This document shows, piece after piece, positions 1 to 64,000 of a stretch of DNA of 64,000 nucleotides. The DNA comes from an uncultured Gammaproteobacteria bacterium (lineage in GTDB: Bacteria > Patescibacteriota > Patescibacteriia > SG8-24). Below the pieces are notes generated by a model that saw nothing but the letters and a program-made list of their open reading frames with translations, was not told the origin of the DNA and did not search any database. Location of the stretch: NCBI GenBank assembly GCA_964491475.1, contig CAZBFO010000005.1, positions 841 to 64,840 of the forward strand. Reading direction: 5' to 3'. How positions within the stretch are numbered: position 1 is the first letter of the stretch; each line of letters opens with the position of its first letter. The position numbers and the translations under genes are program-made.

Positions 1-3000
1 AGCCGCCGGACACCGTGGAGTCGATGAAGATGCCCTGCGCCGCCGTGCCCGCACCTTGGCGGTCGAGCGAAAGCACCGCAGCGTTGGTGTCGGCAGTAAC
101 GCCGTCGTAAACGTGCGAGGCCTTGATGGTGCCGTGGCTGGTTTCGTGACCGGTGACCTCGAAAGCCGTGAAGGCGTTACTGGTGGACACGAAGTTGCCG
201 GCAGCGACGCTCGATGTCGAACCGCTGTAAGTCGCAGTGATGGTGTGGCCGGTGCCGTCGGCCGAAACCGAGATGCCGCCGCCGGTGCCGCCCGTAGCGT
301 TGATGTCGAGCGAGGTACCGGTGCCATCGTTGGAAATCGCCATCACGTTCTGGTCGTAGGAAGTGTTGTCTGCGCGCAGCGAAAGCAGGCGTGCACCCGA
401 AGTCGAAGCGCCGGCGTTCGAGTACACGACGATGCCGGAACCGAGGTTGCTGGTATTGTTGATCAACAGCGTTCCGCCGATCGAGGTCGAGGTCGAAGTG
501 TTGCCGGTCGGGGTCAGGCGCAAAGCCGCTCCAGTACCCGAGTTTGCGACATCGAGCGTCGTGCCGTTACCTGCATTGTTGATCTTGATGGCGCTCGACG
601 TGCCGTCGTTGTCGAGGCGCAGCACCGGACCGTCACCGGCGGAGTTGTCCTGCTTCATGAAGACGAGTCCGGCCGACGATTGGCCCGAACCGGCGTTCGT
701 GTAGAAGTTCACGCCGATGCCGAGGTTGTTGGTGTTGTCGACCAGAAGCGCGCCGCTCGAGGTGGCATTGCTGCCGGTGGCGCCGTTCTGCTGAATGTAG
801 ATGGCGTTACCGGTGCCGGCGTTGGTCACGGCGATTCCCCTGCCGTTGTTGGTGGTGTCGTTCTGCGTGAGCGTGATGCCGTTGCCGCCAAGGCCGTTGT
901 AGACGTTAAGCGTCTGCTTGCCGACCAGGCCGCTGCTGTACCGCGCGTTAATGAACGCGGTCGCGGTGCCGTTGTCAGTGATGTCCGTGGTGTTGCTGGA
1001 AATGGTCGCGCCCTCGACCGTCACGCGGGAAGCGCCAGAGTCGATCAAGAGACCGGTGGCGTTGCCCTCGATCCAGGAGTTCAACAGCGAGATGTTCTGC
1101 GAAGTGCCGTCGATGTGCACGCCGGTGATGCCCGTCGGCGAAGACGGCTCAAAGTCGGAACCGACCACCGTCAGGCCGCGAGTGTCGACGAGGTTAAGAC
1201 CCGTACCTGCGCCACCTGCCTTCGGGCGGCAGCGGACGTTGATCATGTGGTTGGCGTTGGCCTGGCTGCCGGAGTACTCGACGCAGCTGTTGTTGTCGAA
1301 CAGGCGGGCATCGGTGAGCGAGTTGTAATAAGTGGTGGCAGCGGTGTCCTGGTACAGTACGCCGAGGTTCCAATTTTCGATGCTGACCTTGCTCACCCAA
1401 GTGTAGGCGGCATTGGACATGTCGAACGCCGTACCGACGGCAGAACCGTTGGTGTTCAGCCAGCGTCCGCCGGTGATGGTCACCTGACCGATGCCCGAGG
1501 TCATCTGGATGAGCGGCGTGACGCTTGCGCCGTCGGCCTGAATGATGGCGCCGGCAGACATGAAGATCTGAATCTTCGAGTACGGGATGGTGATGGTGGA
1601 CGTTTCCGTGTAGGTGCCGTCCTTCACCCAGATGGAACAGCCGCTCGAAGGGCAAGCCGCGACCGCCGCTCCTAGCGTGGTGTAGTCGCCGCCGCTCGCG
1701 GCAACGACGTAAGTGTACGTCTTCGTTGCCGACCCGCCGGCACCGGCGATGGTTCCGGAACAGGACAGGTTGCCGTTGGTGCCATCAACGGTACAGCCGG
1801 TAGAACCGGAGCCGCCAGCGAGATTGACGCCGGCCGAACCGACCGCGCCGCCGACGTTCACCGTGGTGGCGTTGGTGTTGAAGACGCTGGCAGTACCAGT
1901 CGAACTGGTCGCAACGCTCGGGCTGGCGCCGTTCAAGTTGAGCGCCGTCGCATTAGTAAGAGTGACGGTCGGGTTGGCGACGGTAAACGTGCCGGTGGAA
2001 GCGCCAAGGTTGAGGCTGGTCGCCGCGCCGCCGACGTTGAGCGTGGTTGCCGCGGTGTTCACCAGGTCAAAGCTTGTCGAGCCGGTGGTGAGCGAGGTGG
2101 TGATGGCCGGGCTGGTGCCGAAGACGGCCGCGCCGGAGCCGGTCTCGTCGGTGAGCGTGGCGGAGAGGGCGGCGGAGTTCTGCGAAGCGGTCAGGTTCGA
2201 GGAGCCGTCGGTGGTCACGAAGCGGCTGGCGGTGATGCCCGAGAAGGTGATCGTGCCGGAGCTCGAGATGCCCGTAATGTTCGACAGCGCACCGCCGTTG
2301 GAGAGGCGCTGGGTGCCGCCGGTCTGCAAGTCACCGTTCGAGAGGTTGATGGTGCCGTTGGCCAGCGTCATCGTGCCCGTCGAGGCGCCGATGCTGACGG
2401 TGGTCGCCGCGCCGCCGATGTTGAGCGTCGTCGCGGTCGAATTGAACAGCGTAGCGCTCGTCTGGCTGGTGGTGAGGTCGCCGCCGTTCAGTGCCAAGTC
2501 GCTGGTCATGGTCACGTCGCCGGTGTCGGCGATGCGCATGCGCTCGGTGCGAGTGGTGGTGCCGTTTGTGGTGGTCTCGAAGGTGAGGTAGGTGCCGTTG
2601 GCACTGGTCGTGAAGTTTTCACCCGCCTTGAAGATGATCGCCGCATTGCTCAACGAGGTAAATGCGGACCCGTTGTAGCCCTTGGCATTAAAGGTGAAAA
2701 GCGTGTCGTTGGCGTTCACCGCGGTCGGCGAACCGACGCTGCCGCGAGCGCGGCGGGCAGTCAGGTTTGCGGCAACGGAATTGCCGTAAGCGTCAATCGT
2801 CTCCTGTACCGGATCAGTGCTGCCGACAATCTGGAAATTGGAGCTCGGAGAGGTGGTGCCGAGACCGAGGCGATTATTCGTGTCGTCCCAGTAGAAGTTG
2901 GCGTTGTCCTGGCCCAGGTTTCCGCTGGCGTCGGCGAACAGCACCGAACCCGCAGTCGCGGAAGTGATGGAATCTCCGATGGAAACTCCGCTGCCCGACG

Positions 3001-5995
3001 TAATGCAGTCCGTCCAGGCGCCGTTCTGGTAGCAGCGGAACTTATTGGAGGTGGTGTTGTAGTACACCAAGCCCGCCGAACCGGTCGGATCGGAAGAAAG
3101 GTTTGCGAACTGCAGCGGACCGCTCAACTGATTGTTCGAAGAGCTGGTGGAAACGATCGGGCCGGTGGCCGTGACGCCGCCGCCGAAGGTGACGGCTTGG
3201 CCGCTGGTCGCGTTGATGGCCAGCGCGCCGACCGATTCGATCTTGCCGTCGGAGTAATAAGTGGAACCGTTGCCGGCGACGACGCCGTCGATGAAGTAGC
3301 CGCGGCCGAAGCGGTTTGCCAGCGCCTGCGCGGTGTCGGTGCCGCCGACTTCCGGAACGTGAACTTCGGTCACCACGTCGGTGCTGGACCAGTCGAGCGC
3401 GGGGCTGATGGTCAGCGTGTCGCCGGTGACTGCCGTAATCTTGGCGTAGCAGGGATTGGAGACGCAGGTAGCCGAAGCCACTTTGGCGTAGTTGCCGACG
3501 TCGAAGTTCGCGCCGTCGCCGGTCTGCACGTCGAGGCTCGTGGAAGCGGTGCCGGAGTTCGCCGCAGTCGACGCGCCGTCAAGCGTCGTGAAGGCGGTGA
3601 TGGCGTCGCCGGTCGCGTTGACGTTGAAGTTGGAGCTGGTACCGACGGAGAAGAGGTTGGTCGGGGCGTTGTTGCCGATGCCGAGCCGGGCGCTTCCTGC
3701 GTTCCAGTAGAAGTTGGCGTTGTCTTGGCCAAGGTTGCCGGAACCGTCAGCGAACAGCACCGAACCGGCCGTGGCGCCGGTAATCGAGTTGCCGATGACC
3801 ATGCCGCTGCCGGTGAGCGTCGAGCAGTCGGTCCACGAGCCGCCCGCGTAGCAGCGGAAGGTGTCGGAGGTCGTGTTGTAGTACATCATGCCGTTCGTTC
3901 CGGCCGGATCTGCAGACGCCGTGCCGATGGTCAGCTTGGTGCCGGCACCGAAGACGAGATCGCCCGCCAAGTAGCTGCTGCGAGTGGACGCGCTGTAGAT
4001 TGCGCGATCGCCGGACGGGTTGGTGGTCGTGCCGATGAGCAAGTCGGTATTGTTGGTCGCTCCTGTCATCTCTTCGATGAGCACGCCCGCACGGTTCGTC
4101 ATGGTACCGACGGCAGAAATGGTGTTACCGGCAACGATGGCGCGGCTGCTGGTGATCGTTCCGGAGACATTGTTGGAAACGCCGGCATAGAAGGCAATCG
4201 CTTCACTGACCGTTCCGGTCGATGCGTTGCTTACCTCTCCATCGAGGCCTATCATGCGGTTCACGGTGCCGGTACCGTTGTGTTGAGCGTAGCTAAGGCT
4301 GCCGAGAATGGAGTTCGTCGCGGTGAAGTTCCTGCTGTTGCCCGACAGGGTTGCGATGTAGTTGTATCCGCCAAAGTACTGCGAAGAAGTATCAGCCGTA
4401 GGATCAAGCTCGAAGTTCTGGTACACGAGCGTCGCGCCAGTGGTGTCGGTGGTGCGGTGGGTGACGTTCAAAATCGACGTCGAGTCGTAGCCGGGCACCT
4501 GATTGCCGATCGTCGCGTAACCGCGAACGTCCAGAAGAGCGCTCGGAGTGCTCGTGCCGATGCCGACATCGCCCGCAAAGTAAGACTTCGCGCCGCCGCT
4601 GCTGTAAATGGAGTAGTTGTTAGCTCCGGTCGTGGTCTGATCGATGGCCAATCCCTTGTTGTTGGTTCCGGCGGACTGGTCGCTGACATGTACGCCCTCG
4701 ACGTCGGTGATGGTACCGCCACCGGTGTTGGTGATGGTGTCTGCCCAGATGCCGCGAGCGGTGCCGAGCGTGCTGGTGCCCTGGTTGCCGACGAACGTAT
4801 ACAGGCCGTAGGCGCTGTTCAGATTGCCGGTCGAGTTGAGAAACACCTCGCCGTCGAGAGCAGCGACCTTGGCGTTGGTGTATGACGTCGAGTTCTGGAC
4901 CGTGACGTAGCCGCTCACGGCAGCGTTCGTCGTGGTCGTGTTAGCCATGTTGTCTGCCTTGAGCCAGCCGAGAAGCGTGCCGTGATCTGCCGAAGCATTG
5001 GTCTCGGAGGCGAAGACGTTCGCGTCGTTGTAGCTGGCTGTGTTGTAGCCGCCGAGGTCGGTGAAGTTCGACGGGCCGGCCCAAACGTCGTAGTTGTACG
5101 TGCCGCCGGTCGCCTTGTTGATGCGAAGCGCGTAGTTCCTTGCGCCGGAACCGTTCCACGTGCCCGTAGAAGTCAGCTCGAGGCCCGCCTTGTTAACCGA
5201 TGCGGTGGACGAGGTGGTGGTGTTGGAGAGCAGCGTGCCGCTGAACGAGGCAGTTTTCGCGCCGGTGCTGCTGACCTCCAGCGTGGAAGTCGGCGTCGCC
5301 GTTCCGATACCGATCATGTTGGCAGCCGAATCCAGCACGAAGGTCGTCGTGTCGAACGTAACGTCCTTGGTGAGCGTGAAGTTGCCGGAAGCGTCGGTGA
5401 CCGGCACGAATGCATTGGAACCGCCGGCGTTCGAAGTCTCGAGGTCGTCGAGCTTGTCGGCGTTCATGGCATAACCGGCCGCCACGATGCGCTTGCGGGG
5501 TGTCATTTCTGCGTCGGTGTTGACGGTGACGCCCAGGTACATGACCGGATTGTTGAAAAGTGCGGCTGGCATCGCTGCGGGGCTGCCGGAAGTGCAAACG
5601 AGAGGGGTGGTAACGTCGCCCATCAAAACGGTGGTGGTGCCACCGACGAATGCCGCAGTCACTGCCGTGGGGGTGCTGGTGGGGTTGCCGTCGGTGGTGC
5701 ATGCAGAAAACAACTGCGTGCCACCGCTGGCCGAGTCGTAGACGGTCAGGTAGATGTCGTTGTTACCGTCAGCGACCGTGTTGCCAGCAAGATCGGTCAG
5801 TCGCATCTGGTAATTCAGAACGCGGTTCAGTTCCGGAGCCGAAGCGGCGAATGCCGTTGATACCGAGAACAGCGTCGCAAGGCCGGTAATGACCGTGATA
5901 ACGGCAAAAACAATCCGAGCAACATTGGCAAAAAATTGCTCAATGGAGCGGTTATTCTCGCGGCTCTTTCGGTCATGGTGCCTAATAGTAGCCAT
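1..5995 (-). CDS. Giant secreted/surface beta-helix (fibre-repeat) protein, 3'-partial (C-terminus lies beyond window start); paralogue of the 52985..60856 product
   Basis: Manual reverse-strand translation from ATG (complement of 5993-5995) gives MATIRHHDRKSRENNRSIEQFFANVARIVFAVITVITGLATLFSVSTAFAASAPELNRVLNYQMRLTDLAGNTVADGNNDIYLTVYDSASGGTQLFSACTT... This is clearly homologous to the N-terminus of the 2623-aa ORF (NRILNYQISLTD..., GGTQLFTAC, AEMTPRK, DDLDTSNAGGSNAFVPVTDASGNFTLTKDV). Frame continuity was checked at about 3060 (..VYYNTTSNKFRCYQNGAWTDC..) and about 915 (GNGITLTQND.. beta-helix-like repeats); all are in the same codon phase. No stop lies before the window edge, which explains its absence from the ORF track. 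The plus-strand ORFs 56..1675, 3197..4885 and 4982..5860 are codon-aligned antisense shadows. Confidence 0.6.
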   Translation of the reverse strand, partial: MATIRHHDRKSRENNRSIEQFFANVARIVFAVITVITGLATLFSVSTAFAASAPELNRVLNYQMRLTDLAGNTVADGNNDIYLTVYDSASGGTQLFSACTTDGNPTSTPTAVTAAFVGGTTTVLMGDVTTPLVCTSGSPAAMPAALFNNPVMYLGVTVNTDAEMTPRKRIVAAGYAMNADKLDDLETSNAGGSNAFVPVTDASGNFTLTKDVTFDTTTFVLDSAANMIGIGTATPTSTLEVSSTGAKTASFSGTLLSNTTTSSTASVNKAGLELTSTGTWNGSGARNYALRINKATGGTYNYDVWAGPSNFTDLGGYNTASYNDANVFASETNASADHGTLLGWLKADNMANTTTTNAAVSGYVTVQNSTSYTNAKVAALDGEVFLNSTGNLNSAYGLYTFVGNQGTSTLGTARGIWADTITNTGGGTITDVEGVHVSDQSAGTNNKGLAIDQTTTGANNYSIYSSGGAKSYFAGDVGIGTSTPSALLDVRGYATIGNQVPGYDSTSILNVTHRTTDTTGATLVYQNFELDPTADTSSQYFGGYNYIATLSGNSRNFTATNSILGSLSYAQHNGTGTVNRMIGLDGEVSNASTGTVSEAIAFYAGVSNNVSGTITSSRAIVAGNTISAVGTMTNRAGVLIEEMTGATNNTDLLIGTTTNPSGDRAIYSASTRSSYLAGDLVFGAGTKLTIGTASADPAGTNGMMYYNTTSDTFRCYAGGSWTDCSTLTGSGMVIGNSITGATAGSVLFADGSGNLGQDNANFYWNAGSARLGIGNNAPTNLFSVGTSSNFNVNATGDAITAFTTLDGASTAANSGTASTSLDVQTGDGANFDVGNYAKVASATCVSNPCYAKITAVTGDTLTISPALDWSSTDVVTEVHVPEVGGTDTAQALANRFGRGYFIDGVVAGNGSTYYSDGKIESVGALAINATSGQAVTFGGGVTATGPIVSTSSSNNQLSGPLQFANLSSDPTGSAGLVYYNTTSNKFRCYQNGAWTDCITSGSGVSIGDSITSATAGSVLFADASGNLGQDNANFYWDDTNNRLGLGTTSPSSNFQIVGSTDPVQETIDAYGNSVAANLTARRARGSVGSPTAVNANDTLFTFNAKGYNGSAFTSLSNAAIIFKAGENFTTSANGTYLTFETTTNGTTTRTERMRIADTGDVTMTSDLALNGGDLTTSQTSATLFNSTATTLNIGGAATTVSIGASTGTMTLANGTINLSNGDLQTGGTQRLSNGGALSNITGISSSGTITFSGITASRFVTTDGSSNLTASQNSAALSATLTDETGSGAAVFGTSPAITTSLTTGSTSFDLVNTAATTLNVGGAATSLNLGASTGTFTVANPTVTLTNATALNLNGASPSVATSSTGTASVFNTNATTVNVGGAVGSAGVNLAGGSGSTGCTVDGTNGNLSCSGTIAGAGGSATKTYTYVVAASGGDYTTLGAAVAACPSSGCSIWVKDGTYTETSTITIPYSKIQIFMSAGAIIQADGASVTPLIQMTSGIGQVTITGGRWLNTNGSAVGTAFDMSNAAYTWVSKVSIENWNLGVLYQDTAATTYYNSLTDARLFDNNSCVEYSGSQANANHMINVRCRPKAGGAGTGLNLVDTRGLTVVGSDFEPSSPTGITGVHIDGTSQNISLLNSWIEGNATGLLIDSGASRVTVEGATISSNTTDITDNGTATAFINARYSSGLVGKQTLNVYNGLGGNGITLTQNDTTNNGRGIAVTNAGTGNAIYIQQNGATGSNATSSGALLVDNTNNLGIGVNFYTNAGSGQSSAGLVFMKQDNSAGDGPVLRLDNDGTSSAIKINNAGNGTTLDVANSGTGAALRLTPTGNTSTSTSIGGTLLINNTSNLGSGIVVYSNAGASTSGARLLSLRADNTSYDQNVMAISNDGTGTSLDINATGGTGGGISVSADGTGHTITATYSGSTSSVAAGNFVSTSNAFTAFEVTGHETSHGTIKASHVYDGVTADTNAAVLSLDRQGAGTAAQGIFIDSTVSGG

Positions 5996-6172
5996 CTTTT
6001 TTGCGACAAATACCCGAGGCTCTAGAAAAATAGCTATAAATAGCCCTATTCTAGGCCTTGTACCATTTTACCATTTTTTGGCACGCTTCTCAACGGCAAT
6101 GAGCCACTTTTTGAGCTCATTTATGCTGCTGGGTTGAGCCAAATACTGGTACTGGTGTGGAAGATTTTTTAT

Positions 6173-6246
6173 TTGTCCACAAGCTCACTATCTTCTGGGA
6201 AGCATAAACCTACTGCTCCTGTGGATAGTTTAAGCCATGTGGACAT
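6173..6246. promoter_or_regulatory. DnaA-box-like motifs upstream of the partial giant gene (minus strand); shares TTTATTTGTCCACA(A)GC with the region upstream of its paralogue
   Basis: TTGTCCACA 6173-6181, TGTGGATAG 6220-6228, TGTGGACAT 6238-6246. Compare 6166-6186 (ttttttatttgtccacaagc) with 52850-52872 (cactttatttgtccacagcaag). Confidence 0.45.
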
Positions 6247-6256
6247 TTGTTCCCTC

Positions 6257-6299
6257 CACGCCTCGTTGCCAAAAAAACACGCTTTGGCAACGAGGCGTG
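6257..6299. terminator. Strong hairpin terminator between the two giant minus-strand genes
   Basis: cacgcctcgttgccaaa-aaaacacgc-tttggcaacgaggcgtg, 17-bp perfect stem. Confidence 0.65.
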
Positions 6300-6335
6300 T
6301 CCCCGATTTTCATCGGGAAACGCTTAATTCAGGCT

Positions 6336-9300
6336 TTATTCTGTCTTCTTCTCTTCAGGATGCGCCTGATCGGCATCGGGCAACAAGCGACCATTCTGGG
6401 CTCCAGAAGCCTCGTCCTTGAGTTCCTTTAGCAGTTCGGCGGCGGATTCATGCTTTATGACGGGAGTAGGCGCAGCTTTGTCCACGCTTGTTTGGACATT
6501 TGAGTCTTTCTTCGGTATCTCTCCCGGCTTCGGCATAACCTTAATGCCGTCATCGCCAGTCGTGGGCGGAGACGCTTCCGGTTTGCTGCCAGTGGTCATT
6601 TTCTTCAGGCGCGCGAGCATCTTTGCCTCATAGGACTCGCCTTCTGCCACGGGCTCTGCCTTTGGCATTTCTGGTTGCGCGGCTGCAGGTGCTACGGGTG
6701 ACGGGACTGCGGCTGCAGGCGCCGCCGGAGCCGGTGCGACCGGCGGTGCGATAGGAGTCTCGATGGACTTTACCGGTGTACGGAGAGCCAACCCAGCCGG
6801 CTGGGGCGGCATGGCCGGCAGTGACGTCGAAATGCGCTCACCGCCGTCCGTTGGCGGCCCTGAAGGCGTGCCCGGATCCGCCGAAGGCACGGCTGGCGGC
6901 TTTACGACCGCTCCCGCCGCTGGCGTAGCTCCCCCTTCCGTTCGCGGCAGGTGCACGTCCACGGCGACCACATGCATGCCCTTCTCCTTGGTGTCGATCA
7001 GGTTGACCGGACCCTTCTGCTGCTTCTGGTAGCCGGGCTTCTCGAAAGTCACGTAGTAGGTGTTCTGACCCACCAAGAACGCGTAGCGCCCGCGGACGTC
7101 GGTTACCTGCGTCTCGAGCAGCTTGTTGAAGCGGGTGTCGAAGATGCGCGCCACCACGTTGGAGAGCGGCTTCTTGGACTTGTCGTCGTAAACGATGCCC
7201 CAGTTCTTCGGCTTGCGCGTAATGGACAGGCGGCGGAACAGCAGGTACATGATGACGTTTGCCCCGAACATCGCGAACATGGTCGGCGTCGGCGAAAGCG
7301 CCGTCGCCACGGCCATGGCGAGAATGGTGATGACGCCGAGGCTCTTCTGCAGGCGGCGGGCAATGCCCTCGAGCAGGATCCTGCGCGGCGTCTTTTCGAC
7401 GCTTACCGGATCGAGCGGGACGTTGGCCGTGATCGTGGTCTCCTTGGTGACCTCGATGATTTCGCCGTGATACAGGTCGATGAACTTGGCGTCTTCCTTC
7501 ATTCCGCGCAGCACGTCTGACGGGAAAACGTACGAGGTCTTCACGGCAATCATCTTGTACGTGCCGGCCTGCACGATGAAGAAGTAGCGGCCGTCCTTGT
7601 CGGTAACGGCGGAGCGCACCACGCGGCCCGTCTTGGCATCAAGCAAGCGGACGATTGCCAGGTCGATGGGCAACTTGGAGAGCGAGTTGTAGACCACGCC
7701 CCACTGCTTGCGGCGCCGGCGGGCAATGAGCATGAACGGATGTGCCAGCAAGCTCCACAGGTACAGCAGGTACGGCACCACCGTCGCGGTGGCCACGCCG
7801 GCCGCAGCGACGTTCGCCACGGTCGCAACCGTCGCCGCGGGCGCGGCGATGTCCTGCGCGTTCTGCTTCACGTAGGCGTTGCCGGCGAAATCCGCTACGG
7901 CGTCGGCGGCGATCTTCGCGGCAAAACTGACGTTGGCGATGACGTCGTCTTTCGGCGGCAGCTTGATCAGCTTCACGTCGTTGCGCAGCACGTTCTCCGT
8001 GGCAAGCGGGAACGGAAGCGTGGTCTTCGTCGCGTATTCGTCGCGTTCGACGATCAGCTTGTACGAACCGATGGGCAGGATGTAGCCAAAGCGGCCGTCG
8101 GCGTCGGTAATCTGGGGGTTCTGCTGGCTCGAAGTGCCGCCGTCCCACAAGCCGAAGTTGCCGCCGCCGTTGTCGATCATCAGCGTCACGCGAGCGCCTG
8201 CCAGCGGAGCGTTTCCGTTATCGTCAAGCACGCGCGGTCGCGGCACGGTGCGCACGATGAAGTGCACGCTGTCGGAACCGCCGTCCTTGTACTTGACGAT
8301 GACGTCCATCGGATAGTCGGCGCTGGTCGAGGGCGTGGTCACCGTGGCTTCATAGCTGGCCGTCTGCCGCATCACGTAGCCGGCGTTATTGAAGTTGATG
8401 AAGGCGCTGTCGATCTCGTGCTTGATCGAAGGATCGGGAATCATCACGGTGAACACCGACGAGCTGTAGTAATTCAGCACGCCGCCCTGCATGCGCAGCT
8501 GGATCTTTCCCGAGGTGGCGAAGTAGCGCAGAGCGTCCGGAGTCAGCTTGATGTCCGAGCTGACCGTCGGCTTCGGCACCTCGACCGGAGGCTCCTGCGG
8601 AACGATCGGGCAGTCCGCCGGGCAGTTCAGCGAGTTCTCCTCGCCGGCGCAGATGCCGTTGCCGCATATCTCGGTGCTGGGCGGCGCGTTCGACGGGACG
8701 CACTTGCCGGCCGAGCACTTGAAGCCGCCGCCGCAGGCATGCGTCTCGGTCTGGTGCTGGTTGGCTTCGTCGCAGTAGCGCTCGAGCAGGGTGGCTTCAT
8801 CGGCGCACGAGTCGGTCTCGGTCTGACCGCCGTTGAAGCTGACCGTGCCCTGCAGGTCGTAATTCTTGCCGCCGTCGCTGTCGCTGCACGACGGTCCGAC
8901 CGGCGGAGGAAGGTTCGCCAAGGGAGTGGCGTCGTCGAACGCGCCTGACGCGTAGTTCAGCACGTTATCGTAGGCGAAGGCGCCGTAGTAGTACTTGGTG
9001 CCGTTGGTGACGCCGTTGTCCATTTTGTTGTCGCCGATGCCGTCGAATACGACGGTGCCGTCGTTCGGACCGCTCGGGTTGCTTCCCGTCTTGCGCACCA
9101 CGCGCGTGCCGGCCCAATCGGCATCGCTCGGATTGTGCCAGGTCAGCTGCACTTGCGCGTCGCCGGCGGTCGCCGTCAGCAGCGTCACCGGACCCGGCGG
9201 CACGTGGTCTCCGCCCGCGGGAGTCGCCTGCGCCTGCGCAGGCGTCGAATAATTCGGCACCGCGTCGTAGGCGTAGAGCGTGTAGAAGTAGAGCGTGCCG

Positions 9301-12014
9301 TTCGCGACGGCCGTATCAAGGTAGCTCTGTTGCGGACCCGAATACACCAGCGTGCCGTCGGTGGGGCCGGTGGAGTAATCGCCGATCTTGCGCAACACCT
9401 TCACGCCCTGGAAGTCGATGGCGCTCGGATTGTTCCAGTTGAGCTGGATCTGCGAATCCCCCGGCGTCGCGGTCAGGTTGGTCACCGGTCCCGGCGGCGT
9501 GGTGTCGGCAGTTCCGGCCGGCGTGGCGTTGGCGATCGCGCCCGAGGAATAGTTGGGCACGTCGTCGTAGGCGAACACCGCGTAGTAATAGGTGACGCCG
9601 TTGGTGACGGTGAGGTCGATCTTCGAAGTGCCGCTGCCGGTGTACACCGGCGTGCCGTCGTTGGAATCGGTCGGATACGAAGTCGTCTTGCGGAGCATTT
9701 TCACGCCCACGAAGTCGGCATCGGTCGGATTTGTCCAGTTCAGGGTCACCTTCGAATCGCCCGGGGTTGCGGTCAGCCCGGAAACGTTCGCCGGCGGCGT
9801 AGTGTCCGCAAGCGTCGTGAAGGTGAAGTCGTTCGAGATGACCGTCTGGCTGCCGGTGTCCGTAGAAGAGACGCGGAAATGGTAGAGCTTTCCTTTGGTC
9901 AGGCCCGTCAGCACGATGGCATGACTGGTCGTCAAAGTGGCGCTGCTGGCAGTCGAGCCGTAGCTTGCCTGCAGGCCGTACTCCACGGTGGAGTCCGACA
10001 TGGTGCCCAGCGTGTCCCAAGTGATCGTCGCGCCCGTCTGCGTGATGGCCGTCGACTGGACGTTGGTGATGTCTGGCGGCGTGCCGTTGCAGATGTTGGC
10101 ATCGTGCAGGAAGTTGATGGTCTGCGGGTTGCCGGCACCGTCATGCGAATCGGACCACAGCAGCTGGTCCTTGCGGAGCACGCCGTGATAGTAGATTTCC
10201 GCGCGAACCACATGGTGCCACGACGAGCTTTCCGGCTGGGCGCTGAACAGCACTGCCGAGCAGTCGCGGTGATCGACATCAACGACCACGTCGTTGTAGT
10301 CGAAGTCGATGCCCTTGTCTTCGAAGCCGTAGCGGTCGATGCCCGGCGACAAGTGCGTCACCTGCACGTAATTGCCGCCGACCTTTCGCACGGTGCCGTC
10401 CGGATTGATGATGTACGGATAGAATTCGGTGGCGGTGCAGTCCACGTTGCAGGTGCCGGGGGCCGCCGCCAGCGTCTTGAAGGTCAGGTCCGCGGTGTTG
10501 GCGGAGTTGGAAGAGAGGTCCTTCGAGGTCAGCTTGTAATGATAGGTCGTGTCGGGGTTCAGGCCGGTCAGGTCGAAGCAGCGCGTCAGCGCATAGTTGG
10601 TGTCCGTCTTGGACTGGCCGTAGGCGTTGGTGATGCCGTAATCGATCAGCCCGTCGGCGGCCTCGTTCGTGTCCCAGCAGACGTGCGCCGACTCGCTGGT
10701 GATCGAGGTCACCTGAATGTTGCTGATGATCGGCGGAGTGGTGTCGGCCACGCAGGAAAGCTGCGTCACGAAGGTGGCGTCCGAGGTGAACGACTCGTTG
10801 GAAGCGGCATCGCCCGAACGCACGCGGTAATGGTACTGCGTGTTGGGCGTCAGGCCGGAAAGGATGACCGTGTGCGAAACCACCAGCGTGGCACTGCCGC
10901 TGGTCGAGGCGTACGGCGGACCGACGGGCAGGCCGTAGTCGACGTAGCTTGTCGAGTTTTCGTCGGTGGTCCAGGTGACGGTAGCCGAGCTGCACGCGGC
11001 GCTCACGTTCACGCTCGAGATGCTCGGCGGCGTGGTATCGGCCATCGAGAACGTCTGATCGCCGGAGCAGGCCTGGTTGTTCGAAGGATCCTTTGAGCAG
11101 ACCTGGTAATGATAGGTCGCGCCCTCGGTCAGCGAGCTAAGCGTCAAACAGTGGACCGCGATGTACGCGCCGTTCGATTGCTGGCTGCCGTAAGTATTCG
11201 TCAGTCCGTAATTGACCGTCGAGTCGGCGACCTCGTTGGTGTTCCAGCACACGTCGATGCTGTTGGTGGTCGCGTTCTGCGTGTGGATGTTGGTGATGAT
11301 CGGAGGGGTCACGTCCGCGCCGCCACCGCCGCCGCCGCCCGGCGGGGGTGCGCCGACCACCGTCGCCGTGATGGTCACGTCGCCGCTGTCGATGATGGAA
11401 ACGGCCATGCTGCAGATGTCGCCCGCCACCTGGCAGTCGCCCGCGCCGTCCAGCACGCCGATCGCGTAAGAACCCGCAGCCGACGGGTTCGTAAGCGTGC
11501 CGTTGGGTGCCGCACCGCCGACGGTGAACGTCACGAAAGCGCCCGCAGCGCTGCTCGTGAACGATCCGCCGCAGGGAATCACGCGGAAAACCAGACCTGC
11601 CGTATCCACCGCCACGCCTACGTTGTTGACACCGTCGGGGCAGACGACCGTAGAAACGGAAGGCCCCTGGTTGACGCCGGCGATGGTGCGGGCGGTACCG
11701 TCATTAAAGGAGAAGTCGGCTGCGGCCCACACGCCGCCCGTGGTGAACGCGCTGGTCTCCGGCAGGTCGATGGCGATCTTTTCGCCGGCCGCAAAGGTGT
11801 TGCCTCCGGACAGGTTAAAGGAGATGACGTGGTTGGCGGCAGCGCTGACGGCCTGGTTGGAGAGCTTATCCTGGCGGTTGGTGAGCTGCGCCGCGTAAAT
11901 GCGAACCACGACCGCGGTCGCCGCCACGATCAAAAACAAAGCCAAGCCCATCCACGCGTTCATGCGTCGAAGGCCCTTTGCGGCTTTGACTTTCTTTTCC
12001 CTACTCTCCTGCAT
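6336..12014 (-). CDS. Giant (1892 aa) multi-domain membrane/surface protein. It has an N-terminal signal-anchor, at least 7 Fn3-like domains (YHYQV/YHYRV/YHYKL/YHFRV motifs; three tandem TTPPGPV..LNW..GVKVLRK..YYY..AYD repeats) and a Cys-rich module. CarboxypepD_reg-like domains alternate with TM helices, and there is a Pro/Ala-rich C-terminal tail
   Basis: Single 1892-aa ORF. Domains were recognised by eye from the translation. TM segments lie at the N-terminus and at about residues 1395-1420 and 1545-1580, each followed by RRRRKQWGVVY.. or RKPKNWGIVYD.. and a DGRYxF..G.Y beta-sandwich motif. Confidence 0.75.
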   Translation of the reverse strand: MQESREKKVKAAKGLRRMNAWMGLALFLIVAATAVVVRIYAAQLTNRQDKLSNQAVSAAANHVISFNLSGGNTFAAGEKIAIDLPETSAFTTGGVWAAADFSFNDGTARTIAGVNQGPSVSTVVCPDGVNNVGVAVDTAGLVFRVIPCGGSFTSSAAGAFVTFTVGGAAPNGTLTNPSAAGSYAIGVLDGAGDCQVAGDICSMAVSIIDSGDVTITATVVGAPPPGGGGGGGADVTPPIITNIHTQNATTNSIDVCWNTNEVADSTVNYGLTNTYGSQQSNGAYIAVHCLTLSSLTEGATYHYQVCSKDPSNNQACSGDQTFSMADTTPPSISSVNVSAACSSATVTWTTDENSTSYVDYGLPVGPPYASTSGSATLVVSHTVILSGLTPNTQYHYRVRSGDAASNESFTSDATFVTQLSCVADTTPPIISNIQVTSITSESAHVCWDTNEAADGLIDYGITNAYGQSKTDTNYALTRCFDLTGLNPDTTYHYKLTSKDLSSNSANTADLTFKTLAAAPGTCNVDCTATEFYPYIINPDGTVRKVGGNYVQVTHLSPGIDRYGFEDKGIDFDYNDVVVDVDHRDCSAVLFSAQPESSSWHHVVRAEIYYHGVLRKDQLLWSDSHDGAGNPQTINFLHDANICNGTPPDITNVQSTAITQTGATITWDTLGTMSDSTVEYGLQASYGSTASSATLTTSHAIVLTGLTKGKLYHFRVSSTDTGSQTVISNDFTFTTLADTTPPANVSGLTATPGDSKVTLNWTNPTDADFVGVKMLRKTTSYPTDSNDGTPVYTGSGTSKIDLTVTNGVTYYYAVFAYDDVPNYSSGAIANATPAGTADTTPPGPVTNLTATPGDSQIQLNWNNPSAIDFQGVKVLRKIGDYSTGPTDGTLVYSGPQQSYLDTAVANGTLYFYTLYAYDAVPNYSTPAQAQATPAGGDHVPPGPVTLLTATAGDAQVQLTWHNPSDADWAGTRVVRKTGSNPSGPNDGTVVFDGIGDNKMDNGVTNGTKYYYGAFAYDNVLNYASGAFDDATPLANLPPPVGPSCSDSDGGKNYDLQGTVSFNGGQTETDSCADEATLLERYCDEANQHQTETHACGGGFKCSAGKCVPSNAPPSTEICGNGICAGEENSLNCPADCPIVPQEPPVEVPKPTVSSDIKLTPDALRYFATSGKIQLRMQGGVLNYYSSSVFTVMIPDPSIKHEIDSAFINFNNAGYVMRQTASYEATVTTPSTSADYPMDVIVKYKDGGSDSVHFIVRTVPRPRVLDDNGNAPLAGARVTLMIDNGGGNFGLWDGGTSSQQNPQITDADGRFGYILPIGSYKLIVERDEYATKTTLPFPLATENVLRNDVKLIKLPPKDDVIANVSFAAKIAADAVADFAGNAYVKQNAQDIAAPAATVATVANVAAAGVATATVVPYLLYLWSLLAHPFMLIARRRRKQWGVVYNSLSKLPIDLAIVRLLDAKTGRVVRSAVTDKDGRYFFIVQAGTYKMIAVKTSYVFPSDVLRGMKEDAKFIDLYHGEIIEVTKETTITANVPLDPVSVEKTPRRILLEGIARRLQKSLGVITILAMAVATALSPTPTMFAMFGANVIMYLLFRRLSITRKPKNWGIVYDDKSKKPLSNVVARIFDTRFNKLLETQVTDVRGRYAFLVGQNTYYVTFEKPGYQKQQKGPVNLIDTKEKGMHVVAVDVHLPRTEGGATPAAGAVVKPPAVPSADPGTPSGPPTDGGERISTSLPAMPPQPAGLALRTPVKSIETPIAPPVAPAPAAPAAAVPSPVAPAAAQPEMPKAEPVAEGESYEAKMLARLKKMTTGSKPEASPPTTGDDGIKVMPKPGEIPKKDSNVQTSVDKAAPTPVIKHESAAELLKELKDEASGAQNGRLLPDADQAHPEEKKTE

Positions 12015-12126
12015 ATTTTTCCCTGAAAGACCCCGCGGCCGCCCCTCTTATAAAGAGGAGCGCTCGCGGAGCGTGGAGGAGGGCCGTTCCCGCCTCCACA
12101 CTCTAAACTCTAAACTTTCAACTCTT

Positions 12127-13131
12127 TTACTGCTTCTTAGTCTTCCTCTCGTAGCGGCGAATGACCGCCTTGTTGTACCCCTTCATGCCGACCGTGAAGA
12201 ACAGGATGACGATGAGCAGCGCGAGGCCGACCAGCGTCATCATTCTCCAAGGCCAAACGGTGAAGGTGCGCACTTCCGAGAGCGTCTGGTTGTTGGAGCC
12301 GTAGTTCACGAACAGCGTGGCCTCGTACCTGCCGAAGCCGAAGTTGTTCCACTCGTTGGCCAGCTGGGTAAAGAACCCTCCCTCCTTCGGCTTGCCCGCG
12401 CCCCATCCGAAGGTGAACTTGCGGATGCTGTGCGGCAGTACGGAGCCGAACTGGTCGTTCACCTTGATGGAGGCCACCTGGCGGCCGTACCAGTTCTTGA
12501 TGAAGACGTTACCGGCGGGGCGAAGGTTGGTGTTGCCGTCGTTTTCGAACCGCATGAACATGTCGATCGGCAGCGTGTTGTACCAGAGCTTCTTGTCCTT
12601 GAAGGTGAAGTCGAGGATGCGGCCGGTCTCGTTCAGGTCGCCGCTGACGTTGACGAAGATCAGCGAGCCGAGCTTGGTTTCCACGCCGACCTCACCACCC
12701 TTAGGATCCGCCTTGCCGCTGGCCATCAGCACCGCGCCGTAGTGAGCGCCAGGCTGGGCGTCCTTGGGAATGTTGATGGCAATCGGGATGTTGGCGCGTT
12801 CCTTGGGAGCGAGCGTGTAGGTCTTGCTGGGATCGGTGATCGTGATCCACCTGGCAAGGTCGGTGCCGTCGCGCTTTTCATTCGGCGGATAGAACACCGG
12901 AATGCCGTTTTCCTCACCCTCGATGCTAGTGAAGTTCATCACCTGCACGTGGAACGTGTTCGGAGAGGTGTCCTCGTTGTACACCTTGACCACGTCCAGC
13001 ACGGTGTCGCCGGGATTCAGACGGTAGTCGACGTACGGCGGCGAGATGGTCAGCGCTTGGGCCGAAAGTGCGGGCATGAGCGTTACCAATACCGTGGCTG
13101 CTGTGGCGACTTTTGCGAGAAACTTCTTCAT
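12127..13131 (-). CDS. Secreted protein with C-terminal TM anchor and basic tail; DUF916/DUF3324 (CscA)-like cell-surface protein
   Basis: Probable start is MKKFLAKVATAATVLVTLMPALSAQA (signal peptide). The architecture matches DUF916 proteins of WxL/Csc clusters: about 300-aa ectodomain, motif INIPKDAQPGAHYGAVLMAS, C-terminal TM (WRMMTLVGLALLIVILFFTV) and a KR-rich tail. The family assignment is from memory, not from a search. Confidence 0.55.
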   Translation of the reverse strand: MKKFLAKVATAATVLVTLMPALSAQALTISPPYVDYRLNPGDTVLDVVKVYNEDTSPNTFHVQVMNFTSIEGEENGIPVFYPPNEKRDGTDLARWITITDPSKTYTLAPKERANIPIAINIPKDAQPGAHYGAVLMASGKADPKGGEVGVETKLGSLIFVNVSGDLNETGRILDFTFKDKKLWYNTLPIDMFMRFENDGNTNLRPAGNVFIKNWYGRQVASIKVNDQFGSVLPHSIRKFTFGWGAGKPKEGGFFTQLANEWNNFGFGRYEATLFVNYGSNNQTLSEVRTFTVWPWRMMTLVGLALLIVILFFTVGMKGYNKAVIRRYERKTKKQ

Positions 13132-13234
13132 AACGTCGTTACAAGAATAAAATCTTCCTTTTCGACCGTGGCAGCTAATCTCCACGGGAGAGTCCCCCTC
13201 CCCGGAGGGAGAGAGGGAGCTCGTCCCGCAAAGA

Positions 13235-14275
13235 CTAGAAGGTGCCCGTGGCCACGAAGGTCAGGACGTCCGTGTAGTCGTTGTGTGCAGCGGTCAACGA
13301 ATTGGCGTTGGCGTTGACGATGATCTCGCCGACACCCGTGCCGACCGGACCGCCGGCCGTGTTCAGGATGTTCGTCGGAGTCAAGGTCGAGAGCGCCTTA
13401 ACGTCGTTCGTGGTACCGCCCGGAGCGCAGGTGCCCGCGTTATACGGGGAAGCTGCCTGGAACGTACCAGTGGTCGCCGACGGCGGTGTGACCGTGTTCA
13501 CGCACAGGCCGTAGTTGGCGTTGGCGCTAGCCATCGCAGCTGCGGCGTTCGGGATCGTGTCCAACGGAGCCGAGGTCGACTTGAGCGCGGCATTCAACGA
13601 GAGAACTGTCACGACTGCGCCGCTTGAGGCGTTTGTCGAGAGGTTCGCCCAGATGCTGTCGATTGCCGCGTTGTCCGACGACTTCACCGTGCCCGGAGTG
13701 AGCACTCCGAACGGTACGTCATACACGGGACCCTCGGACGCGTTATTCAGGTTGGCGTTGAGGTCGAACGTGATTGACGGGTCGACCGTCGCGGTGACAG
13801 TCACCTGGTCGCTGTCATCAAGAGCGACAGCGAACGTGCCGGTGGTGGCAGCGGTACCGGTGATGGTGACCGTGCGGCTACCTGCAGTCGTGTCGTCGTT
13901 GGTGGCTGCCGCTTCGGTGATCGTAGCGACGTCGCCAGCCGCACAACCAGTGGTCGTGACTTTGAGGACGTTGCTAGCCGAGGTGTTGTCGGCAATCGTG
14001 CCGCCCGAAGGAGTGCAAGTACCCGTGGCAGTGGCAGGGAAAGTCCAGCCAGCGCCGACGTTCTGGTACGTGAAGTCCAAGTTGCCATTAACGAAGGACG
14101 CGGGAAGCGTCAGCGTGACGGTGTGGTCTGACGTCGCGCCGAGAGCCTGGCGGCTCAAGGTGTCCGACATCAGCGTTGCGTTATCGGCCATTGCCGGGGA
14201 AACGGCGGCGAACATGGCGAGCATGGTCGCGGCGGCCGTAACCTTGGCGCCGAATTTCATGAATTTGTTCTGCAT
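13235..14275 (-). CDS. Secreted Thr/Ala/Gly-rich surface protein with conserved C-terminal motif DYTDVLTFVATGTF (WxL-like, F replacing W); paralogue of 15037..15891
   Basis: N-terminal signal peptide (MKFGAKVTAAATMLAMFAAVSPAMA), low-complexity T/A/G-rich body, C-terminus shared with the neighbouring paralogue. Confidence 0.55.
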   Translation of the reverse strand: MQNKFMKFGAKVTAAATMLAMFAAVSPAMADNATLMSDTLSRQALGATSDHTVTLTLPASFVNGNLDFTYQNVGAGWTFPATATGTCTPSGGTIADNTSASNVLKVTTTGCAAGDVATITEAAATNDDTTAGSRTVTITGTAATTGTFAVALDDSDQVTVTATVDPSITFDLNANLNNASEGPVYDVPFGVLTPGTVKSSDNAAIDSIWANLSTNASSGAVVTVLSLNAALKSTSAPLDTIPNAAAAMASANANYGLCVNTVTPPSATTGTFQAASPYNAGTCAPGGTTNDVKALSTLTPTNILNTAGGPVGTGVGEIIVNANANSLTAAHNDYTDVLTFVATGTF

Positions 14276-14637
14276 GTTTTTAGTCCTTTATGCCAGTCTG
14301 CTGCACCGGGTTAGAAACGCTTGCCACAATTGGGTTGTGGGCGTAGCCACCTGGCGTGGCCAGATGACTAGCCAATCCTCCACTCTCGAGCTATGGAAGA
14401 CCGGAGTAGATGCCAAGCGTGATGCAGAGCTGGTTGTTAATGTGACTAGAACTCGTCCGTACCTTCCCGCGTAGAGAAAGTGCATTTAGTCATTCTCCCG
14501 GACAGAATCGAAGAGGTCCTACACCCTCCGAGATGCATTAGAGATGACGTATCGACCTTTAATTCCGGTCGGTCCATTGCTGAACCAACCATAAACCGCG
14601 GGGCATTCCCCCCGCGCCCCTCCACACGCCAGTCCGG

Positions 14638-14660
14638 TAATCCACACCAACTGTGGATAA
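14638..14660. promoter_or_regulatory. Inverted pair of DnaA-box 9-mers (TAATCCACA ccaac TGTGGATAA)
   Basis: Lies in the 761-bp ORF-less spacer between the two WxL-like paralogues and is preceded by a cgcgggg-cattcc-ccccgcg hairpin. Confidence 0.45.
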
Positions 14661-15036
14661 CCTGTGTCTGACCTGTGAAGAAGTGCGGAGGCATGCCTTT
14701 AAGAGCAACGCCGCGTCGCTGCTATACACGTCGCAAACCTATCGAGTTGTGAGAGCGCGGCCGACGAGTCCGATGACCATTGCGGTCGTCGTGAACTCGA
14801 CCAGAAGCCGGAACAACTTGATTTTTGTTTTTTTGCACATACGAGCCTTCTGCCGGTTAAGGCTAAGTTCTCCGTGCCTAAAAACTGCGACCTTTTCGCG
14901 CCCCTTTTGTGGAGGGGCGGGGCCGATCCCAGAGCCATGCTTCTCTTGGATCGACCTCGCACCTTCACTTGTCATTTGTCTACGCTTTTCTGGACAACCG
15001 CTTGTTGCTCGATGCCGCTCATTCGCGGCCCCGTCG

Positions 15037-15891
15037 CTAGTACGTCGCAGTCCCAATGAACGTCAACGTGTCTGTGTAGTCGCTCCCTGCAGCCGTACCG
15101 TTGCTGATCGCTGCTTTGACGAACACTTCTGCCTGTCCGCCAAGCAACTTGCCGGTGGAAGAAAGCACCGTATTCGCCGTCGTCGATACGAGACCAACGT
15201 TGTGGGCACTTGTCGTACAGGTGCTGGCGTAGGGCGAAATCGGATTAAACGTGGTCGGGCTGGCTCCGTCCTGGGTTGCATTGGCCACGCAAATGCCGAA
15301 GCCGGCCGCACCAGGTGTAAGCAGGGCTGTCGCCGAAGAAATCAAATCTGCCGTCGAGACCCGCTTCAGGCCATTGTTGTTATCGACAACGGTCACGATG
15401 GTCCCGCCCGCGCCGTTGCTTTCGGCATTGATGAACACGGAGTTGATGGTGCTGTTATCACTAGTGTTTACCGATCCTGTCGTCAGCGTAGCGAGAGCCA
15501 CTCCTGCGCCGGCCGTACCGGGCGCGGAAGTCCCCTCCTTCACGGACATCGTGATGTACGGCACGTTTGAACCGAAACACTGAAAACCGGAACAGGTCTT
15601 GAAGTTCGCGCTGCTCAAATTTTCACCGGTGGCCAAATCGCCGAGCGTATCGTTGGCTTTGTAGCTCGCCGAGCTGCTGTTGCCGCCACCTTGGCTCAAC
15701 ACATCTTGCTGCACCTTGTAGCTGGCTGAACTCATCGTTTCTGCGAACGCAAACTCACTCGTAGGAAGTACGAGTGCGATAACCACAAAAACCGCAGTTA
15801 GCGTTTGGCGAGTCTTAAGCCCAAGCATGGATGGCTCAAAGATAACTTGCCTTATGACGGTATTGTAACATTTTTTTGTCCCTTTGTCCAA
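15037..15891 (-). CDS. Secreted Thr/Ala/Ser-rich surface protein with conserved C-terminal motif DYTDTLTFIGTATY (WxL-like); paralogue of 13235..14275
   Basis: Signal peptide/TM near the N-terminus (TLTAVFVVIALVLPTSEFAFA). The true start is probably internal, at about 15828 (MLGLKT..). The C-terminal 14 aa are conserved with the paralogue. Confidence 0.55.
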   Translation of the reverse strand: MDKGTKKCYNTVIRQVIFEPSMLGLKTRQTLTAVFVVIALVLPTSEFAFAETMSSASYKVQQDVLSQGGGNSSSASYKANDTLGDLATGENLSSANFKTCSGFQCFGSNVPYITMSVKEGTSAPGTAGAGVALATLTTGSVNTSDNSTINSVFINAESNGAGGTIVTVVDNNNGLKRVSTADLISSATALLTPGAAGFGICVANATQDGASPTTFNPISPYASTCTTSAHNVGLVSTTANTVLSSTGKLLGGQAEVFVKAAISNGTAAGSDYTDTLTFIGTATY

Positions 15892-16024
15892 GCTGAAACG
15901 TGGCTAATGTTAGCCTAAAAAAAGGCAATTTCGCCTCAATTTTTACTTATCAACAGAACCGAGGAGACGATTAAGCTCAATGACTATTTAAGTTGTTCAC
16001 ATAATTGGGTACATATTCACACTT

Positions 16025-16685
16025 TTATCCACATTTAAAATTTAACCTTTATTTATTGGGTTTTTTTATCCACACAGCTTGTGTACATGTGTGAATTTGT
16101 GGGAATAACTTTGGATTCTCTTTTAAAATTGGTGAAAAATGGCACCGATGGTGTCGGCAGATCTTCTGCTTTCGTTGCTTTTCATACACAGGTCTGGATT
16201 TCATTCACAATGCTATTAGAAATGGACTATGTTGCAGCAAGTCACACCGCGATCAAATCGGCGGATTTCTCTTAATAGGCGCAATGGTCTGCTTTGTTGT
16301 ACCCGACTTACATGAAGTACTATTTGTCGCTGTATAAGCCATTTATTTAGCGTCGCATAATTAATGACAGTAATTTTAATGTAATACGCACCATTTATAG
16401 AAACGCTGCCTCGTTTTCATTTTGTTTCACGTGAAACACATTTTGTGACTGGTAAAATGCACTACAATATAATCTCCAACTGACAAAAAATATGGTCCAT
16501 TTAAATATGCCCGTGCAATTAATCTTCAAAAAGTCGGCATGTCTGTTCCACGTGAAACATCCATAATCCACATATTTGACCCACTTATCACCATAAGTAG
16601 CATAGTTATCCACAGGTAATGCACCAAAAATGGCTGCTCGAAGAATTCATCCACAGCAAAAGGATTAGACATAAACATATCCACT
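16025..16685. promoter_or_regulatory. Cluster of DnaA-box 9-mers in a 1.3-kb AT-rich ORF-less island
   Basis: Perfect TTATCCACA at 16025-16033, 16066-16074 and 16606-16614. One-mismatch boxes lie at 16564-16572 (TAATCCACA), 16648-16656 (TCATCCACA) and 16923-16931 (TGTGGATAC); ATATCCACT at 16677-16685 has two mismatches. Confidence 0.55.
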
Positions 16686-16737
16686 CCCCTTTTCATACCC
16701 TCTAAAATCTGTTACACTCCGATACACGTCCATATAT

Positions 16738-16812
16738 GCCCTTGTAGTTCAATGGATAGAACAGATCCGTCCTAAGGATAAAATGGGGGTTCGATTCCCT
16801 CCGGGGGCACCA
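16738..16812 (+). tRNA. tRNA-Arg (anticodon CCT), CCA encoded
   Basis: Manual fold: acceptor GCCCTTG/CGGGGGC (2 G-U), D arm GTTC-AATGGATA-GAAC, anticodon arm GATCC-GTCCTAA-GGATA (one mismatch), T arm GGGGG-TTCGATT-CCCTC, discriminator A, then CCA. The T-loop GTTCGATTC is canonical. The anticodon call is less certain than the existence of the tRNA. Confidence 0.55.
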
Positions 16813-16933
16813 CAGAAACCAACTCTTCGTCGGCGGTAGACAAAAAGTGCATAACTCGTGAACAAAATGTGCATACACTAATCTCGACAGCAGATATTTC
16901 GCATAGTAAGCTAAAGTCCGCTGTGGATACTGT

Positions 16934-17009
16934 GGGCCAGTAGCTCATCTGGTAGAGCGCTGCATTCGCATTGCAGAGGTGAGGAGTTCGAGTCTCCTCT
17001 GGTCCACCA
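16934..17009 (+). tRNA. tRNA-Ala (anticodon CGC), CCA encoded
   Basis: Manual fold: acceptor GGGCCAG/CTGGTCC with G3-U70 wobble (Ala identity element), D arm GCTC-ATCTGGTA-GAGC, anticodon arm CTGCA-TTCGCAT-TGCAG, T arm AGGAG-TTCGAGT-CTCCT, then ACCA. Confidence 0.85.
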
Positions 17010-17010
17010 C

Positions 17011-17040
17011 AAAACACCCATCGTGATGATGGGTGTTTTG
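17011..17040 (+). terminator. Rho-independent terminator after tRNA-Ala
   Basis: aaaacacccatc-gtga-tgatgggtgtttt hairpin followed by T-run. Confidence 0.6.
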
Positions 17041-17165
17041 TCATTCCATATTTGCACGATCTCGCTAGAACCAAATAAACATTATTTGGCTATATTTAGC
17101 TAATAATATGTGTCGTACAATACAATTTCGGCGATTCAACCAAACTAGGCTATACTACTGCCGTT

Positions 17166-18116
17166 ATGCCAAACACTCTCATCCTCATCGGACTCGTACT
17201 CGCCGTCGCCGCACCCATCTATGCGCTGTTTCAAATGAAGAAGCAGCTGCAGCAGATGAGCGATGCCCAAAGCAACGACAAAGGCCTAGTGATGCTCAAC
17301 CAGAACCTCAACACCCTCAACACCAAGCTCGACAAGACCAGCGACACCATCAACGAGCGCCTCACGAACGCGGCTAAGGTCATCTCGGCTGTCCAAAAGG
17401 AGCTGGGGACCGTCCAGGAGCGCTTCAAGGGTTTCGAGGAGTTCAACGAGCTGCTGCATCCCAAGATGCGCGGCAACATCGGCGAACAGATCCTGGCCGA
17501 CATGCTCGCGCAGGTCTTTCCGGCAGAGCAGTACATCCTCCAGCATAAGTTCAGGGGCGGGGACACCGTGGACGCAGCCATCAAGACCCAGGCCGGCCTG
17601 GTACCTGTCGACTCCAAGTTCCCGTTGGAGAACTTTCGCCAGCTCACTAGGGCCACCACGGACGAAGAAAAGAAGCTGGCGACCCGGGAGTTCGTCAAAA
17701 TGGTCAAAAAGCACATCGACGACATCAGCAAGAAGTACATCCTGCCGGACGAGGGGACTATGAACTTCGCCCTAATGTACGTTCCGTCCGAAAACATCTA
17801 CTACCACATCATCACCGACGACGAGAGCGATCTGCTTCAGTATTCCAAGTCCAAGAACATCCTGATGGTTTCGCCGCACAGCTTCTTTAGCTTTCTGCGG
17901 GTCATCATCATGGGGCTGGAACGCAGCAAATTGCAGGAGCAGGCCCAGAAAATTTGGGATATTTTGAAGGGCGTGCAGCAAGAGTCGCTGCGATTCGGGG
18001 AAACGGTCGGGGTGCTTTCCAGGCACGTCAACAACGCCAAGAATGCAATGGATACGGTTCACGCCGGCTACGACAAACTGAACGGCAAGCTGGAACAGGT
18101 TAAACTGTTAGAGTAG
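17166..18116 (+). CDS. rmuC: DNA recombination protein RmuC
   Basis: N-terminal TM, coiled-coil, then the conserved RmuC core (KMRGNIGEQILADML.., FALMYVPSENIYY..). Confidence 0.8.
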   Translation: MPNTLILIGLVLAVAAPIYALFQMKKQLQQMSDAQSNDKGLVMLNQNLNTLNTKLDKTSDTINERLTNAAKVISAVQKELGTVQERFKGFEEFNELLHPKMRGNIGEQILADMLAQVFPAEQYILQHKFRGGDTVDAAIKTQAGLVPVDSKFPLENFRQLTRATTDEEKKLATREFVKMVKKHIDDISKKYILPDEGTMNFALMYVPSENIYYHIITDDESDLLQYSKSKNILMVSPHSFFSFLRVIIMGLERSKLQEQAQKIWDILKGVQQESLRFGETVGVLSRHVNNAKNAMDTVHAGYDKLNGKLEQVKLLE

Positions 18117-18185
18117 TCCATCCCTTGACCGAAACCGGCTTCATAGGCTATTCTCCTCACATTCCCTAAATACTGCATTTCCACT

Positions 18186-18458
18186 ATGCCGATCAAGAAA
18201 GCAGCAATGAAGGCCCTGCGCCAGACCAAGAAGCGCACCCTTCGCAACCAGAAGGTGAAGGACGGTATCCAGTTCCTCCGCCGCTCGGTCCGCAAGGCGC
18301 TCGACGCCAAGGAGACCAAGAACGCCGAGGAGCTCGCCAAGGCCCTCATCAAGTCGCTAGACAAGGCCGTTCAAAACAACGTGCTCAAGAAGAACACCGT
18401 CGCCCGCCTCAAGTCCCGCCTCGCCAAGAAGGTCAACGCCCTCAAGGCCAAGAAGTAA
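18186..18458 (+). CDS. rpsT: 30S ribosomal protein S20
   Basis: MPIKKAAMKALRQTKKRTLRNQKVK.. is a typical S20. Confidence 0.85.
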   Translation: MPIKKAAMKALRQTKKRTLRNQKVKDGIQFLRRSVRKALDAKETKNAEELAKALIKSLDKAVQNNVLKKNTVARLKSRLAKKVNALKAKK

Positions 18459-18465
18459 GAGCTGC

Positions 18466-18491
18466 AAACCCCGCATATGCGGGGTTTTTGG
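18466..18491 (+). terminator. Rho-independent terminator of rpsT
   Basis: aaaccccgcat-atgcggggttttt. Confidence 0.7.
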
Positions 18492-18581
18492 TATGGAATG
18501 AGGGGAGAATTTCTCATTGTCTACCAAAGTGTAGACATCCAATTAAGTAACAAAAAAACTCCCACGGAAGGGGAGTCGCTT

Positions 18582-19433
18582 CTAGCGTCGCGGAAGCATG
18601 CGCCAAAAGTCAATCAGCAGGATCGAGAGGATCAGGGCGAAGATGACCACCGAGGTCAGTCCGCGATACGCTTTGACGGCGTACATGCCGAGCTTTCCCG
18701 GCAGTTTGCCCAAGAGCTCGTCTACCACCCGACCGCCGTCGAGAGGGAACAGCGGCAACAGGTTCATTCCGGCCACGGCCACGTTGATGACCGCGAAGAA
18801 GCCGAGAAAGAACTTGACCAATTCCAGGGCTGAACGCCCGTGACCGAAACCGCTTGCGCCCATCTGCGCGATGCCGATCGGACCGGCAGCGCCGCTGAAA
18901 AAGCTGGCAATGCCGTTCATGAGTCCGTAGCAGACGAGCGCCGGCGTGGCCAGCCACACCCCGAACGACGACAGGAAGGCGGCGACTAGGGGCCGCAGCG
19001 CGCGCGGCACATGCAGCGAGTTCGTAATCGTCACGATCTCCGCTGGTCCGGACCTCGTCCAGTAGAAGAGAATCGTGAAGGCCACGAAAGCCGCGCAGGC
19101 GTTAAAGAACATGCCGGCCATGTAGATCTTCACGCGCGCCCAAGTCGAAGCTCCCTCGATGGCACCCTCTGCTGGACGCGCGGCGCCGCCGATCAAAAAC
19201 AGCCTGACGCGGAACATCGTCCCGCTTTTCAGCTGCCTCTCGTAAAGAGTGGGGCCGAATCCGATGAAAAACTCCTCGACCTGCACGCCGTTGCGGCGCA
19301 TCAGCGTGTAGTGTCCGTATTCGTGGATGAGCACGATCAGACCGATGATGAGGATCGGCGGAATCACCGCGGGGCCGAACTTCAGCAGCAGGAATCCGTA
19401 GAGTGCCAGACCAAGAACGGTTGTAATCTTCAC
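18582..19433 (-). CDS. Site-2 protease (M50 family, minimal RseP-like, no PDZ)
   Basis: HEYGH zinc motif in TM1, LDGG motif, multi-pass membrane protein. Confidence 0.75.
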   Translation of the reverse strand: MKITTVLGLALYGFLLLKFGPAVIPPILIIGLIVLIHEYGHYTLMRRNGVQVEEFFIGFGPTLYERQLKSGTMFRVRLFLIGGAARPAEGAIEGASTWARVKIYMAGMFFNACAAFVAFTILFYWTRSGPAEIVTITNSLHVPRALRPLVAAFLSSFGVWLATPALVCYGLMNGIASFFSGAAGPIGIAQMGASGFGHGRSALELVKFFLGFFAVINVAVAGMNLLPLFPLDGGRVVDELLGKLPGKLGMYAVKAYRGLTSVVIFALILSILLIDFWRMLPRR

Positions 19434-19501
19434 CGCTGGCTCCTTGTTGCGGAGAAAAGGAACGTTTAAAAGAGCTTAAACCGACAAAAAACCGCCGTCA
19501 A

Positions 19502-20464
19502 TCAGGCGGCGGTCTTTGCGAGCCAGAGGCCGAGCAGGGCATTCGGCTGTGCGGCGCTGGTCTTCATCTTTAGTTCGATTTCCAGAAGCTCGTCGTATCT
19601 TAGTCGGAGCGCGGCGGGGGAATGCCTGCGTACCGCGTTCATGGCCTTGCTTGCCGGGAACGGGTGAATGCCGACTCGTTTTGCAACCGCGTTCTTGTCA
19701 CGTTCGCCGCGCTCAACCAAATCAGCAACGGCGATCATCGTCCGATACTGCTTTTCGAGCATGGCCACGACCTGCAGCGCCGATGTGCCGGAACCCAACA
19801 TTCGTTCCAACATCGCGGCCGCATCGGCGCACCTTCCTTCGGTGCAGGCATCGATGAGCGCGAACAGGGATTCCTCGCGCGTGCCCGGCACCAGCGTGTC
19901 GAGCATTTCGTCTGTCACTGCCGTTGTCCCATTTGCCTTGGCATAAGCACACAACTTTTCAATCTCTTCGTGCATCTGCCAGGAATCCTCGCCGACGATG
20001 CTCACCAAAGCGCGCGCTGACCTTGGCGACAGCGTGACGCCGCGGGCCGCGCATTCTTCTATCGCGAATTTCTCTAGATTCGGCCCGACCAGTTTCATGC
20101 ATTCCTCGGTGAATTTCTGCGCCTTCATCAATGGCAAAAGAGGGGACTTGGCCAATTCCTCCGAGCCGACATCCTCATAAAAGATGACGTTGGTGCTTTC
20201 CGGCTTGCGACCAAGCATCTCCTTAAGGCGTTCCTGCGAAGCTGCGGGAGCACGCAGAAAACCGTCTAAAATCAGCAGTTTTCGCTCGGCAAGGAAGGGC
20301 GAGGCGAAGAAAGACGCTGCCACTTCGTCCATGTCCGCGCCCTTTGCGCTGAACAGAACCGCGTTCAAGCCGGTCGAATCTCGCGTAGACGAAAAACGCT
20401 CCCGCATGGCCGAGAGCTTTTGTCGTGAACGGTAGGTGTCCTCACCGCACAGCAGGAAAAACAT
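19502..20464 (-). CDS. holA: DNA polymerase III delta subunit
   Basis: N-terminal LLxGxD..., size and overall similarity to HolA; directly adjacent to other replication genes. Confidence 0.6.
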   Translation of the reverse strand: MFFLLCGEDTYRSRQKLSAMRERFSSTRDSTGLNAVLFSAKGADMDEVAASFFASPFLAERKLLILDGFLRAPAASQERLKEMLGRKPESTNVIFYEDVGSEELAKSPLLPLMKAQKFTEECMKLVGPNLEKFAIEECAARGVTLSPRSARALVSIVGEDSWQMHEEIEKLCAYAKANGTTAVTDEMLDTLVPGTREESLFALIDACTEGRCADAAAMLERMLGSGTSALQVVAMLEKQYRTMIAVADLVERGERDKNAVAKRVGIHPFPASKAMNAVRRHSPAALRLRYDELLEIELKMKTSAAQPNALLGLWLAKTAA

Positions 20465-20479
20465 GCCGACAGCGTACAG

Positions 20480-21280
20480 CTAATGCCGGATAAAAGCCAT
20501 GATGATTTCGAAGACGATCAGCAGGATGACGGTCATTTCCAGAATCTCCGCGCGGCGGTGCTGCAGCGTGTCGAGCATCAGCTCCGAACTGTCTTGGATG
20601 AAGGTCAGCTTGAAGCGGATGGTGCTGAAGCGGTCGTCCAGCTCGAACATCTTGCGCATGTTGATGAACAGCGTCTCCGCCTCTTTGTCCTCCCAAACGA
20701 TGTCAGGCTTGTCGAGCAACGAAAGCTGTCCGACGATGAAGTTGACGATATTGCCGCTCATGCCGATGGTCTTCATGACCTCGCGCGGCGTTGCGATCAG
20801 CGTTCCCTTCGTGGCCAAGTTGATGTGAATCTTCTCGAAGCGCTGCAGGGACTCTTCTACCTGGTTCTCAAGGAAGTCGATAGCCACGGATTGGGCTACT
20901 ACGTGATACACCAACAGCAGCTTTTCAATGGCCAGGTTCTTAAGTCGGACCAAGTTGAACTCGACCGATTCTGGCTGGTCGGCCTCAATAACCACTCCGT
21001 ACTCCTCCACCGGCAACCCGGCCAAAGTGACACCCGGCTCGTCCTCACCCAGCTTGGAAAACCGCTTCAACAGGCGCTCCCTCTCTTTGCGATCGTCGAT
21101 GCCAAAGAGGGTCACCACCCCGAAAGAATACACGCAAATATGCTGGGTTTCCGAGTGTTTGAAAACCAGCAAGTTTCGCTCCTTCCGCCACAGCACCAAG
21201 TCGGGGTTTTTGGCCTCAACTTTGGCTAGGTTGAGCGAATGTTTGATGTAGTGAGCTGAAAGGGAGTATCGGGTCTCCAT
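20480..21280 (-). CDS. DUF155/RMD1-like (YagE family) protein with C-terminal TM helix
   Basis: About 260 aa with a single C-terminal TM (ILEMTVILLIVFEIIMAFI), the architecture typical of the DUF155 family; assigned from memory. Confidence 0.4.
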   Translation of the reverse strand: METRYSLSAHYIKHSLNLAKVEAKNPDLVLWRKERNLLVFKHSETQHICVYSFGVVTLFGIDDRKERERLLKRFSKLGEDEPGVTLAGLPVEEYGVVIEADQPESVEFNLVRLKNLAIEKLLLVYHVVAQSVAIDFLENQVEESLQRFEKIHINLATKGTLIATPREVMKTIGMSGNIVNFIVGQLSLLDKPDIVWEDKEAETLFINMRKMFELDDRFSTIRFKLTFIQDSSELMLDTLQHRRAEILEMTVILLIVFEIIMAFIRH

Positions 21281-21339
21281 AGGCCTCTAGGATACCTTTT
21301 TTCAACCCCACCGTCCACGGGCGTGCGTTTTTGAAATGG

Positions 21340-21600
21340 TGTGCGTGGGCTCTAGGTCCGGGCGGCGGGGCGGCCCTCGGGACACGCTTGCGGACGCGCT
21401 GCGGCGCGTCCTCGCTCGTCCTCGTGTAAAGTCGGCTGCGGCCGACTTTCACTGCGGATGGTCCCGAGGGGTGCCACCCGGTGCCGACCCAGCGCACGCC
21501 AGGCGATTTGAAGCGCACGTCAGTGAAGGGTGACCACTGACGATCGACGGGCGCCTCAACGACCACCTCAAAGAGTGGGGGGGCCCCGCGCGGCCGAGGT
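21340..21600. repeat. GC-rich structured intergenic repeat (copy A of a MITE/REP-like family)
   Basis: Core 21375-21425 is the reverse complement of 24489-24551. It contains the gtcggctgcggccgac hairpin plus ctgcggatggtccc, which are also found in copy C at 35119..35292. Spurious ORF 21336..21533(+) resembles spurious ORF 24384..24638(-) (TLADALRRVLARPR..CGWS). Confidence 0.55.
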
Positions 21601-21620
21601 GGCATCTCTTAGGACTTCTC

Positions 21621-24359
21621 TTAGGACTTCTTCATCTCACCCCATCGCACCCCCGTCGAGACGTTCGCCACAATCGGCACCGCCAGTTTCTTTACGTTCT
21701 CCATTATCGGTATGACTTTGGCGGTGAACTCGTCCACCAAATCCTTTTTGACTTCGAAGACCAGTTCGTCGTGCACTTGCAGGAGCATGCGTGCGCCAGC
21801 ATCGGCACCTTCGCCATAGCGCTCGGCGATGAGCTTGTCGATTTGGACCATGGCTATCTTGATCATGTCGGCGTTGGTGCCTTGGATCGGCATGTTGATG
21901 GCCTGACGCTCGGCTTCGGCGCGCTCGCGCGGATTCATGAATTGGACGTTCTTGAAGAAGCGCTTGCGTCCGAAGAGCGTTTCTACGAAGCCTTCCTTCA
22001 CGATCTGTTCCTTGATGTCCTCCATGTACTTGGCGATGCCTCTGTACAGCGCGAAGTATTTTTCAATGTATTCACGGGCGTCGGCAAAGGAAATTCCGGC
22101 GGCGTCGGAAAGACGGTTGGCGCCCATGCCGTAGAGAATGCCGAAGTTGATGACCTTGGCGATGCGGCGGTGCGAGCCCGCCTCCCTTTCGCCGAACATT
22201 TCGGCGGCGGTGCGCCAGTGAATGTCCTCGCCCTTCTTGAAGGCGTCGATCATCACCTTTTCGTGGGCGATGTGCGCGGCGATGCGCAACTCAATCTGGG
22301 AATAGTCTGCGGCCACGAGCACGTAACCCTTCGTAGCGACGAAACCGTTGCGGACGCGCTTGCCGTATTCCGTCTCGGACGTCGGAATATTCTGCATGTT
22401 CGGATTTGCAGAGGACAGACGGCCGGTGGCAGCGACGGTCTGGTTGAACTCGGCGTGAATGCGACCCGTCTTTGGGTGAACGTAACCCGGAATCGCCTCG
22501 ATGTACGTCGACTGCAGCTTGGCCAGTTCGCGATAACGGAGCACGTCATCAATGATCGGATGCGTACCCTTCAGCTTTTCCAGTTCTGACGCTGCCGTAG
22601 AAAGCGTTTTGTTCTTGGAAGTCTTCTTCAGACCTTCCGGCGAGATGCCGAGCTTCTCGAACAGCACAACCTTCAGCTGCGCAGGCGAGTTGATGTTGAA
22701 TTCTTCGCCCGCATGCTTGTAGATGGCCGCGACGATCTCCTTCAGTTCGGCACCCACGTCGACGGCGATCTTCTTGAAGTAGGGGACGTCGACGGCGATG
22801 CCGTTGCGCTCCATTCGCGCCAGCACGGCGGCCAGCGGCAATTCGATCTCTTCGTTCAGCTTCCGCAAGTCATCGCCGATCAAACGCTTCTCGAACGCCG
22901 AAGCCAGCGGGACGAAGTGCGGCAATTCGACGCTAAGGCGGGCAATGCGCGTTGCCGACGTATCCTCTTTGTCCTCATCAAGAGGAACTCCGCTTTCATA
23001 GGCCAAAATCGCGTTCAAGGCGTGGCGTCGTTCGCCGGAGTGCAGCAAATACGAGGCAATCATCAGGTCAAAAGCATCCGTCGGCAAGGGCAAATCGTTC
23101 GCCAGGAGCACCTTGATTTCGCGGCGCAAGTCGTGACAGACCTTCCTCTGTCGCGAGGCAAAAAACTTCGCCAACAAGGGCTTTCCGTCTTCGAAGGCGG
23201 CCTTGCTGATTACGTAGGTCTTCTTCGCATCGGCGAGGCCAAGCGCGGCGACCTTGGGAAAGGCCGGATCGGCATCTTCGGTTACGAAGCGGAAACCGAC
23301 CTCTGATGCCTTCGACAAAGTTGCCAATGCCGCGGTGAGAGATTTCGTATCGCGAACTTCAATCATGCCGGACAGCGGTGCAGCTGACGCTTGCGGCGCA
23401 TCGCCAAAAAGCGAAGCGTTCGCATTGGCCTTCGTTCCGGCAGCGCCCTCAACCTTCGGTTGCGCGGAAGGCATACGCTCCAGCAGCTTCATGAACTCCA
23501 GTTCCGTGAAAATTTCCGCGACCTTCTCGCGCGTGACCGGATGAAAAACGCACTCCTTCAATTTGAAATCCAAATCCACATCGCGTCGAATACGGCACAG
23601 GTCAAGGGCGACAAGCGCATCCTTTTTGCTGGCAATCAGTTTTTCGCGCACGCCAGCCTTCAGCGCCTGCGCCTTTTTGTCGTTCTTCTCCAACGACTTG
23701 TACAGATCCGGCACCGAGCCGAACTCGATGATCAGCTCCGACCCCGTTTTTTCACCGATGCCGCGCACGCCGGGAATGTTGTCCGACGGATCTCCGCGCA
23801 AGGCCTTGTAATCAATCAGCTGAATCGGCTTGAATCCAAAGCGTTCCTTCACCGCGGCAATGTCGTACACCACGGTGTCAGACATGCCTTTTCGCAGCGT
23901 GAAAACCCTGGTGCGATCGTCCACCAGCTGCAGCGTGTCCATGTCTCCGGTCACGATGATCACTTCCACGTCCTTGCTCTGCTTCTCGGCCTGCAGCGAC
24001 AGCGTGCCGATGACGTCGTCTGCCTCGAAACCCTGCACGGAAAAGACGGGAATCTCCATTGCCTGCAGAATCTTGCGGATAGGATTGACCTGTTCGTACA
24101 GCTCATCGGGCTTCTTTTCGCGCGTGGCCTTGTAGTCGGCGTACAGCTCGTTGCGGAAGGTGCCGCCGGCCAAATCAAAAGTCACCGCCATGTAGTCCGG
24201 CGAGAACTTCTTGATGGCGTTGAGCATGATGGTGGTGAACCCGTAGGCCCCATGCACCACCTGGCCGCTCTTGGTCTGCATCGGCGGCAAAGCATGCCAG
24301 GCGCGGTGAATCAGCGCGTGCCCGTCAATGATCAGGAAAAGTTTTTTGGAGGAAGGCAT
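21621..24359 (-). CDS. polA: DNA polymerase I (5'-3' exonuclease, 3'-5' exonuclease-like and polymerase domains)
   Basis: Conserved motifs RRxAKVINFGILYG and YSQIELR; 912 aa. Confidence 0.9.
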   Translation of the reverse strand: MPSSKKLFLIIDGHALIHRAWHALPPMQTKSGQVVHGAYGFTTIMLNAIKKFSPDYMAVTFDLAGGTFRNELYADYKATREKKPDELYEQVNPIRKILQAMEIPVFSVQGFEADDVIGTLSLQAEKQSKDVEVIIVTGDMDTLQLVDDRTRVFTLRKGMSDTVVYDIAAVKERFGFKPIQLIDYKALRGDPSDNIPGVRGIGEKTGSELIIEFGSVPDLYKSLEKNDKKAQALKAGVREKLIASKKDALVALDLCRIRRDVDLDFKLKECVFHPVTREKVAEIFTELEFMKLLERMPSAQPKVEGAAGTKANANASLFGDAPQASAAPLSGMIEVRDTKSLTAALATLSKASEVGFRFVTEDADPAFPKVAALGLADAKKTYVISKAAFEDGKPLLAKFFASRQRKVCHDLRREIKVLLANDLPLPTDAFDLMIASYLLHSGERRHALNAILAYESGVPLDEDKEDTSATRIARLSVELPHFVPLASAFEKRLIGDDLRKLNEEIELPLAAVLARMERNGIAVDVPYFKKIAVDVGAELKEIVAAIYKHAGEEFNINSPAQLKVVLFEKLGISPEGLKKTSKNKTLSTAASELEKLKGTHPIIDDVLRYRELAKLQSTYIEAIPGYVHPKTGRIHAEFNQTVAATGRLSSANPNMQNIPTSETEYGKRVRNGFVATKGYVLVAADYSQIELRIAAHIAHEKVMIDAFKKGEDIHWRTAAEMFGEREAGSHRRIAKVINFGILYGMGANRLSDAAGISFADAREYIEKYFALYRGIAKYMEDIKEQIVKEGFVETLFGRKRFFKNVQFMNPRERAEAERQAINMPIQGTNADMIKIAMVQIDKLIAERYGEGADAGARMLLQVHDELVFEVKKDLVDEFTAKVIPIMENVKKLAVPIVANVSTGVRWGEMKKS

Positions 24360-24400
24360 CGTATTTGAAACATTTAGCGCGAATCACACGATCATGTACC

Positions 24401-24601
24401 GGCGCCGCGAGCCGGGAGAGCGGGCGGCCAGCCGTGCGGCTGGGAAGGATCGCCCGAGGGACCATCCGCAGGAAACTTCGTCCGCAGGCGAAGTTATCCG
24501 AGGACGAGCGAGGACGCGCCGCAGCGCGTTCGCAAGCGTGTCCCACGGGTGACCTTCCCAGCCGCACGGCTGGCCGCCCGCTCTCCCGGCTCGCGGCGCC
24601 G
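24401..24601. repeat. GC-rich palindromic element with about 48-bp terminal inverted repeats (copy B, inverted relative to copy A)
   Basis: 24401-24449 (ccggcgccgcgagccgggagagcgggcggccagccgtgcggctgggaagg) is the perfect reverse complement of 24553-24601. The internal core matches copy A. Confidence 0.65.
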
Positions 24602-24837
24602 CCCCTCTAAAATCGTTCGCTCCGCTCACTTTTCTCAAAAAAGGATATCACGTCCACAAAAAAACGCCCCTCGTCGGAGAGAGCCGCTTTTCATGGAGGC
24701 CCAGGCGGGATTTGCACCCACGCATAAAGGTTTTGCAGACCTCTGCCTTACTACTTGGCTACTGGGCCGAATGGTTTTCAGCAGGGATATTTTTAGCACT
24801 TCCAGCGTAATGGTGCAACTTGTATACTTGCGGTCGT

Positions 24838-25737
24838 ATGCCCAACACCATTGTCGCCATCGATGCCGGCGGAACCAAGATCAGCTCTGCCTTGATTTCC
24901 TCGAAAGGAAAAATACTCAAGAAAGCCAAAATCCCCACCGAGGCCAGCAAGGGGAAGGAGGCGGTCATGGCGAATCTCATCAAGAGCGTCGACTCTGTTT
25001 TGCAAAAGGACACCGTCGCCATCGGTATCGGCATGGCCGGACTGATTGACGCCAAAAAAGGCGTTTTCCGCGTCGGTCCCAACTTCCCGAAGAACTTCAA
25101 AGACGTTCCCCTGGCCGCTTTGCTTAAAAAGCACTTCAAAAAGCCGGTTTCACTGGACAATGACGTCCATTGTTTTACGCTGGCTGAAGCAAAATTAGGC
25201 GCTGCTAAGCGAAAAAAAACGGTTGTTGGCATTACCCTTGGTACGGGAATTGGTGGGGGCATCGTCATTAACGGTGAGCTTTATCGCGGCCGCGACAACG
25301 CTGCGGGCGAAATCGGACACACCACCATCGGTCTAGGCTCAAAAGCGCTTTGCGGCTGTGGAAAATTCGGCCACTTCGAGGCTTATGCCTCCGGATCAGC
25401 CATGAGCCGACTTTATAAAGACATCACGGGCAAGTCCGTCGAACCTTTAGCCGTAGAAAATGCCGCAAAAAATGGCGATGTTGAGGCAAATAAAGTCTTT
25501 GATATCATGTCCACAGGCCTAGCTGACGGACTGGCCAACGTTATCCACCTCCTTAATCCGGACGTCATAGTAGTTGGCGGCGGATTGGCTCATGTTGATA
25601 TCTTGTGGAAACCTGCTATGAATAAGCTGTCCAAAAGCATTATTTTCCCTGAACTTCTCGATACTCCGGTGGTCCGATCCGTGCTTGCCGGTGACGCCAA
25701 CTTGCTCGGAGCAGCCCTGATTACCAAAAAACTGTGA
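24838..25737 (+). CDS. ROK-family sugar kinase (glucokinase-like)
   Basis: MPNTIVAIDAGGTK.., GIGMAGL.D, C..GCGK.GH..ASG Zn-binding motif. Confidence 0.75.
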   Translation: MPNTIVAIDAGGTKISSALISSKGKILKKAKIPTEASKGKEAVMANLIKSVDSVLQKDTVAIGIGMAGLIDAKKGVFRVGPNFPKNFKDVPLAALLKKHFKKPVSLDNDVHCFTLAEAKLGAAKRKKTVVGITLGTGIGGGIVINGELYRGRDNAAGEIGHTTIGLGSKALCGCGKFGHFEAYASGSAMSRLYKDITGKSVEPLAVENAAKNGDVEANKVFDIMSTGLADGLANVIHLLNPDVIVVGGGLAHVDILWKPAMNKLSKSIIFPELLDTPVVRSVLAGDANLLGAALITKKL

Positions 25738-28619
25738 ACGAATACCGTTTTCGACAACGCGACTTAAGTCACCACGTCCGCCGCACCGGCAGGACTGGTT
25801 TTTTTAAGCCGTCTTCCGGCAGGCCTTCGACACCACGAACTCGGGGCGGACGCGGCCGAAAAATCCTTTCCTGGCTGCTTATCATCGGCGCGGCTGGTTT
25901 TTTTGCGTCTGCGATAGCAGTCGTGGGCCTGTTGGCGTGGGTCGCCAAGGACTTGCCTGATCCGAACAACATCATCCAGAGGAACGTCGCGCAGACGACC
26001 ACCATCTACGATCGCACGGGAAAAACCGTCCTGTACCAGATTCACGGCGACCAAAAACGGACCGTCGTCGAACTGACCGACATTTCCAAGTACGCCATCA
26101 ACGCCACCATCACCGCCGAAGACCGCGAATTCTACAATCACGGCGGCTTCGATCCGAAGGGGATGTTGCGTGCGCTCTACAACGACGTCTTCCGCCACAA
26201 GAGCGGTACGAACTTGCAGGGCGGTTCCACCATTACCCAGCAGTTCATCAAGAAATCGGTCTTGAGCGACAAGCAGACCCTGACGCGCAAAATCAAAGAA
26301 CTGCTGCTGTCGTTGGAAATCGAGCAAAAGTTCAGCAAGGATCAGATTCTCAAGCTGTATCTCAACGAGATTCCCTACGGATCGGTCTCCTACGGCATCG
26401 AATCGGCGGCGCAGACGTTCCTGGGAAAGAGCGCCAAGGACCTTAGTTTGTCCGAAGCGGCGCTGCTGGCCTCGCTGCCACGCGGCCCGACATACTATTC
26501 GCCGTACGGAAACAACCGTGATGCGCTCATCACCCGTCAGCATTACATCATCGACAGCATGGCCCAGCTCGGCTACGTCTCCAAAGACGAGGCCGAAGAA
26601 GCCAAAAAAGACGACGTCCTTTCGCGTGTCAAACCGAAGCGCGAGGCGATCATGGCGCCGCACTTCGTCTTCTACGTGAAGCAGATGCTCGCGGACGCCT
26701 ACGGCGACAACACCGTCGAAGGCGGCGGCTTGAGCGTCATCACCACGCTCGACGTCACCAAGCAGCAGAACGCGGAGCAGGCGATAGCCGACGGCGCGCC
26801 GATTCTCGCCAAGTGGAAAGCCAACACCGCGGCCATGGCAGCCATCGACGCCCACAGCGGCGACATCCTGGCAATGGTCGGCTCGCCCGACTATTTCGAC
26901 GACGCCAATAACGGAAAGTTCAACAACCTGCTCGGACGCCTGCAACCCGGTTCGTCCATCAAGCCGATCGTCTACGCTTCGGCTTTCGAAAAGGGCTTCA
27001 CGCCTGGCACGGTGGTAGATGACGTGAAGACAGAGTTCAGCACTTCGTCGCAGTCCTACTCACCCAACGACTACGACTCCAAGGAGCGCGGTCCCATCAC
27101 CCTGAAAGAAGCGCTGGCCGGATCGCTGAACATCCCTGCCGTGAAAGTCCTGTACCTCACCGGCTTCGACAAGTTCGAGGACTTCGCCAAGCGCGTCGGC
27201 TACACCACCTTCGGCGATCGCAGCACTTACGGCTTGTCGCTGGTGCTCGGCGGCGCGGAAGTGCGCCCGCTGGAACACATCGACGCCTACACGGCCTTCG
27301 CCCAGGAGGGAATGTGGCACCCCAGCCGCGCCATTCTCAAAGTAACCGACCGAGACGGCAAGGTGCTCGAGGATCACACCGGCGAGGATACCGCCAAGAA
27401 GGCATTCGAGCCGGAAATCGCACGACTGATCACCAACATCATGTCGGACAACAACTTGCGCGCCTACATCTTCGGCGCCAAGAACCACCTGACGCTGGCC
27501 GATCGCCCCGTCGCCGCCAAGACCGGTACCACCAATAACAACAAGGACGCTTGGACCATCGGCTTCACGCCATCGCTCGTGGCCGGCGTCTGGGTCGGCA
27601 ACTCTAAGGGCGGCTTCATGAAGGCAGGCGCGGACGGCAGCATCGTCGCCGCACCCATCTGGAACGAATTCATGACCAAGTCGCTTGCCGGAACGCCGGC
27701 GGAAACGTTCACCGACCCGCAACCGGTCACCACCGGCAAACCGATTCTCGACGGCAACAAGAACGCCCAGGCTTCGGTGAAGGTCGACAAGGCTTCCGGA
27801 AAGCTGGCGACCGACATGACTCCGGCTGACTACGTCGAAGAGCGCTACTACGGCCTGCCCCATTCCATCCTGTACTTCGTCAACAAGGACGACCCGCGCG
27901 GACCCGCGCCTGAACACCCCGAGAATGATCCGCAATTCGCCAATTGGGAAAAGGCCATCAATGACTGGGCCACGAAACAGAACATCGTGACCACCGGCGC
28001 TCCTCCCACGGAATACGACGACATCCACGTGACGGCAAACATCCCTACGGTGAGCTTCGTCAATCCCGTCGACGGCGGTTCCATCTCACAGCGCACGTTC
28101 ACGCCCCAAGTGAGCGCGTATGCGGCCCGCGGAGTAACCAGGGTCCAATACCGCATCGACGGCGAAACCATCGGCGAGGTGTCCAATTACCCGTCGCTCG
28201 GATCAATCCCGATTCCCAATCACATCGGCAAGGGCTTCCACACCCTCACGGCAAATGCCTTCGACGATGTGGGTAACACGGGTACAACGCAGATAACGGT
28301 GAACATCACCGCCGATCCAGGACCGCTGGGCATCGAGTGGTCGTCACCCTACTACTCCCAGGAGATCAGCAAATCGAGCTTCCCCTTCAACATCTCCGTA
28401 AGCGTGGATGATCGACAGAGCATCAATCACCTGGAAGTCACCGCAGTCAACGAGAACGGCGATGCCATCGACATCGGTTCGATAGACCATCCGCCTCTTC
28501 CGAATCTGTCATTCACCTGGAACGACCCGCCGCCAAAAGGAAAATACGACGTCACGATTCACGCGACACTCGTAACAGGGGACGAACGCACGGAAAAAAT
28601 TCCCGTCATCGTAAAGTAG
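25734..28619 (+). CDS. Bifunctional penicillin-binding protein 1A (GT51 transglycosylase + transpeptidase) with C-terminal Ig-like domain extension
   Basis: N-terminal TM, GT51 motifs (ITAEDREFYNHGGFD, GGSTITQQ), transpeptidase SxxK/SxN/KTG region, plus two extra beta-sandwich domains at the C-terminus. Confidence 0.85.
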   Translation: MNEYRFRQRDLSHHVRRTGRTGFFKPSSGRPSTPRTRGGRGRKILSWLLIIGAAGFFASAIAVVGLLAWVAKDLPDPNNIIQRNVAQTTTIYDRTGKTVLYQIHGDQKRTVVELTDISKYAINATITAEDREFYNHGGFDPKGMLRALYNDVFRHKSGTNLQGGSTITQQFIKKSVLSDKQTLTRKIKELLLSLEIEQKFSKDQILKLYLNEIPYGSVSYGIESAAQTFLGKSAKDLSLSEAALLASLPRGPTYYSPYGNNRDALITRQHYIIDSMAQLGYVSKDEAEEAKKDDVLSRVKPKREAIMAPHFVFYVKQMLADAYGDNTVEGGGLSVITTLDVTKQQNAEQAIADGAPILAKWKANTAAMAAIDAHSGDILAMVGSPDYFDDANNGKFNNLLGRLQPGSSIKPIVYASAFEKGFTPGTVVDDVKTEFSTSSQSYSPNDYDSKERGPITLKEALAGSLNIPAVKVLYLTGFDKFEDFAKRVGYTTFGDRSTYGLSLVLGGAEVRPLEHIDAYTAFAQEGMWHPSRAILKVTDRDGKVLEDHTGEDTAKKAFEPEIARLITNIMSDNNLRAYIFGAKNHLTLADRPVAAKTGTTNNNKDAWTIGFTPSLVAGVWVGNSKGGFMKAGADGSIVAAPIWNEFMTKSLAGTPAETFTDPQPVTTGKPILDGNKNAQASVKVDKASGKLATDMTPADYVEERYYGLPHSILYFVNKDDPRGPAPEHPENDPQFANWEKAINDWATKQNIVTTGAPPTEYDDIHVTANIPTVSFVNPVDGGSISQRTFTPQVSAYAARGVTRVQYRIDGETIGEVSNYPSLGSIPIPNHIGKGFHTLTANAFDDVGNTGTTQITVNITADPGPLGIEWSSPYYSQEISKSSFPFNISVSVDDRQSINHLEVTAVNENGDAIDIGSIDHPPLPNLSFTWNDPPPKGKYDVTIHATLVTGDERTEKIPVIVK

Positions 28620-28627
28620 CGATGAGA

Positions 28628-28660
28628 AAAAGAGGTCCGACCGATTGTCGGACCTCTTTT
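28628..28660. terminator. Bidirectional hairpin terminator between PBP1A (+) and dnaN (-)
   Basis: aaaagaggtccgac-cgatt-gtcggacctctttt, perfect 14-bp stem. Confidence 0.7.
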
Positions 28661-28673
28661 AAGTCATCACCCG

Positions 28674-29831
28674 TTACTGCCTGATGGGCATCACGATGTA
28701 CAGGTACTCCTGCATTGCATGTCCGTCCGCATATCCGCGCATCACGCACGGGCTCATGCCGTCGATCAGCTGCAGGATGACATGCTCGGAATCGATGTTG
28801 TTCACTCCATCGAGGAAATACTTGAAGTTCACCGTTATCGACCCCTGCTTGCCCTGTATTGCCCCTCCAAGCTCCACAGCGTGCTCACCGGTCTGATTAT
28901 TGGTACTGGAGAGCCTGATCGATGAGTCTGGCGTAAAGGTAACGAGAATGTCGTTCAATCCCGTTCTGGAGAACAGGCTGGCCGTTTTCACTGCTCGTGA
29001 CAATTCCTCCTTGCTGATCACCACCTCGGTTTCAAACCGGTCGGGGATAAGTTGTCGATAATCGGGATACTTACCCTCAATAGTCCGGGAAATCAGCTCA
29101 ACCGTGTCGTACACGAACTGCACCTGATTGTCGCTGACCTGAATTTCAATATTCGCCGGATTGTCCAAAGCGTCTCGGAAGACGCCCAGGATGCGGATAA
29201 CCTCCGAAACCGTCCGAGAAGGCACAATTATCGAGAATGGCTCGGAAATCTGCGTGCTGACCTTGGTATCGACCGAGATAGTCCTTTCAGCAAGCCTGTA
29301 GCTGTCCGTAGCAGCCAAAATCAAATCTAATCCACCGTCCCTGGGGACAAACTTGAACAAAACACCGCTAATTTCCGGGCGAGACTCATTCGGAGCAACC
29401 GCAAACAGCACCTGTCCGACAGCCTTCTTCAGATCCGCAACCTTCACGGTGAACTTGCGTTGACTCTCAATCGTCGGAATCAGAGGAAACTCGGAGGCGG
29501 CAATGCCATTCAGCTTCGTCTGGTAGGTTCCACAAGCCACTGTGAGCGCGTTACCGGACATTTCCACGTCCACGCGCTCCTTGGGCAGCAAAGAGACGTA
29601 ATCAGCAAACAACTTTGATGGCACCGTGAACTCACCGCCAGCCTCAATCTTCCCGCGAACCGCGCATTTCACGGCAATTTCCAAGTTGGTAGCCATGAAC
29701 CTCAACACTTTGTCGTCCGCCTTGATAAGAACGTTACCGAGGATCGGCAAGTTCACGTTCTTGCCGGCGATGTGGCTCACGATAGAGAGTCCTTGATTCA
29801 AATTTTCTTGCGTGTAGGAAAATTTCATCAC
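28674..29831 (-). CDS. dnaN: DNA polymerase III beta sliding clamp
   Basis: MKFSYTQENLNQGLSIVSHIAGK.., three-domain clamp. The ATG start is probably at 29828. Confidence 0.9.
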   Translation of the reverse strand: MMKFSYTQENLNQGLSIVSHIAGKNVNLPILGNVLIKADDKVLRFMATNLEIAVKCAVRGKIEAGGEFTVPSKLFADYVSLLPKERVDVEMSGNALTVACGTYQTKLNGIAASEFPLIPTIESQRKFTVKVADLKKAVGQVLFAVAPNESRPEISGVLFKFVPRDGGLDLILAATDSYRLAERTISVDTKVSTQISEPFSIIVPSRTVSEVIRILGVFRDALDNPANIEIQVSDNQVQFVYDTVELISRTIEGKYPDYRQLIPDRFETEVVISKEELSRAVKTASLFSRTGLNDILVTFTPDSSIRLSSTNNQTGEHAVELGGAIQGKQGSITVNFKYFLDGVNNIDSEHVILQLIDGMSPCVMRGYADGHAMQEYLYIVMPIRQ

Positions 29832-29975
29832 AACAATATCGTTCTTAAATATATTTATATATTACTGTGGTGGTTGTAGGTGAGTGGATAGCGGGGAAAA
29901 GTCACCTACGATTGCTGGGTTGAGCCACCTGAACCTGTGGAAGCATGTGGGGTACCACGGGAGAACTGGTGGTAC
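29832..29975. promoter_or_regulatory. Candidate oriC part II: AT-rich unwinding stretch plus DnaA-box-like motifs in the dnaA-dnaN spacer
   Basis: caacaatatcgttcttaaatatatttatatattactgtgg (AT-rich 29832-29872) followed by gtggatagc, ctgtggaag and ttccacagg. Confidence 0.4.
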
Positions 29976-29979
29976 AACC

Positions 29980-30025
29980 CGGGGAAAAAGCCAGGGGCAC
30001 CCTGCTTTCCGCAAGGTGCCCCTGG
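29980..30025 (-). terminator. dnaA terminator
   Basis: ccaggggcacc...ggtgcccctgg 11-bp stem followed (minus strand) by cttttt. Confidence 0.6.
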
Positions 30026-30096
30026 TTCTGTCCACCGGACATCCTAGGTTTTTCCCACGGTTGGCCTCACAGCTTCCACAGGTTATGCGCCGCGGA

Positions 30097-31500
30097 CTAT
30101 GTGTTGTACAAGCGCTGCTTGATGAGGTCGAGATCCTGCCGGACCTTCGGACTGGTTTCCAACTCACCTGCAATCTTGGAGTAGGCGTGCATGGCCGTGG
30201 TGTGGTCGCGACCGCCGAGTTCGTGACCGATTGACGGATAGGAGGCGCCGATTTCCTCACGCATCAGGTACATGATGACCTGACGGGGGAAAGCGAGGCG
30301 CTTTTCGCGGCATTTTCCGCTCATATCGGCCACCGTAACGTCGTAGTAGGAGGCAACCGTGTTGACGATGTGCTTGGCCGTGACGTTCTTCTTGGACTGG
30401 GTGGGACCGAAGCTGGAAAGCAGAGTTTTGGCTGCATCTAGCGTCGGTTTGGTGTTCTTGAACTGGTGGTAGGCGATGATTTTGTTGAGTGCACCTTCCA
30501 ATTCACGGACATTGGACTGGATAACTGTGGCAATGTAGCGGACGATTTCGGTATCCAGGTCATAGCTGCGCTCCTTGCACTTTGTTTCAAGGATAGCGAT
30601 GCGGGTTTCAAAGTCCGGGCTGGAGATATCCACCGTCATTCCCCACTCGAAACGGGAGATGAGGCGGTGCTCGAGGGCTGGAATCTGCTTTGGCGGCCGG
30701 TCAGAGGTGAGGACAACCTGCTTATTGTTCTGATGCAGGGCGTTGAAGGTGTGGAAGAACTCTTCTTGAGTGCCATCCTTGCCCGTCAGGAACTGGATGT
30801 CGTCGATCATCAGCAGGTCGACCGAGCGATAGGTGTCCTTGAATTCCTTGCCGCGGCCGCTTTTGACAGCGTGGATAAATTCGCTGGTGAACTTTTCACA
30901 GGTCACATACAGGACTTTGGCCTCCGGATTCTTGGTGAGAAGAGCGTTTCCAATGGCCTGGAGCAAGTGCGTTTTACCGAGACCGACACCGCCATAGACG
31001 AACAGCGGGTTGTACTTAGTGCCCGGATTCTCCGAGACAGCCATGGCCGCCGCGTGCGCCAGTTCGTTTCCCTTACCGACGATAAAGGTTTCAAAGGTGT
31101 ACTTAGCGCTCAACTTATTGTCAGTAGAATACTCTTTTTGCGCTAAGTTATGCGAAGTTTCAGGCCTTACGATAGTAGCAACTTCGTTGGCGGTTGGCGC
31201 GATGACCTGGAACGTTTCCTGGGACAACGGCTTATTGCCGAGGTTCATGGGGCGGACGTCCACCTTGTAAATGATCTCCTTGAAACCGGCGTTACCCACA
31301 GTCTGGAGCGACTTGAGGATAGAAGCGTTGTACTTCTTTTCCAACCAGGCCTTGGTGAACGTGTTGGGAACGCTGATGACGACCCTTTGGCCCTCGCAGG
31401 ACGAGATGAAGGTGTTCTTGAACCACGTGGTGAAGTTCGCCTTGCTCAATGTGAGCTCCAATTCACCGAGAACAGCCTGCCAAAGTTCGTGCGTATTCAT
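30097..31500 (-). CDS. dnaA: Chromosomal replication initiator DnaA
   Basis: True start MNTHELWQAVLGELE.. (ATG complement at about 31500). AAA+ Walker A GGVGLGKTHL, C-terminal HTH (AFPRQVIMYLMRE..), DnaA signature. Confidence 0.9.
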   Translation of the reverse strand: MNTHELWQAVLGELELTLSKANFTTWFKNTFISSCEGQRVVISVPNTFTKAWLEKKYNASILKSLQTVGNAGFKEIIYKVDVRPMNLGNKPLSQETFQVIAPTANEVATIVRPETSHNLAQKEYSTDNKLSAKYTFETFIVGKGNELAHAAAMAVSENPGTKYNPLFVYGGVGLGKTHLLQAIGNALLTKNPEAKVLYVTCEKFTSEFIHAVKSGRGKEFKDTYRSVDLLMIDDIQFLTGKDGTQEEFFHTFNALHQNNKQVVLTSDRPPKQIPALEHRLISRFEWGMTVDISSPDFETRIAILETKCKERSYDLDTEIVRYIATVIQSNVRELEGALNKIIAYHQFKNTKPTLDAAKTLLSSFGPTQSKKNVTAKHIVNTVASYYDVTVADMSGKCREKRLAFPRQVIMYLMREEIGASYPSIGHELGGRDHTTAMHAYSKIAGELETSPKVRQDLDLIKQRLYNT

Positions 31501-31775
31501 AGTATTGATGCGTCGAAAGACAAAGGCGAAAATATTTTGAGGCTGAATACAGTCTAAGACAGCAAAACATATTTGAAAAGCGGCCGAACTGGGCACAGAT
31601 TGTGTACCAATTGTGGATATCTTTCGATTTAAAAGCAAGTGTGGATGCACTGTGGGTTAGTCAACCCCATATGATGTGTTATCAACAGGTTCTTAACACC
31701 ATATGTGGTGTGTCTTGCCAAAAATGGGCAATTCTGGCAGGATAGAGCGACTTCGAATCAGATAAGTGATTTGTT
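31501..31775. promoter_or_regulatory. Candidate oriC part I / dnaA promoter region with DnaA boxes
   Basis: TGTGGATAT (31612-31620), TGTGGATGC (31640-31648), TTATCAACA and TGTGGGTTA in the dnaA-rpmH intergenic region; AT-rich tttcgatttaaaagc. Confidence 0.5.
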
Positions 31776-31913
31776 ATGCCCAAGCGCACACTCCAGCGCA
31801 ACCCGCGCAAGATGAAGAAAAAGCACGGTTTTCTGAACCGCATGCGCACCACCGGTGGCCGCGTCGTTCTCAAGCGTCGCCGCGCCAAGGGTCGCAAGAA
31901 GCTCTCCGTATAA
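31776..31913 (+). CDS. rpmH: 50S ribosomal protein L34
   Basis: [45 protein letters not shown], found by manual translation (too short for the ORF track). Confidence 0.9.
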
Positions 31914-31915
31914 AC

Positions 31916-31945
31916 AAAAAAGCCCAATAAAATGGGCTTTTTTGG
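31916..31945 (+). terminator. Hairpin/attenuator after rpmH
   Basis: aaaaaagcccaataaaatgggctttttt. Confidence 0.6.
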
Positions 31946-31957
31946 ACCCATCGGAAC

Positions 31958-32323
31958 GTGCTACAGTGTTTTCATATGTTGGCAAAGTCAGCCCGACTCA
32001 ATGCGGAAAAGGATTACTCACGCCTTTTTTCTAAAGGACGTGCTTTTCATGCGCGCGGCATCATCATGAAGGTCATGAAGAGCAAGGCCGAAGCTACCAA
32101 AGTCGGATTTGTAGTCAGTACGAAGGTGGCAAAGAAGGCCAACGTGCGCAACTTGGTCAAACGGCGCATGCGCGAAATCATCCGAAAGCATTACGCCCAG
32201 ATCGAAAGGGGCCTCGACATAGCCTTCAAGGCAAAAGTCGAGGCAAAATCAATGGAATTTGCGGAGGTGGAAAAGTCGATGCTTGAGCTTCTTTGGAAAG
32301 CAGGCATTTTGCCACGAACATGA
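31958..32323 (+). CDS. rnpA: RNase P protein component
   Basis: Position after rpmH, basic about 115-aa protein (..GFVVSTKVAKKANVRNLVKRRMREI..). The start may be the internal M at 31976. Confidence 0.7.
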   Translation: MLQCFHMLAKSARLNAEKDYSRLFSKGRAFHARGIIMKVMKSKAEATKVGFVVSTKVAKKANVRNLVKRRMREIIRKHYAQIERGLDIAFKAKVEAKSMEFAEVEKSMLELLWKAGILPRT

Positions 32324-32628
32324 GATCGGATCAGTTCCTCGTCTTCAAAATTATTTTTGGACTTCCCAAGATTGCCGTCTTGCAGACTATTCGTTTATAC
32401 CAAAAGCTTTTTTCTCCGGATCACGGTCCTTTGCGAGCGCTGTATCCGTATGGATACTGCAAATTCAAACCGACCTGTTCACAGTACACGTACGAGGCTG
32501 TGGAAAATATGGGGGTAACTCGCGGACTTATCCTCGGTGCCGTGCGCATCATGCGATGCAATCCATGGAACAAAGGGGGATACGATCCGGTTCCCGTGAA
32601 GAGAATGACTGATGCAGATAAAAAATAA
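32320..32628 (+). CDS. yidD: Membrane protein insertion efficiency factor YidD
   Basis: CKFKPTCSQYTYEAVENMG...RIMRCNPWNKGGYDPVP is the canonical YidD motif. Confidence 0.75.
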   Translation: MRSDQFLVFKIIFGLPKIAVLQTIRLYQKLFSPDHGPLRALYPYGYCKFKPTCSQYTYEAVENMGVTRGLILGAVRIMRCNPWNKGGYDPVPVKRMTDADKK

Positions 32629-32651
32629 TGGCTCTAGTGAGCCATTATTTT
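32627..32651. terminator. Bidirectional hairpin between yidD and the DUF167 gene
   Basis: aatggctc-tagt-gagccatt + atttt. Confidence 0.55.
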
Positions 32652-32858
32652 AAATATCTTCTTCGAAGAGGTTTCACCTTTCACCAACAGTACGCGTGAT
32701 TTTGGGACATTCATGTATTCCGCCAACATATCCACAACATCCTTGTTGGCTTTGCCTTTTTCGGGCGCGACGTTGGTCCAGATTTTGAGTGAGCCGTCCG
32801 GGGACGCTTCGACGGCACGCTTGCGGGCGCCTGCTCGCACGGTAACGGTGACCAACAT
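32634..32858 (-). CDS. DUF167 (YggU-like) small protein
   Basis: MLVTVTVRAGARKRAVEASPDGSLKIWTNVAPEKGKANKDVVDMLAEYMNVPKSRVLLVKGETSSKK fits the YggU/DUF167 family. Confidence 0.55.
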   Translation of the reverse strand: MLVTVTVRAGARKRAVEASPDGSLKIWTNVAPEKGKANKDVVDMLAEYMNVPKSRVLLVKGETSSKKIFKIMAH

Positions 32859-32864
32859 ACTCTT

Positions 32865-33737
32865 CTACTTTGCCTTGCCGCGAATCTTTTTCAGAATCGC
32901 CAGGTCGTCAGCGACGTGATCGGGTTCGGTTTCCAAAATCAGGTTCACGTTCTTGAAACCTTTGGAGCCGACGATTGCCTTGAACCCCTCCAGTCCGATG
33001 AAACCTTTGCCGAGATGCTCGTGGCGGTCCTTGTGTTCGCCGATGTCCACCTTGGAGTCGTTGCAATGGGAAAGTTCCAGACGGTCCAGGCCAATGGCTT
33101 TGTCGAATGACTTCATGGTTTTCGTCACCGCGTCGGCATCGCGCAGGTCGTAGCCAGAGGCGAAAGCGTGGGCCGTGTCGAAGCAAACCCCCAACATTTC
33201 GTGATCCGCGCCGGCCAGCATCGCGGCGACCTCCTCGAAGGTGTCGCCCATGACCATGCCGGCGCCGGCCGAAATCTCGATGAGCAGGCGCGTGGTGCCC
33301 TTGTAGCCCTTGAGGATCTTCTTGATGCCCTCGACGACCAGCTTGAGACCCATCTCCTCGCCGACGCCCGAGGCGGAGCCGGGGTGGAACATCATCGCGG
33401 TGACGCCGAGCAGGCTGCCGCGCTCCAGTTCGCCACGCAGGATTTCCACGGAACCGTTGCGGATGCGCTCCTCTTTGGAGGCCAGATTGATGATGTACGG
33501 CGCGTGAATGTAGCACTTCTCAAACGAGTGCTTCTCGCAAAGTTCGCGGAATTTGGTGATTTCTTCCTTGGGTATGGGGCCGACGCGGCTGCCTTGCGGC
33601 GGACGCGAGAAGAACTGGAAGGTTTCGAGGCCGAGCTGGGCCGCGTTCAAGGGTGCGTTGGAAACGCCGCCGGAAGCGGATACGTGTGCGCCGAATTGCA
33701 TAGGGAAAACAAAAGTGGTGAACCTGACGTTCACCAC
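32865..33737 (-). CDS. nfo: Endonuclease IV (AP endonuclease, TIM barrel)
   Basis: Conserved His/Glu/Asp metal ligands (HAPYIINL, HCNDSK, ILETE), about 280 aa. Confidence 0.8.
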   Translation of the reverse strand: MVNVRFTTFVFPMQFGAHVSASGGVSNAPLNAAQLGLETFQFFSRPPQGSRVGPIPKEEITKFRELCEKHSFEKCYIHAPYIINLASKEERIRNGSVEILRGELERGSLLGVTAMMFHPGSASGVGEEMGLKLVVEGIKKILKGYKGTTRLLIEISAGAGMVMGDTFEEVAAMLAGADHEMLGVCFDTAHAFASGYDLRDADAVTKTMKSFDKAIGLDRLELSHCNDSKVDIGEHKDRHEHLGKGFIGLEGFKAIVGSKGFKNVNLILETEPDHVADDLAILKKIRGKAK

Positions 33738-33765
33738 TTTAGCACCAATTGGCAGGAAATCTCCA

Positions 33766-35055
33766 TTACTTCTTACCGGTGGCGGCGTCGCGGAGCATCG
33801 CCAGCACCTTGCGGTTGCGCATCGAGGATCGGACGTAGTCCTGGTAATCCTCGGTGCGAATCTGCTGCTGCGCTTCGGGATTGTTGGCGTAGCGGTTGAT
33901 GAGGTTACCGATCTCGCCCAGCAATTCCTCGTCCGATACCTCCACCTTTTCCTTCTCGCCGATTTCGCGGATGAGGACCGCAGTCTTCACGCGCTTCACT
34001 GCCTGCGGCACGAACTCCATTTTGAGATCCTCTTCGGTCTTCTTGATGTTGAGCAGGTAGTCGGGCCAGGTGGCGCCCTGGTCGGCGACGCCGTGCTTGA
34101 GTTCGTCCAGCATGCGCTTCACTTCGTCGTTGAGGATGACTTCCGGAACGTCTTCGAAGCGTGCCTTCTCGACCAGCTGGTCCAGCACGGCGAGTTCGAC
34201 ACGCTGGGTTTCCTTGGTCTTGGCCTCTTCGAGCATGTTGGTCTTGATGAGCTCGCGCAGCTTGGCGATGCTCTCCTGACCGACCTTCTTGGCGAGCTCG
34301 TCATCGATGGGCGGGTGCTCAAGGTCGTACACTTCCTTGAGCGTCACCGCGAAGTCGACGTCCTTGCCGGCCAAGTTCTTCTGGAAGTGGTCGGGGTTGA
34401 ACTTGAGGGTGAATTCGCGCTTCTCGCCCTCCTTCATTCCCAGCACTTTGTCCCTAAGACCGGGAATGTAATATTCCTCGTTCAGGAAAATCCCGTGGTT
34501 GCGTGCCTGGCCGCCGTCGACGGCGACGCCACCGATGGTCAGGTCCATGTCGACGACAATCTTGTTCTTGTCGGTGGCTTCGTGGCTGGCGCGTACTTCC
34601 TTGGTGTGCATCGATTGCAGCTCCTTGAGCGTGGCTTCGACGGCGCTGTCTTCCACCTTGGGTTCTTTGGTCTCCACCTTGACGGCCTTGTAGTCAGGCA
34701 TGGTGGTCACGTCCGGAACGGCGGCGACGGTGGCGGTGAAAGAGATCGGATTGCCCGGAGCGAGTTTGGTGACCTCGATCTTCGGCTCGCCGTAGCTGTG
34801 CACGTGCTCCTTTACGACGGCGTTGACGTAGTGCTTTCGGATGATGGCGGGCAGGGCGGTTTCGTAGATGGCCATTTCGCCATACGCCTGCTTGACCATG
34901 TCGTAAGTGGCCTTGCCGGGGCGGAATCCCGGCATCGGCTTGTCCTCGGTGAGCTTGCGGGCGGCGTTCTCGAGCTCGTTCTTGACCTCGTCGAGAGACA
35001 CCTCGCAGGTGACTTCGACCATTCCCTTCGGGAGTTTTTTGATGGTGGCAGACAT
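33766..35055 (-). CDS. tig: Trigger factor
   Basis: True start MSATIKKLPKGMVEVTCEV.. (ATG complement 35053-35055); PPIase and C-terminal domains. The N-terminal extension in the ORF track derives from the upstream palindromic repeat. Confidence 0.85.
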   Translation of the reverse strand: MSATIKKLPKGMVEVTCEVSLDEVKNELENAARKLTEDKPMPGFRPGKATYDMVKQAYGEMAIYETALPAIIRKHYVNAVVKEHVHSYGEPKIEVTKLAPGNPISFTATVAAVPDVTTMPDYKAVKVETKEPKVEDSAVEATLKELQSMHTKEVRASHEATDKNKIVVDMDLTIGGVAVDGGQARNHGIFLNEEYYIPGLRDKVLGMKEGEKREFTLKFNPDHFQKNLAGKDVDFAVTLKEVYDLEHPPIDDELAKKVGQESIAKLRELIKTNMLEEAKTKETQRVELAVLDQLVEKARFEDVPEVILNDEVKRMLDELKHGVADQGATWPDYLLNIKKTEEDLKMEFVPQAVKRVKTAVLIREIGEKEKVEVSDEELLGEIGNLINRYANNPEAQQQIRTEDYQDYVRSSMRNRKVLAMLRDAATGKK

Positions 35056-35118
35056 AAAGGCAAAGCAAAATAAGCCGTAATGACTTCGGACTTTAGTCGA
35101 AAAATGATGGAGTGTCAA

Positions 35119-35292
35119 ACCGCGAGCGGCGCAGCCGCGGGGCGGCCGGGGGCTTGAGGGGTCGGTGTCGGATTTGGCCTGCGGGCCAAATCCGCACCTA
35201 AGCCTCGCCAAAAAATCGGCTGCGGCCGATTTTTTGTCTGCGGATTCCCCCTCAAGCCCCCGGCCGCCCCGCGGCTGCGCCGCTCGCGGTTT
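35119..35292. repeat. GC-rich palindromic element (copy C) with about 45-bp terminal inverted repeats and nested hairpins
   Basis: aaccgcgagcggcgcagccgcggggcggccgggggcttgagggg ... cccctcaagcccccggccgccccgcggctgcgccgctcgcggtt. The interior holds ggatttggcc-tgcg-ggccaaatcc and aaaaaatcggc-tgc-ggccgatttttt hairpins. It shares the tcggctgcggccga / ctgcggat core with copy A. Confidence 0.65.
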
Positions 35293-35435
35293 GACGCGTG
35301 CCATCGTTGTTTGGCTGGGCGTCCTGCGGATGTGCGGTGGGCGCGAGGTTGGTTGATGTTTGTGGCTCGCACCGGGGCTAAATAAAAACGTGCCGCATGC
35401 TGCGGCCGTTTTTATTTAGTGCTCATTACTCCGGG

Positions 35436-35867
35436 TTAGACGGTTTGATGTTTTTGGATGAAGGCAGCGGTTGCTGCGATTGTTTCGGCGTGCAGGGATG
35501 GATCGCTTTCGGCCACCCAGACGGCGAAGTTGTAGAGGCGACGTGCGTCGATGGTCAGCCACTTACCGTTCAGTTCCAAAAAAACCAACAAGGCTGTCAC
35601 GGCGACGCGCTTGTTTCCGTTTTGAAAAGGGTGATTTTTGATGAGCAAATAAAAGAGGGCCGCAGCCTTGTCGGTAAGCGTGGGATAAAATTCCTTGCCG
35701 CCGAATGATTGCGAGATGGTTTGCAGGCACGATTCCAATTTTTCCGGATAGCGTGTTTTGAAGGGAGGGATTGGTTCGCCCCAAGCCAATAACTCTGCAG
35801 CAAGCGAATGCGCAACGAGTTCAACGTCCTCGATAGTCAGGAGGCGAGGCATACTACTCCTTCGCAA
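35436..35867 (-). CDS. Doc (death-on-curing) / Fic-family toxin
   Basis: Conserved Fic/Doc motif HPFQNGNKRVAVTA; about 140 aa; start overlaps/abuts the stop of the upstream HTH gene. Confidence 0.7.
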   Translation of the reverse strand: MRRSSMPRLLTIEDVELVAHSLAAELLAWGEPIPPFKTRYPEKLESCLQTISQSFGGKEFYPTLTDKAAALFYLLIKNHPFQNGNKRVAVTALLVFLELNGKWLTIDARRLYNFAVWVAESDPSLHAETIAATAAFIQKHQTV

Positions 35868-36105
35868 GAAGCTTCAGCGTTTCACCGTACTCCTGGACGA
35901 CTTTTTTCACGGCATCTTTGATTTCCGTTTTTTTGTCCTGCGGCACTTCTTTCATGCACTTGGCCAGCTCGGACAGAGGAATGACAAAAGTGCGCCCGAC
36001 TTTTTCGGCGCTGATTTTGCCTGATTTGATCCAGCGGCCAATGGTGATTCGCTCAACGCCACAGAGTTTGGCTGCCTCGTTGGCTGAATAAAACTGCTTT
36101 TCCAT
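35854..36105 (-). CDS. HTH (excisionase/MerR-like) antitoxin partner of Doc
   Basis: 83 aa, N-terminal HTH (ANEAAKLCGVERITIGRWIKSGKISAEKVGRTFVIP), translationally coupled to Doc. Confidence 0.6.
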   Translation of the reverse strand: MEKQFYSANEAAKLCGVERITIGRWIKSGKISAEKVGRTFVIPLSELAKCMKEVPQDKKTEIKDAVKKVVQEYGETLKLLAKE

Positions 36106-36115
36106 ATTTTTCGCC

Positions 36116-36164
36116 TGTTACAATATGTAACATTATCTATATAGATATGTTACAATATGTAACA
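36116..36164. promoter_or_regulatory. Two tandem 17-bp perfect palindromes (TGTTACAATATGTAACA) flanking a tatctatatagata palindrome: probable TA operator/promoter
   Basis: Copies at 36116-36132 and 36148-36164, 10-45 bp upstream of the antitoxin start codon. Confidence 0.65.
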
Positions 36165-36214
36165 TATCTTGTCAATAATAAGGCTGATGCTTGCATTTAC
36201 TTATGACCAAATTC

Positions 36215-36246
36215 AAAAAAGCCCTCGAATTTTCGAGGGCTTTTTG
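36215..36246. terminator. Bidirectional terminator (hppA 3' end)
   Basis: aaaaaagccctcgaa-ttttcgagggctttttg. Confidence 0.65.
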
Positions 36247-36260
36247 TCTCATTTCATCCC

Positions 36261-38306
<2,046 letters not shown>

Positions 38307-38409
38307 AGTCTGATCAGACTGCGGCTTGCATGAGCCGCATCCAAGTTAATAAATAAAAAAAGGGTTTTCCGACCACAAGAGGATAGGAAATTAAGGCTTT
38401 TTTGTCAAT

Positions 38410-38440
38410 AAAAAGACCCGACGGCAGTCGTCGGGTTCGC
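38410..38440 (-). terminator. Terminator of the HD-hydrolase gene
   Basis: gacccgacg-gcagt-cgtcgggtt, followed on the minus strand by ctttttattg. Confidence 0.55.
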
Positions 38441-38444
38441 AGCA

Positions 38445-39104
38445 TCAATCCTCTTCTTTGCCGGCCTCCAAATTGGCCAGCTGAACTTCGAGGTGCGTTA
38501 CCATGTAGTGGATCATGTCGCGAACGCGACGAGCTCCCTTCTTGTAGCGCTTGGGAACTTTTTTGACCATCTGGTCCACCAGCGGATAGTACTTGGACCT
38601 CGTTTCCAACAGCTGCTTCCGTTGGAATTCGGGAGGCGCACCGTCCAGGGTTCGTAAGTTGTCGAGCCGGTCGCAGGCCTTGAGGAGCAGCTCCCTCCAG
38701 CTGCCGAACCGCTTCAGATTACCGACGTAGTCCGGCTGGAAGCCGCCTTTTTGGGCCGGCAACTTGCTGACCATGTTGACGATGGCAGCGATTTTTTCGC
38801 CGAAATAGCACTCGATTCTCTCGATGGTCAAGAAGCGCGTGTCTTCTTTTCCGTCATGGAGAAAGGCGGCAATCACCAGTCGGACGTCGCGGCAATTGAC
38901 CTCGTCGATCAGGATGATGGCCACACGGCGCGGATGTTCGAAGTAGCGCACCGGCCCGCCGGTCGCTTCGTCCTTTTCGGACTTGCGCGTCTGGTACTTG
39001 TGCGAATGTTTCGCCAGCACGTAGGCCAGGTCGATCATCGCCAGGTCTTTCGGGGCGAACAGCGAGCGGACGCGTTCGTAGAACGATTCGTAATTTTCTC
39101 TCAA
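38445..39104 (-). CDS. HD-domain (p)ppGpp hydrolase-like protein (RelA/SpoT N-terminal hydrolase homologue, small alarmone hydrolase)
   Basis: HSHKYQTRKSEKDEATGGPVRYFEHPRRVAIILID....IAAFLHDGKEDT matches the SpoT HD hydrolase consensus (H..Q.RKSGEPY..HP..VA.IL....D...I.AALLHDV.EDT). Confidence 0.6.
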   Translation of the reverse strand: MRENYESFYERVRSLFAPKDLAMIDLAYVLAKHSHKYQTRKSEKDEATGGPVRYFEHPRRVAIILIDEVNCRDVRLVIAAFLHDGKEDTRFLTIERIECYFGEKIAAIVNMVSKLPAQKGGFQPDYVGNLKRFGSWRELLLKACDRLDNLRTLDGAPPEFQRKQLLETRSKYYPLVDQMVKKVPKRYKKGARRVRDMIHYMVTHLEVQLANLEAGKEED

Positions 39105-39363
39105 AGGTCATCTCCTCGTCGGATTTCCGACAGGCAAACCTATCACGTTCGTGCTCGCGAGTCAAAGCTGCCACCGGCCCACCTGTGACTAATATGATTG
39201 ACACTACCCCACCAGGTTGTTACCATTTTTTAGTACATCGAGGAAAGGAGGAGAGGTAAAATTTACGCTAAATCTAGCGTAGAAATGTCTCTAGCCTAAG
39301 AAAAGTAAGCCTTTTCGTATACCTCGAACCGCCAAAAAAATTGGCATCAAGCTCCTGCTGGGA

Positions 39364-40743
39364 GTGTTCAAAGGGTTAATGGGCCTCAAGAAGGTCTTAA
39401 CCCTTTTGCTGTTAATGGTGAAGAATCCGTTTTTTTGGCTCTGTAAAGCGATTCTTTATCCATTGGTTGGTTTCTTTTACTGGATCTACCGCATCATAAA
39501 GAAGCTCGTCCTCCGCCTTTCGGAGTTCATGCGAGACCGGGCCATGGGCCTGTTGGCTAACCGCTACGCGATTCACGCCATAGTCATCATCTTGGCCTTT
39601 GCCGTCACGACCACCAATCTGCATGCGCAAAGCGCCCCGTTGCAAGCCGACAATGCTGCTCCGCAGAGCATTCTCGGCACACTGACCCAGTCCGAAGAGG
39701 ACGCGATCGTTATCGAAGAGGCTGGCTCCCAGAATGTGAATTCCTCCGAAGGCGTTGCCTATTTGGGTAGCCAGGCCTTGAGTTCGCACGACTCCGCGGC
39801 CCAGGCCGACCAAAGCGGAACCGACGCCTCGTCGTCAGGGTCGGCCGACGAAGAAGCCTACGTCGACGACGCCAGCGAACTCGAACTGGTCTCGCCCACG
39901 GCCAACGCCGTCCGCGTTCAGCCCGAAATCAACGGCGGTGAAACCCCTTCGACTCGCAGCAAGATTGAAACCTACGTGGTGGAAGACGGCGACTCGCTGG
40001 GTTCCATCGCCCGCAAGTTCGGACTTCGGACCGAAACCATCCTCGCATCCAACGGCCTTAGCGCTCGCAGCGTGATTCACCCCGGCGAGACGCTCAAGAT
40101 CACTCCGGTCGACGGCATCATTTACAAGGTAAAATCGGGCGACACGGTCAACGGCATCGCCAAGGCTTTCGACAGCGACGGCGACAAGATCATCGACATG
40201 AACGGTCTCGCCTCCGGAGCGGCGCTTTCTGCCGGTCAGGAACTCATCCTGCCGGACGGCAAGCTGCCGGCACCTCCGCCGCCCAAGCGCCCGTCGCGCA
40301 TTGCCACCAACATCAAGAACATCTTCGTCGCGCCCCCTCCGTCGCCTGATCGAGACTCCGGCGACGACATGGTCTGGCCGACCGCCGTCCGCCGCATCAC
40401 CCAGTACTTCGGACACTATCGCGGCGGCACGCGCCACACCGGCGTGGACATTGCCGGACCGACTGGCACGCCCATCTACGCGGCCGAGGACGGCGTGGTC
40501 GCCATCTCCAGCTGGAACACCGGCGGCTACGGCAACATGGTACTCATCAATCACGGTCACGGCGTCTTCACCCGCTACGGCCACGCCTCCAAGCTGATCG
40601 TCCAGGCCGGTGACACGGTCAAGAAGGGCGACGTCATCGCGCTTATGGGAACCACCGGCCACTCTACCGGCCCGCACCTGCACTTCGAAGTCATGACCGG
40701 CGACCCGCACCATCGCGTGAATCCGCTCGATTACGTCAGGTAA
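39364..40743 (+). CDS. Membrane-anchored M23 peptidase with two LysM domains
   Basis: LysM (YVVEDGDSLGSIARKFG.., YKVKSGDTVNGIAKAF..) and M23 (HTGVDIAGPTGTPIYAAEDG...GHSTGPHLHFEV). Confidence 0.8.
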   Translation: MFKGLMGLKKVLTLLLLMVKNPFFWLCKAILYPLVGFFYWIYRIIKKLVLRLSEFMRDRAMGLLANRYAIHAIVIILAFAVTTTNLHAQSAPLQADNAAPQSILGTLTQSEEDAIVIEEAGSQNVNSSEGVAYLGSQALSSHDSAAQADQSGTDASSSGSADEEAYVDDASELELVSPTANAVRVQPEINGGETPSTRSKIETYVVEDGDSLGSIARKFGLRTETILASNGLSARSVIHPGETLKITPVDGIIYKVKSGDTVNGIAKAFDSDGDKIIDMNGLASGAALSAGQELILPDGKLPAPPPPKRPSRIATNIKNIFVAPPPSPDRDSGDDMVWPTAVRRITQYFGHYRGGTRHTGVDIAGPTGTPIYAAEDGVVAISSWNTGGYGNMVLINHGHGVFTRYGHASKLIVQAGDTVKKGDVIALMGTTGHSTGPHLHFEVMTGDPHHRVNPLDYVR

Positions 40744-40807
40744 ACCAAGAAAGATGGGGTCTCGCGGCCTCATTTTTCGTATAAAAAACCGCCCACGAGG
40801 GACGGAA

Positions 40808-41230
40808 TCACTGCTGGAAGTCGCTCGGCAAAAGGAACTTTCCTTTGGCGAGGGACCAGCGCAGAATCATCGCGGCAGCGGCCGCCGCGAAGGCAAGCTT
40901 GAAAGGCGTCGGGATGAGGAAGTAGGTTCCGAGCTGCAGCAGAATCAGCAGGCTGACCGAACGAAGCGAAAGGGCGGCGAGCTCCTCGTGCCCCTCCGTG
41001 TCGCGCATCATGTACGCGCAACAGACCGTCGTCAGATTGGCAGAAACGCTGCCGAACAGAAGTATCAGCCCGATGACGCGCAGCACTTCTTGAGCCGAGT
41101 GCAGCGACATCGGCAGGCGCACCTCCGCTGCCCAGCTGACCGTGCTGATCAGCAGGAGTTGTCCGAACAGGTTGATGGACAGCGTCTTCACGAAGCTGTC
41201 GTGCATCCCCTCGGGATCGGTGTTGGGATT
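40808..41230 (-). CDS. Small hypothetical membrane protein (3-4 TM)
   Basis: Only the C-terminal about 140 aa of ORF 40808..41737 (from MNPNTDPEGMHDSFVKT..) look protein-like. The N-terminal Arg-rich extension is discounted as GC shadow. Confidence 0.35.
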   Translation of the reverse strand, partial: NPNTDPEGMHDSFVKTLSINLFGQLLLISTVSWAAEVRLPMSLHSAQEVLRVIGLILLFGSVSANLTTVCCAYMMRDTEGHEELAALSLRSVSLLILLQLGTYFLIPTPFKLAFAAAAAAMILRWSLAKGKFLLPSDFQQ

Positions 41231-41301
41231 CATCGGTGCCTCCAGGCACGTGAAAGGACTTTGTCGCATCCTTGCACGGAGGCTCGTTCTCGGCAAGGAG
41301 G

Positions 41302-42819
41302 CTAGCCGCCGCGTCGTTCCCGGTAATGAACGGCCTCGGCGACGTGCGGTGCGAGGATGCGGTCCTGCCCGTCGAGATCGGCGATGGTACGGGCTAGCTT
41401 GATGATACGGACGGCTGCCCTCGCTGACAGCTTGAGCCGCTGGGCCGCAGCGACCAGCAGCGCGTCCGCATCGGACGGAAGAGGGCACAACTTTTTGATG
41501 ATGGCATGGGTCATCTCTGCATTGGTGAAGATGCCGTGCGCCTTCAGTCGGGCGTGTTGCCGGTTGCGGGCAGACTGCACGCGCATGCGTATTGCCGCGC
41601 TCGGCTCCTCGCTCGTGCCGGCAAGCAGCCGCCCAACGTCCACTTTGGGTACCTCGACGTGCAGGTCGATACGGTCCAAGAGCGGACCGGATATCCTGCG
41701 GCCGTATTTGGCGACCTGCGCCGGGTTGCAGCTGCACAGCTGGTCAGGATCGGTGGCAAAACCGCAAGGGCAGGGATTTTGTGCCGCCACCAGCATGAAC
41801 TTTGCCGGCAACCGTACTGTTCCGCTGGCGCGCGAAATGGTCACAAACCCGTCTTCCAGCGGCTGCCGCAGGTTTTCCAGCGCCGAGCGGGGGAATTCCG
41901 GGAATTCGTCCAGAAAAAGCACGCCGCGGTGGGCCAGCGTGACCTCTCCGGGCTTTGGGTGCGGCCCGCCGCCGATGAGAGCGACGCCGGAAGCGGTGTG
42001 ATGCGGTGAGCGGAAGGGTCGGGAGGTGATGACGGTTCCGGCCCTGACCAGCCCGACCACGCTGGCGATTTTCGTCACCTCAAGAATCTCTTCCCTGGTC
42101 ATCGCCGGCAATATCGACGGAAGGGCGCGGGTCAGTATGGTCTTGCCGGAGCCTGGCGGGCCGGACAGCAGCACGTTGTGCCCTCCCGCCGCCGCGATTT
42201 CCAGGGCGCGCTTGGCATGCCGCTGCCCGACCACTGACGCAAAATCGGTTCCGGTCAGCGCGGGAGCGCATTCCGGCAGATGGCGGGGTTCCTTCGGAGT
42301 GATCGCTTCCGTGCGCGTGAGGTGGGCGATGAGCTGCGATAACGAACGTATCGCGAACACTCGGATACCCGGAGCGAGGGCGGCCTCGTCGGCGTTTTCC
42401 TGCGGCACATACAGCTCTTCTGTGCCGCATTGCGAGGCCAGCAGGGCGATGGCCAGCACGCCGGCAACGGGTCGCACGCCGCCGTCCAGTGCCAGCTCTC
42501 CCACGAACATCCGATGAGGATTTTTTCCGCACGGCACGGCAGAGCTTGCTTCTAGAATCGCCACGGCAATCGGCAGATCGTACGACGGCCCCTCTTTTCT
42601 GATGTCGGCCGGCGCCAAGTTCACCGTGATGCGCGTGCGCGGAAAGGGGAGTCCGCTATTTTTGAGCGCGGTCTTGATGCGCTCTTTCGACTCCTGCACT
42701 GACGCATCGGGCAGTCCGACGATGACGAAGTTCGGGAGGCCTTGGGCGATGTCGGCTTCCACTTCGACGGGAGCGGCATCGATGCCGACGAGTGCGGCTG
42801 ATTGAACGGTTGCTGGCAT
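41302..42819 (-). CDS. comM: Mg-chelatase-like AAA+ ATPase ComM/YifB
   Basis: True start MPATVQSAALVGIDAAP.. (about 42819); N-terminal Lon-like domain, Walker A GPPGSGKT, C-terminal Mg-chelatase domain. Confidence 0.8.
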   Translation of the reverse strand: MPATVQSAALVGIDAAPVEVEADIAQGLPNFVIVGLPDASVQESKERIKTALKNSGLPFPRTRITVNLAPADIRKEGPSYDLPIAVAILEASSAVPCGKNPHRMFVGELALDGGVRPVAGVLAIALLASQCGTEELYVPQENADEAALAPGIRVFAIRSLSQLIAHLTRTEAITPKEPRHLPECAPALTGTDFASVVGQRHAKRALEIAAAGGHNVLLSGPPGSGKTILTRALPSILPAMTREEILEVTKIASVVGLVRAGTVITSRPFRSPHHTASGVALIGGGPHPKPGEVTLAHRGVLFLDEFPEFPRSALENLRQPLEDGFVTISRASGTVRLPAKFMLVAAQNPCPCGFATDPDQLCSCNPAQVAKYGRRISGPLLDRIDLHVEVPKVDVGRLLAGTSEEPSAAIRMRVQSARNRQHARLKAHGIFTNAEMTHAIIKKLCPLPSDADALLVAAAQRLKLSARAAVRIIKLARTIADLDGQDRILAPHVAEAVHYRERRGG

Positions 42820-42917
42820 ATCAGGATTATCAGGAGTGAACTCGGCGCGTCTTGTAGCAAGGCGCAAAAAAGAGCGCAAGTCATGCCGAAATGTTTTGAC
42901 CCGTCGCGCTTGCCTAT

Positions 42918-42931
42918 TGTACGAACGTACA
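42918..42931. promoter_or_regulatory. Candidate LexA operator TGTACGAACGTACA (TGTAC-N4-GTACA)
   Basis: Imperfect 14-bp palindrome 16 bp upstream of the lexA ATG, in the comM-lexA divergent region. It is similar to the cyanobacterial/verrucomicrobial-type LexA boxes. Confidence 0.45.
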
Positions 42932-42946
42932 GTAAGCTGTGGACGT

Positions 42947-43528
42947 ATGCCCACCTCTACCAAAACGGCCGACCATCTCGCCAAGCTCAAGCGGTTTTAT
43001 GCCGACAATAGGCGCCTTCCCAGCTACGGCGAGCTGGCCGCGCTGCTTAAGTTCAAGTCCAAGAACGCGGCGCAATACGTCGTGGCCAAATGGATCGAGG
43101 TCGGCGTCGTGGCCAAAGACGCGGCGGGCAAGCTGGTTCCTGGTCGGGCATTTCGTCCGCTGCGGATGCTCGGCACCGTCGCGGCCGGCTGGCCTTCGCC
43201 GGCAGAAGAAGAGAACGTCGATACCATCTCCCTCGACGACTGGCTCATCGGCAACCGCGAAGCCAGCTTCATGCTCACGGTCACCGGAGACTCGATGATC
43301 GATGCCGGCATCCACGCCGGCGACATGGTCATTTTGGAACGCGGCCGCACGCCCAAGAACGGCGACGTCGTGGTGGCAGAGGTCGATCGCGAATGGACCA
43401 TCAAGTATTTTGAGCGCCGCAGCGGCAAGATTGCGCTGCTGCCGGCAAACAAGGCCTTCAAGCCGATCGAGGCCGAAGAAGAATTGAAAATCGCGGGCGT
43501 CGTAACCGCCGTGATTCGCAAATATTAA
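42947..43528 (+). CDS. lexA: LexA repressor (S24 peptidase)
   Basis: True start MPTSTKTADHLAKLKRFY..; N-terminal winged HTH; C-terminal S24 motifs (VTGDSMIDAGIHAGDMVILE, K in the KYF region). Confidence 0.85.
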   Translation: MPTSTKTADHLAKLKRFYADNRRLPSYGELAALLKFKSKNAAQYVVAKWIEVGVVAKDAAGKLVPGRAFRPLRMLGTVAAGWPSPAEEENVDTISLDDWLIGNREASFMLTVTGDSMIDAGIHAGDMVILERGRTPKNGDVVVAEVDREWTIKYFERRSGKIALLPANKAFKPIEAEEELKIAGVVTAVIRKY

Positions 43529-43550
43529 AAAACCGCCAAAGCCTTGGCGG

Positions 43551-43817
43551 TCAGATTTCGATGACGTCGATGTTTGCCCCGGCGGGTGACCGTTCGCGCA
43601 GATAGGTCACCAAGACGGCGTTTGATGCGAAATGGGTCCGGTCAAAAATGAGCCAGAGGTACACGTCGTTGCCGCCGTCGGTTTTACGCATTCCGAGCGG
43701 GATCACGCCGGAGTCACGCGCTTCGCGGACGATGGCGATCAATCGATTCCGGGCGCGCGGTTCGGCGGCCTGCACCTGTTTGTACATCCGCGTCACCAAC
43801 GAAATGAGTTTTACCAT
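43551..43817 (-). CDS. Hypothetical small protein (88 aa) encoded antisense between lexA and dinB
   Basis: MVKLISLVTRMYKQVQAAEPRARNRLIAIVREARDSGVIPLGMRKTDGGNDVYLWLIFDRTHF.. has normal composition (not Arg-rich shadow) but no recognisable family. Confidence 0.3.
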   Translation of the reverse strand: MVKLISLVTRMYKQVQAAEPRARNRLIAIVREARDSGVIPLGMRKTDGGNDVYLWLIFDRTHFASNAVLVTYLRERSPAGANIDVIEI

Positions 43818-43900
43818 TTTTCCTCCCGCGTCGGGCAGAACGCCGTTTGGCGCGAGGACTTAACCATATCGGCCTGATTTAGCCAAGGTTCCCTCCCGTT

Positions 43901-45217
43901 ATGCCGCACGGCACCCGTCTCATTCGTCCTTGGCCGCGAGCCATCATGCACGTCGACGGCGACGCGTTCTTTGCGTCCTGCGAACAGGCGGTCCACCCGG
44001 AATACCGCGGAAAGCCCGTGATTACCGGCAAGGAAAGAGGCATCGTCTCGGCGGCCAGCTATGAGGCCAAAGCTCTCGGCATTTCCAGGGCCATGTCCTT
44101 GGCCGAGGTGAAAAAAGTCTGTCCGGACGCCATTATCGTGCCTTCCGATTACGAAACCTACAGCCTGTTCTCCAAGCGGATGTTCGAAGTGATTCGCCGC
44201 TATACCAATTTGGTCGAGGAATATTCCATCGACGAGGCCTTTGCCGATATCACCGGCATGCGTCGTCCGCTCAACGGCTCCTACCAGGACATCGCCCTCC
44301 GCGTCAAGAACGAGGTTCAGCGCGAGCTCGGCATCACCGTTTCGGTCGGCTTGAGCGTGACCAAGTCGCTCGCAAAGATCGGCTCGAAGCACAAGAAGCC
44401 GGACGGCTTCACGGTCATTTCAGGACACGACATCGACCAGTATCTGCGCGGCCTGCCCGTCGGAAAAATCTGGGGCATCGGCGCGCGCACCGCCGCGTAC
44501 TGTTCCCAATACCGCATCGAGACCGCCTTGGACTTCGTGCGTCAAACCGAGGGGCAGGTGATGGAACGCTTCACCAAGCCGCATCAGGAAATGTGGCACG
44601 AGCTCAACGGCAGGTCGTTGTGGCCTGTCAGCCACGAGGAGGCGCCGCCGGCATACAGCATCGGCAAAACCCGCACCTTCACGCCGCCGTCCCGCAACAA
44701 GGACTTCGTTTTCGCGCAGCTGCTCAAGAACGTGGAGAACGCCTGCATCAAGGCGCGCCGCCACAAGCTCTTGGCCAAGAGCATGGTCATCTACCTCAAG
44801 ACTCAGGAGTTCCGTTACTCCGCCACCGAGGCCACCTTCACGCGCGCGACAGCCTATCCTACCGACGTCATCGGCGTCGTTCGAAAGTGCTTCGACGAGC
44901 TCTACGTTCCCAGGACCGAATATCGCGCCACCGGCATCACCCTTTTGGAGCTCACCTCTGCCGGCAGCATGCAGATGGACCTGTTCGAGCCGCCCCTGAA
45001 AGTCGAGAAACTCCAACGTTTATATGGCGCCGTCGATGAGTTGGCCAAGCGCTGGGGCAAACACGCCGTGCACCTCGCTGGCAGCGCCGCGGCGCACGAT
45101 GCGCGCCAGCATGCAGCCGAGCGCGGCGATTTGCCGATACGAAAACTCACCCGCGTGAAAGGTGAGTCCGAGCGCAAACACCTTACGATTCCGTTTTTGC
45201 TGCAACCGAAGGGGTGA
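43901..45217 (+). CDS. dinB: Y-family DNA polymerase IV (DinB)
   Basis: MHVDGDAFFASCEQ...ITGKERGIVSAASYEAKALGI..EYSIDEAFADITG matches Y-family palm motifs. The start may be the internal M at about 43946. Confidence 0.8.
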   Translation: MPHGTRLIRPWPRAIMHVDGDAFFASCEQAVHPEYRGKPVITGKERGIVSAASYEAKALGISRAMSLAEVKKVCPDAIIVPSDYETYSLFSKRMFEVIRRYTNLVEEYSIDEAFADITGMRRPLNGSYQDIALRVKNEVQRELGITVSVGLSVTKSLAKIGSKHKKPDGFTVISGHDIDQYLRGLPVGKIWGIGARTAAYCSQYRIETALDFVRQTEGQVMERFTKPHQEMWHELNGRSLWPVSHEEAPPAYSIGKTRTFTPPSRNKDFVFAQLLKNVENACIKARRHKLLAKSMVIYLKTQEFRYSATEATFTRATAYPTDVIGVVRKCFDELYVPRTEYRATGITLLELTSAGSMQMDLFEPPLKVEKLQRLYGAVDELAKRWGKHAVHLAGSAAAHDARQHAAERGDLPIRKLTRVKGESERKHLTIPFLLQPKG

Positions 45218-45662
45218 TCGCGCTCCCTGTTTTTCCGAACGAGAGTAACAGCAGCCCCAGGACGATCATGCCGTCGGCGATGTTGACGGCAGAGCGGTTG
45301 AAGAAAATCAGGTAGTCGGCGGTGGCGCCGATGGTCGCGCGGTCGATGAGGTTGGAAAGCGCGCCGAGCAGTACCATCCAGTACAAGCCCGCACGCATCA
45401 CGTCCTTGCGAAAGGACTTGGCGAACAAGACGGCCAAGATGACGAAGATCACCGCGGCCGCAGGCCAAAAAATTTCCGCCGCCAGAGGGATGCTGAAAGC
45501 GATGCCCTTGTTCTTGAACTCCCAAAAGGAAACCGCCGCATCCCTGAAGTACATGTGCCCCCGCTGGGACCAGAACTTGCAAAAGCGGTCAGCGGCAAAA
45601 AGCAGCGTACCCGCGATGAACCAGACGTTATTGAGCAGGGGGTATTTTTTGAGCAACGTCAT
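45183..45662 (-). CDS. lspA: Lipoprotein signal peptidase II
   Basis: True start MTLLKKYPLLNNVWFIAGTLLF..; 4 TM; conserved NxGxxF and DYLIFFNRSAVNIAD region. Confidence 0.75.
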   Translation of the reverse strand: MTLLKKYPLLNNVWFIAGTLLFAADRFCKFWSQRGHMYFRDAAVSFWEFKNKGIAFSIPLAAEIFWPAAAVIFVILAVLFAKSFRKDVMRAGLYWMVLLGALSNLIDRATIGATADYLIFFNRSAVNIADGMIVLGLLLLSFGKTGSAITPSVAAKTES

Positions 45663-45679
45663 GGGTGTCTCTATCAAAA

Positions 45680-45703
45680 TGCCGACCGTGTGTCCGGTCG
45701 GCA
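45680..45703 (-). terminator. Terminator of the dksA-like gene
   Basis: gccgaccg-tgtgtc-cggtcggc hairpin. Confidence 0.5.
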
Positions 45704-45723
45704 CTTCGGTCGGTAAAAGTCCT

Positions 45724-46119
45724 TTAGAACTCCTGGGTGAAAGATTTCTTGCACTCGATACAGGAGCTGGACGCGGGACGGGCGCGGAGGCGCTTCTCGT
45801 CGATTTCCTTGTTGCAGTACTTGCAGATGCCGTAGGTGCCCTTTTTGATGCGCTCAAGCGCCTTCTCGACGTCGCGCAGGGAAGCTTCGATGGTGCGCTC
45901 CAAGGTCAGGTTGGTGCTGAACATGTTCACTTCCTCGGCATTCTCGTCTTCCTTGTCGCCCATGTTGGGGAACTCCACGTCATAACCTTCGCTGTTCTTG
46001 GGGTTCTGTTTGGCAAACTCGGCCAGCTCGCCGCGGAGCTTGGTCTCTTCCTTGGTAAGCAGCGTCTCAACTTCGGCGAGAAAATCTTTCTTCATAAAAA
46101 TGTGACCACAGAGGGTCAT
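45724..46119 (-). CDS. DksA/TraR-family C4 zinc-finger protein
   Basis: Coiled-coil N-terminus and C-terminal CKYCNKEI....CIECK zinc finger. The start is probably MKKDFLAE (46095). Confidence 0.65.
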   Translation of the reverse strand: MTLCGHIFMKKDFLAEVETLLTKEETKLRGELAEFAKQNPKNSEGYDVEFPNMGDKEDENAEEVNMFSTNLTLERTIEASLRDVEKALERIKKGTYGICKYCNKEIDEKRLRARPASSSCIECKKSFTQEF

Positions 46120-46227
46120 TGTTTACGGCCTCTGGAGTAGCCCTTGATCATTAGACGGGCGCATGGAGACTCCGGAGGAATGTGCCCACAGTATACGATA
46201 CCCACGCTAAAAGGCAAATATTAAGCG

Positions 46228-46256
46228 AAAAACCGCCATTTGGCGGCTTTTTTGGG
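46228..46256. terminator. Bidirectional hairpin terminator
   Basis: gaaaaaccgccatttggcggcttttttg. Confidence 0.6.
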
Positions 46257-46710
46257 AAAAAGAAAATCGGCTCCAGAAGTTTTTGGCCGATGAAAGAATT
46301 CATGCCTCACTGGAGCCGATAAAGGCCCCTGATATCTACCCGTTAACGGGTGTAATGCCGACATTCCTCAAGCAAGGAGTGTCCGTTATACACCCGAACG
46401 CGTAAGCGTATGCAGGGGTGAAAGAACAAAGCCTTCTCTACCATTCCCCGGTAGAGCCCCCTACCCCGAAGGGCAAAATGGAGGATACCGAATGCCTTTT
46501 TGAATTTTTGTTTTTGGTATTCAAGGTGGGCACAAGGATTAGTAAAGAAGAAGGAATCGGTCCCGACGGGGTGTGCGTCAGAAGCGCTTCCTTTACCGCG
46601 TGATTGTCAAAGGTCCTTACCCTCGATGAACATAGTATACCAGTTTTAAGGAGGAGGGTCAATCCGCCCATATAGACAAAATACAGCTAAATAAAGCGGT
46701 ATTTTGTGGC

Positions 46711-46815
46711 TGTGGATATGCGTGAGTAAACATTTTGTTCGGACACGCTCGCCTTAACTTCGCCTTATCCACATATCATTTCTTATATCCACAGAAGAAC
46801 AGCTCGTTACCCACA
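46711..46815. promoter_or_regulatory. DnaA-box cluster
   Basis: TGTGGATAT 46711-46719, TTATCCACA 46765-46773 (perfect), ATATCCACA 46785-46793, TTACCCACA 46807-46815. Confidence 0.5.
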
Positions 46816-48164
46816 GAACGGCCGAATGAGACCGTATTTACCCCCATTCTCTCCACAAGATAGCTGAACGGCGGGATTTTTTCCCTAAAGATGTCCAAAT
46901 TATTGAGGGTGAGCTTATTTTCTAAGCGGCCACACGGATCTTTCGCTTGGTTTTGCGCCAATCTTGGACTGTTGCGGTAGTCGGCCAGAATGGAAGGCGC
47001 AGAACCGATGAGGCTGCCGCCGTTGCCGTCGGTCCCCACAATCACCTTACCAGACTCGTTCCCCAGCGTCAGATCGCCGCCCGCCGTTGTACCGGAGCCA
47101 AATGCGTTTTTGACCAACAGTTCCGAAGTGAAATCTCCGTCCGGAAGAGTGAGGTTCTGCGAGCTGGGATTTCGGATTGCAAAATTCTGGGCGACGGCGG
47201 CCTTGGCGACGGCGGTGCTCACGCGCGGGAAATGAAGCAAGAAGGTTGGCGGCTGCTGCGCGTCGGTCGATTGGCGCAGCCAAAGCACGAACGGCGAGTT
47301 GAGCGCGGCGCGCAACGCCTCATCGCTCTTTGCGAGGGCGTCTCTCGTGACGCCGACCTCGCCGCCGTCACCGAATGCGAACAGTTTTGAAATGCCGAAG
47401 TCGGGCGCAGCTTCGGTGAGAGCCGCGTCGGCGCCGATGCGTTCAGGGTCCAAGTCGCCGGTGCCGCCGCGAACAATGCCGTCGGACATGATGACGGACA
47501 GCGGCGTGACGCGGGCGATGAAGGAACCTTCTCGGAGGGAGATGCCGACGATCGTTGTTTCCGGAGAGATGTCGCCCAGGAGGTCCGCGAACAACGGCGA
47601 ATCGATGGCACCGATTGCCGCCCGCGGATTCGTCATGATCTGCACGCTGAAGAGGGCGCGGGCGGCATTCAGCGCGCCACGACGCACCGCGTCGTCGGAG
47701 AGCGAAACGTGCGCGGCGGCGGCCACCTTCGCGGCGGTGGCAAGGGCGCTGTCGCCAAAGAAGTAATGACGTCCGTCGAGCTGCGTCGCGCCGCGCTCTT
47801 TGAGTACGGCCAACTCTTCGGCATTGGGCTTCTTCAGCGCGCTCCAGGCCAGCACGATGCCTCGCTGCGGCGCGTCGTCTCCGGGCGCGATGAAGAGCGC
47901 GAACTCGTAGGGGTGAATGCCTGCGGGCATTTCCGTCGATGACGACAGCAGCGCCTCGGTAGAGGCGTAACCGTCGGAGTGCACGTAGGTGGTGGCGCTC
48001 ATCGGCACGAAGGCCATGGTCGTGTCCTTGCTGCCCATGAGCGCATCGGTCAGCACGAATGCCACGGCGGAAAAAACGAAAACGCCCACGACGAAGAGAA
48101 GGGTGGCGAACAAGTCGCCGCCCCTCCTCCCCTCGCCTGCATTGCGTTTCATGGCGTCGTGCAT
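46776..48164 (-). CDS. Hypothetical membrane-anchored protein (462 aa)
   Basis: N-terminal TM ([21 protein letters not shown]). No recognised domain. The C-terminal codons overlap a DnaA-box cluster. Confidence 0.45.
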
Positions 48165-48173
48165 CGTGCTTCG

Positions 48174-50381
48174 TTACTTCTTGAATCCGCCGTTATTCGG
48201 CGCTCCGGAGGAAGGCGGCGGTACCTGCGGCAAGCCGAGATCCTGCATGGCCCGCTTGTGCGAGAGGTTGACGCGGCCGAGCTCGTCGATTTCGGTGACC
48301 TTCACCGGAATCACGTCGCCGATCTTGACGATGTCGGTGACCTTGCCCACGCGCCACGGAGCGAGCTCCGAGATGTGGACCAGGCCGTCCTTGCCCGGGA
48401 CGAGTTCGACGAACGCGCCGAAGTCCATGATGCGGACGACCTTGCCTTCCTTGAACAGTTCGCCGGCAGTGACCTCGCGGGTGAGGTCTTTGACCCAGTT
48501 GAGGGCCTTCTCGAGCATCGCCTTGTTGGCGGAGCAGATGGTGATGGTGCCGTCGTTCTCCACGTCCATGGTGACGCCGGTCTTCTCGATGATCTCGTTG
48601 ATGACTTTGCCGCCGGGGCCGATGACGTTGCGGATGAGTTCGGGGTTGATCTTGAGGGTCTCGATGCGCGGGGCGTAGGGCGACAGCTCGGGGCGCGGCG
48701 CAGCGATGCACTTTTCCATCACGTCGAGAATCTGCAGGCGCGCGGCGCGGGCCTGATTCAGCGTCTCCTCGACGATCTTGGGGGTCAGTCCCTTGGTCTT
48801 GGTGTCGAGCTGGATGGTGGTGATGCCGTTGCGGGTGCCGCCGACCTTGAAGTCCATGCCGCCGTCGCCGTCCTCCAAGTCCTGGAGGTCGGTGAGAATC
48901 TTGTAGGCGCCGGTGGACTCATCGGAAGCGAGACCCATGGCGATGCCGGCGACCGGGTGCTTGATCGGCACGCCCGCGTCCATGAGAGCGAGCGTCGAGC
49001 CGCAGATGGAACCTTGCGAGCTGGAGCCGTTGGAAGAGAGCACCTCGGAAACGACGCGGATGGTGTAGGGGAACTCCTCCTTGGAGGGAAGCACGGGCAT
49101 GAGCGCGCGCTCGGCCAAACCGCCGTGACCGATTTCGCGGCGACCTGCGCCGCCGATGCGGCCGGTCTCACCGACGGAGTACGGAGGGAAGTTGTAGTGA
49201 TGCATGTAGCGCTTCTTGCCGACTTCTTCCATGCCGTCGAGAATCTGCGCGTCGCCAGGGGCGCCGAGCGTGGCGATGGAAAGAACTTGCGTGTCGCCGC
49301 GGGAGAACAGGCCGGTGCCGTGCACGCGGGGGAGCAAGGCGACGTCCGCAGTAAGCGTACGGATTTCGGTGAGCGAGCGGCCGCCGACACGTTGGCCCTT
49401 CTCGAGAATGGCGCGGGTAATGGCAGCTTCGACGATGTCGTCGAATTGGTGCGAGGCGTGCTTACGCAGGTCTTCCTCGACGCCGGCGCTCTCAAGGTGC
49501 GCCTCGAGCTCGCGGCGCAGGGCGGAGAGCGAGTTGCGGCGCTCGGTCTTGTTGACGTTGGCGCCGGCGAACAGCACTTCGGGGAAGCGCGTGTCCAAGA
49601 ACGCCTTGGCCTTGGCCGTGACTTCCTCCTTAGCTTTCAGGATTGCCTCGTCACCTTCGGCCTTGACCATCAGATCGCGAGCAGGGATCTTCTTGCGGCC
49701 GATTGCGGCCACCACCTGGTTGATGAGGTCGATGACTTCCTTGCAGTGCTTCTGGCCGAACATGATGGCCTCGTACATGTCTTTCTCGGTAGCTTCGTTG
49801 GAGTTGGCCTCGATCATGATGGCCTTCTCGGTCGTGCCGGCCACGACCACGTCGATGTCGCCCTTGGCGCGAGCCTCAAACGAAGGGTTGATGACCCACT
49901 CGCCTCCGACGCGACCGACGCGAATGCCGCCGATGGGCCCTTCCCAAGGGATGTCGCTGATTGCCAGCGCCGCCGATGCGCCGACGAGCGCAGGAATGTC
50001 GGTGTCGTTCTCGAGGTCGGCAGCCAGGCACTCCACAACGACCTGCACGTCATGGCGCACGCCGTAGGGGAACATGGGGCGGATGCTGCGGTCGATCATG
50101 CGGCCGGTCATCACGGCCTCGTCGGTGGGGCGGCCTTCGCGCTTGATGAAGCGCGAGCTCTTGATTTTGCCGGCCGCGTACAGCTTTTCTTCGTACTCCA
50201 CGGAAAGCGGGAAGAAGTCGACGTTGTCGCGCGCCTTGGAAGCGAGCGTGGCGGTCGCCAAAATCACGGTGTCGCCGTAGCGGACCGTACATGAGGCGTT
50301 GGCCTGCAAGGCCATGCGTCCCGTTTCGATGGTGAGGGTCTTGCCGCCCCACTCGGCCGAGAAGCTTTTCACTTCTGCCAT
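48174..50381 (-). CDS. pnp: Polyribonucleotide nucleotidyltransferase (PNPase)
   Basis: Two RNase PH domains, KH and S1 domains (..[22 protein letters not shown]). Confidence 0.9.
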
Positions 50382-50439
50382 ATGGATGTTTGCGCCGGCA
50401 TCTCGAGTCGTCCGAAAGCTTTAGACCATCGCAGGCTTG

Positions 50440-50620
50440 CGCTGCAGGTCTACGTGTCTTCGGGCGAGGTGGAGCCCCGGCGTGGTTAAAGTGCGTTTCC
50501 TAAAATGCGGATCGGCTCGTGGCCGAAAACCGCTCCGCAAGAGGCCGCTCGAGATGGCCGTCTTGCGAGTCGGTTTCCGGCCGCGCGGTCGGAAAGGCGC
50601 TTTCGCGCCGGAAACGCTAG
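50440..50620. repeat. Possible degenerate copy (D) of the GC-rich structured repeat family
   Basis: Imperfect inverted repeat ggccgaaaaccgctccgcaagaggcc / ggccgtcttgcgagtcggtttccggcc and an atgcggatcggctcgtggccga core. Confidence 0.3.
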
Positions 50621-51303
50621 TCGAGGCTAAGGTCGTTGTTGGCCGAGTCCGGCTTTTCTTCCTTCTTGTTCGGCTGCTGCCCGCGGCGCTGCGCGTTCCT
50701 GCGCGGCTGGCGCTGCTGGACCGGCCTGCCGTTCGGCCGTTGCGCCGTGGCAACCGTTCGCCCGCCAGTCGTACGAACCGTCGGATTCTTGGAAGCGCCG
50801 TCCTGCGGAGGCTTGATCAGGTAGCGCTCCAAGTCCTTGGACAGGTCGGTGAAGTCGTCGACGGCGTCCTTGAGCTTGGTGGCGGTGGTGTTGCCGAAGG
50901 CACAGACCTCCACTTGGCGTCCATGGTGTTTGAGATATTCCACCAACTCCACGAAGTCACCGTCACCGGTCACCAGGATGACCACGTCCAGAATCTCACC
51001 GATACGAATGGCGTCAACGGCGATGCCGACGTCCCAGTCGGCCTTCTTGGCGCCGGAGTCGAAAATTTGCAGAGGGCGCTTTTTGGTTTCGAGGCCGCGC
51101 TGGAACAAGGCGTCGAAGAAAGGCGTCTCTTCGCCCGTGGCCTCGACCACATAGGCGATGGCGCGGATGAGCTGGCGCCCCGCAACGGCAGTTTCCAGAA
51201 TGGCGCCGAAATCGACCTTGGAGTTGTAAAGATTCTTTGCCGAGTAATACATGTTTTGCACGTCGATGAAAACGCCGACGCGCTGGTCTTTGTGCTTGAT
51301 CAT
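50617..51303 (-). CDS. NYN-domain (LabA-like/DUF88) protein with basic low-complexity C-terminal tail
   Basis: VGVFIDVQNMYYSAKN....VILVTGDGDFVELVEYLKHHGRQVEV matches the NYN/LabA fold. Confidence 0.7.
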   Translation of the reverse strand: MIKHKDQRVGVFIDVQNMYYSAKNLYNSKVDFGAILETAVAGRQLIRAIAYVVEATGEETPFFDALFQRGLETKKRPLQIFDSGAKKADWDVGIAVDAIRIGEILDVVILVTGDGDFVELVEYLKHHGRQVEVCAFGNTTATKLKDAVDDFTDLSKDLERYLIKPPQDGASKNPTVRTTGGRTVATAQRPNGRPVQQRQPRRNAQRRGQQPNKKEEKPDSANNDLSLD

Positions 51304-51384
51304 AAAAGGGGCCTAGTTTGCGAGCCGAAGCGGCTCATAAAAAACGCGAGAACGCCGGCACGAGGCCGGCGTTCATCGGTGTCG

Positions 51385-51651
51385 TTATGCTGAAATTTTG
51401 AGGGCCTCCGACAATTCGGCGTATCCCTTGGCATCCTCGCGCTTCAGGTACTTGAGCAAGCGGCGGCGCTCGCTGACCTTGCGCATAAGACCTTTCCTAG
51501 AGGAAAAGTCCTTCTTGTGCGAGAGAAGGTGGCCAGTGAGGTCCTTGATCTCCGCCGTGAGGATGGCGATCTGGACCTGGGGGGAGCCGGTGTCCTTGTC
51601 GTGAGTCTTGTACTTCTCAATGATCTTCTCCTTTTGGCGCTTGTCCAACAT
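51385..51651 (-). CDS. rpsO: 30S ribosomal protein S15
   Basis: MLDKRQKEKIIEKYKTHDKDTGSPQVQIAILTAEIKDLTGHL.. is a typical S15. Confidence 0.9.
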   Translation of the reverse strand: MLDKRQKEKIIEKYKTHDKDTGSPQVQIAILTAEIKDLTGHLLSHKKDFSSRKGLMRKVSERRRLLKYLKREDAKGYAELSEALKISA

Positions 51652-51837
51652 ATTCGGTGCCTCCGGCGATTGCCGTGGCTGTTCGCGAGCATCCTAGCCG
51701 AAGCCGGGACGTCGTATGAGTTACCTGCCGATACTAGCAGCAGGCTTTGGCTTTGTAAAGGGGTATTTTGAGCCAAAAAGAAAAGGGATTGCGCTGGGCA
51801 ATCCCCCGAGAAAGGGCCTTTTTTCGGCCCGCTCTCT

Positions 51838-52626
51838 TTACGAGGCGTAGCCGCCGACGGCTTCGGAGACCATTCGAGGTCCGGAGAGGGGCGCGGACCC
51901 CTCGTCAACCGTCCCCGAGGGGACGATTTCGTCAGAGCGAGGCGGTGATTCCGACTCGAGCTCCGTCAAAAGGTCCTCCGAGGCAAGCTCGGTCTTGAGG
52001 GCGCCTCCGAACCCGAACTTTCTGGCCTCCTCCGCGCCACCGAAGAATCGCTCGATTGCGGCTTGGTCACGCGCGGTCATGACGGGTTGCATGGTCGGTA
52101 TCCGCGCCTCCTCGTCCTCGTAGATGTCGCACTCCTCGACCTCCATCGGTTCGTCGCCGTCGTCGAGGAACTGATCCACGGGGATTGCCCCCGTGAACTG
52201 GACACACCCCTTTGGCAGGCTCACGAACGGGTCGTTCACGAGCACGACAGCGGCGGTGACGTCGTTGCTGACGGGCGGGGCGGTGAGCGAGGGGGCCGGC
52301 GGAGCCGGCATCCGAATAACCGCGATGATGTTGTCGCACATCATCTTGAAGGCCCGGTTCCTCTCCCCGGAACCTGCGGTCTCGGGGGGAGGATTCAGGC
52401 AGATCCTGCGAGCCTCGGCGAGGTGCCCGGTGATGAGCAGCTGCCGAAGCTCGGCAGCAGTCGAACCGATGGCGTTCGGACGGAGACCGAACGCCCGAAG
52501 GATGTTCCAAATCTCCTTGATGTCCGTCGCGACGTTCCGTGCGCGGGCCTGCTCCTTGGTCTTAGCCAGGATTTGGCTGGCAAGAGAAAGGAGATTATAG
52601 ACCCCATTGGTCGACGATTGATGCAT
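51838..52626 (-). CDS. Hypothetical protein (262 aa), acidic C-terminal half
   Basis: Long ORF with plausible composition; no recognised family. Confidence 0.35.
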   Translation of the reverse strand: MHQSSTNGVYNLLSLASQILAKTKEQARARNVATDIKEIWNILRAFGLRPNAIGSTAAELRQLLITGHLAEARRICLNPPPETAGSGERNRAFKMMCDNIIAVIRMPAPPAPSLTAPPVSNDVTAAVVLVNDPFVSLPKGCVQFTGAIPVDQFLDDGDEPMEVEECDIYEDEEARIPTMQPVMTARDQAAIERFFGGAEEARKFGFGGALKTELASEDLLTELESESPPRSDEIVPSGTVDEGSAPLSGPRMVSEAVGGYAS

Positions 52627-52741
52627 TTTGAACCTCTGTGGTTGGTGTTATGGAACAGAATGTCTTTCAACCCAGCAGGGTCGAAAGAACCGATAATTAT
52701 TAGCAGAAACAAGCCATTTTGTCAACGGTGGAAGGTGTACA

Positions 52742-52868
52742 TGTGGATAGAATTTATATTGTGGATAATTCTGTGCACAAAAAGTATGCATAGTGGAAAA
52801 CTTATCCACCTTCTTTGATCAAATAGACGCAAGAACTATGTTGAAGTGAACACTTTATTTGTCCACAG
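52742..52868. promoter_or_regulatory. DnaA-box cluster in AT-rich region upstream of the 2623-aa giant gene
   Basis: TGTGGATAG 52742-52750, TGTGGATAA 52760-52768 (perfect), TTATCCACC 52802-52810, TTGTCCACA 52860-52868. It also contains GTGTACATGTG, which is shared with 16081-16091. Confidence 0.5.
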
Positions 52869-52984
52869 CAAGACTTTTCATATTTTTATCTAATTTTAGC
52901 CAAAAAAAAGACCATTTACCCTTGAAAAAAGTCGATTTTTTTGATATACTACTGTTGATTAGTAATTCAAATCAGTAAAAGCCT

Positions 52985-55900
52985 GTGTCCAAGATTTCCA
53001 AGGTCACGTTGCTCCAAAAAGCAACGGGAACGAGGAATGGACGTCAGGGTCTTTTCGGTTTCGCTTGGAGTTCTTTGCTGCTTGCAAGCCTCATTTCTGG
53101 ACTTTTTGCCAAATCCGTTGCCGCATCAGGCCCTTCAGCTAATCGCATCCTCAACTATCAAATCAGCCTGACGGACACTGCGAACTTTCCGGTGGCCGAT
53201 GGGGACAAGAGCATTTACCTGACGATTTACGACGCCAGCACGGGCGGTACCCAGCTGTTTACGGCTTGTTCCGTCGGTGCCAGTCCGACCGCCACGCCCG
53301 AGGCCATAACCGCCACATTCGTCGGAGGAAAAACGACCATTTTGATCGGCGATACGGCCACCTTGGTCTGCGCCGCAGGATCGCCTGTGCCGATTCCGGA
53401 TGACTTATTCAATAATACGTCGTTGTGGCTCGGCGTCACTGCCGAGTCCGACGCCGAAATGACCCCTCGCAAGCACCTCGTTTCGACGGGTTATTCGATG
53501 AACGCCGACAGGCTCGATGACCTCGATACCTCAAATGCCGGCGGGTCGAACGCTTTTGTGCCCGTGACCGACGCTTCGGGAAACTTCACGCTCACCAAGG
53601 ACGTGGACTTTGCCAGCGGGACGTTCGTGGTGGATTCAACGGGCTCCAACGTCGGAATCGGGACTGCCAGCCCTTCCGCACTCCTGTCCGTCGGCACGGG
53701 TTCGGCATTCCAGGTGGACGGCGCAGGCAACGTCAGCCTGAACGGCGGAGGGACGCTGATGCTCGGTTCGCAGACCTCTGACCCCACCGGCGCGAACGGC
53801 ATGACGTACTACAACAGCACTTCGGACGTTTTCCGCTGCTTTAGGAACAGCGCGTGGGGGGATTGCGACTCTTCGCGGCTTGATCAGCTTTCGGGCGCAA
53901 CTTCCGCGCACGGTCTTGACAGCGGTGACTTCGCGCAAACTTGGACATGGTCGCTCACGAGCGCGAACAACGCGGGCTTGACGCTCGGCGAAAGCAGCCC
54001 ATCGACGGCATCGGGCGCTCCTTCTGTCCTGACCGTCTCGACGCAATCCGGTTCGACGGCCTCGCCCGTTTACATCAAGAATCTCGGTGACGGTCCGAGT
54101 TTCCGCGTTGATGATGAAGGCGCAGACGCTACGCCCTTCTACATCAGCGCTGACGGCAACGTCGCGGTGGGCGCAGAGTCATTCGATATCGTCAATCCTG
54201 AAAAATTCAAGGTAGAAGGCGGCACCAACGGCACCATCAACATCATCAGCGGCTATGGCGACCGCGACGGCTATCTGCAGCTCAACATCCACAACCGCAA
54301 TGCTGGCGAGAATGCCTCGTCCGATTTGGTCGCCACTGCCGACGATGGCAACGAGAACGTGAATTACATCGACGTGGGCATCGACTCGTCGGGATACAAC
54401 AACGCCGACTACACCATAGTCGGGCCGCATGACGGTTACATGTACACGAACGGCGGCAACCTCGCCATCGGCACGCAAACGGCAGGAATGTCGATTAAAT
54501 TCCACACCGGAGACACGCTGGTCGGAAACGAGCGCATGCGGATCGACGGTGACGGCAACGTGGGCATCGGCACCACCTCCCCGGGTTCGAAACTCGACGT
54601 GAAGGGAGAGTTCCGACTTTCCGGCGCAACTTCCGGCTACGTCGGATTCGCGGCCGCTTCGGCGGCTGGTTCGACTACTTATACGTTGCCCAGCGCCGAC
54701 GGGAGCGCGGGATACGCGCTGATCACTAACGGATTAGGCACCCTTTCTTGGGCCGACGCCGCCACCAAATGGAACAGGACCGGAACGACGCTATCGCCGG
54801 TCAATGTCGGCGACGACATCACCACTTCTGGCAACATTTATACTACCGGTGGAGGCACCATTACTTCTGATGGCCTGTTCAGCGGCGCACTCGGTTTGGC
54901 CGTGGTCGGTGGCACCGTGAACGTCAACGCCAGCAGCAACTTCGACACCAACATTAATACCGGCAGCTCCACTGGCTCGGTGAACATCGGCAACGTCTCG
55001 TCAGGTGCCGTGACCATCACCTCCGGCGCGGGCATCACGCTGGCCGCAGGTGCCGCTTCGAACATTTCCAGCACCGCCGGCGATATCGTCTTCCAGCCCG
55101 CTGGCACGTCCACGAGCGCGGCAGTGCAGATCGGCGTCGGGGGTGCCGGTTCGACTACTCCCGACGTGCTCGCGCTCGACGTGAAATCCGATGCCGGCGA
55201 TCCTGCGGGCATGAATGGCGCGATGTATTACAACGACAGTGCGGCGAAGTTCCGCTGCTACGTCAACGGTTCGTGGTCCGATTGCGATACGACCGGCGGA
55301 ACGACGACGCTTCAGACCGCGTACAACGGCGGCGCCGCCATCACCACCAGCGGCTCCACGGACATCGCCTTCACGCTGACCTCGGGCAACTTCACGGCCG
55401 GCGGCGCGGGCGCCGTCAGTCTCACCCCGACCTCCGCCTCAAGCTTCACTTCCGGCGGCGCCCTCACGCTGACCGGCGGCGCGGCCTCGACCTGGGGCAC
55501 CTCGAGCGGAAACCTGACTCTCCAAGCTGCCGGTGCAGGTACGACAGCCGCAGTGCAAATCGGTGCGGGCGGATCGGGATCGACGACTCCAGACCTTTTC
55601 GGTGTTGACGTTAAGTCCACCTCGGGAGACCCGTCCGGCTTCAACGGAGCCATGTACTACAATGCCAATGCCAACGATTTTCGCTGCTATGTGAATGGCG
55701 GCTGGCAGAGCTGCGGTGCGACTGCTGCTTCGGCCACCACGTTGCAGCAGGCATACAACAGCGCCGCCGCCATCACCACCAGCGGCTCCACGGACATCGC
55801 CTTCACGCTGACCTCGGGCAACTTCACGGCAAGCGGGGCCGGCGCCGTCAGTCTCACCCCGACCTCCGCCTCCAGCTTCACCTCGGGCGGCGCGCTCACG

Positions 55901-58900
55901 TTCACCGGCGGCGCCTCCAGCACCTGGTCCACCTCCTCCGGCGCGCTGACCGTGGACTCCGCCGCCGCGCTCAACCTCGGCACCTCGAACGCCACCTCGG
56001 TGTCGCTGGGCAGGACCGGCGTGACCACCACCAACAACGGCGCGCTCACCTCAACGCAGACGCTGACTGCATCGAACGGCCTTACGCTCACGACTGGCGC
56101 GCTGAACCTCACGGCCACCAGCGGCACGCTCGCGATTTCGGGCCTCGGCGCGAGTTCCGTCAGCACCGGCTCCAACAGCCTTTCGCTCGTCGGCAGTCCC
56201 GTGAACGTCAACGCGTCCGGTTCCGGAACCGTCAATCTCGGAAGCGCGACCGCGGCGGTGAACCTTCCGGGCCTCACGGCCTCAAAGGTGGTCTTCACCG
56301 ACTCGTCCAAGAACCTGACCTCGTCTGGCACGGTCGGCATTGCGCAAGGCGGCACCGGACAGACCACCCAAACCGCCGGCTTCAATGCTTTGTCACCGCT
56401 GACGACGAAGGGCGACATCGTCGCATTCGACGGAACGGACAACGTGCGCATGCCCGTCGGCGGAACCAACGGCTTCGTACTGACGGTCGATTCGACGCAG
56501 GCAAACGGCATCAAGTGGTCCGCGCTGCCCAGTACCAGCCTGCAGAGCGCCTATAATGGCGGTGCCACCATCACCACCTCGGGGGCCACCAACATCGCCT
56601 TCACGCTGACCTCGGGCAACTTCACGGCAAGCGGGGCCGGCGCAGTCAATCTCACCCCGACCTCCGCCTCCAGCTTCACCTCGGGCGGCGCCCTCACGCT
56701 GACCGGCGGCGCCTCCAGCACCTGGTCCACCTCCTCCGGCGCGCTGACCGTGGACTCCGCCGCCGCGCTCAACCTCGGCACCTCGAACGCCACCTCGGTG
56801 TCGCTGGGCAGGACCGGCGTGACCACCACCAACAACGGCGGGTTGACCGTCACGCAGGCCACCACATTAAATGGGGGGCTGGCGGTGAACACCAGCGGGA
56901 GCGTTACCACCGATCAGGCCTCGTTTGATCTCATTAACGCCACGGCCACAACGCTTAACTTCGGCGGCGCGGCCACAGGCCTGACCATCGGCGCGACTAC
57001 GGGCACCGCGACCATCAGAAACGCCACGGTTACCCTCTCTAATGCCACGACCCTCAACATGAACGGGGCGAGCCCGAGCATCGTGACGTCGAGCAGCGGC
57101 ACCGCCAGCGTCTTCAACACCAACGCCGCCGTGCTCAACATGGGCGGTGCCGCCACCTCCGTGAGCATCGGCGCCTCGACCGGCACCATGACGCTGGCCA
57201 ACGGCACGATCAACCTTTCGAATGGCGTCCTCCAGACCGGCGGCACTCAGCGCCTCTCCAACGCCGGCGCGCTGTCGAACATCACCGGCATCAGCTCCTC
57301 CGGCACCATCACTTTCTCCGGCCTGACCGCCAGCCGCTTCGTGACCACCAACGGCTCCTCTGACCTGGCCACCTCGCAGAACTCCGCCGCGCTGTCCGCC
57401 ACCCTCACCGACGAGACCGGCTCCGGGGTCGCCGTCTTCGGCACCAGCCCGGCAATCACCACCTCGCTCACCACCGGCTCCGCCAGCTTCGACCTGCTGA
57501 ATACGACTGCGACTACGGTCAACTTTGCCGGTGCGGCGACCACCCTGAACGTCGGTATCGCCGGCGCCTCGGGCACGCTCGCGCTCATGGGCGGCAGCGG
57601 CAGCACCGGCTGCACCGTGGACGGCTCCACGGGCAACCTGACCTGTTCGGGCAATGTCGCCACTACCGCCACTTCCGGTACGCAAGGCTGGTGGAGCCGC
57701 TCCGGCACGACGATTCAGTCAGTCACCTCCGGAGACTCCCTCACCGTTTCCGGCTCCGGTGCATTCACGACCGGCACCGGTACCACCACCGTTAACGGCA
57801 CTTCAGTCGTCCTTGCCGGCAACTCCACGGTCATCGACATGACCGGAACGGGAACGCTTAGCCTCAACACGACGACGAACCGCGCCATCAGCACGGGCTC
57901 CGGATTGTTCACCGCGGGCGGCGCGCTCACCGCCACGGGACTCGTCACCGCAAACGGCGGCGTGACTCTCGCGGCAAACCAGAATTTCACGATGACTTCG
58001 GGTGCAGGTACTTCCACCCAGACTTTCACCGGCAGCTCGACCACCGCTGACACCATCGCCGCAGGTTCGCTGACTTCCGGCACCGCACTTGCGCTCACCG
58101 GCGGCTCGGCGATGACCACCGGCTCGCTGCTTACCGCCACCTCCGCCACTTACGTGCACACGGCTGCGGAAACGGGAAAAGTCATGAGCATCTCGTTAAC
58201 GGACGCCTCGACCAACTCCACCGGCGTGGCGTCCGTGACCACGGGATTGGATCTCGCCACGGCTTTCAACACTTCTGCCAGCGTCGGCTCGAAAACGATC
58301 AATGCCATGAACATTCCGGCGCTCTCCACCACCACCTGCGGCACCACCGGCGGCACCTGCGTGTGGAACGGCGTCCAGATGGCGACCCCCACGCTCTCGC
58401 AGACCACCACCAACGCCTATACCTTCAACGGCCTGAACCTGTCTTCGGCCGGCGCGCTGACGCAAAGCAGCACTGCGGGAACGATCAACTGGAACGGCGC
58501 GGCCATCGTCATGCCGAATATCACGCAGACGACGGGCACGATCACCTCTAACGGGCTGACGGTCACGATGGGAACGAGCACGACCGGAGGCACGCAGAAC
58601 GGCCTGCTCATCAAGGATTCCAGCAGCATCGCGACTGCCGCGCACGACTCGGCCATTCTCGTACAAGACAGCAGCGGCAACTCGCTGTTCGACGTAAGGG
58701 AGATGACCAGCGCCAACAACAACTTCGGCGCGACTGCCACGACGGGGGCGTTCATCGATCGCAACTCGACCTACCGCGAAGAGTTCAACAGTTTCCACGG
58801 GACGAATACGACGGCGACGACGGCGCAGATTCGCGGCGACGGCGGCGGCGCCGGCAGCGGCGAACTTAGCTTGAGCGTCGTTACCGTCGGTGCCGGCGGT

Positions 58901-60856
58901 TCCGGCACGGCGGCATCGCAAAACACCACGAACGGAGTGGAACGGCTCACTCCGGTTTCTGGCAACGCAAACGGAAGAACCGCGGCTATCCTCGAATACC
59001 TCGGTACCGCCACTACGGGAACCGCAAACAACATCTATGCGGCCGCGAACCTCCCCGTCGTTACCGTAAAGGCGAAGGTGGACGTGGCTGGCGCGAACAA
59101 CCGCGTGTTCATCGGCATCAGCGACGCGGCAGCGGCGGTCACGACCATGCCCACCAACGGCATCTTCTTCTCCAACTGCACCGCTTCTGCCACCTGCGAC
59201 GCGAACTGGCACGGTGTCGTCAACAATGCGGGCGCGGTCACCACCGTATCTTGCGGCGCAGTCGACACGTCGCACTTCGCCTACGGTCGAATCGAGGTGC
59301 GCTCCACGACCGACGTCCACTTCTTCATGGACACCAACGTTTCAGACGGCATCGTCGAAACGGAATGCGGAACCGGCCTCGTCGCGACTCCCAGCGCGGT
59401 CATGACGACATTGATTCAGGCTGCTTCGTTGAGTACGGCTGCCGCGACTAACACCACGAACCTCGACGTCGATTACGTTCGGACTTGGCAGGACGACGCT
59501 TCTTCGGAAGGCGCGGTCGCTTCGATAACTCCTGCCGCCCCCGCACCCCTGACCGACGACGACCTCCTGGGGGCGCTGGTCTCCCAGGCAAGCCTCCGCC
59601 CCGTCGATCAGACACCGGCAGACACTGCCGTCGATCGCTTGGTGGCAGGATTATCGGTGATTTCGCCAAAAGGCACTTTTGAAGGACTGTTCGCCAAGAC
59701 CGTGGAAGCGGACATCCTCGCGCTGAAAGACGTGGCCACCGCGGTGTCACGGTCCATCTCTTACGACGGTTCGGTCGGTCTGACCGGCGACATGATGCGC
59801 ACCGACGCATCTGGCTGGGCCGCGTCCACGCACGGCTTCGCGGACATGTTCGCCTCGAACGATTCGCTCTCGGAAGGCGACATCGTGATGGTCGACGCCG
59901 CCAATGCGACCAAGGTAGTTCGCGCCGTCAAGGACGACGCCCATCCGGACTTCCTGCTTGCCGGCATCGTGGCGTCTCGCCCGGGATACATCGCCGGAAT
60001 GAACGAGGCTGACAGCTATCCGGTCGCAGTCCAAGGCCGCGCCACCGTGAAGGTGAAGGGGCCGATCGCCATCGGCGATCCGATTACGGTCTCCGACACG
60101 CCCGGCGTCGGCTCCGTCGCGACCGACCCCACTTACATCATCGGCATCGCGCTACAGGCCAAAATCGGCGACGACAGCGGCCTTGTGACCGTATTCGTCC
60201 GCCCCGGCTGGTTCAACGGCAGCACCGTGCAGCCGCAGAACACTGCGGTATCCGGCATCAATCCAGGCGCACTCGTCATGGATGACAGTATCGCGGATTT
60301 CGCCTCTCGCGCGCTGACCGGAGTCGGCGCCATCCAAGGCATCGACAGCCTTTGGAACATCGACGGCAACGGCAAACTGACCATCAAGGAAATCAGCGCA
60401 GAGAACGTTTCTGTCACGCAGACCGACACTTCGTCTACCATGGAAACGGGCGTGATGCTTTCAGGCGAAGTCGTGACCCAGGTGCACAACGCTTCCGTGA
60501 AGCCGACGTCTCGCGTCTTCGTCACCTTCCGCAAGGATCCCGGCAGCAGCTGGTGGGTCGAGGACATCGGAGAAGGGTTCTTCACGCTCAAGGTGCGTCA
60601 GCCCGTGGTGGAGGACGTGCCCTTCGATTATTGGGTGGTCGGCGTGAATGACTTGCGAACCAGCCCGAAGGCGCCGGTATCAGCGCCTGGTGCTCCTGCG
60701 GAGCCGACCGTGCCGGTGCAAGCAGTCGAATCGCCGACAGTTACGCTGCCGAACGCGCCTCAAACCGATAGTGCGCCTGCGCCCGATGCCGTCTCCGATG
60801 GTACTGATACAGGTTCCTCGACCGGCGAAACCGCTGCCTCAACGACGAACCCGTAG
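52985..60856 (+). CDS. Giant (2623 aa) secreted/surface beta-helix fibre-repeat protein. It has an N-terminal signal/TM, repeated G(M/A)MYYNxxxxxFRCYxNGxWxDC and IGIGTTSPxSKLDVKG motifs, and long near-identical internal repeats. A conserved C-terminal domain (GDIVMVDA...PGYIAGM...PVAVQGRATVKVKGPIAIGDPITVSD.PGVG..ATDPTYIIGIALQA...GLVTVFVRPGW) recalls tail-fibre/appendage-like surface proteins
   Basis: Single uninterrupted ORF with a GTG start at 52985. The repeat structure is visible at both protein and DNA level. The minus-strand shadow ORFs 53491..53802 and 55687..56514 mirror shadows of the 1..5995 paralogue. Confidence 0.8.
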   Translation: MSKISKVTLLQKATGTRNGRQGLFGFAWSSLLLASLISGLFAKSVAASGPSANRILNYQISLTDTANFPVADGDKSIYLTIYDASTGGTQLFTACSVGASPTATPEAITATFVGGKTTILIGDTATLVCAAGSPVPIPDDLFNNTSLWLGVTAESDAEMTPRKHLVSTGYSMNADRLDDLDTSNAGGSNAFVPVTDASGNFTLTKDVDFASGTFVVDSTGSNVGIGTASPSALLSVGTGSAFQVDGAGNVSLNGGGTLMLGSQTSDPTGANGMTYYNSTSDVFRCFRNSAWGDCDSSRLDQLSGATSAHGLDSGDFAQTWTWSLTSANNAGLTLGESSPSTASGAPSVLTVSTQSGSTASPVYIKNLGDGPSFRVDDEGADATPFYISADGNVAVGAESFDIVNPEKFKVEGGTNGTINIISGYGDRDGYLQLNIHNRNAGENASSDLVATADDGNENVNYIDVGIDSSGYNNADYTIVGPHDGYMYTNGGNLAIGTQTAGMSIKFHTGDTLVGNERMRIDGDGNVGIGTTSPGSKLDVKGEFRLSGATSGYVGFAAASAAGSTTYTLPSADGSAGYALITNGLGTLSWADAATKWNRTGTTLSPVNVGDDITTSGNIYTTGGGTITSDGLFSGALGLAVVGGTVNVNASSNFDTNINTGSSTGSVNIGNVSSGAVTITSGAGITLAAGAASNISSTAGDIVFQPAGTSTSAAVQIGVGGAGSTTPDVLALDVKSDAGDPAGMNGAMYYNDSAAKFRCYVNGSWSDCDTTGGTTTLQTAYNGGAAITTSGSTDIAFTLTSGNFTAGGAGAVSLTPTSASSFTSGGALTLTGGAASTWGTSSGNLTLQAAGAGTTAAVQIGAGGSGSTTPDLFGVDVKSTSGDPSGFNGAMYYNANANDFRCYVNGGWQSCGATAASATTLQQAYNSAAAITTSGSTDIAFTLTSGNFTASGAGAVSLTPTSASSFTSGGALTFTGGASSTWSTSSGALTVDSAAALNLGTSNATSVSLGRTGVTTTNNGALTSTQTLTASNGLTLTTGALNLTATSGTLAISGLGASSVSTGSNSLSLVGSPVNVNASGSGTVNLGSATAAVNLPGLTASKVVFTDSSKNLTSSGTVGIAQGGTGQTTQTAGFNALSPLTTKGDIVAFDGTDNVRMPVGGTNGFVLTVDSTQANGIKWSALPSTSLQSAYNGGATITTSGATNIAFTLTSGNFTASGAGAVNLTPTSASSFTSGGALTLTGGASSTWSTSSGALTVDSAAALNLGTSNATSVSLGRTGVTTTNNGGLTVTQATTLNGGLAVNTSGSVTTDQASFDLINATATTLNFGGAATGLTIGATTGTATIRNATVTLSNATTLNMNGASPSIVTSSSGTASVFNTNAAVLNMGGAATSVSIGASTGTMTLANGTINLSNGVLQTGGTQRLSNAGALSNITGISSSGTITFSGLTASRFVTTNGSSDLATSQNSAALSATLTDETGSGVAVFGTSPAITTSLTTGSASFDLLNTTATTVNFAGAATTLNVGIAGASGTLALMGGSGSTGCTVDGSTGNLTCSGNVATTATSGTQGWWSRSGTTIQSVTSGDSLTVSGSGAFTTGTGTTTVNGTSVVLAGNSTVIDMTGTGTLSLNTTTNRAISTGSGLFTAGGALTATGLVTANGGVTLAANQNFTMTSGAGTSTQTFTGSSTTADTIAAGSLTSGTALALTGGSAMTTGSLLTATSATYVHTAAETGKVMSISLTDASTNSTGVASVTTGLDLATAFNTSASVGSKTINAMNIPALSTTTCGTTGGTCVWNGVQMATPTLSQTTTNAYTFNGLNLSSAGALTQSSTAGTINWNGAAIVMPNITQTTGTITSNGLTVTMGTSTTGGTQNGLLIKDSSSIATAAHDSAILVQDSSGNSLFDVREMTSANNNFGATATTGAFIDRNSTYREEFNSFHGTNTTATTAQIRGDGGGAGSGELSLSVVTVGAGGSGTAASQNTTNGVERLTPVSGNANGRTAAILEYLGTATTGTANNIYAAANLPVVTVKAKVDVAGANNRVFIGISDAAAAVTTMPTNGIFFSNCTASATCDANWHGVVNNAGAVTTVSCGAVDTSHFAYGRIEVRSTTDVHFFMDTNVSDGIVETECGTGLVATPSAVMTTLIQAASLSTAAATNTTNLDVDYVRTWQDDASSEGAVASITPAAPAPLTDDDLLGALVSQASLRPVDQTPADTAVDRLVAGLSVISPKGTFEGLFAKTVEADILALKDVATAVSRSISYDGSVGLTGDMMRTDASGWAASTHGFADMFASNDSLSEGDIVMVDAANATKVVRAVKDDAHPDFLLAGIVASRPGYIAGMNEADSYPVAVQGRATVKVKGPIAIGDPITVSDTPGVGSVATDPTYIIGIALQAKIGDDSGLVTVFVRPGWFNGSTVQPQNTAVSGINPGALVMDDSIADFASRALTGVGAIQGIDSLWNIDGNGKLTIKEISAENVSVTQTDTSSTMETGVMLSGEVVTQVHNASVKPTSRVFVTFRKDPGSSWWVEDIGEGFFTLKVRQPVVEDVPFDYWVVGVNDLRTSPKAPVSAPGAPAEPTVPVQAVESPTVTLPNAPQTDSAPAPDAVSDGTDTGSSTGETAASTTNP
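55796..56042 (+). repeat. Intragenic direct repeat copy 2 (247 bp)
   Basis: About 98% identical (5 mismatches) to 56594..56840. Its first about 90 bp are also shared with 55365..55455. Confidence 0.8.
56594..56840 (+). repeat. Intragenic direct repeat copy 3 (247 bp)
   Basis: Near-identical to 55796..56042 (differences cgtcagtctc/agtcaatctc and gcgctcacgttcacc/gccctcacgctgacc). Confidence 0.8.
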
Positions 60857-60952
60857 CTCGTCAGCGAAACCGCGCGGCATGCACGCTGCGCGTTTTCGTT
60901 TTCCCCAGCCCGCGCTTTCGCCGGTGCGTCGCCTAACGTATACTTGCCGCGT

Positions 60953-61900
60953 ATGGCGAAATCCACCGAATTGGTAACCGATTACCTTAATTACCTCGAA
61001 ATCGAACGCAACCGTTCCATTCGAACGGTAAGGAATTACGATTTCTACCTTCGTAGGTTTTTCACGTGGGCAAAGGGCATTCGGCCAGAGGCAATCACTC
61101 TCGACACCATACGCGCTTACCGCCTTTGGCTGAATCGTTATCGAGACGACAACGGCCGCGAAATGAAGAAAAACACCCAGAACTACCATCTCATCGCCCT
61201 GCGTTCGTTCCTCAAATACTTGGCCAAGAGGGATATCAAGACGCTGGCATCCGAAAAAATAGAGCTGGCCAAGATGCCCGAACGTTCGGTGGAATTTTTG
61301 GCCGCAGGGGAGTTGGAACGCCTGCTCGATGCTCCACTTAACGGTGGAAAAGTTGTTGATAAGACTGTGGGCATCTTGTCGCTCCGCGACAAGGCGATTC
61401 TGGAAATGCTTTTTTCCACCGGTTTGCGCGTGTCGGAGCTGGCCGGACTCAATCGAAAGATACTGAACTTGAAGCAGGAAGAGTTCACCGTGCGCGGTAA
61501 AGGCGACAAGCCGCGCGTTGTTTTCCTGTCCAATCAGGCTAGGTATTGGCTCAAACAGTATTTGGACAGGAGAAAAGACATCGATCCGGCCATCTTTGTG
61601 AGTCATGATCGTGCCGCAAATGGCCGCGAAACTGCAGGAGGACTTACTCCAAGAAGCATCCAGAGGATCGTTGAGCATTATGCCAGGGCCGCAGGCATCA
61701 CCAAGCGCATCACGCCGCACACGGTCCGCCACACCTTTGCCACCGATTTGCTGCGCAACGGAGCCGATATCCGCAGCGTGCAGACGCTTCTGGGCCATGC
61801 CTCCATAACCACCACCCAGATTTACACCCATATCACCGACGAACGCCTGCGAGAGGTGTACAATACCTTCCACGGTAAGCGCCGGAAAAAGGAGAATTAA
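60953..61900 (+). CDS. Tyrosine site-specific recombinase, XerC/XerD family
   Basis: N-terminal core-binding (SAM-like) domain, catalytic R...HTVRHTFAT...LGHASITTTQIYTH (R-H-R-Y tetrad). Confidence 0.8.
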   Translation: MAKSTELVTDYLNYLEIERNRSIRTVRNYDFYLRRFFTWAKGIRPEAITLDTIRAYRLWLNRYRDDNGREMKKNTQNYHLIALRSFLKYLAKRDIKTLASEKIELAKMPERSVEFLAAGELERLLDAPLNGGKVVDKTVGILSLRDKAILEMLFSTGLRVSELAGLNRKILNLKQEEFTVRGKGDKPRVVFLSNQARYWLKQYLDRRKDIDPAIFVSHDRAANGRETAGGLTPRSIQRIVEHYARAAGITKRITPHTVRHTFATDLLRNGADIRSVQTLLGHASITTTQIYTHITDERLREVYNTFHGKRRKKEN

Positions 61901-61981
61901 GCCCGTCGTTATTGACGGGTAAGCAAAAACTTGGTATCTTCCGCGAGTGCCAAGTACGACGCAACAGCGACCGCGCGCCAT

Positions 61982-62058
61982 GTGCCCGTAGCTCAGCTGG
62001 ATAGAGCAGCTGCCTTCTAAGCAGCAGGTCGGACGTTCGATTCGTCCCGGGCACACCA
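61982..62058 (+). tRNA. tRNA-Arg (anticodon TCT), CCA encoded
   Basis: Acceptor GTGCCCG/CGGGCAC, D arm GCTC-AGCTGGATA-GAGC, anticodon arm GCTGC-CTTCTAA-GCAGC, T arm GGACG-TTCGATT-CGTCC, ACCA. Confidence 0.85.
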
Positions 62059-62073
62059 CAAAAAAGACCACAT

Positions 62074-62149
62074 GGTGGCTATGGTGTAATGGTTAACACA
62101 GCGGGTTGTGGTCCCGCTGATGAGGGTTCGATTCCCTCTAGCCACCCCA
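62074..62149 (+). tRNA. tRNA-His (anticodon GTG) with G-1, CCA encoded
   Basis: Extra 5' G paired to discriminator C73, acceptor GTGGCTA/TAGCCAC, D arm GTGT-AATGGTTA-ACAC, anticodon arm GCGGG-TTGTGGT-CCCGC, T arm GAGGG-TTCGATT-CCCTC. Confidence 0.85.
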
Positions 62150-62260
62150 CGAGAGACGGACTTCCCCAAAGAGGTCCGTTTTTCGTTCCGCGGAATGTCG
62201 GCAAATGTGCTATGGTGGCAAAGATATCGTTTTCGAAATCATTTTGGTGACGTCATACCT

Positions 62261-63031
62261 ATGTACGCGGCAAAATCGGCCATCTACCGTCTCCCGCTCG
62301 CTCTTCAGCTTCTCATATTCGCCGTTGTTTCCGTGCTCTTGGCGGTGGGCGTTCCCTACAGCAAGGGCATCTATGAACTGAACAATACGGCTCTCCAGAG
62401 CTTGGCCGTGCTGTACGCCATCACCATCGCGTTCCTGATGTCTATTTCCATCGGGCGCCGCCGCTCGTTGCAGTCGATGATCCTGCTGGAGCTCAACAAG
62501 GTGCGGCGAGTCGATCATTTGGCAAAAAATATCGTTTTACAGCAGGCGGAGCTGCAGCCTTGGTATGTAGAATTGCACGCGTGCTTGGAGCAGTACTTGG
62601 AATTTTTTCGTAAACACGACATTGACGATTACGAGAAGGGGAATGCGCTGTTCCGTAAGGCGACCTACCTGATTTACTCGCTTCCGCAGCGAAAAGCCTC
62701 GTTTCAAGACGCGTTGTACGGCGAACTGTTGAGCACTACGGGAAGCGCCACGGAAGCCAGGGAATATGTGGGCAACTTGATTGCGCCCAACGTCGGCGGC
62801 TTTCAACTCGGAGTGGTACTGGTAATCAGTTTGGCCTTGAGCGTGATGACGGCCGCGACAAGCCCCTTCGATTTGATGGCACGCGTCGGCGTGGCTGCGG
62901 CCAGCTTCTGTACGTTCTTGGCATTGGGCATGTTCTACAACTACGAATTTATAGGAGGAAAAACGAAGCGTGCCATGGCCGATCTGTACGTGGAAAATCA
63001 GCAGCACCTCATCGGAACAAAGGTTGAATAG
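62261..63031 (+). CDS. Hypothetical multi-pass membrane protein
   Basis: ORF 62108..63031 begins inside tRNA-His, so a later start (MYAAKSAIYRLPLALQLLIFAVVSVLLAV, 62261) is assumed. It has several hydrophobic segments. Confidence 0.4.
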   Translation: MYAAKSAIYRLPLALQLLIFAVVSVLLAVGVPYSKGIYELNNTALQSLAVLYAITIAFLMSISIGRRRSLQSMILLELNKVRRVDHLAKNIVLQQAELQPWYVELHACLEQYLEFFRKHDIDDYEKGNALFRKATYLIYSLPQRKASFQDALYGELLSTTGSATEAREYVGNLIAPNVGGFQLGVVLVISLALSVMTAATSPFDLMARVGVAAASFCTFLALGMFYNYEFIGGKTKRAMADLYVENQQHLIGTKVE

Positions 63032-63036
63032 CACGA

Positions 63037-63063
63037 AAACCCCTCACAAAAGAGGGGTTTTCG
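63037..63063 (+). terminator. Rho-independent terminator
   Basis: gaaaacccctcacaaaagaggggttttcg. Confidence 0.7.
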
Positions 63064-63143
63064 TTTGCCCGGTGGGGTACGGGGCATTGTCAGCTTTGCG
63101 GACATGTGTTCTACTTTCGGTCCGTGCAAACAGGAGGACGCGC

Positions 63144-63626
63144 ATGGAAAACCAGGAAACGCTCGCAGTCGACATCGGCGGACCCATTCTGAATGCCAAG
63201 GGCGGTTCCAGCCCGCAGGTCTATGCGGCAGCGCCGCCGACGAAGGGCGCCTTCAGGGCGCTGCGCAAGTTGAGCCTGCAGCGGTTTTACCGCCGCATCT
63301 ACCTGATCTCGCAGTGCAACGAGGAAATCCAGGCCATCAAGCTTTCCTGGATGCTCCGTCACGACTTCTACTCCAGGTCAGGCATCATTCCTGGTCATGT
63401 GCGCTTCGTGCGCAAGCCGGAAGAGAAGGCCGTCGTCTGCAAGGAGGTCGGTGCCACCCACTACGTCGACGACCGGCCGTCGATCGTCGCGCATGCCATC
63501 GGCATCGTGCCCAACCTGTTCCTTTTTCGGCCCGATCCGGCCGAGCTCGGCAAACATCCGGAACTGATGCTCGCCGCCCGCGAGGTCGAAGACTGGAAAC
63601 ACCTGCTCCCGCTGCTCCTTCCCTGA
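63144..63626 (+). CDS. Hypothetical protein (about 160 aa)
   Basis: Only the segment from MENQETLAVDIGGPILNAKGG.. of ORF 62970..63626 looks protein-like. The overlapping frame 63065..63724 is Arg-rich shadow. Confidence 0.4.
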   Translation: MENQETLAVDIGGPILNAKGGSSPQVYAAAPPTKGAFRALRKLSLQRFYRRIYLISQCNEEIQAIKLSWMLRHDFYSRSGIIPGHVRFVRKPEEKAVVCKEVGATHYVDDRPSIVAHAIGIVPNLFLFRPDPAELGKHPELMLAAREVEDWKHLLPLLLP

Positions 63627-63705
63627 ACGTCACGTTTTGCGCCAGCAACCTGGCGCTTTTTCATACGAAAAACCCCGAGCCGAAGCCCGGGGTTTGCCGT
63701 TCACG

Positions 63706-63996
63706 TTACTTGCTGGTCGAATAGCTGCCGACGATCTTGGCTAATCCGGCGCGGTAATCGGTCCAGGAAAAATCCTTGAACGCGTCCTTCTTTTTGGTGA
63801 AAGTCAGCACCACGTACTGGCCGGACTTTTCGGTCACGTAGTAGTCGGTGGCCGAAGCGCCATCCTTGGCGTCGACGGCGGTGTGGCAGAACGTGGCCCC
63901 GCCGGCCGTGAGGCTGTCGGTCTTGCCGTCAGCGGCGACGAAACAACTGTCCTTGAAGCGTGCGTCACCCTTGCTGGCGACGGAGGTGTCCCACAT
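63706..63996 (-). CDS. Hypothetical protein, possibly 5'-truncated by window end
   Basis: 96-aa ORF ending ..YRAGLAKIVGSYSTSK; the start is at or beyond the window edge. Confidence 0.3.
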   Translation of the reverse strand: MWDTSVASKGDARFKDSCFVAADGKTDSLTAGGATFCHTAVDAKDGASATDYYVTEKSGQYVVLTFTKKKDAFKDFSWTDYRAGLAKIVGSYSTSK

Positions 63997-64000
63997 CGGC

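Follow-up and report, generated by a model that had tools for sequence, protein, structure and literature searches.

Two giant tail-fibre-like genes at mirror positions around the replication origin of a Patescibacteria chromosome: a cluster gene and a probable accessory insertion

Inverted repeats, among them rrn operons and IS elements, give rise to origin-symmetric inversions; these are reportedly the 'X-alignments' of Eisen et al. and of Tillier & Collins, both in 2000. Invertible tail-fibre segments are known from Mu (Gin) and P1 (Cin). The tufA and tufB genes of Salmonella enterica are inverted paralogues on opposite sides of oriC which evolve in concert via gene conversion, and recombination between them can also invert the intervening chromosome (PMC6735719; PMC5485169); each is 1185 nt long and they differ at 12 positions (PMC5485169). 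In CPR bacteria, a tail fibre-like protein has been reported to co-localise with pam pilus operons, and most Pam homologues are from Saccharimonadia and Microgenomatia (Troman et al. 2026 preprint, doi 10.64898/2026.03.03.709456).

The window studied here, the whole 64,000-nucleotide stretch of DNA analysed, spans the replication origin of an ultrasmall Patescibacteria (CPR) chromosome and carries two giant genes, A on the minus and B on the plus strand, which face away from the dnaN-dnaA / rpmH-rnpA origin region (Table 1). This arrangement had been pointed out in an earlier note on the same DNA, and coordinates and strands bear it out. The note placed the midpoint of the pair at about 29.5 kb, in the origin region; we obtain 29,490 for the gene starts and 29,780 for the shared blocks, both beside the dnaA-dnaN spacer, and agree. 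Measured from the centre of that spacer (29,964), the gene starts lie at 23,969 (A) and 23,021 bp (B), the shared blocks at 27,739 and 27,370 bp. The homologous arms are inverted and on opposite replichores, with the origin, at ~30 kb, between them—inverted homologous sequences at equal distance from oriC, as in the X-alignment inversions. The explanation we consider probable is that A is an ancestral cluster gene and B an accessory, inserted one, that their paralogy is modular and their symmetry incidental, and that inversion between them is unlikely at present.

Table 1. Coordinates of the features of the window
Feature	Position	Strand	Description
Giant gene A	<1..5995	-	open frame without stops, 5' 1998 codons, runs off left window end
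Mid-gene module of A	2004..2446	-	arm of inverted repeat I1; 84% complementary to 57113-57555
Conserved N-terminal domain of A (aa 48-241)	5273..5854	-	63-64% aa identity to B; family alignment A1
A upstream region	5996..6335		holds terminator of 1892-aa gene
1892-aa FN3/CarboxypepD_reg protein	6336..12014	-	C-terminal membrane segments; directly upstream of A
WxLIP_PGBD protein	12127..13185	-	Pfam/NCBIfam domain, 32 bits
hyp346	13235..14275	-	third gene upstream of A
hyp284	15037..15891	-	weak PamT-like match
dnaN	28674..29831	-	Pfam DNA_pol3_beta domains 1-3
dnaA-dnaN spacer	29832..30096		AT-rich run adjoining dnaN, degenerate DnaA boxes; kept in closest relative
dnaA	30097..31503	-	Pfam and translation; true start MNTHELW..., 468 aa
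rpmH-dnaA spacer	31504..31776		DnaA boxes ATATCCACA, TTATCAACA; kept in MAG nzgw371
rpmH	31777..31914	+	origin-side gene, synteny with rnpA
rnpA	31958..32323	+	origin-side gene, synteny with rpmH
Lineage-specific segment (hyp262 and B)	51773..60912		9.1 kb, in divergent rpsO-Xer recombinase spacer
hyp262	51838..52626	-	262 aa, divergent from B
B upstream region	52627..52984		34% GC; DnaA-box-like elements at 52742, 52760, 52802, 52859; 14-mer 52854-52867 (+)
Giant gene B	52985..60856	+	ORF, 2623 aa
Conserved N-terminal domain of B (aa 44-236)	53114..53692	+	homologous to A aa 48-241
Three 300-nt intragenic direct repeats in B	55304..56833	+	second copy is the reference
Mid-gene module of B	57113..57555	+	other arm of I1; common to A
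Xer-type tyrosine recombinase gene	60953..61900	+	Pfam; NCBIfam XerC/XerD about 241 bits

The gene order typical of oriC, rpmH-rnpA / dnaA-dnaN, is present, as are DnaA boxes and an AT-rich unwinding element in an adjoining spacer, and DnaA is 93% identical to P0011. Raw GC skew, which the earlier note had suggested as a check, proved unusable as evidence on the origin: the C-rich codons of the giant genes dominate it, so that by itself it says nothing about replication. The check succeeded when GC3 skew was taken on the coding strand of 30 ordinary genes, the contrast between leading and lagging strands reaching its maximum with an origin placed at 29.5-30.5 kb (p=0.0014, with no correction for the number of positions scanned). 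By this measure there is a strand-compositional switch at the dnaA-dnaN site; to the right of the origin, no strand bias is seen among the ordinary genes. An AT-rich, DnaA-box-rich region at 15.9-16.7 kb was considered as an alternative origin and discarded, the GC3-skew contrast at 16.3 kb being nil (p about 0.57-0.6). As judged from sequence, the placement of the origin in the dnaA-dnaN region holds, and the spacer between these genes is the best candidate for oriC/DUE. With the two genes oriented divergently around an origin supported in this way, the contention that both are co-directional with replication stands. Each giant gene would lie on the leading strand of its replichore, the layout that may be expected for very long transcription units. 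The leading-strand argument draws on only three placements that are independent: the A-type locus, the locus of the second copy, and B itself.

Searches of A and B against Pfam, NCBIfam, PHROGs and PDB sequences provided almost no functional annotation, and neither protein has a match in Pfam. In A, a signal/anchor and an Ig-like N-terminal domain are combined with fibre-like repeats and with a C-terminal part that resembles the HylP triple-beta-helix of phages: PDB sequence matches are seen at aa 1053-1163 (8on4/8oml) and at aa 1824-1995 (6wv2/4ufq/2wb3), the latter to HylP/hyaluronidase chains. For B there is a weak PHROG tail-fibre match at aa 2320-2380, and an AlphaFold2 model of its N-terminus shows an anchor helix (residues 23-41) followed by an Ig-like beta-sandwich (55-155; pLDDT 73-90 over residues 61-150), a generic fold without significant PDB match. 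The direct repeats within B are 92% (third) and 70% (first) identical to the second. These matches and the Thr/Gly/Ala/Ser-rich, repetitive composition of both proteins recall phage tail fibres and HylP tailspikes, from which A and B differ in being chromosomal genes, of 2000-2600+ aa and with a signal anchor.

The four genes at 6336..15891 share the orientation of A and form with it a conserved five-gene cluster, of which A is the last gene and to which B does not belong. The cluster, hyp284-hyp346-WxLIP-1892aa-giant, occurs in many of the 65 genome loci that carry the family; the gene order is the same in L001, L003, L004, L006, L008 and L009, and partial or rearranged in others, including L010, L013, L016, L024 and L027. 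Position is retained too. The A-type giant gene of CAZVED010000004.1 begins at 62.7 kb, its dnaA occupies 40.1-41.7 kb, and the genes in between are the same; in CP129476.1 and JBAZZB010000002.1 the order giant-rmuC-holA-polA ... comM-pnp-Xer is preserved. We propose that A is the final gene of an ancestral surface-appendage cluster, conserved across the phylum at roughly 21-25 kb from dnaA, whose products would be a pilin-like, a hypothetical, a WxLIP-like, an 1892-aa FN3-rich membrane-anchored and a giant tail-fibre-like protein. Like the Pam operon, this is a CPR-specific surface-appendage cluster encoding signal-peptide proteins with Ig-like folds and membrane-anchored accessory proteins, and both include an FN3-containing anchor-like protein and a fibre-like protein. 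It differs in that hyp284 scores only 33.9 bits against the NCBIfam PamT model (cut-off 240), the other cluster proteins match no NCBIfam Pam model, and no ATP-synthase genes lie nearby. The Csc/WxL cell-surface complex of Firmicutes likewise has a WxLIP_PGBD (DUF916-type) protein beside large surface proteins; here the WxLIP match is of 32 bits, and no WxL-domain or LPXTG proteins were detected.

The setting of B is of another kind. Colinearity by blastn with the closest relative, nzgw371 (DnaA 93%, PNPase 90%, about 78% nt identity over colinear DNA), ends at 51,772 and restarts at 60,913; in place of the 51,773-60,912 segment nzgw371 has 0.86 kb with a 172-aa ORF, which we rejected as a remnant of B since the two show no similarity. 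The same rpsO/Xer slot is empty in CAZVED and holds three unrelated genes in JBAZZB and five in CP129476.1. The neighbours of B were found in none of the 65 loci, hyp262 has no family match and no homologue at the relatives' loci, and a second paralogue is lacking from the relatives' contigs by a pattern-based scan. The Xer gene beside rpsO-NYN-pnp is kept at the same position in all relatives examined. B as cargo of an integrase/tRNA island was also rejected: the Xer-type recombinase is present in relatives without B as well, and the junctions of the 9.1-kb segment have no direct repeats of at least 8 nt. The comparison points to B as a lineage-specific insertion that could have been gained in the lineage of the window, though loss in the relatives could also explain its absence there. 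B would be an accessory member of the giant-fibre family, lodged with the 262-aa ORF in a hypervariable slot between rpsO and a housekeeping Xer gene.

Could the position of B be an artefact, the repeat-rich gene having been mis-joined so that its 5' part is not truly beside hyp262? Giant genes break assemblies in the relatives too, and the two short same-species contigs that we found, Logan contigs assembled from short reads of the same sample, break at 52,585 and 59,544, so that the promoter, 5' end and body of B lack independent bridging. Yet the frame of B runs uninterrupted through 2623 codons with coherent codon usage over the whole interval, both flanks are colinear with the relatives, and the independent contigs join the last 1.3 kb of B to xerC and hyp262 to rpsO at 100% identity, one of them being identical to the window from 59,544 to 64,000. 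We regard a mis-assembly as extremely improbable.

Membership of the giant-fibre family was defined by the N-terminal domain (alignment A1), and both A and B have its hallmarks, a signal/anchor helix and a ~190-aa domain with the motifs NRxLNYQ...DAEMTPRK...DDLxTS. The family comprises 10 protein-database hits and the 65 genome loci; most of all these come from MAGs labelled Patescibacteria/CPR or just 'bacterium', and some carry other taxon labels, probably erroneous. That A and B are clear paralogues, as previously claimed, is true of their homologous N-termini and of a shared internal module, but BLASTP aligns only 448 of 1998 A residues (22%) to B. The first module, A48-241/B44-236, is 63% identical in amino acids and about 70% in nucleotides, with a saturated dS of 1.4; the second, A1174-1427/B1367-1569, is 61% identical with a 51-aa gap and has a core of 81-87%. 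Of the repeat motifs said to be shared, a few short ones do recur (G[IV]G[TA]xxP, YYN..FRC[YF], WxDC), within a paralogy that is modular rather than general. The distal parts are unrelated. The two proteins have in common a signal-anchor layout and two modules, an Ig-like one of roughly 190 aa at the N-terminus and one of roughly 150 aa in mid-fibre; the unrelated distal parts presumably bind targets.

At the DNA level, inverted-repeat pair I1 (2004-2446/57113-57555, 443 nt) is 84% identical (85.4% over 418 bp by blastn; dS 0.43) and a second pair, 5298-5618/53347-53667 (321 nt), 71%; the longest exact match between A and B is 26 nt, and tracts of hundreds of bp at about 95% identity or more are absent. 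The dS of the mid-gene block is a third of that of the N-terminal domain. The block is, however, a widespread conserved module, with at least 252 metagenome matches and 72-80% nucleotide identity in unrelated contigs; much of the similarity would come from constraint and GC-rich codon bias, which weakens the high identity of the block as proof of recent conversion. Neighbour joining on the N-terminal domain groups A with B as weak sisters; they are 64% identical, as against 57% between A and its positional orthologue in nzgw371. This tree and the low dS of the mid-block are compatible with past exchange between A and B, and the module may be an old trace of intragenomic gene conversion.

Conversion does take place in the family elsewhere. 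In CP129476.1 and JBAZZB the within-genome paralogues have a dS of 0.11-0.16, as against 1.1 between orthologues—the same signature as tuf. The L014/L016 pair shares 729 bp at 94% (dS 0.11) plus an internal block of 1167 bp at 92%, the L013/L025 pair 671 bp at 96% (dS 0.16); for both, orthologue dS is about 1.1 and the signal peptides are unrelated. These N-terminal tracts, 94-96% identical in inverted paralogues that straddle dnaA in two other genomes, show that giant-fibre paralogues there undergo gene conversion across the origin region. The A-type copy lies at 791.5 kb (-) in CP129476.1 and 314.9 kb (+) in JBAZZB, pnp at 831-833 and 274-276 kb, and the second paralogue at 944.6 kb (+) and 160.3 kb (-), respectively. 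The second copy is about 130 kb and the first about 20 kb from a dnaA whose position was inferred from synteny and gap size.

The earlier note regarded A and B as substrates for origin-symmetric inversion. Their DNA similarity, some 70% in the N-terminal region at a dS of 1.4, is too low for efficient homologous recombination, so that, as far as the sequence allows us to judge, an inversion between them across the origin of the present genome is unlikely. The comparison of the two genes that the note had proposed as the test came out against it, the best match being 84% over 443 bp with no identical run longer than 26 bp. Unlike the tuf genes, which are core duplicates, B is accessory, the pair shares 443 bp at 84% and about 490 bp at 70% with the rest unrelated, and no A/B conversion younger than dS about 0.4 is visible. 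The repeats of X-alignment inversions are near-identical and kilobases long, far above the identity of A and B, and colinearity between the window and nzgw371 is unbroken across the origin. A metagenome scan for same-species variants or inversion junctions returned relatives of at most about 80% amino acid identity, and the two Logan contigs are both 100% colinear with the window.

One can nevertheless picture a working recombination device, in which a crossover in the mid-gene (or N-terminal) module inverts a ~55-kb segment containing oriC and swaps the distal halves of the fibres, a slow, homologous-recombination analogue of invertible tail-fibre segments that keeps the replichores balanced. 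The inverted arms are equidistant from the origin, the distal parts of A and B are unrelated, equivalent paralogues in relatives have recombined recently, and the shared block sits mid-gene, where a crossover would give in-frame chimeras. The principle, an exchange of distal fibre parts through inversion, is that of Mu and P1, but the window contains neither invertase nor inverted crossover sites, about 55 kb separates the arms, and the neighbouring tyrosine recombinase is the conserved Xer enzyme. Set against the device, moreover, are the modest identity of the arms beside the 12 differences in 1185 nt of the tuf genes, its origin largely in constraint and codon bias, the lack of any chimeric or alternative junction, and the fact that CP129476.1 and JBAZZB, with their 94-96% tracts, keep the same configuration, 5' and 3' parts being orthologous. 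Such a device seems to us very unlikely. A broader proposal we rate as somewhat less improbable, though still unlikely: an origin-straddling system in which conversion, as in the two relatives, is joined by an occasional oriC-inverting crossover, reassorting anchoring and distal host-binding modules. Since, with B at the mirror position, an inversion would leave replichore balance unaffected, a population might contain both orientations side by side, along with chimeric fibres.

A further claim, that promoter-proximal sequence is shared by the two genes, survives in part. The 14-mer TTTATTTGTCCACA is present upstream of both (two exact copies; 0.14 expected with up to 2 mismatches), at 6168-6181 and 52854. 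Motifs of its DnaA-box-like class are enriched in the intergenic DNA of the whole window, and upstream of A the 14-mer forms part of a DnaA-box-like cluster with TCCACA cores at 6156, 6176, 6220 and 6238. Both copies are on the plus strand, and hence opposite in orientation relative to genes A and B, so that they do not result from inverted duplication of a promoter; a shared promoter of that origin was discarded. The 14-mer is best read as a DnaA-box-like element, not a duplicated promoter, and the promoters are likely to be different extended -10 elements further downstream of it, TGGTAAAAT at 6065-6073 (-) for A and TGATATACT at 52942-52950 for B. Conservation of the box pair and of the -10 element extends to the upstream region of L001, the positional orthologue of A, and to L005.

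These elements bear on the possibility that an inverted duplication of A, coupled to the two sister forks, gave rise to B. Such forks are at any moment equidistant from oriC, and the symmetry would then be the footprint of the mechanism, preserved through later divergence and replacement of the distal part of B. The tight mirror distance, the sister grouping of A and B in the N-terminal tree and the presence of 14-mer and DnaA-box-like clusters upstream of both are in its favour, but the 14-mer is direct rather than inverted, N-terminal dS is saturated, B being no closer to A (64%) than the 56-64% that it shows to members from other genera, and no more than 22% of A can be aligned with B. Next to B is an unrelated ORF, and in relatives the slot carries other unrelated cargo, which suggests a general insertion hot spot. 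In Salmonella, recombination rate is correlated neither with the distance between cassettes nor with distance from the origin (PMC8262849). We think a fork-coupled origin improbable.

Returning to the reading that we favour, of A as ancestral cluster gene and B as accessory insertion, the near-exact mirror distance from oriC would be incidental to the location of the variable slot. Mirror symmetry as a conserved design is not supported, and the relatives refute it: the cluster of A and its distance from dnaA are conserved in them, B lies in a lineage-specific insertion, and in the two with a second paralogue that copy is much farther from the inferred dnaA position (about 130 kb) than the first (about 20 kb). 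The mirror is tight (27.74 vs 27.37 kb), and as a single observation it leaves coincidence unprovable. The arrangement itself is real; with B a lineage-specific insertion and the shared DNA too diverged for inversion to be likely, the layout is largely ordinary.

Since an origin-symmetric inversion switch is unsupported by the sequence, the window mainly illustrates established principles: paralogy is modular, long genes are oriented along with replication, and insertions collect at hot spots. Patescibacteria depend on attachment to host cells, whose recognition is a task for which giant tail-fibre-like proteins are prime candidates. The fibre gene embedded in the ancestral cluster, A, can now be told apart from an accessory one, B, in a hypervariable slot, and this distinction, together with the gene conversion that homogenises paralogues across the origin region in other genomes, gives a concrete picture of how an adhesin repertoire may evolve.

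The window is a 64-kb piece of a Patescibacteria/CPR chromosome with coding DNA of 55-64% GC. Among public proteins, the closest are those of MAGs labelled Parcubacteria, Uhrbacteria or Patescibacteria group, and a 129-kb NCBI contig carries a protein that matches its PNPase at 100%. Gene content was read from ORFs with high GC3, plus Pfam. Two Logan contigs of run SRR12313480 (L152, L158) are 100% identical to positions 47,600-52,585 and 59,544-64,000; as this short-read assembly ends at 52585, upstream of giant gene B, and at 59544, inside it, only the source assembly spans the body of B.

Features of the window, with the matching slot in relatives
Feature	Position	Strand	Basis or remark
Giant fibre gene A	<1..5995	-	ORF
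Four further genes of the surface cluster	6336-15891	-	right of A, in the order of the next four rows
FN3/CarboxypepD_reg protein, 1892 aa		-	C-terminal membrane segments
WxLIP_PGBD protein, 352 aa		-	
Hypothetical, 346 aa (hyp346)		-	
PamT-like protein, 284 aa (hyp284)		-	weak NCBIfam match
AT-rich spacer, 846 bp, and two tRNAs	15892-16737 (spacer)		right of surface cluster
rmuC, site-2 protease gene, holA, DUF155 gene, polA, tRNA-Cys, ROK kinase gene, PBP1A gene			left to right, before dnaN
dnaN	28674-29831	-	Pfam
dnaA	30097-31503	-	Pfam
rpmH, rnpA		+	right of dnaA
nfo, tig, H+-PPase gene, HD-domain gene, M23/LysM peptidase gene, comM			left to right, after rnpA
lexA, dinB	42836-45217		after comM; SOS regulator, Pol IV
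lspA and dksA/TraR-like genes (probable)	45322-46140	-	
462-aa hypothetical gene, pnp, NYN-domain gene, rpsO	48174-50381 (pnp)		left to right
262-aa hypothetical gene (hyp262)			between rpsO and B
Giant fibre gene B	52985-60856	+	ORF
Xer-type recombinase gene, two tRNAs			right of B
rpsO-Xer slot	51652-60943		hyp262 and B
rpsO-Xer slot, other genomes	L149 7724-8582; L153 8742-8953; L155 4222-8870; L156 5930-8822		
Inverted DNA arms of A and B	2004-2446 / 57113-57555		443 nt, 84%
Inverted DNA arms of A and B	5298-5618 / 53347-53667		321 nt, 71%
Direct repeats in B, 3 x 300 nt	55304, 55736, 56534		span 55304-56833
DnaA-box-like clusters	6156-6243, 14621-14660, 15947-16930, 31612-31687, 46711-46815, 52742-52867		≤1 mismatch to TTATCCACA
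GC-rich perfect inverted repeats	24400-24601, 35114-35295		49-nt and 48-nt arms
Inverted pair	21374-21470 / 24453-24549		97 nt, 85%; either side of polA

The earlier note took A and B for clear paralogues and for substrates of inversion about the origin. Both are real frames, A running for 1998 codons without a stop up to the window edge and B encoding 2623 aa, and they share their N-termini (A48-241 / B44-236, 63% identity by BLASTP) and a mid-gene module (A1174-1427 / B1367-1569, 61%, with a 51-residue gap and a core at 81-87%). These two significant segments cover 448 of the 1998 residues of A; outside them the proteins are alike only in composition (T+G+A+S about 50%) and a few short motifs. 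At DNA level they share the two pairs of inverted arms listed, with a longest exact match of 26 nt. A and B are thus modular, not full-length, paralogues, and their use as inversion substrates was not borne out in this genome. Within B, the third and first of the 300-nt direct repeats are 92% and 70% identical to the reference copy at 55736: a unit of about 100 aa was recently duplicated or converted inside the gene.

Neither protein matches any Pfam or NCBIfam model. Residues 1824-1995 of A match phage-type hyaluronidase triple-beta-helix chains and residues 1053-1163 a "cell wall surface anchor family protein". For B, a weak match to a PHROG tail fibre was obtained. For residues 1-252 of B, AlphaFold2 predicts a membrane/signal helix at 23-41 followed by an Ig-like sandwich at 55-155 (pLDDT 73-90), and this N-terminal model has no significant PDB neighbour. 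The family defined by the N-terminal domain comprises 65 loci among GTDB species representatives, mostly MAGs labelled Patescibacteria/CPR or simply "bacterium", some with other labels, and often numbers two or three copies per genome; the mid-gene module, too, is widespread, with at least 252 metagenome matches.

The proposed geometry, an origin at dnaA-dnaN with the inverted genes roughly symmetric about it and both co-directional with replication, held up well. The hallmark rnpA-rpmH / dnaA-dnaN synteny is present; in the dnaA-dnaN spacer an AT-rich run adjoins dnaN and there are several degenerate DnaA boxes, ATATCCACA and TTATCAACA lie in the rpmH-dnaA spacer, and both spacers are kept in the closest relative. 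Raw GC skew, one of the checks first suggested, is uninformative, because third codon positions on the coding strands of this genome are richer in C than in G and the giant genes outweigh the rest. When coding-strand GC3 skew of leading and lagging genes was compared for each candidate position (n=30 ordinary genes), the contrast peaked with the origin at 29.5-30.5 kb, where the difference was 0.14 and the Mann-Whitney test, without correction for the scan, gave p=0.0014. From an origin in the dnaA-dnaN spacer, the starts of A and B lie at 23.97 and 23.02 kb and their shared mid-gene blocks at 27.74 and 27.37 kb, and both genes point away from it. The non-coding 846-bp spacer between hyp284 and tRNA-Arg (37% GC) carries five TCCACA cores, all on the plus strand, three of them perfect canonical DnaA boxes (TTATCCACA), and two TTCCACGTGAAAC(A) palindromes. 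Despite this origin-like make-up, the GC3-skew contrast vanishes at 16.3 kb, giving the spacer no support as an origin.

The promoter-proximal motif said to be shared by the two genes was a misreading. TTTATTTGTCCACA occurs exactly twice in the window, both times on the plus strand, reading toward B and away from A, and it includes TTGTCCACA, one mismatch from TTATCCACA. Extended -10 elements nearer the genes are the likely promoters: for A it is TGGTAAAAT, which is kept in the positional orthologue of A, L001, and in L005; for B it is TGATATACT. Same-strand copies, likeness to a DnaA box and promoters elsewhere thus lead us to reject TTTATTTGTCCACA as a relic of inverted duplication; we take it for a regulator-binding element, probably a DnaA box. 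Boxes with at most one mismatch number 32 in the window against 5.9 expected; of TATCCACA there are 12 copies in the 9.3 kb of intergenic DNA and a single one in the 54.7 kb that is coding. Besides a cluster around dnaA, the boxes form others in spacers far from it, at 14.6 kb, 15.9-16.9 kb and 46.7 kb and upstream of both giant genes. Four relatives (L149, L153, L155, L156) keep the 46.7-kb cluster at the syntenic site, and L001 and L005 keep an inverted box pair upstream of A. DnaA-titration and regulatory box clusters are known from Bacillus, and those away from dnaA could be of this kind.

Comparison by tblastn of all window proteins with the 65 family loci showed that the order hyp284 - hyp346 - WxLIP - 1892aa - giant gene is kept in many genomes (among them L001, L003, L004, L006, L008 and L009) and is incomplete or rearranged in L010, L013, L016, L024, L027, L030 and L039; this five-gene surface cluster is conserved across Patescibacteria. 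The NCBIfam PamT model matches hyp284 weakly, at 33.9 bits (cut-off 240). [quoted passage not shown] In CAZVED010000004.1 (DnaA 72% identical), dnaA at 40.1-41.7 kb is followed by dnaN, PBP1A, ROK, polA, holA, rmuC and an A-type giant gene starting at 62.7 kb. The complete genome CP129476.1 has its A-type start at 791.5 kb (minus strand), the end of polA at 801.5 kb and comM/pnp/Xer at 822-840 kb; a 19.4-kb gap between them, the probable site of dnaA, fits in size the polA-to-H+-PPase interval of the window, in which dnaA lies. JBAZZB010000002.1 is the mirror image (pnp 274 kb, polA 305 kb, giant gene 314.9 kb). The position of A relative to dnaA is thus conserved among relatives, dnaA being placed by inference in the latter two.

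The neighbours of B, by the same comparison, are in none of the 65 loci. In the closest relative, MAG nzgw371 (GCA_023246195.1; DnaA 93%, PNPase 90%), colinearity with the window, at about 78% nucleotide identity, runs from 28.2 kb up to 51,772 and resumes at 60,913; the 9.1 kb with hyp262 and B is replaced there by 0.86 kb with an unrelated 172-aa ORF. CAZVED has 212 bp between Xer and rpsO, while the same slot holds three unrelated genes in JBAZZB and five in CP129476.1; this divergent spacer is a hypervariable cargo slot, with 0, 1, 3 or 5 unrelated genes in relatives. The recombinase beside B is Xer-type and occupies the same place in relatives; no direct repeats were found at the junctions of the B segment. 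Judged by these comparisons, B is lineage-specific and sits in a hypervariable slot, and the A/B mirror symmetry is not a conserved architecture.

Two other segments of the window are missing in nzgw371: lexA-dinB at the colinear position, the interval between comM and lspA there holding just one 88-aa ORF, and the spacer at 35.15-36.26 kb, site of one of the long inverted repeats. The two repeats with 49-nt and 48-nt arms, which are 100% complementary and enclose loops of about 100 nt, lie in unusually GC-rich spacers; neither they nor the pair flanking polA match Rfam, and all may be MITE-like elements or structured RNAs.

CP129476.1 and JBAZZB each carry another gene of the family, encoding 2318 and 2082 aa. 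It is some 130 kb distant from the inferred dnaA position, versus about 20 kb for the A-type gene, on the opposite side from that gene and pointing away from dnaA. All three independent giant-gene placements are co-directional with replication (3/3). Long transcription units prefer the leading strand, a preference that these placements fit without being statistically strong.

Between A and B, dS is saturated in the N-terminal region (1.4) and 0.43 in the mid-gene block. Since unrelated genomes reach 72-80% nucleotide identity in this block, much of the 84% is accounted for by constraint and codon bias. A neighbour-joining tree groups A and B as weak sisters, and A is nearer to B (64%) than to its own nzgw371 orthologue (57%), which hints at an old exchange. 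Copies in CAYOXM (L003/L011/L012) are 84-88% identical over some 230-250 bp. The paralogues of CP129476.1 (L014/L016) share 729 bp at 94% (dS 0.11) and an internal 1167 bp at 92%, and those of JBAZZB (L013/L025) 671 bp at 96% (dS 0.16), whereas orthologues of the two genomes stand at dS of about 1.1; the homogenised tract begins exactly at the mature N-terminus, the signal peptides being unrelated. Such divergence patterns point unambiguously to independent concerted evolution in both genomes, by gene conversion between inverted paralogues flanking the origin region. As the two share one configuration, no inversion is documented. Recombination rate in Salmonella was uncorrelated with cassette-to-cassette distance or distance from the origin (PMC8262849), so that exchange should gain nothing from origin symmetry itself, whose one effect would be that an inversion leaves the replichores balanced. 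The reading that fits best has A as the ancestral gene of the cluster and B as an accessory paralogue inserted in a variable slot, and the chief by-product of the analysis is family-level evidence of gene conversion across the origin region.

Follow-up and report, generated by a model that had tools for sequence, protein, structure and literature searches.

Titration of the replication initiator DnaA is a well-known role of box clusters lying close to an origin, and the datA locus of Escherichia coli works together with an IHF site and with Hda/RIDA. [quoted passage not shown] Further cases of such regulation have been described (PMC11317965, PMC13438810). In B. subtilis, whose DnaA boxes have been charted by in vitro binding (PMC4447404), some of the origin-proximal DnaA-box clusters (DBCs) regulate neighboring genes, and together they restrain initiation (Okumura et al. 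2012, PMC3245932); in E. coli boxes are reported to accumulate near the origin (PMC12371093).

The DNA considered here is a 64,000-nucleotide stretch, analyzed as a whole and called the window below, from an ultra-small bacterium of the Patescibacteria with a 1.46-Mb genome of 62% G+C, and it contains the rpmH-dnaA-dnaN origin region. The preliminary description of this DNA overlooked the identity of the origin region, the parS locus, the unwinding-type module, the structured RNA and DnaA titration. Exact copies of the 9-mer TTATCCACA, which by its sequence is almost certainly a DnaA-binding site, occur in the window at 14652(-), 16025(+), 16066(+), 16606(+), 46765(+) and 52760(-). The earlier statement that the 9-mer recurs in intergenic clusters holds for all five that it named, with counts far above those of shuffled DNA; however, these had been treated as one class, and origin-module, autoregulation-type, parS-linked and promoter-upstream kinds are to be distinguished. 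As with the B. subtilis DBCs, there are multiple intergenic clusters outside oriC, concentrated near the origin and situated upstream of genes that vary by species, with parS sites of the Soj/Spo0J type near the origin; as in E. coli, box density is raised around the origin. Unlike the DBCs, the clusters here belong to a member of the Patescibacteria and have giant phage-fibre-like surface proteins and a structured RNA as neighbors, one of them is joined to the only two perfect parS sites of the genome, and single boxes are found in predicted core promoters genome-wide, for example that of pilin. We propose, with a probability of about 0.65, that these 9-mers are true DnaA boxes of high affinity, maintained by selection, and that the origin-proximal clusters are DnaA-dependent operators of surface genes that probably also serve as a DnaA sink. 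The clusters outside the origin spacers would then be origin-proximal DnaA-box clusters of the B. subtilis kind.

The dnaA gene (30097..31500, minus strand) codes for a protein of 467 aa with the Pfam domains DnaA_N, Bac_DnaA and Bac_DnaA_C, and both spacers flanking it contain boxes. In the rpmH-dnaA spacer, that is the dnaA promoter region, these extend over 31601..31687 and comprise ATATCCACA, separated by 2 nt from TTGGTACACA, and then GCATCCACA, TAACCCACA and TTATCAACA; the tandem ATATCCACA-aT-TnnTACACA is kept in four relatives (G001, G002, G007 and G010), and the sequence of the set is consistent with an autoregulation-type function. The dnaA-dnaN spacer contains, directly upstream of dnaN, an unwinding-type module as defined in PMC8287927 (29832..29900, minus strand), in which the tandem weak boxes TTTTCCCCG and CTATCCACT (29883-29900) come first; after a G+C spacer of 3 nt there follow a tract of 3-nt periodicity led by CTA and an A+T tract of 25 nt. 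The module thereby resembles the basal unwinding system (BUS; PMC8287927, PMC6669920), with its tandem boxes, short G+C spacer, first CTA trio, 3-nt periodic tract and A+T tract before dnaN; the same layout, in the same orientation, is seen in the Bacillaceae and other Patescibacteria, and 7 genomes of the order have kept the module. Unlike the canonical BUS, the tandem boxes are weak, with 2 and 3 mismatches, and the trio tract is degenerate: the central adenine is in the canonical frame just in the first trio, so that the module falls short of the published rule of at least three consecutive NAN trios. Its layout makes this module the likely place where the origin unwinds. Neither of the dnaA-flanking spacers of this genome contains a perfect TTATCCACA; the origin modules of relatives do hold perfect or near-perfect boxes. 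Of the dnaA-proximal sites reported earlier, those at 31.5-31.8 kb stand, with two one-mismatch boxes (31612 and 31679), while the stretch at 29.8-30.0 kb offers only sites with at least 2 mismatches.

The cluster near 16 kb is, judging from its sequence, a conserved locus of DnaA boxes and parS and not a promoter cluster. Its left half (15947..16107, plus strand) is made up of TTATCAACA at 15947, TTGTTCACA at 15993 and perfect boxes at 16025 and 16066, which flank a 32-nt A+T-rich spacer; at 16079-16107 there are three degenerate reverse boxes at a 10-bp phase, among them GTGTACATGTG (16081). The right half (16564..16685, plus strand) contains TAATCCACA at 16564, TTATCCACA at 16606, TCATCCACA at 16647 and the two-mismatch ATATCCACT at 16677. 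The stretch 16025-16685 thus has five boxes that deviate from TTATCCACA at no more than one position, every one on the plus strand, along with two-mismatch copies. The two perfect parS sites, TGTTTCACGTGAAACA (16423..16438) and TGTTCCACGTGAAACA (16544..16559), are the only ones in the 1.46-Mb genome, which also has a gene for ParB. In relatives, the homologous loci have between 1 and 5 parS-like copies, each with no more than 2 mismatches, and the architecture is kept in G001, G002, G007 and G010. The locus is comparable to datA of E. coli (PMC12371093) in having about five high-affinity boxes (predicted here) in non-coding, early-replicated DNA near oriC, and differs from both datA and DARS in the presence of parS, which neither of those has. 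It is possible, if doubtful, that this cluster at 15.9-16.7 kb and not the dnaA-dnaN spacer is the true oriC, in which case one of the "six clusters" of the preliminary description would be oriC itself. It is the largest box cluster of the genome (three perfect and two one-mismatch boxes, besides the phased degenerate ones), occupies an 846-bp non-coding stretch of about 40% G+C, as against 62% for the genome, encloses the sole perfect parS sites and is found 13-15 kb from dnaA throughout the order. Nevertheless, it is in the dnaA-dnaN spacer that tandem boxes, a G+C spacer, a trinucleotide tract led by CTA and an A+T tract are arranged in the conserved layout which marks the unwinding site in the Bacillaceae and other Patescibacteria (PMC8287927); inspection by eye found no trio tract beside the 16-kb boxes, and the summed G-C skew at third codon positions has a weak local minimum at dnaN/dnaA and none at 16 kb, in a curve dominated by gene-specific noise.

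Two further arrays precede the genes for giant fibre proteins, gene A (2..5995, minus strand), which runs off the contig end, and gene C (52985..60856, plus strand; 2623 aa), whose proposed paralogy is borne out: the two products are 63% identical in their N-terminal 194 residues and 61% identical in a central block. The gene A array (6173..6246) consists of TTGTCCACA at 6173(+), CTATCCACA at 6220(-) and the two-mismatch ATGTCCACA at 6238-6246(-), and an inverted pair TGTGGAYAA-N8-nnnTCCACA is kept in the orthologous promoter of a same-genus genome (G001). The promoter predicted from the sequence for gene A (6065..6093, minus strand) has the -35 element TTGAGA, a 17-nt spacer and the extended -10 TGGTAAAAT, and that of G001 has the like arrangement TTGAGG-N17-TGGTAGATT. 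The gene C array (52742..52867) is composed of CTATCCACA(-), TTATCCACA(-), TTATCCACC(+) and TTGTCCACA(+), and is adjoined by GTGTACATGTG; the reported co-occurrence of the latter at 16081 and 52739 is right for the first copy, and the second sits at 52735. Downstream of this array a promoter may be read from the sequence at 52922..52950 (plus strand; TTGAAA-N17-TATACT, with extended TG), and its -35 TTGAAA is seen again in the homologous giant-gene promoters of G007 and G010. The boxes had been placed 120-180 bp from the giant-gene starts; their actual range is 118-251 bp upstream of both start codons. All 8 loci, from five genera, where a giant-gene homologue has a free-standing promoter carry 1-5 boxes at -126 to -270, loci on other contigs included, and no box occurs elsewhere in the approximately 1.4 kb upstream of these 8. 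Boxes are absent from the four loci examined in the family where the giant gene lies directly behind another gene, and sister-family homologues have either no box or a lone GTATCCACA at -41, the association not being kept there.

A four-box array at 46711..46815, with ATATCCACA(-), TTATCCACA, ATATCCACA and TTACCCACA, lies 49-150 bp upstream of the -35 element of a consensus promoter (46634-46662, minus strand; TTGACC-N17-TGGTATACT) and has syntenic counterparts in G001, G004 and G016. What follows this promoter is a structured RNA, about 400 nt long and so far without annotation (46225-46627, minus strand), which ends in an intrinsic terminator and has a DksA/TraR-type gene (45724-46119) downstream of it. 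The RNA region is 90% identical to that of G001, against 75% for the flanking genes, and its fold has a z-score of -7.97; there is no match for it in Rfam, and tmRNA and RNase P RNA were rejected as identities, both being located elsewhere in the genome. The inverted pair TAATCCACA-N5-TGTGGATAA (14638..14660) lies about 370 bp upstream of the gene for a 346-aa secreted protein (13235-14275, minus strand) and has no counterpart cluster in G001, the nearest relative examined.

A box lies no more than about 100 bp upstream of the first major pilin gene, called on the basis of the Pfam N_methyl motif, in 13 of 13 genomes of the order; it is perfect in 12 of them and has one mismatch in G008. In 12 of the 13 it is placed 0-20 nt past the extended -10, at or just after the predicted transcription start of the type IV pilin gene, which would be a repressor-type position. 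At known DnaA-regulated promoters the 9-mer box is likewise in or beside the core promoter, and its position there decides between repression and activation; unlike in the known regulons, the candidate targets here code for type IV pilin and for large surface proteins and not for functions in replication or nucleotide metabolism. Single perfect boxes within or beside core promoters are also found on other contigs, and with promoters called ad hoc, 8 of 23 perfect boxes lie within 60 nt of an extended -10, compared with 11% of positions picked at random from intergenic DNA (p = 0.002). Furthermore, upstream boxes are commoner for genes of at least 1000 aa (7/18 versus 50/476, p = 0.002). The conserved boxes before the giant fibre and main pilin genes suggest that surface expression is tied to the replication machinery. 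The proposal in the preliminary description that DnaA regulates surface genes thereby gains support of a comparative kind, from the conserved giant-gene arrays, the order-wide pilin box, the long-gene enrichment and a canonical DnaA; the analysis itself establishes the motif statistics, the positions conserved across genera and the canonical DNA-binding domain, and from there DnaA occupancy in living cells, the sign of any regulation and titration are inferred. Arrays of 3-4 boxes lie 50-200 bp upstream of strong predicted sigma-70-type promoters of gene A, gene C and the approximately 400-nt RNA; DnaA occupancy might set the transcription of the surface apparatus, including fibres, pili and other large secreted proteins, which would then follow DnaA level and nucleotide state, and the early-replicated clusters could draw free DnaA off oriC after initiation.

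Alternatively, the clusters might serve replication alone, as sinks or modulating sites near oriC like datA, DARS or the B. subtilis clusters, and leave the giant genes unaffected. There is precedent for this (PMC3245932, PMC12371093), and long intergenic regions near oriC would simply host boxes, all four clusters of at least 3 boxes lying within about 23 kb of dnaA. Since synteny between the giant genes and dnaA extends across the order, the regions upstream of these genes might merely be origin-proximal, and their arrays, 50-200 bp upstream of the -35 and hence off the promoter itself, may be pure DnaA sinks. However, we regard a role in replication alone as unlikely, given that the position of the boxes relative to the giant-gene start is kept in five genera and on other contigs, that core promoters on other contigs hold single perfect boxes, including the order-wide pilin operator, and that boxes are enriched at large surface-protein genes elsewhere in the genome.

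Alignment of DnaA domain IV to PDB 1J1V and 8BTG reveals that all base-contacting residues are kept. Those contacting the box in the E. coli complex are reportedly R399, P423, D433, H434, T435 and H439, and all six are conserved in the DnaA of this organism, which holds the sole domain IV in the genome, no second one being found. The sites are single non-palindromic 9-mers of variable orientation and spacing, an asymmetric form to be expected from DnaA domain IV binding as a monomer, but not from a regulator that binds as a dimer; among one-mismatch variants change is least tolerated at positions 2, 4 and 8 and most at 1, 5 and 7. That a non-DnaA regulator has converged on the identical 9-mer and controls a surface-protein regulon, as had been offered earlier as the other branch, appears very improbable, and this branch is unneeded and without support. 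While the supposed regulon, with its pilin, fibres and secreted proteins, differs from classical DnaA regulons, and the dnaA-flanking spacers here are without the perfect word, the motif equals the DnaA consensus at 9/9 positions, its exact form is conserved across the order, and relatives have perfect or near-perfect copies in their origin modules. DnaA with its canonical domain IV would in any case be predicted to bind such asymmetric, monomer-type sites, and no candidate protein for another regulator was found.

The reading of the 9-mers as selected DnaA boxes agrees with their numbers. The window has 6 exact copies versus 0.17 expected (0/100 dinucleotide shuffles got to 6) and 32 at up to one mismatch versus 5.9 expected (shuffle maximum 11), and although it makes up 4.4% of the genome it contains 32 of the 151 boxes at this threshold (p = 1e-13) and all four genomic clusters with at least 3 boxes. 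The whole genome has 33 exact copies, of which 24 are intergenic, where the intergenic share of the genome is 13% by an ad hoc gene model. A genome-wide count with upstream enrichment, suggested earlier as a check, gives a strong intergenic excess: TTATCCACA is the top-ranked over-represented intergenic 9-mer (23 observed versus 0.8 expected from an order-4 Markov model trained on intergenic DNA), its over-representation exceeds that of promoter hexamers in this genome, and intergenic one-mismatch variants number 60 versus 22.5. Chance, the composition of intergenic DNA (56% G+C, A+T-richer than genes) and a copied repeat element are refuted as explanations by the shuffles, the Markov model and the reversed word (2 versus 33 in this genome), all of which contradict a frequency at random expectation, by positions conserved across genera, and by the flanks of the 24 intergenic copies, which all differ from one another and therefore do not come from a single repeat element. 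Against the reversed word of same composition, the box occurs 337 versus 33 times in 13 genomes of the family, 105 versus 6 in the sister family, 1849 versus 740 in 120 genomes of the phylum and 550 versus 338 in 9 Bacillota, the high fold-enrichment being owed in part to the low background of an A+T-rich word in a 62% G+C genome. In the family each genome has an excess of some 23 boxes, roughly 2.5 times the mean excess of the phylum sample; in absolute terms this number resembles that of the much larger Bacillota genomes.

Examination of the window, positions 841-64840 of a 129-kb contig in a genome of 11 contigs (1.46 Mb, 62% G+C), reveals rpmH (31777-31914, plus strand), dnaA (30097-31500, minus strand) and dnaN (28674-29831, minus strand), and it thus represents a classical origin region. 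Its DnaA has its closest matches (58-59% identity) in metagenome-assembled Patescibacteria genomes that carry the labels Parcubacteria, Magasanikbacteria and Doudnabacteria. The 9-mer TTATCCACA matches the DnaA-box consensus (TTATCCACA or TTWTNCACA with limited degeneracy); exact copies, or perfect boxes, occur six times in the window against 0.17 expected, and boxes with at most one mismatch 32 times (6 exact and 26 one-mismatch) against 5.9 expected. The genome has 33 perfect boxes, 24 of them in the intergenic DNA that makes up 13% of it under a gene model which, like the promoter calls, was made ad hoc in this analysis. When the genome-wide count proposed in the preliminary description is set against random expectation, TTATCCACA emerges as the most over-represented intergenic 9-mer (23 against 0.8 expected under an order-4 Markov model of intergenic DNA), outranking words derived from the -35 (TTGACA) and extended -10 (TGnTATACT) elements. 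One-mismatch variants are enriched 2.7-fold, with positions 2, 4 and 8 the strictest and 1, 5 and 7 the loosest, a pattern of tolerance that roughly follows the known degeneracy of DnaA boxes. Chance or base composition as the cause of the motif is ruled out by shuffles, the intergenic Markov model and a reversed-word control; likewise, a repeat element as its carrier is ruled out by the flanking sequences, which differ at each of the 24 intergenic perfect boxes.

The boxes are concentrated in the window, which holds 32 of the 151 boxes of the genome (at most one mismatch) in 4.4% of its length (p = 1e-13), along with all four of the genome's clusters of at least three boxes. Each of these clusters packs 3-4 boxes into about 130 bp (15947-16074, 16564-16655, 46711-46815 and 52742-52867), and box pairs are present in addition at 6173-6228 and 14638-14660; the five clusters named in the preliminary description are all found at the coordinates given there. 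Like the DnaA-box clusters of Bacillus subtilis, they are intergenic multi-box clusters outside oriC, all at most about 24 kb from dnaA-dnaN, the origin site itself being inferred and the distances judged inside the 129-kb contig.

Across the genome, several genes for secreted or surface proteins flank the 24 perfect boxes of intergenic DNA, including ones for proteins of 1151 and 1188 residues and for a type IV pilin. Enrichment upstream of genes, which the preliminary description had put forward as a check, is indeed seen before genes of at least 1000 codons with an upstream region of their own (7 of 18, against 50 of 476; p = 0.002). Proximity to an extended -10 element is also commoner among perfect boxes (8 of 23) than among random intergenic positions (11%; p = 0.002). 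The boxes occupy the promoter spacer or the -35 element, follow the -10 element, or precede the inferred start by about 47-49 nt; three boxes begin about 46-49 nt before that start. The strongest single case is the promoter of the major type IV pilin, which lies outside the window (contig C1, 20300-20420) and has a perfect TGTGGATAA 20 nt after an extended -10, with tandem pilin paralogues downstream. In all 13 genomes searched, which come from both families of the order, a box lies at most about 100 bp upstream of the gene that heads the tandem major-pilin array. The box is perfect in 12, and in 12 of the 13 it follows the extended -10 by 0-20 nt; in the sister family it abuts that element (TGCTAGAC-TGTGGATAA). 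Judging from the predicted promoters, such a position is of the repressor type. The pilin box is followed by a leader stem-loop that seems conserved, compensating changes between genera being visible by eye. In one of the two families the box straddles the inferred start, so that a DNA-level operator accounts for both of them better than an RNA element does.

A second group of targets comprises the two giant fibre genes A (2-5995, minus strand, running off the contig end) and C (52985-60856, plus strand), described earlier as paralogous and confirmed as such here; a Pfam search assigned no family to them or to several neighbouring genes. The array of gene A (6173-6246) lies about 80-150 bp upstream of the predicted strong promoter TTGAGA-N17-TGGTAAAAT, and that of gene C (52742-52867) about 55-180 bp upstream of another predicted strong promoter, TTGAAA-N17-TATACT. 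Measured from the start codons the boxes are at 118-251 bp, a wider range than the roughly 120-180 bp of the preliminary description, which had also set GTGTACATGTG at 52739 instead of 52735. On its upstream side gene A is neighboured by the 3' end of a co-directional gene, together with its terminator, so that the boxes of gene A cannot serve a divergent one. Using the N-terminal 272 residues of gene C as a query against 20 relatives and scanning about 1.4 kb upstream of each match, we found 1-5 boxes at -126 to -270, and none elsewhere upstream, at all eight loci with a free-standing promoter (genes A and C themselves, two loci in G010 and one each in G001, G002, G007 and G011, together five genera). 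In the same scan boxes were absent upstream of the four examined family loci that directly follow another gene, and the sister-family homologues lacked the association or showed it only as a single GTATCCACA at -41. As a separate observation, at least seven relatives, drawn from the two families, have giant-gene homologues no more than about 20-40 kb from dnaA (window 2-12014 and 52985-60856; G007:C7, G010:C47, G016:C1 and G015:C2), indicating that the origin-proximal placement of giant fibre genes is itself conserved.

The remaining four-box array (46711-46815) lies about 49-150 bp upstream of a predicted strong minus-strand promoter of consensus type, TTGACC-N17-TGGTATACT. This promoter belongs to an unannotated RNA gene of about 400 nt (46225-46662 with the promoter, the RNA itself 46225-46627, minus strand), which ends in an intrinsic terminator and is located upstream of a DksA/TraR-type gene. 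Identity to the genome of the same genus is 90% over the RNA region and 75% over the genes on either side, and the fold z-score of the RNA is -7.97; searches of the non-coding stretches with Rfam families matched tRNAs alone, leaving this RNA without a match. It is neither tmRNA nor RNase P RNA, which are encoded at C3:46711 and C2:45868. The array recurs at the syntenic spot, with the PNPase gene region on one side and a DksA-type gene on the other, in three relatives (G001, G004 and G016).

With the reversed word, identical in base composition, as control, boxes outnumber controls by 337 to 33 in 13 genomes of the organism's own family, 105 to 6 in the sister family, 1849 to 740 in a phylum-wide sample of 120 genomes and 550 to 338 in nine Bacillota; the own-family excess is about 23 boxes per genome, its high ratio coming partly from the low background at high G+C. 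Alignment of DnaA domain IV to 1J1V (the E. coli DnaA-DNA complex) and 8BTG (B. subtilis DnaA) shows that R399, P423, D433, H434, T435 and H439 (E. coli numbering), the residues that contact bases in the 1J1V complex, are kept. The genome has a single DnaA domain IV, ruling out a DnaA paralogue as reader of the boxes. The sites are asymmetric 9-mers of variable orientation with spacings of 10-11, 17-18 or about 41 bp, features that fit DnaA and not a dimeric helix-turn-helix regulator. Together these data establish that selection acts on the DnaA-consensus 9-mer at defined promoter positions and that the DnaA of this organism is canonical.

Two sites can be considered for the origin itself. 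The locus at 15.9-16.7 kb, which lies within an 846-bp non-coding stretch of about 40% G+C, was favoured first, on account of its parS sites and its box number. The 16-bp palindrome TGTTNCACGTGAAACA, the consensus of parS (the binding site of ParB/Spo0J), has just two perfect copies in the genome, and both lie in this locus (16423-16438 and 16544-16559); a gene for a ParB_N domain is present on a separate contig (C3:2243). The fine layout of the locus, with two perfect boxes 41 bp apart followed by three phased weak boxes including GTGTACATGTG, is shared by G001, G002, G007 and G010, and in each of the order's two families a combination of boxes and parS-like copies is found again 13-15 kb from dnaA. 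However, no trio tract was seen by eye next to the 16-kb boxes, and a conserved unwinding-type module is found in the dnaA-dnaN spacer, which reads, from dnaA to dnaN, TTTTCCCCG-CTATCCACT-cac-CTACAACCACCACAG, a 25-nt A+T tract and the dnaN start codon. This layout of tandem boxes, 3-nt G+C spacer, CTA-led tract and A+T tract is kept in all seven genomes of the order examined, and it agrees in order and orientation with the Bacillaceae module TTATCCACA-TATCCACA-agac-CTACTACTATTACTAC-A+T and with modules of other Patescibacteria. A basal unwinding system of this layout has been described (PMC8287927), the published rule asking for three or more NAN trios that adjoin an A+T-rich tract and have a box of at most two mismatches no more than 16 bp away. 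Conserved here are the box (CTATCCACT, two mismatches), its 3-nt spacer, an initial CTA trio and the A+T tract; the trio tract is degenerate and lacks three consecutive canonical trios, so that the module departs from the rule in its formal sense. Given this module and its counterparts, an origin at 16 kb now appears rather unlikely, and the dnaA-dnaN spacer is probably the unwinding site. The sites at 29.8-30.0 kb, listed earlier as dnaA-proximal, have at least two mismatches. The rpmH-dnaA spacer holds a conserved tandem, ATATCCACA-at-TGGTACACA, and three further weak boxes, an arrangement typical of dnaA autoregulation or of the upstream half of a two-part origin. Raw and third-codon-position G-C skew over the 129-kb contig shows a weak local minimum at dnaN/dnaA; the skew is dominated by gene-specific bias, above all that of the giant genes, and therefore does not separate 16 kb from 30 kb. 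We read the 16-kb locus as a putative high-affinity DnaA-box cluster joined to a centromere-like site.

The closest known system is that of the six origin-proximal DnaA-box clusters of B. subtilis, which take up DnaA after initiation (PMC3245932); such uptake by origin-proximal boxes has also been proposed for E. coli (PMC12371093). The clusters of the window appear to be of the same kind in another phylum, but unlike those of B. subtilis they have a different set of targets and include one linked to parS. The datA locus of E. coli, with about five high-affinity boxes and an IHF site that together promote DnaA-ATP hydrolysis, is comparable to the 16-kb locus in box number. A full-text literature search found nothing on DnaA boxes in Patescibacteria.

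Patescibacteria are ultra-small, a dependence on host cells is believed to be common among them, and their transcription factors are believed to be few; we know of no account of how their pili or giant surface fibres are controlled, or of a link between growth and attachment. We propose, at odds of roughly one in three, that DnaA would be a main regulator of the host-attachment surface apparatus in this order, and perhaps more widely in the phylum. It would act on the genes for the major type IV pilin, for the giant phage-fibre-like proteins and for further large secreted proteins, and on the conserved structured RNA of about 400 nt, such that attachment structures are made according to replication state, while the same early-replicated sites, one of them fused to the centromere-like parS pair, feed back on initiation. 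As to mechanism, DnaA would bind the 9-mer sites, single perfect boxes acting as sensors of its total level and arrays, in which one strong box is combined with several weak ones, needing cooperative binding of DnaA-ATP. Transcription of pili, fibres and the RNA might thereby be coupled to the replication cycle, and the origin-proximal arrays could also absorb DnaA after initiation. An order-wide putative control site identical to the DnaA box at pilin and fibre promoters makes this a concrete hypothesis. Working positions are also now available in this lineage for an origin module, for parS as a centromere-like locus and for a structured RNA that is new.

Several further features were observed around the inverted box pair at 14638-14660, which precedes a gene for a secreted protein by about 370 bp and for which the closest of the relatives examined has no equivalent. 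It is directly followed by a G+C-rich hairpin, is separated from the gene, which encodes 346 residues, by a leader-like region of about 360 nt (14276-14640, minus strand), and has upstream of it a possible 33-codon ORF for a membrane peptide (about 14739-14840). By eye, the secreted proteins of 346, 284 and 1188 residues (13235-14275, 15037-15891 and C2:48881-52447) appear to have in common a C-terminal module ending in ...YTDVLTF(V/I)ATGTF; perfect boxes occur upstream of the 346- and 1188-residue genes, and the 284-residue gene adjoins the 16-kb locus. The neighbouring gene at 12127-13185 encodes a WxL-interacting peptidoglycan-binding domain. Finally, a palindrome, GGCTAA-N3-TTAGCC, is found about 10 nt upstream of the -35 element at a handful of promoters (window 15902-15918; C1:243735, C3:329403, C3:63753 and C4:37324). 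We considered it as the site of a co-regulator and it may belong to a second regulator; it is present at about five promoters only, and the related 9-mers TTTGGCTAA (14 against 1.5 expected) and TTAGCCTTA (9 against 0.45) are enriched in intergenic DNA.

What the first reader, a model, noticed from the sequence alone, without database searches (positions are those of the whole stretch)
6336..12014. Unusual topology: CarboxypepD_reg-like beta-sandwich domains interleaved with TM helices after a long Fn3 ectodomain
After about 1400 aa of Fn3 and Cys-rich ectodomain, the protein crosses the membrane at least three times. Each crossing is followed by a positively charged R/K cluster, W-G-(V/I)-V-Y-(N/D) and a CarboxypepD_reg-like domain (DGRYFF..GTYKM, RGRYAF..QNTYYV). 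It ends in a Pro/Ala-rich tail. This suggests cytoplasmic beta-sandwich domains tethered to a giant surface adhesin, possibly a signalling or anchoring function. The (GGC)n tract at 11321-11344 encodes poly-Gly and is a potential in-frame slippage site.
Basis: inference. Interest (0 to 1): 0.55.

Follow-up and report, generated by a model that had tools for sequence, protein, structure and literature searches.

The report
Membrane anchor with internal beta-sandwich domains
The tail end of this giant surface protein of an ultra-small (CPR/Patescibacteria) bacterium is a widespread but undescribed membrane-anchor module whose two beta-sandwich domains most likely sit inside the cell, which may show how these bacteria fix surface fibres to their single membrane.

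Summary
Window 6336-12014 (minus strand) is one 1892-aa ORF. It has a signal peptide, an Ig-like N-terminal domain, a Gly hinge, about seven Fn3-type domains and Cys-rich parts. A 450-aa C-terminal module follows, then a 200-aa Pro/Ala-rich tail.

The module order is: extracellular CarboxypepD_reg domain, hydrophobic region A (1389-1431), RRRRK, WGVVYN beta-sandwich, helical hairpin B (1558-1593), basic collar, WGIVYD beta-sandwich.

It is not a one-off. About 976 protein clusters match at E<=1e-30, always at the C-terminus of proteins of 330-4040 aa. It occurs in 91 of 301 sampled Patescibacteria genomes. It is fused to Fn3 stalks, DUF4215 repeats and type IV prepilin-like heads. It also occurs as a stand-alone ~300-aa protein without an export signal.

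Three lines place both distal beta-sandwiches in the cytoplasm (about 70% confidence):
- family-wide charge statistics: 13.5 K/R on their side of the membrane against 1.8 on the other;
- the stand-alone forms;
- their much higher conservation.

I read the module as a rivet-like anchor and probable cytoplasmic coupler for surface fibres in a Pam/WxL-like cluster. No paper or curated model found describes it. The GGC tract encodes a family-wide variable Gly/Pro hinge; slippage could not be tested.

The parts
6336..12014 (-). Whole ORF, 1892 aa: giant membrane-anchored surface stalk protein
11889..12014 (-). Residues 1-42. Basic n-region (7 K/R) plus hydrophobic core: a Sec signal peptide or signal anchor. 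A likely cleavage site is near IYA/AQ.
   Evidence: family N-termini
11349..11888 (-). Residues 43-222. Conserved N-terminal Ig-like beta-sandwich domain that starts with the motif LTNRQDKLSNQ..ANHVISF. The motif is shared with the upstream 346-aa gene.
   Evidence: AF2 pLDDT 89.6, pTM 0.82. Only weak pilin/adhesin fold matches. The profile hits this ORF at 9e-12 and the neighbour at 3e-4.
11319..11339 (-). Residues 226-232. Gly7 hinge encoded by GGC x4, GGT, GGC x2. It is part of a variable Gly/Pro linker found across the family.
8955..11309 (-). Residues 236-1020. Array of about seven Fn3-type domains (Pur_ac_phosph_N-like and fn3), with an inserted Cys-containing domain at about 520-645.
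8610..8957 (-). Residues about 1020-1135. Cys-rich segment.
   Evidence: read from the translation
7959..8243 (-). Residues 1258-1352. CarboxypepD_reg domain 1, extracellular, the first element of the conserved C-terminal module.
   Evidence: Least conserved of the three domains (4/93 columns >=90%).
7851..7943 (-). Residues 1358-1388. Amphipathic linker helix and acidic juxtamembrane motif (NP.VE in the family).
7776..7850 (-). Residues 1389-1413. A1, an Ala/Val-rich uncharged segment with Pro1392 conserved in 147 of 152 sequences. Proposed stop-transfer TM helix (out to in).
   Evidence: pLDDT is low. A1 is absent from the stand-alone forms.
7722..7775 (-). Residues 1414-1431. A2, a membrane-embedded or interfacial helix with conserved polar positions (col 1420 R/Q/Y, col 1425 Q/H, invariant Pro1426).
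7704..7721 (-). Residues 1432-1437. Polybasic collar RRRRKQ.
   Evidence: K/R frequency 0.46-1.0 per column in the family.
7404..7703 (-). Residues 1438-1537. CarboxypepD_reg domain 2 (WGVVYN ... DLYHGE ... NVPLDP), predicted cytoplasmic. The most conserved part.
7344..7394 (-). Residues 1541-1557. Basic juxtamembrane helix (KTPRRILLEGIARRLQK) leading into B1.
7236..7343 (-). Residues 1558-1593. Helical hairpin B1-(S-P-T-P)-B2 with both ends on the basic side. Polar position 1586 is conserved (Q/H/N in 150 of 152).
7203..7235 (-). Residues 1594-1604. Second basic collar RRLSITRKPKN.
6942..7202 (-). Residues 1605-1691. CarboxypepD_reg domain 3 (WGIVYD ... VTDVRGRYAF), predicted cytoplasmic.
6339..6941 (-). 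Residues 1692-1892. Disordered Pro/Ala/Lys/Glu-rich tail with short conserved motifs: ESYEAKMLARLKK, IKVMP and DQAHPEE.
12127..13185 (-). Upstream neighbour, 352 aa: signal peptide, WxLIP_PGBD domain, C-terminal TM and basic tail. It is chaperone-like, and its pairing with a module protein recurs in a Magasanikbacteria locus.
13235..14275 (-). Upstream neighbour, 346 aa: secreted protein that shares the N-terminal motif of the big ORF.

Best explanation
The ORF encodes a Sec-exported, Fn3-rich stalk protein of a Patescibacteria (Uhrbacteria-like) cell. It lies in a four-gene surface-fibre cluster: a secreted subunit, a membrane-tethered WxLIP/DUF916-like chaperone-like protein, this stalk, and a second giant protein.

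Its last ~650 residues are a phylum-wide C-terminal anchor module followed by a tail. Proposed topology:
- the ectodomain and CarboxypepD_reg domain 1 are outside;
- A1 crosses the membrane once;
- A2 packs in or at the inner leaflet;
- a polybasic collar clamps CarboxypepD_reg domain 2 against the cytoplasmic face;
- the B1/B2 hairpin dips out and back;
- a second collar holds domain 3 inside;
- a disordered tail with short linear motifs hangs in the cytoplasm.

Proposed mechanism (inferred):
- Two folded beta-sandwiches riveted to the inner face, plus a 3-4-helix bundle, give a pull-out-resistant anchor. This suits cells that lack an outer membrane.
- The highly conserved internal domains and tail motifs dock a conserved cytoplasmic partner. 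This would couple surface fibres to internal machinery.

Status of each step:
- Shown: the domains, helices, repeats, conservation, distribution and fusion partners.
- Inferred: the inside location (about 0.7), the anchor role (about 0.6) and partner docking (about 0.3).
For: Architecture:
- Pfam domains.
- AF2 gives mean pLDDT 88.7, with helices for A2, B1 and B2 and three beta-sandwiches.
- Foldseek matches the single domains to the transthyretin-like domain of carboxypeptidase D (TMt 0.83) and to CnaB/SdrD-B domains. No solved structure matches the whole module.

Family:
- 4040 representatives match at E<=1e-3 and 976 at E<=1e-30.
- The module is always C-terminal, with a median of 18 aa after it.
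- It is present in 91/301 genomes and 73/248 genera of the phylum, at 1-5 copies.

Topology:
- Mean K+R per 15-residue flank is 1.5 before A1 (net -1.5), 5.05 after A2, 4.3 before B1, 0.27 in the B loop and 4.1 after B2.
- The N-terminus is a signal peptide and the ectodomain is Fn3/Cys-rich, so it is outside.
- Stand-alone ~300-aa homologues lack A1, an ectodomain and a signal peptide. P0187 has an in-frame stop just upstream and a hydrophilic N-terminus. The G068 and L037 N-termini are non-TM, with max KD 0.5-1.05.
- About 20 such genes occur in family f26, in 17/28 genera.

Conservation: columns >=90% identical number 4/93 in domain 1, 27/100 in domain 2 and 13/85 in domain 3.

Tails:
- The WEL..L / YEERML motif occurs only in tails: 10 of 82 tails, and 0 hits in 192,301 non-tail residues.
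- The C-terminal W[FH]RD-x end tracks the prepilin-type head, 8/17 against 1/221.

Anchor context:
- The module is fused to a prepilin-type head in the own-genome paralog and in 12 or more others.
- The adjacent chaperone-like gene is conserved.
- The Pam pilus paper proposes membrane-anchored chaperones and an FnIII anchor protein in CPR bacteria (PMC13278184).
Against: - No dedicated topology predictor or experiment was available.
- Region A is 43 uncharged residues and could form a hairpin like region B. That would put all three domains outside.
- AF2 is unsure about A1 (pLDDT<50), and no coordinates were available to check which side each domain faces.
- Several stand-alone N-termini are borderline hydrophobic (KD up to 2.08). 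They could act as signal anchors.
- Pro-rich C-terminal tails in Gram-positive bacteria are often wall-spanning, that is, extracellular.
- No cytoplasmic partner was identified.
- The gene neighbourhood of the module is not constant.
Confidence: 0.65

Rival explanations
1. All three CarboxypepD_reg domains are extracellular. Regions A and B are both helical hairpins that dip into the membrane from outside, or cross twice. The basic collars bind anionic lipid head groups or wall polymers on the outer face, and the Pro-rich tail threads the cell wall.
For: - Region A splits into two halves (A1, A2) around a short polar turn, much like B1-SPT-B2.
- CarboxypepD_reg, CnaB and SdrD-B domains are typically extracellular.
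- Pro-rich wall-spanning tails are known in Gram-positive surface proteins (general knowledge).
Against: - It would put about 13.5 K/R per protein on the outside and about 0.3 inside. That is a gross violation of the positive-inside rule, and it is conserved in 152 sequences.
- Stand-alone homologues without any hydrophobic N-terminal segment could not export domain 2 (P0187, G068, L037).
- The distal domains are far more conserved than domain 1.
Confidence: 0.2
2. The module is primarily part of the cell-wall elongation machinery, a RodZ-like link between MreB and PBP2. The fusion to adhesins and pilin-like heads is secondary. The internal beta-sandwiches bind MreB or another elongasome component.
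For: In family f26 the stand-alone form sits directly after mreB-mreC-(mreD-like)-PBP2 and before a response regulator. This holds in 11-12 of 12 loci from about 10 genera.
Against: - Among 80 module-bearing genomes, only the f26 stand-alone genes lie within 6 kb of mreB.
- In this genome PBP2 is followed by greA, and neither module gene is near mreB.
- No binding evidence exists.
Confidence: 0.1
3. The hydrophobic segments are buried strands or linkers of a soluble secreted protein, so there is no membrane anchor.
For: None found.
Against: - The segments are 16-25 residues long and uncharged in 152 homologues. They are flanked by basic clusters and are predicted helical with high confidence for A2, B1 and B2.
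- Nothing else in the 1300-aa ectodomain reaches their hydrophobicity.
Confidence: 0.02

Closest known systems
PamR, the FnIII-containing terminator/anchor of the Pam pilus of Ca. Mycosynbacter amalyticus (Troman et al., bioRxiv 10.64898/2026.03.03.709456; PMC13278184)
   Same: Both are Sec-exported, Fn3-containing, C-terminally membrane-anchored CPR proteins. Both are encoded next to a membrane-tethered chaperone-like protein and small secreted subunits. An N-terminal strand or domain is shared with the subunit gene.
   Different: PamR is described with a single C-terminal TM helix. That paper does not mention a multi-helix anchor or carboxypeptidase/transthyretin-like domains. Here the stalk is far longer, and the chaperone-like neighbour scores as WxLIP_PGBD. 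Homology to Pam pilins was not tested.
Csc/WxL cell-surface complex clusters of lactobacilli and enterococci (CscA = DUF916/WxLIP with C-terminal TM)
   Same: The upstream neighbour matches PF06030 WxLIP_PGBD above its cut-off and has a C-terminal TM plus a basic tail.
   Different: No WxL domain and no LPXTG protein were detected. The big ORF has no counterpart in Csc clusters.
CarboxypepD_reg / transthyretin-like / CnaB-type beta-sandwich domains (PF13620; carboxypeptidase D TTL domain, SdrD B repeats, SusC N-terminal extension)
   Same: Same fold and HMM family for all three domains.
   Different: The known examples are extracellular, periplasmic or luminal spacer and binding domains. Here two copies are each preceded by a TM helix plus a polybasic collar, and they are predicted to be cytoplasmic.
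Mycoplasma cytadhesins (P1, P110/P140 'Nap') and eukaryotic integrins: large ectodomain, TM, cytoplasmic tail coupling to internal structures (comparison from general knowledge)
   Same: In both, a large ectodomain in a cell without an outer membrane is held by C-terminal TM segments. A Pro-rich or motif-bearing internal tail could link to internal machinery.
   Different: There is no sequence or fold relationship. Those proteins use single TM helices and lack folded internal beta-sandwiches. Coupling here is hypothetical.
Tripartite C-terminal sorting signals (LPXTG, PEP-CTERM, PGF-CTERM): motif, TM helix, Arg/Lys cluster
   Same: Region A resembles one: a conserved Pro motif (VVAPA), a hydrophobic stretch, then RRKRKK.
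   Different: The protein continues for 460 residues past the basic cluster, with conserved folded domains. So this is not a terminal, cleaved sorting signal.

Membership tests
CarboxypepD_reg (PF13620) | HMM score above the gathering cut-off (32.3 bits) | tested here: met
   70.8 bits in 3 stretches on the whole protein. 80.6 bits on residues 1240-1700.
CarboxypepD_reg (PF13620) | Seven-stranded transthyretin-like beta-sandwich fold | tested here: met
   AF2 models three beta-sandwiches at pLDDT >90. Foldseek gives TMt 0.83 to the carboxypeptidase D TTL domain 5aq0.
Fibronectin type III (PF00041 / PF16656) | HMM score above the cut-off | tested here: met
   fn3 65.1 bits (cut-off 25). Pur_ac_phosph_N 87.8 bits (cut-off 30), 4 stretches.
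Polytopic membrane protein with cytoplasmic domains (N-out, 3 crossings) | Hydrophobic helices of TM length | tested here: met
   A1 is 21-25 aa, A2 18, B1 16 and B2 16, all uncharged in 152 homologues. AF2 models them as helices.
Polytopic membrane protein with cytoplasmic domains (N-out, 3 crossings) | Positive-inside charge distribution consistent with the stated topology | tested here: met
   K+R per flank: 5.05, 4.3 and 4.1 on the domain 2/3 side, against 1.5 and 0.27 on the other side.
Polytopic membrane protein with cytoplasmic domains (N-out, 3 crossings) | Experimental or dedicated-predictor topology | not testable with these tools
Pam pilus system (anchor PamR type) | Fn3-containing protein with a C-terminal membrane anchor in an operon with a membrane-anchored chaperone | tested here: met
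   The 352-aa neighbour has a signal peptide, WxLIP_PGBD and a C-terminal TM. The pair recurs in L015. Described.
Pam pilus system (anchor PamR type) | Homology of the adjacent subunits to PamA/PamB pilins, and donor-strand exchange through an N-terminal strand | tested here: inconclusive
   The N-terminal motif is shared with the 346-aa neighbour (profile E 3e-4), but BLASTP is not significant. The fold is Ig-like with only weak pilin matches. Pam sequences were not compared.
Csc/WxL cluster | WxL-domain proteins and an LPXTG partner | tested here: not met
   No Pfam hit in the 346-aa and 305-aa neighbours at E<=1e-3. Only the WxLIP-like component is present.
Type IV pilin / pseudopilin | Prepilin N-terminal cleavage/methylation motif (PF07963) | tested here: not met
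   Absent from this ORF. Present in the own-genome paralog P0003 (23.6 bits, cut-off 21.2) and in 12 or more other module proteins.
C-terminal sorting signal (sortase/exosortase type) | Motif-TM-basic cluster at the extreme C-terminus | tested here: not met
   460 residues with conserved domains follow the basic cluster.

The most novel reading that the evidence does not exclude
The module would be a bacterial 'integrin-like' transmembrane coupler used throughout the Patescibacteria. Its two internal beta-sandwiches and tail peptides would dock cytoplasmic machinery: MreB or the elongasome for the stand-alone form, and type IV pilus components for the prepilin-headed form, whose tail ends in W-F-R-D-x. 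Different surface fibres (Pam/WxL-like stalks, pilin-like heads, cohesin anchors) would then be mechanically and perhaps informationally linked to the cell interior through one shared device.
Probability: 0.15. Interest if true: 0.85.

Novelty: new variant of a known kind. Interest (0 to 1): 0.6.

Why it matters
CPR/Patescibacteria are a large share of bacterial diversity. All cultivated members live attached to host cells (PMC11623550 abstract), and how they hold their surface fibres in a single membrane is open. The first structural paper on a CPR-specific pilus proposes simple single-helix anchors (PMC13278184).

This module occurs in about 30% of sampled genomes, in roughly a thousand protein clusters. 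It is shared by stalks, pilin-like heads and a stand-alone protein in an elongasome operon.

It offers a concrete, testable candidate for the anchoring and coupling device. It would also be an unusual case of transthyretin-like beta-sandwiches working on the cytoplasmic face of a membrane. Finally, it gives annotators a way to recognise these proteins, which are currently labelled 'carboxypeptidase regulatory-like domain-containing' or 'hypothetical'.

Tried and rejected
- NCBIfam gave no hit.
- The search for related loci with the full alignment failed because no stretch was conserved enough. I used the genome search instead.
- Foldseek of the whole module found only single-domain matches.
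- BLASTP of the N-terminal domain against the 346-aa neighbour was not significant (E 0.22). A profile did link them.
- Foldseek of the N-terminal domain gave no match at E<=1e-3, so 'pilin' stays unproven.
- A general mreB-adjacency hypothesis failed. Only the f26 stand-alone genes are near mreB.
- Searching the own genome for the tail motifs gave only one extra IKVMP, which is about what chance predicts (my rough estimate ~0.7), and nothing else.
- Many ~300-aa 'short' database members turned out to be truncated gene calls on short contigs, so I did not use them as evidence.
- Literature searches for CarboxypepD_reg with transmembrane, cytoplasmic or CPR terms found nothing relevant.
Full report
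**1. What is there**

Window 6336-12014 (minus strand) is a single 1892-aa ORF. In order from the N-terminus:
- A basic n-region plus hydrophobic core (residues 1-42), the strongest hydrophobic segment of the protein.
- A ~180-aa domain that AlphaFold2 models confidently as an Ig-like beta-sandwich (pLDDT 89.6, pTM 0.82). Its solved-structure matches are weak and pilin/adhesin-like.
- A PPPGGGGGGGA hinge.
- About seven Fn3-type domains (Pur_ac_phosph_N 87.8 bits, fn3 65.1 bits), interrupted by Cys-containing parts.
- The region of interest, then a Pro/Ala-rich tail.

**2. The C-terminal module**

Pfam finds three CarboxypepD_reg stretches (70.8 bits, cut-off 32.3; 80.6 bits on residues 1240-1700). 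The layout is:
- Domain 1 (1258-1352).
- An amphipathic linker.
- Region A (1389-1431). It has an Ala/Val-rich half, A1, and a second half, A2 (VPYLLYLWSLLAHPFMLIA).
- RRRRKQ, then WGVVYN and domain 2 (1438-1537).
- A basic helix (KTPRRILLEGIARRLQK).
- Region B (1558-1593), two 16-residue halves split by S-P-T-P.
- RRLSITRKPKN, then WGIVYD and domain 3 (1605-1691).
- A 200-aa tail with P 18% and A 16%.

The two helix + collar + domain units are an internal repeat (34% identity, E 5e-14). AlphaFold2 with a 112-sequence alignment gives mean pLDDT 88.7. It models three beta-sandwiches and helices for A2, B1 and B2. A1 is uncertain, with pLDDT<50.

Foldseek confirms transthyretin-like/CnaB-type domains (carboxypeptidase D TTL domain, TMt 0.83). 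It finds no solved structure with the overall arrangement.

The hydrophobic segments are not buried strands, and the domain assignment is supported.

Two corrections apply:
- There are three CarboxypepD_reg domains, the first of them extracellular.
- The basic-cluster/WG motif follows only the last helix of each hydrophobic region.

**3. It is a conserved, widespread module**

- An exhaustive HMMER search with residues 1240-1700 found 4040 cluster representatives at E<=1e-3 and 976 at E<=1e-30. The best 150 align over almost the whole query.
- In all of these the module is C-terminal, with a median of 18 residues after it. Host proteins range from 330 to 4040 aa.
- Source names are only 'carboxypeptidase-like regulatory domain-containing', 'hypothetical', 'prepilin-type N-terminal cleavage/methylation domain-containing' or 'GspG'. 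All named sources are Patescibacteria: Uhr-, Magasanik-, Buchanan- and Parcubacteria.
- In an even sample of the phylum, 91 of 301 genomes (73 of 248 genera) carry it, at 1-5 copies each.
- This genome has a second copy on another contig. It is a 668-aa protein with a type IV prepilin N-terminus (GFTLPEVLV; PF07963 23.6 bits), the same module at 40% identity, and a Pro/Ala/Lys tail ending AWHRDL.
- Other fusion partners include DUF4215 Cys-rich repeats and fn3. Earlier scan notes mention a cohesin-bearing anchor.

**4. Topology**

The ectodomain must be outside, given the signal peptide and the Fn3/Cys-rich domains.

Charge statistics. Across 152 representatives the 15-residue flanks carry these mean K+R counts:
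- 1.5 before A1 (net charge -1.5);
- 5.05 after A2;
- 4.3 before B1;
- 0.27 in the B1-B2 loop;
- 4.1 after B2.

Region B therefore has both ends on one, basic side, so it is a hairpin. Domains 2 and 3 share that side. The positive-inside rule puts that side in the cytoplasm, provided region A crosses an odd number of times. The alternative, with A as a hairpin and everything outside, would put about 13.5 K/R outside and about 0.3 inside.

Stand-alone homologues give independent support:
- P0187 (305 aa) has an in-frame stop just upstream and a hydrophilic 24-residue N-terminus directly before domain 2.
- In family f26, 24 of 41 genomes (17 of 28 genera) carry the module. About 20 of the copies lie in 285-320-aa reading frames.
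- Their 28-52-residue N-termini lack A1. They have basic residues on both sides of an A2-like amphipathic segment, and some are clearly not TM (max KD 0.5-1.05).

Domains that work without an export signal in these proteins are cytoplasmic. A1 is then present exactly when there is an ectodomain to connect. This fits A1 as the stop-transfer helix and A2 as an inner-leaflet or interfacial helix. A2 and B2 each carry a conserved mid-helix polar position (Q/H at 1425, Q/H/N at 1586) at a similar depth from the basic end. That suggests they pack in parallel.

Conservation points the same way. Domains 2 and 3 have 27/100 and 13/85 columns at >=90% identity, against 4/93 for domain 1. This is what one expects when the inside contacts a conserved partner and the outside evolves freely.

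I put the cytoplasmic placement at about 0.7. It is not proven, because no dedicated predictor, model coordinates or experiment was available.

**5. Tails**

The tails are disordered and variable, but they carry short motifs confined to them:
- WE[LVM]..L / YE[EA][RK]M[LM] (here ESYEAKMLARLKK) occurs in 10 of 82 long tails. It has 0 hits in 192,301 non-tail residues.
- IKVMP and D..AHP[ED] recur.
- A C-terminal W[FH]RD-x end is found in 8 of 17 prepilin-headed members, against 1 of 221 others.

A terminal peptide that co-varies with the type of external head suggests specific docking.

**6. Context**

- Upstream on the same strand lies a 352-aa protein with a signal peptide, a WxLIP_PGBD domain (32 bits, cut-off 27.3), a C-terminal TM and a basic tail.
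- Its homologue (28% identity, E 1e-24) sits directly upstream of a module protein in a Magasanikbacteria contig.
- Further upstream is a 346-aa secreted protein. It shares the N-terminal motif of the big ORF. A profile built from ten other family members hits only these two among 8745 own-genome ORFs, at 9e-12 and 3e-4.
- Downstream lies a second giant protein of at least 1998 aa.
- The same locus order (holA, RmuC, small genes, module protein, giant) recurs in a relative.

This matches the logic of the recently described CPR Pam pilus: membrane-anchored chaperones and an FnIII anchor protein, PamR (PMC13278184). However, that paper describes single TM helices and does not mention such a module. 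Earlier notes of this scan reached the Pam/WxL comparison for related loci. I treated them as leads. I verified only the chaperone-like neighbour, the shared N-terminal motif and the content of the paper.

**7. Mechanism proposed**

- The module is a rivet-type anchor. It has one crossing helix, a membrane-embedded helix bundle and two folded domains. Polybasic collars clamp those domains to the inner face, so they cannot be pulled through the bilayer.
- The conserved internal domains and tail motifs probably dock a cytoplasmic partner.
- A lead for that partner comes from family f26. There the stand-alone gene sits between PBP2 (after mreB-mreC-mreD-like) and a response regulator, in 11-12 of 12 loci.
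- This adjacency does not extend to other families or to this genome. The MreB/elongasome link is therefore a minority rival and part of the 'novel case'.

**8. The Gly tract**

The DNA at 11319-11339 is GGC x4, GGT, GGC x2. Homologues have a variable Gly/Pro/Ser linker at this point, with Gly runs of 1-9. It is a flexible hinge between the head domain and the Fn3 stalk. It tolerates length change, but nothing shows it acts as a switch.

**9. Verdict**

The domain family is known. The architecture is not described in Pfam, NCBIfam or the searchable literature. That architecture is an interleaved helix/collar/beta-sandwich anchor with probable cytoplasmic transthyretin-like domains, shared by several kinds of CPR surface proteins. 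I class it as a new variant of a known kind (a membrane anchor of surface fibres), of moderate to high interest.

Noticed in passing
L024:8740-9660 (G190:C4:99739-100656), and L030-L041: A stand-alone ~300-aa version of the module has no ectodomain and no signal peptide. In 11-12 of 12 loci of family f26 it sits between PBP2 (after mreB-mreC-mreD-like) and a response-regulator gene. That is the position where rodA usually lies.
   Followed up: partly
G000:C2:276528-278570 (L002:931-2937): The own-genome paralog is a 668-aa protein with a type IV prepilin N-terminus, the same anchor module and a tail ending AWHRDL. It is flanked by fpg and an endonuclease III-like gene. The fpg neighbour is also seen in another species (L013). 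A pilin-like head tethered at both ends is odd in itself.
   Followed up: partly
window 13235-14275 (-): The 346-aa secreted neighbour shares the N-terminal motif (D.LS.QA....H.V.L.L) with the 1892-aa ORF. It could be a donor-strand or subunit-type element of a Pam-like fibre.
   Followed up: partly
window 12127-13185 (-) and L015:9175-9999: A WxLIP_PGBD-like protein with a C-terminal TM is conserved directly upstream of module proteins in Uhrbacteria-like and Magasanikbacteria loci (28% identity, E 1e-24).
   Followed up: partly
G000:C1:259829-262066 (-): A protein whose motor-like part I recognised by eye as TraG/VirD4-like (not tested with any HMM) also ends in a long Pro/Ala-rich tail containing IKVMP, the motif seen in the module tails. 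One extra hit is about what chance predicts. Part of this ORF is masked (run of X).
   Followed up: no
P0017, tail after the module: One family member has a 286-aa tail with two repeats of C.EQGGC..WVEK....W.LPEN. It is the only tail that looks like a folded, Cys-containing element.
   Followed up: no
window 14653-15570 (+): This 305-aa ORF has no signal peptide and an Arg-rich, low-complexity look. It is probably not a gene.
   Followed up: no
L015:1-5575: A Magasanikbacteria contig carries a run of seven genes hitting T4SS_pilin (PF18895) a few kb from its module gene.
   Followed up: no
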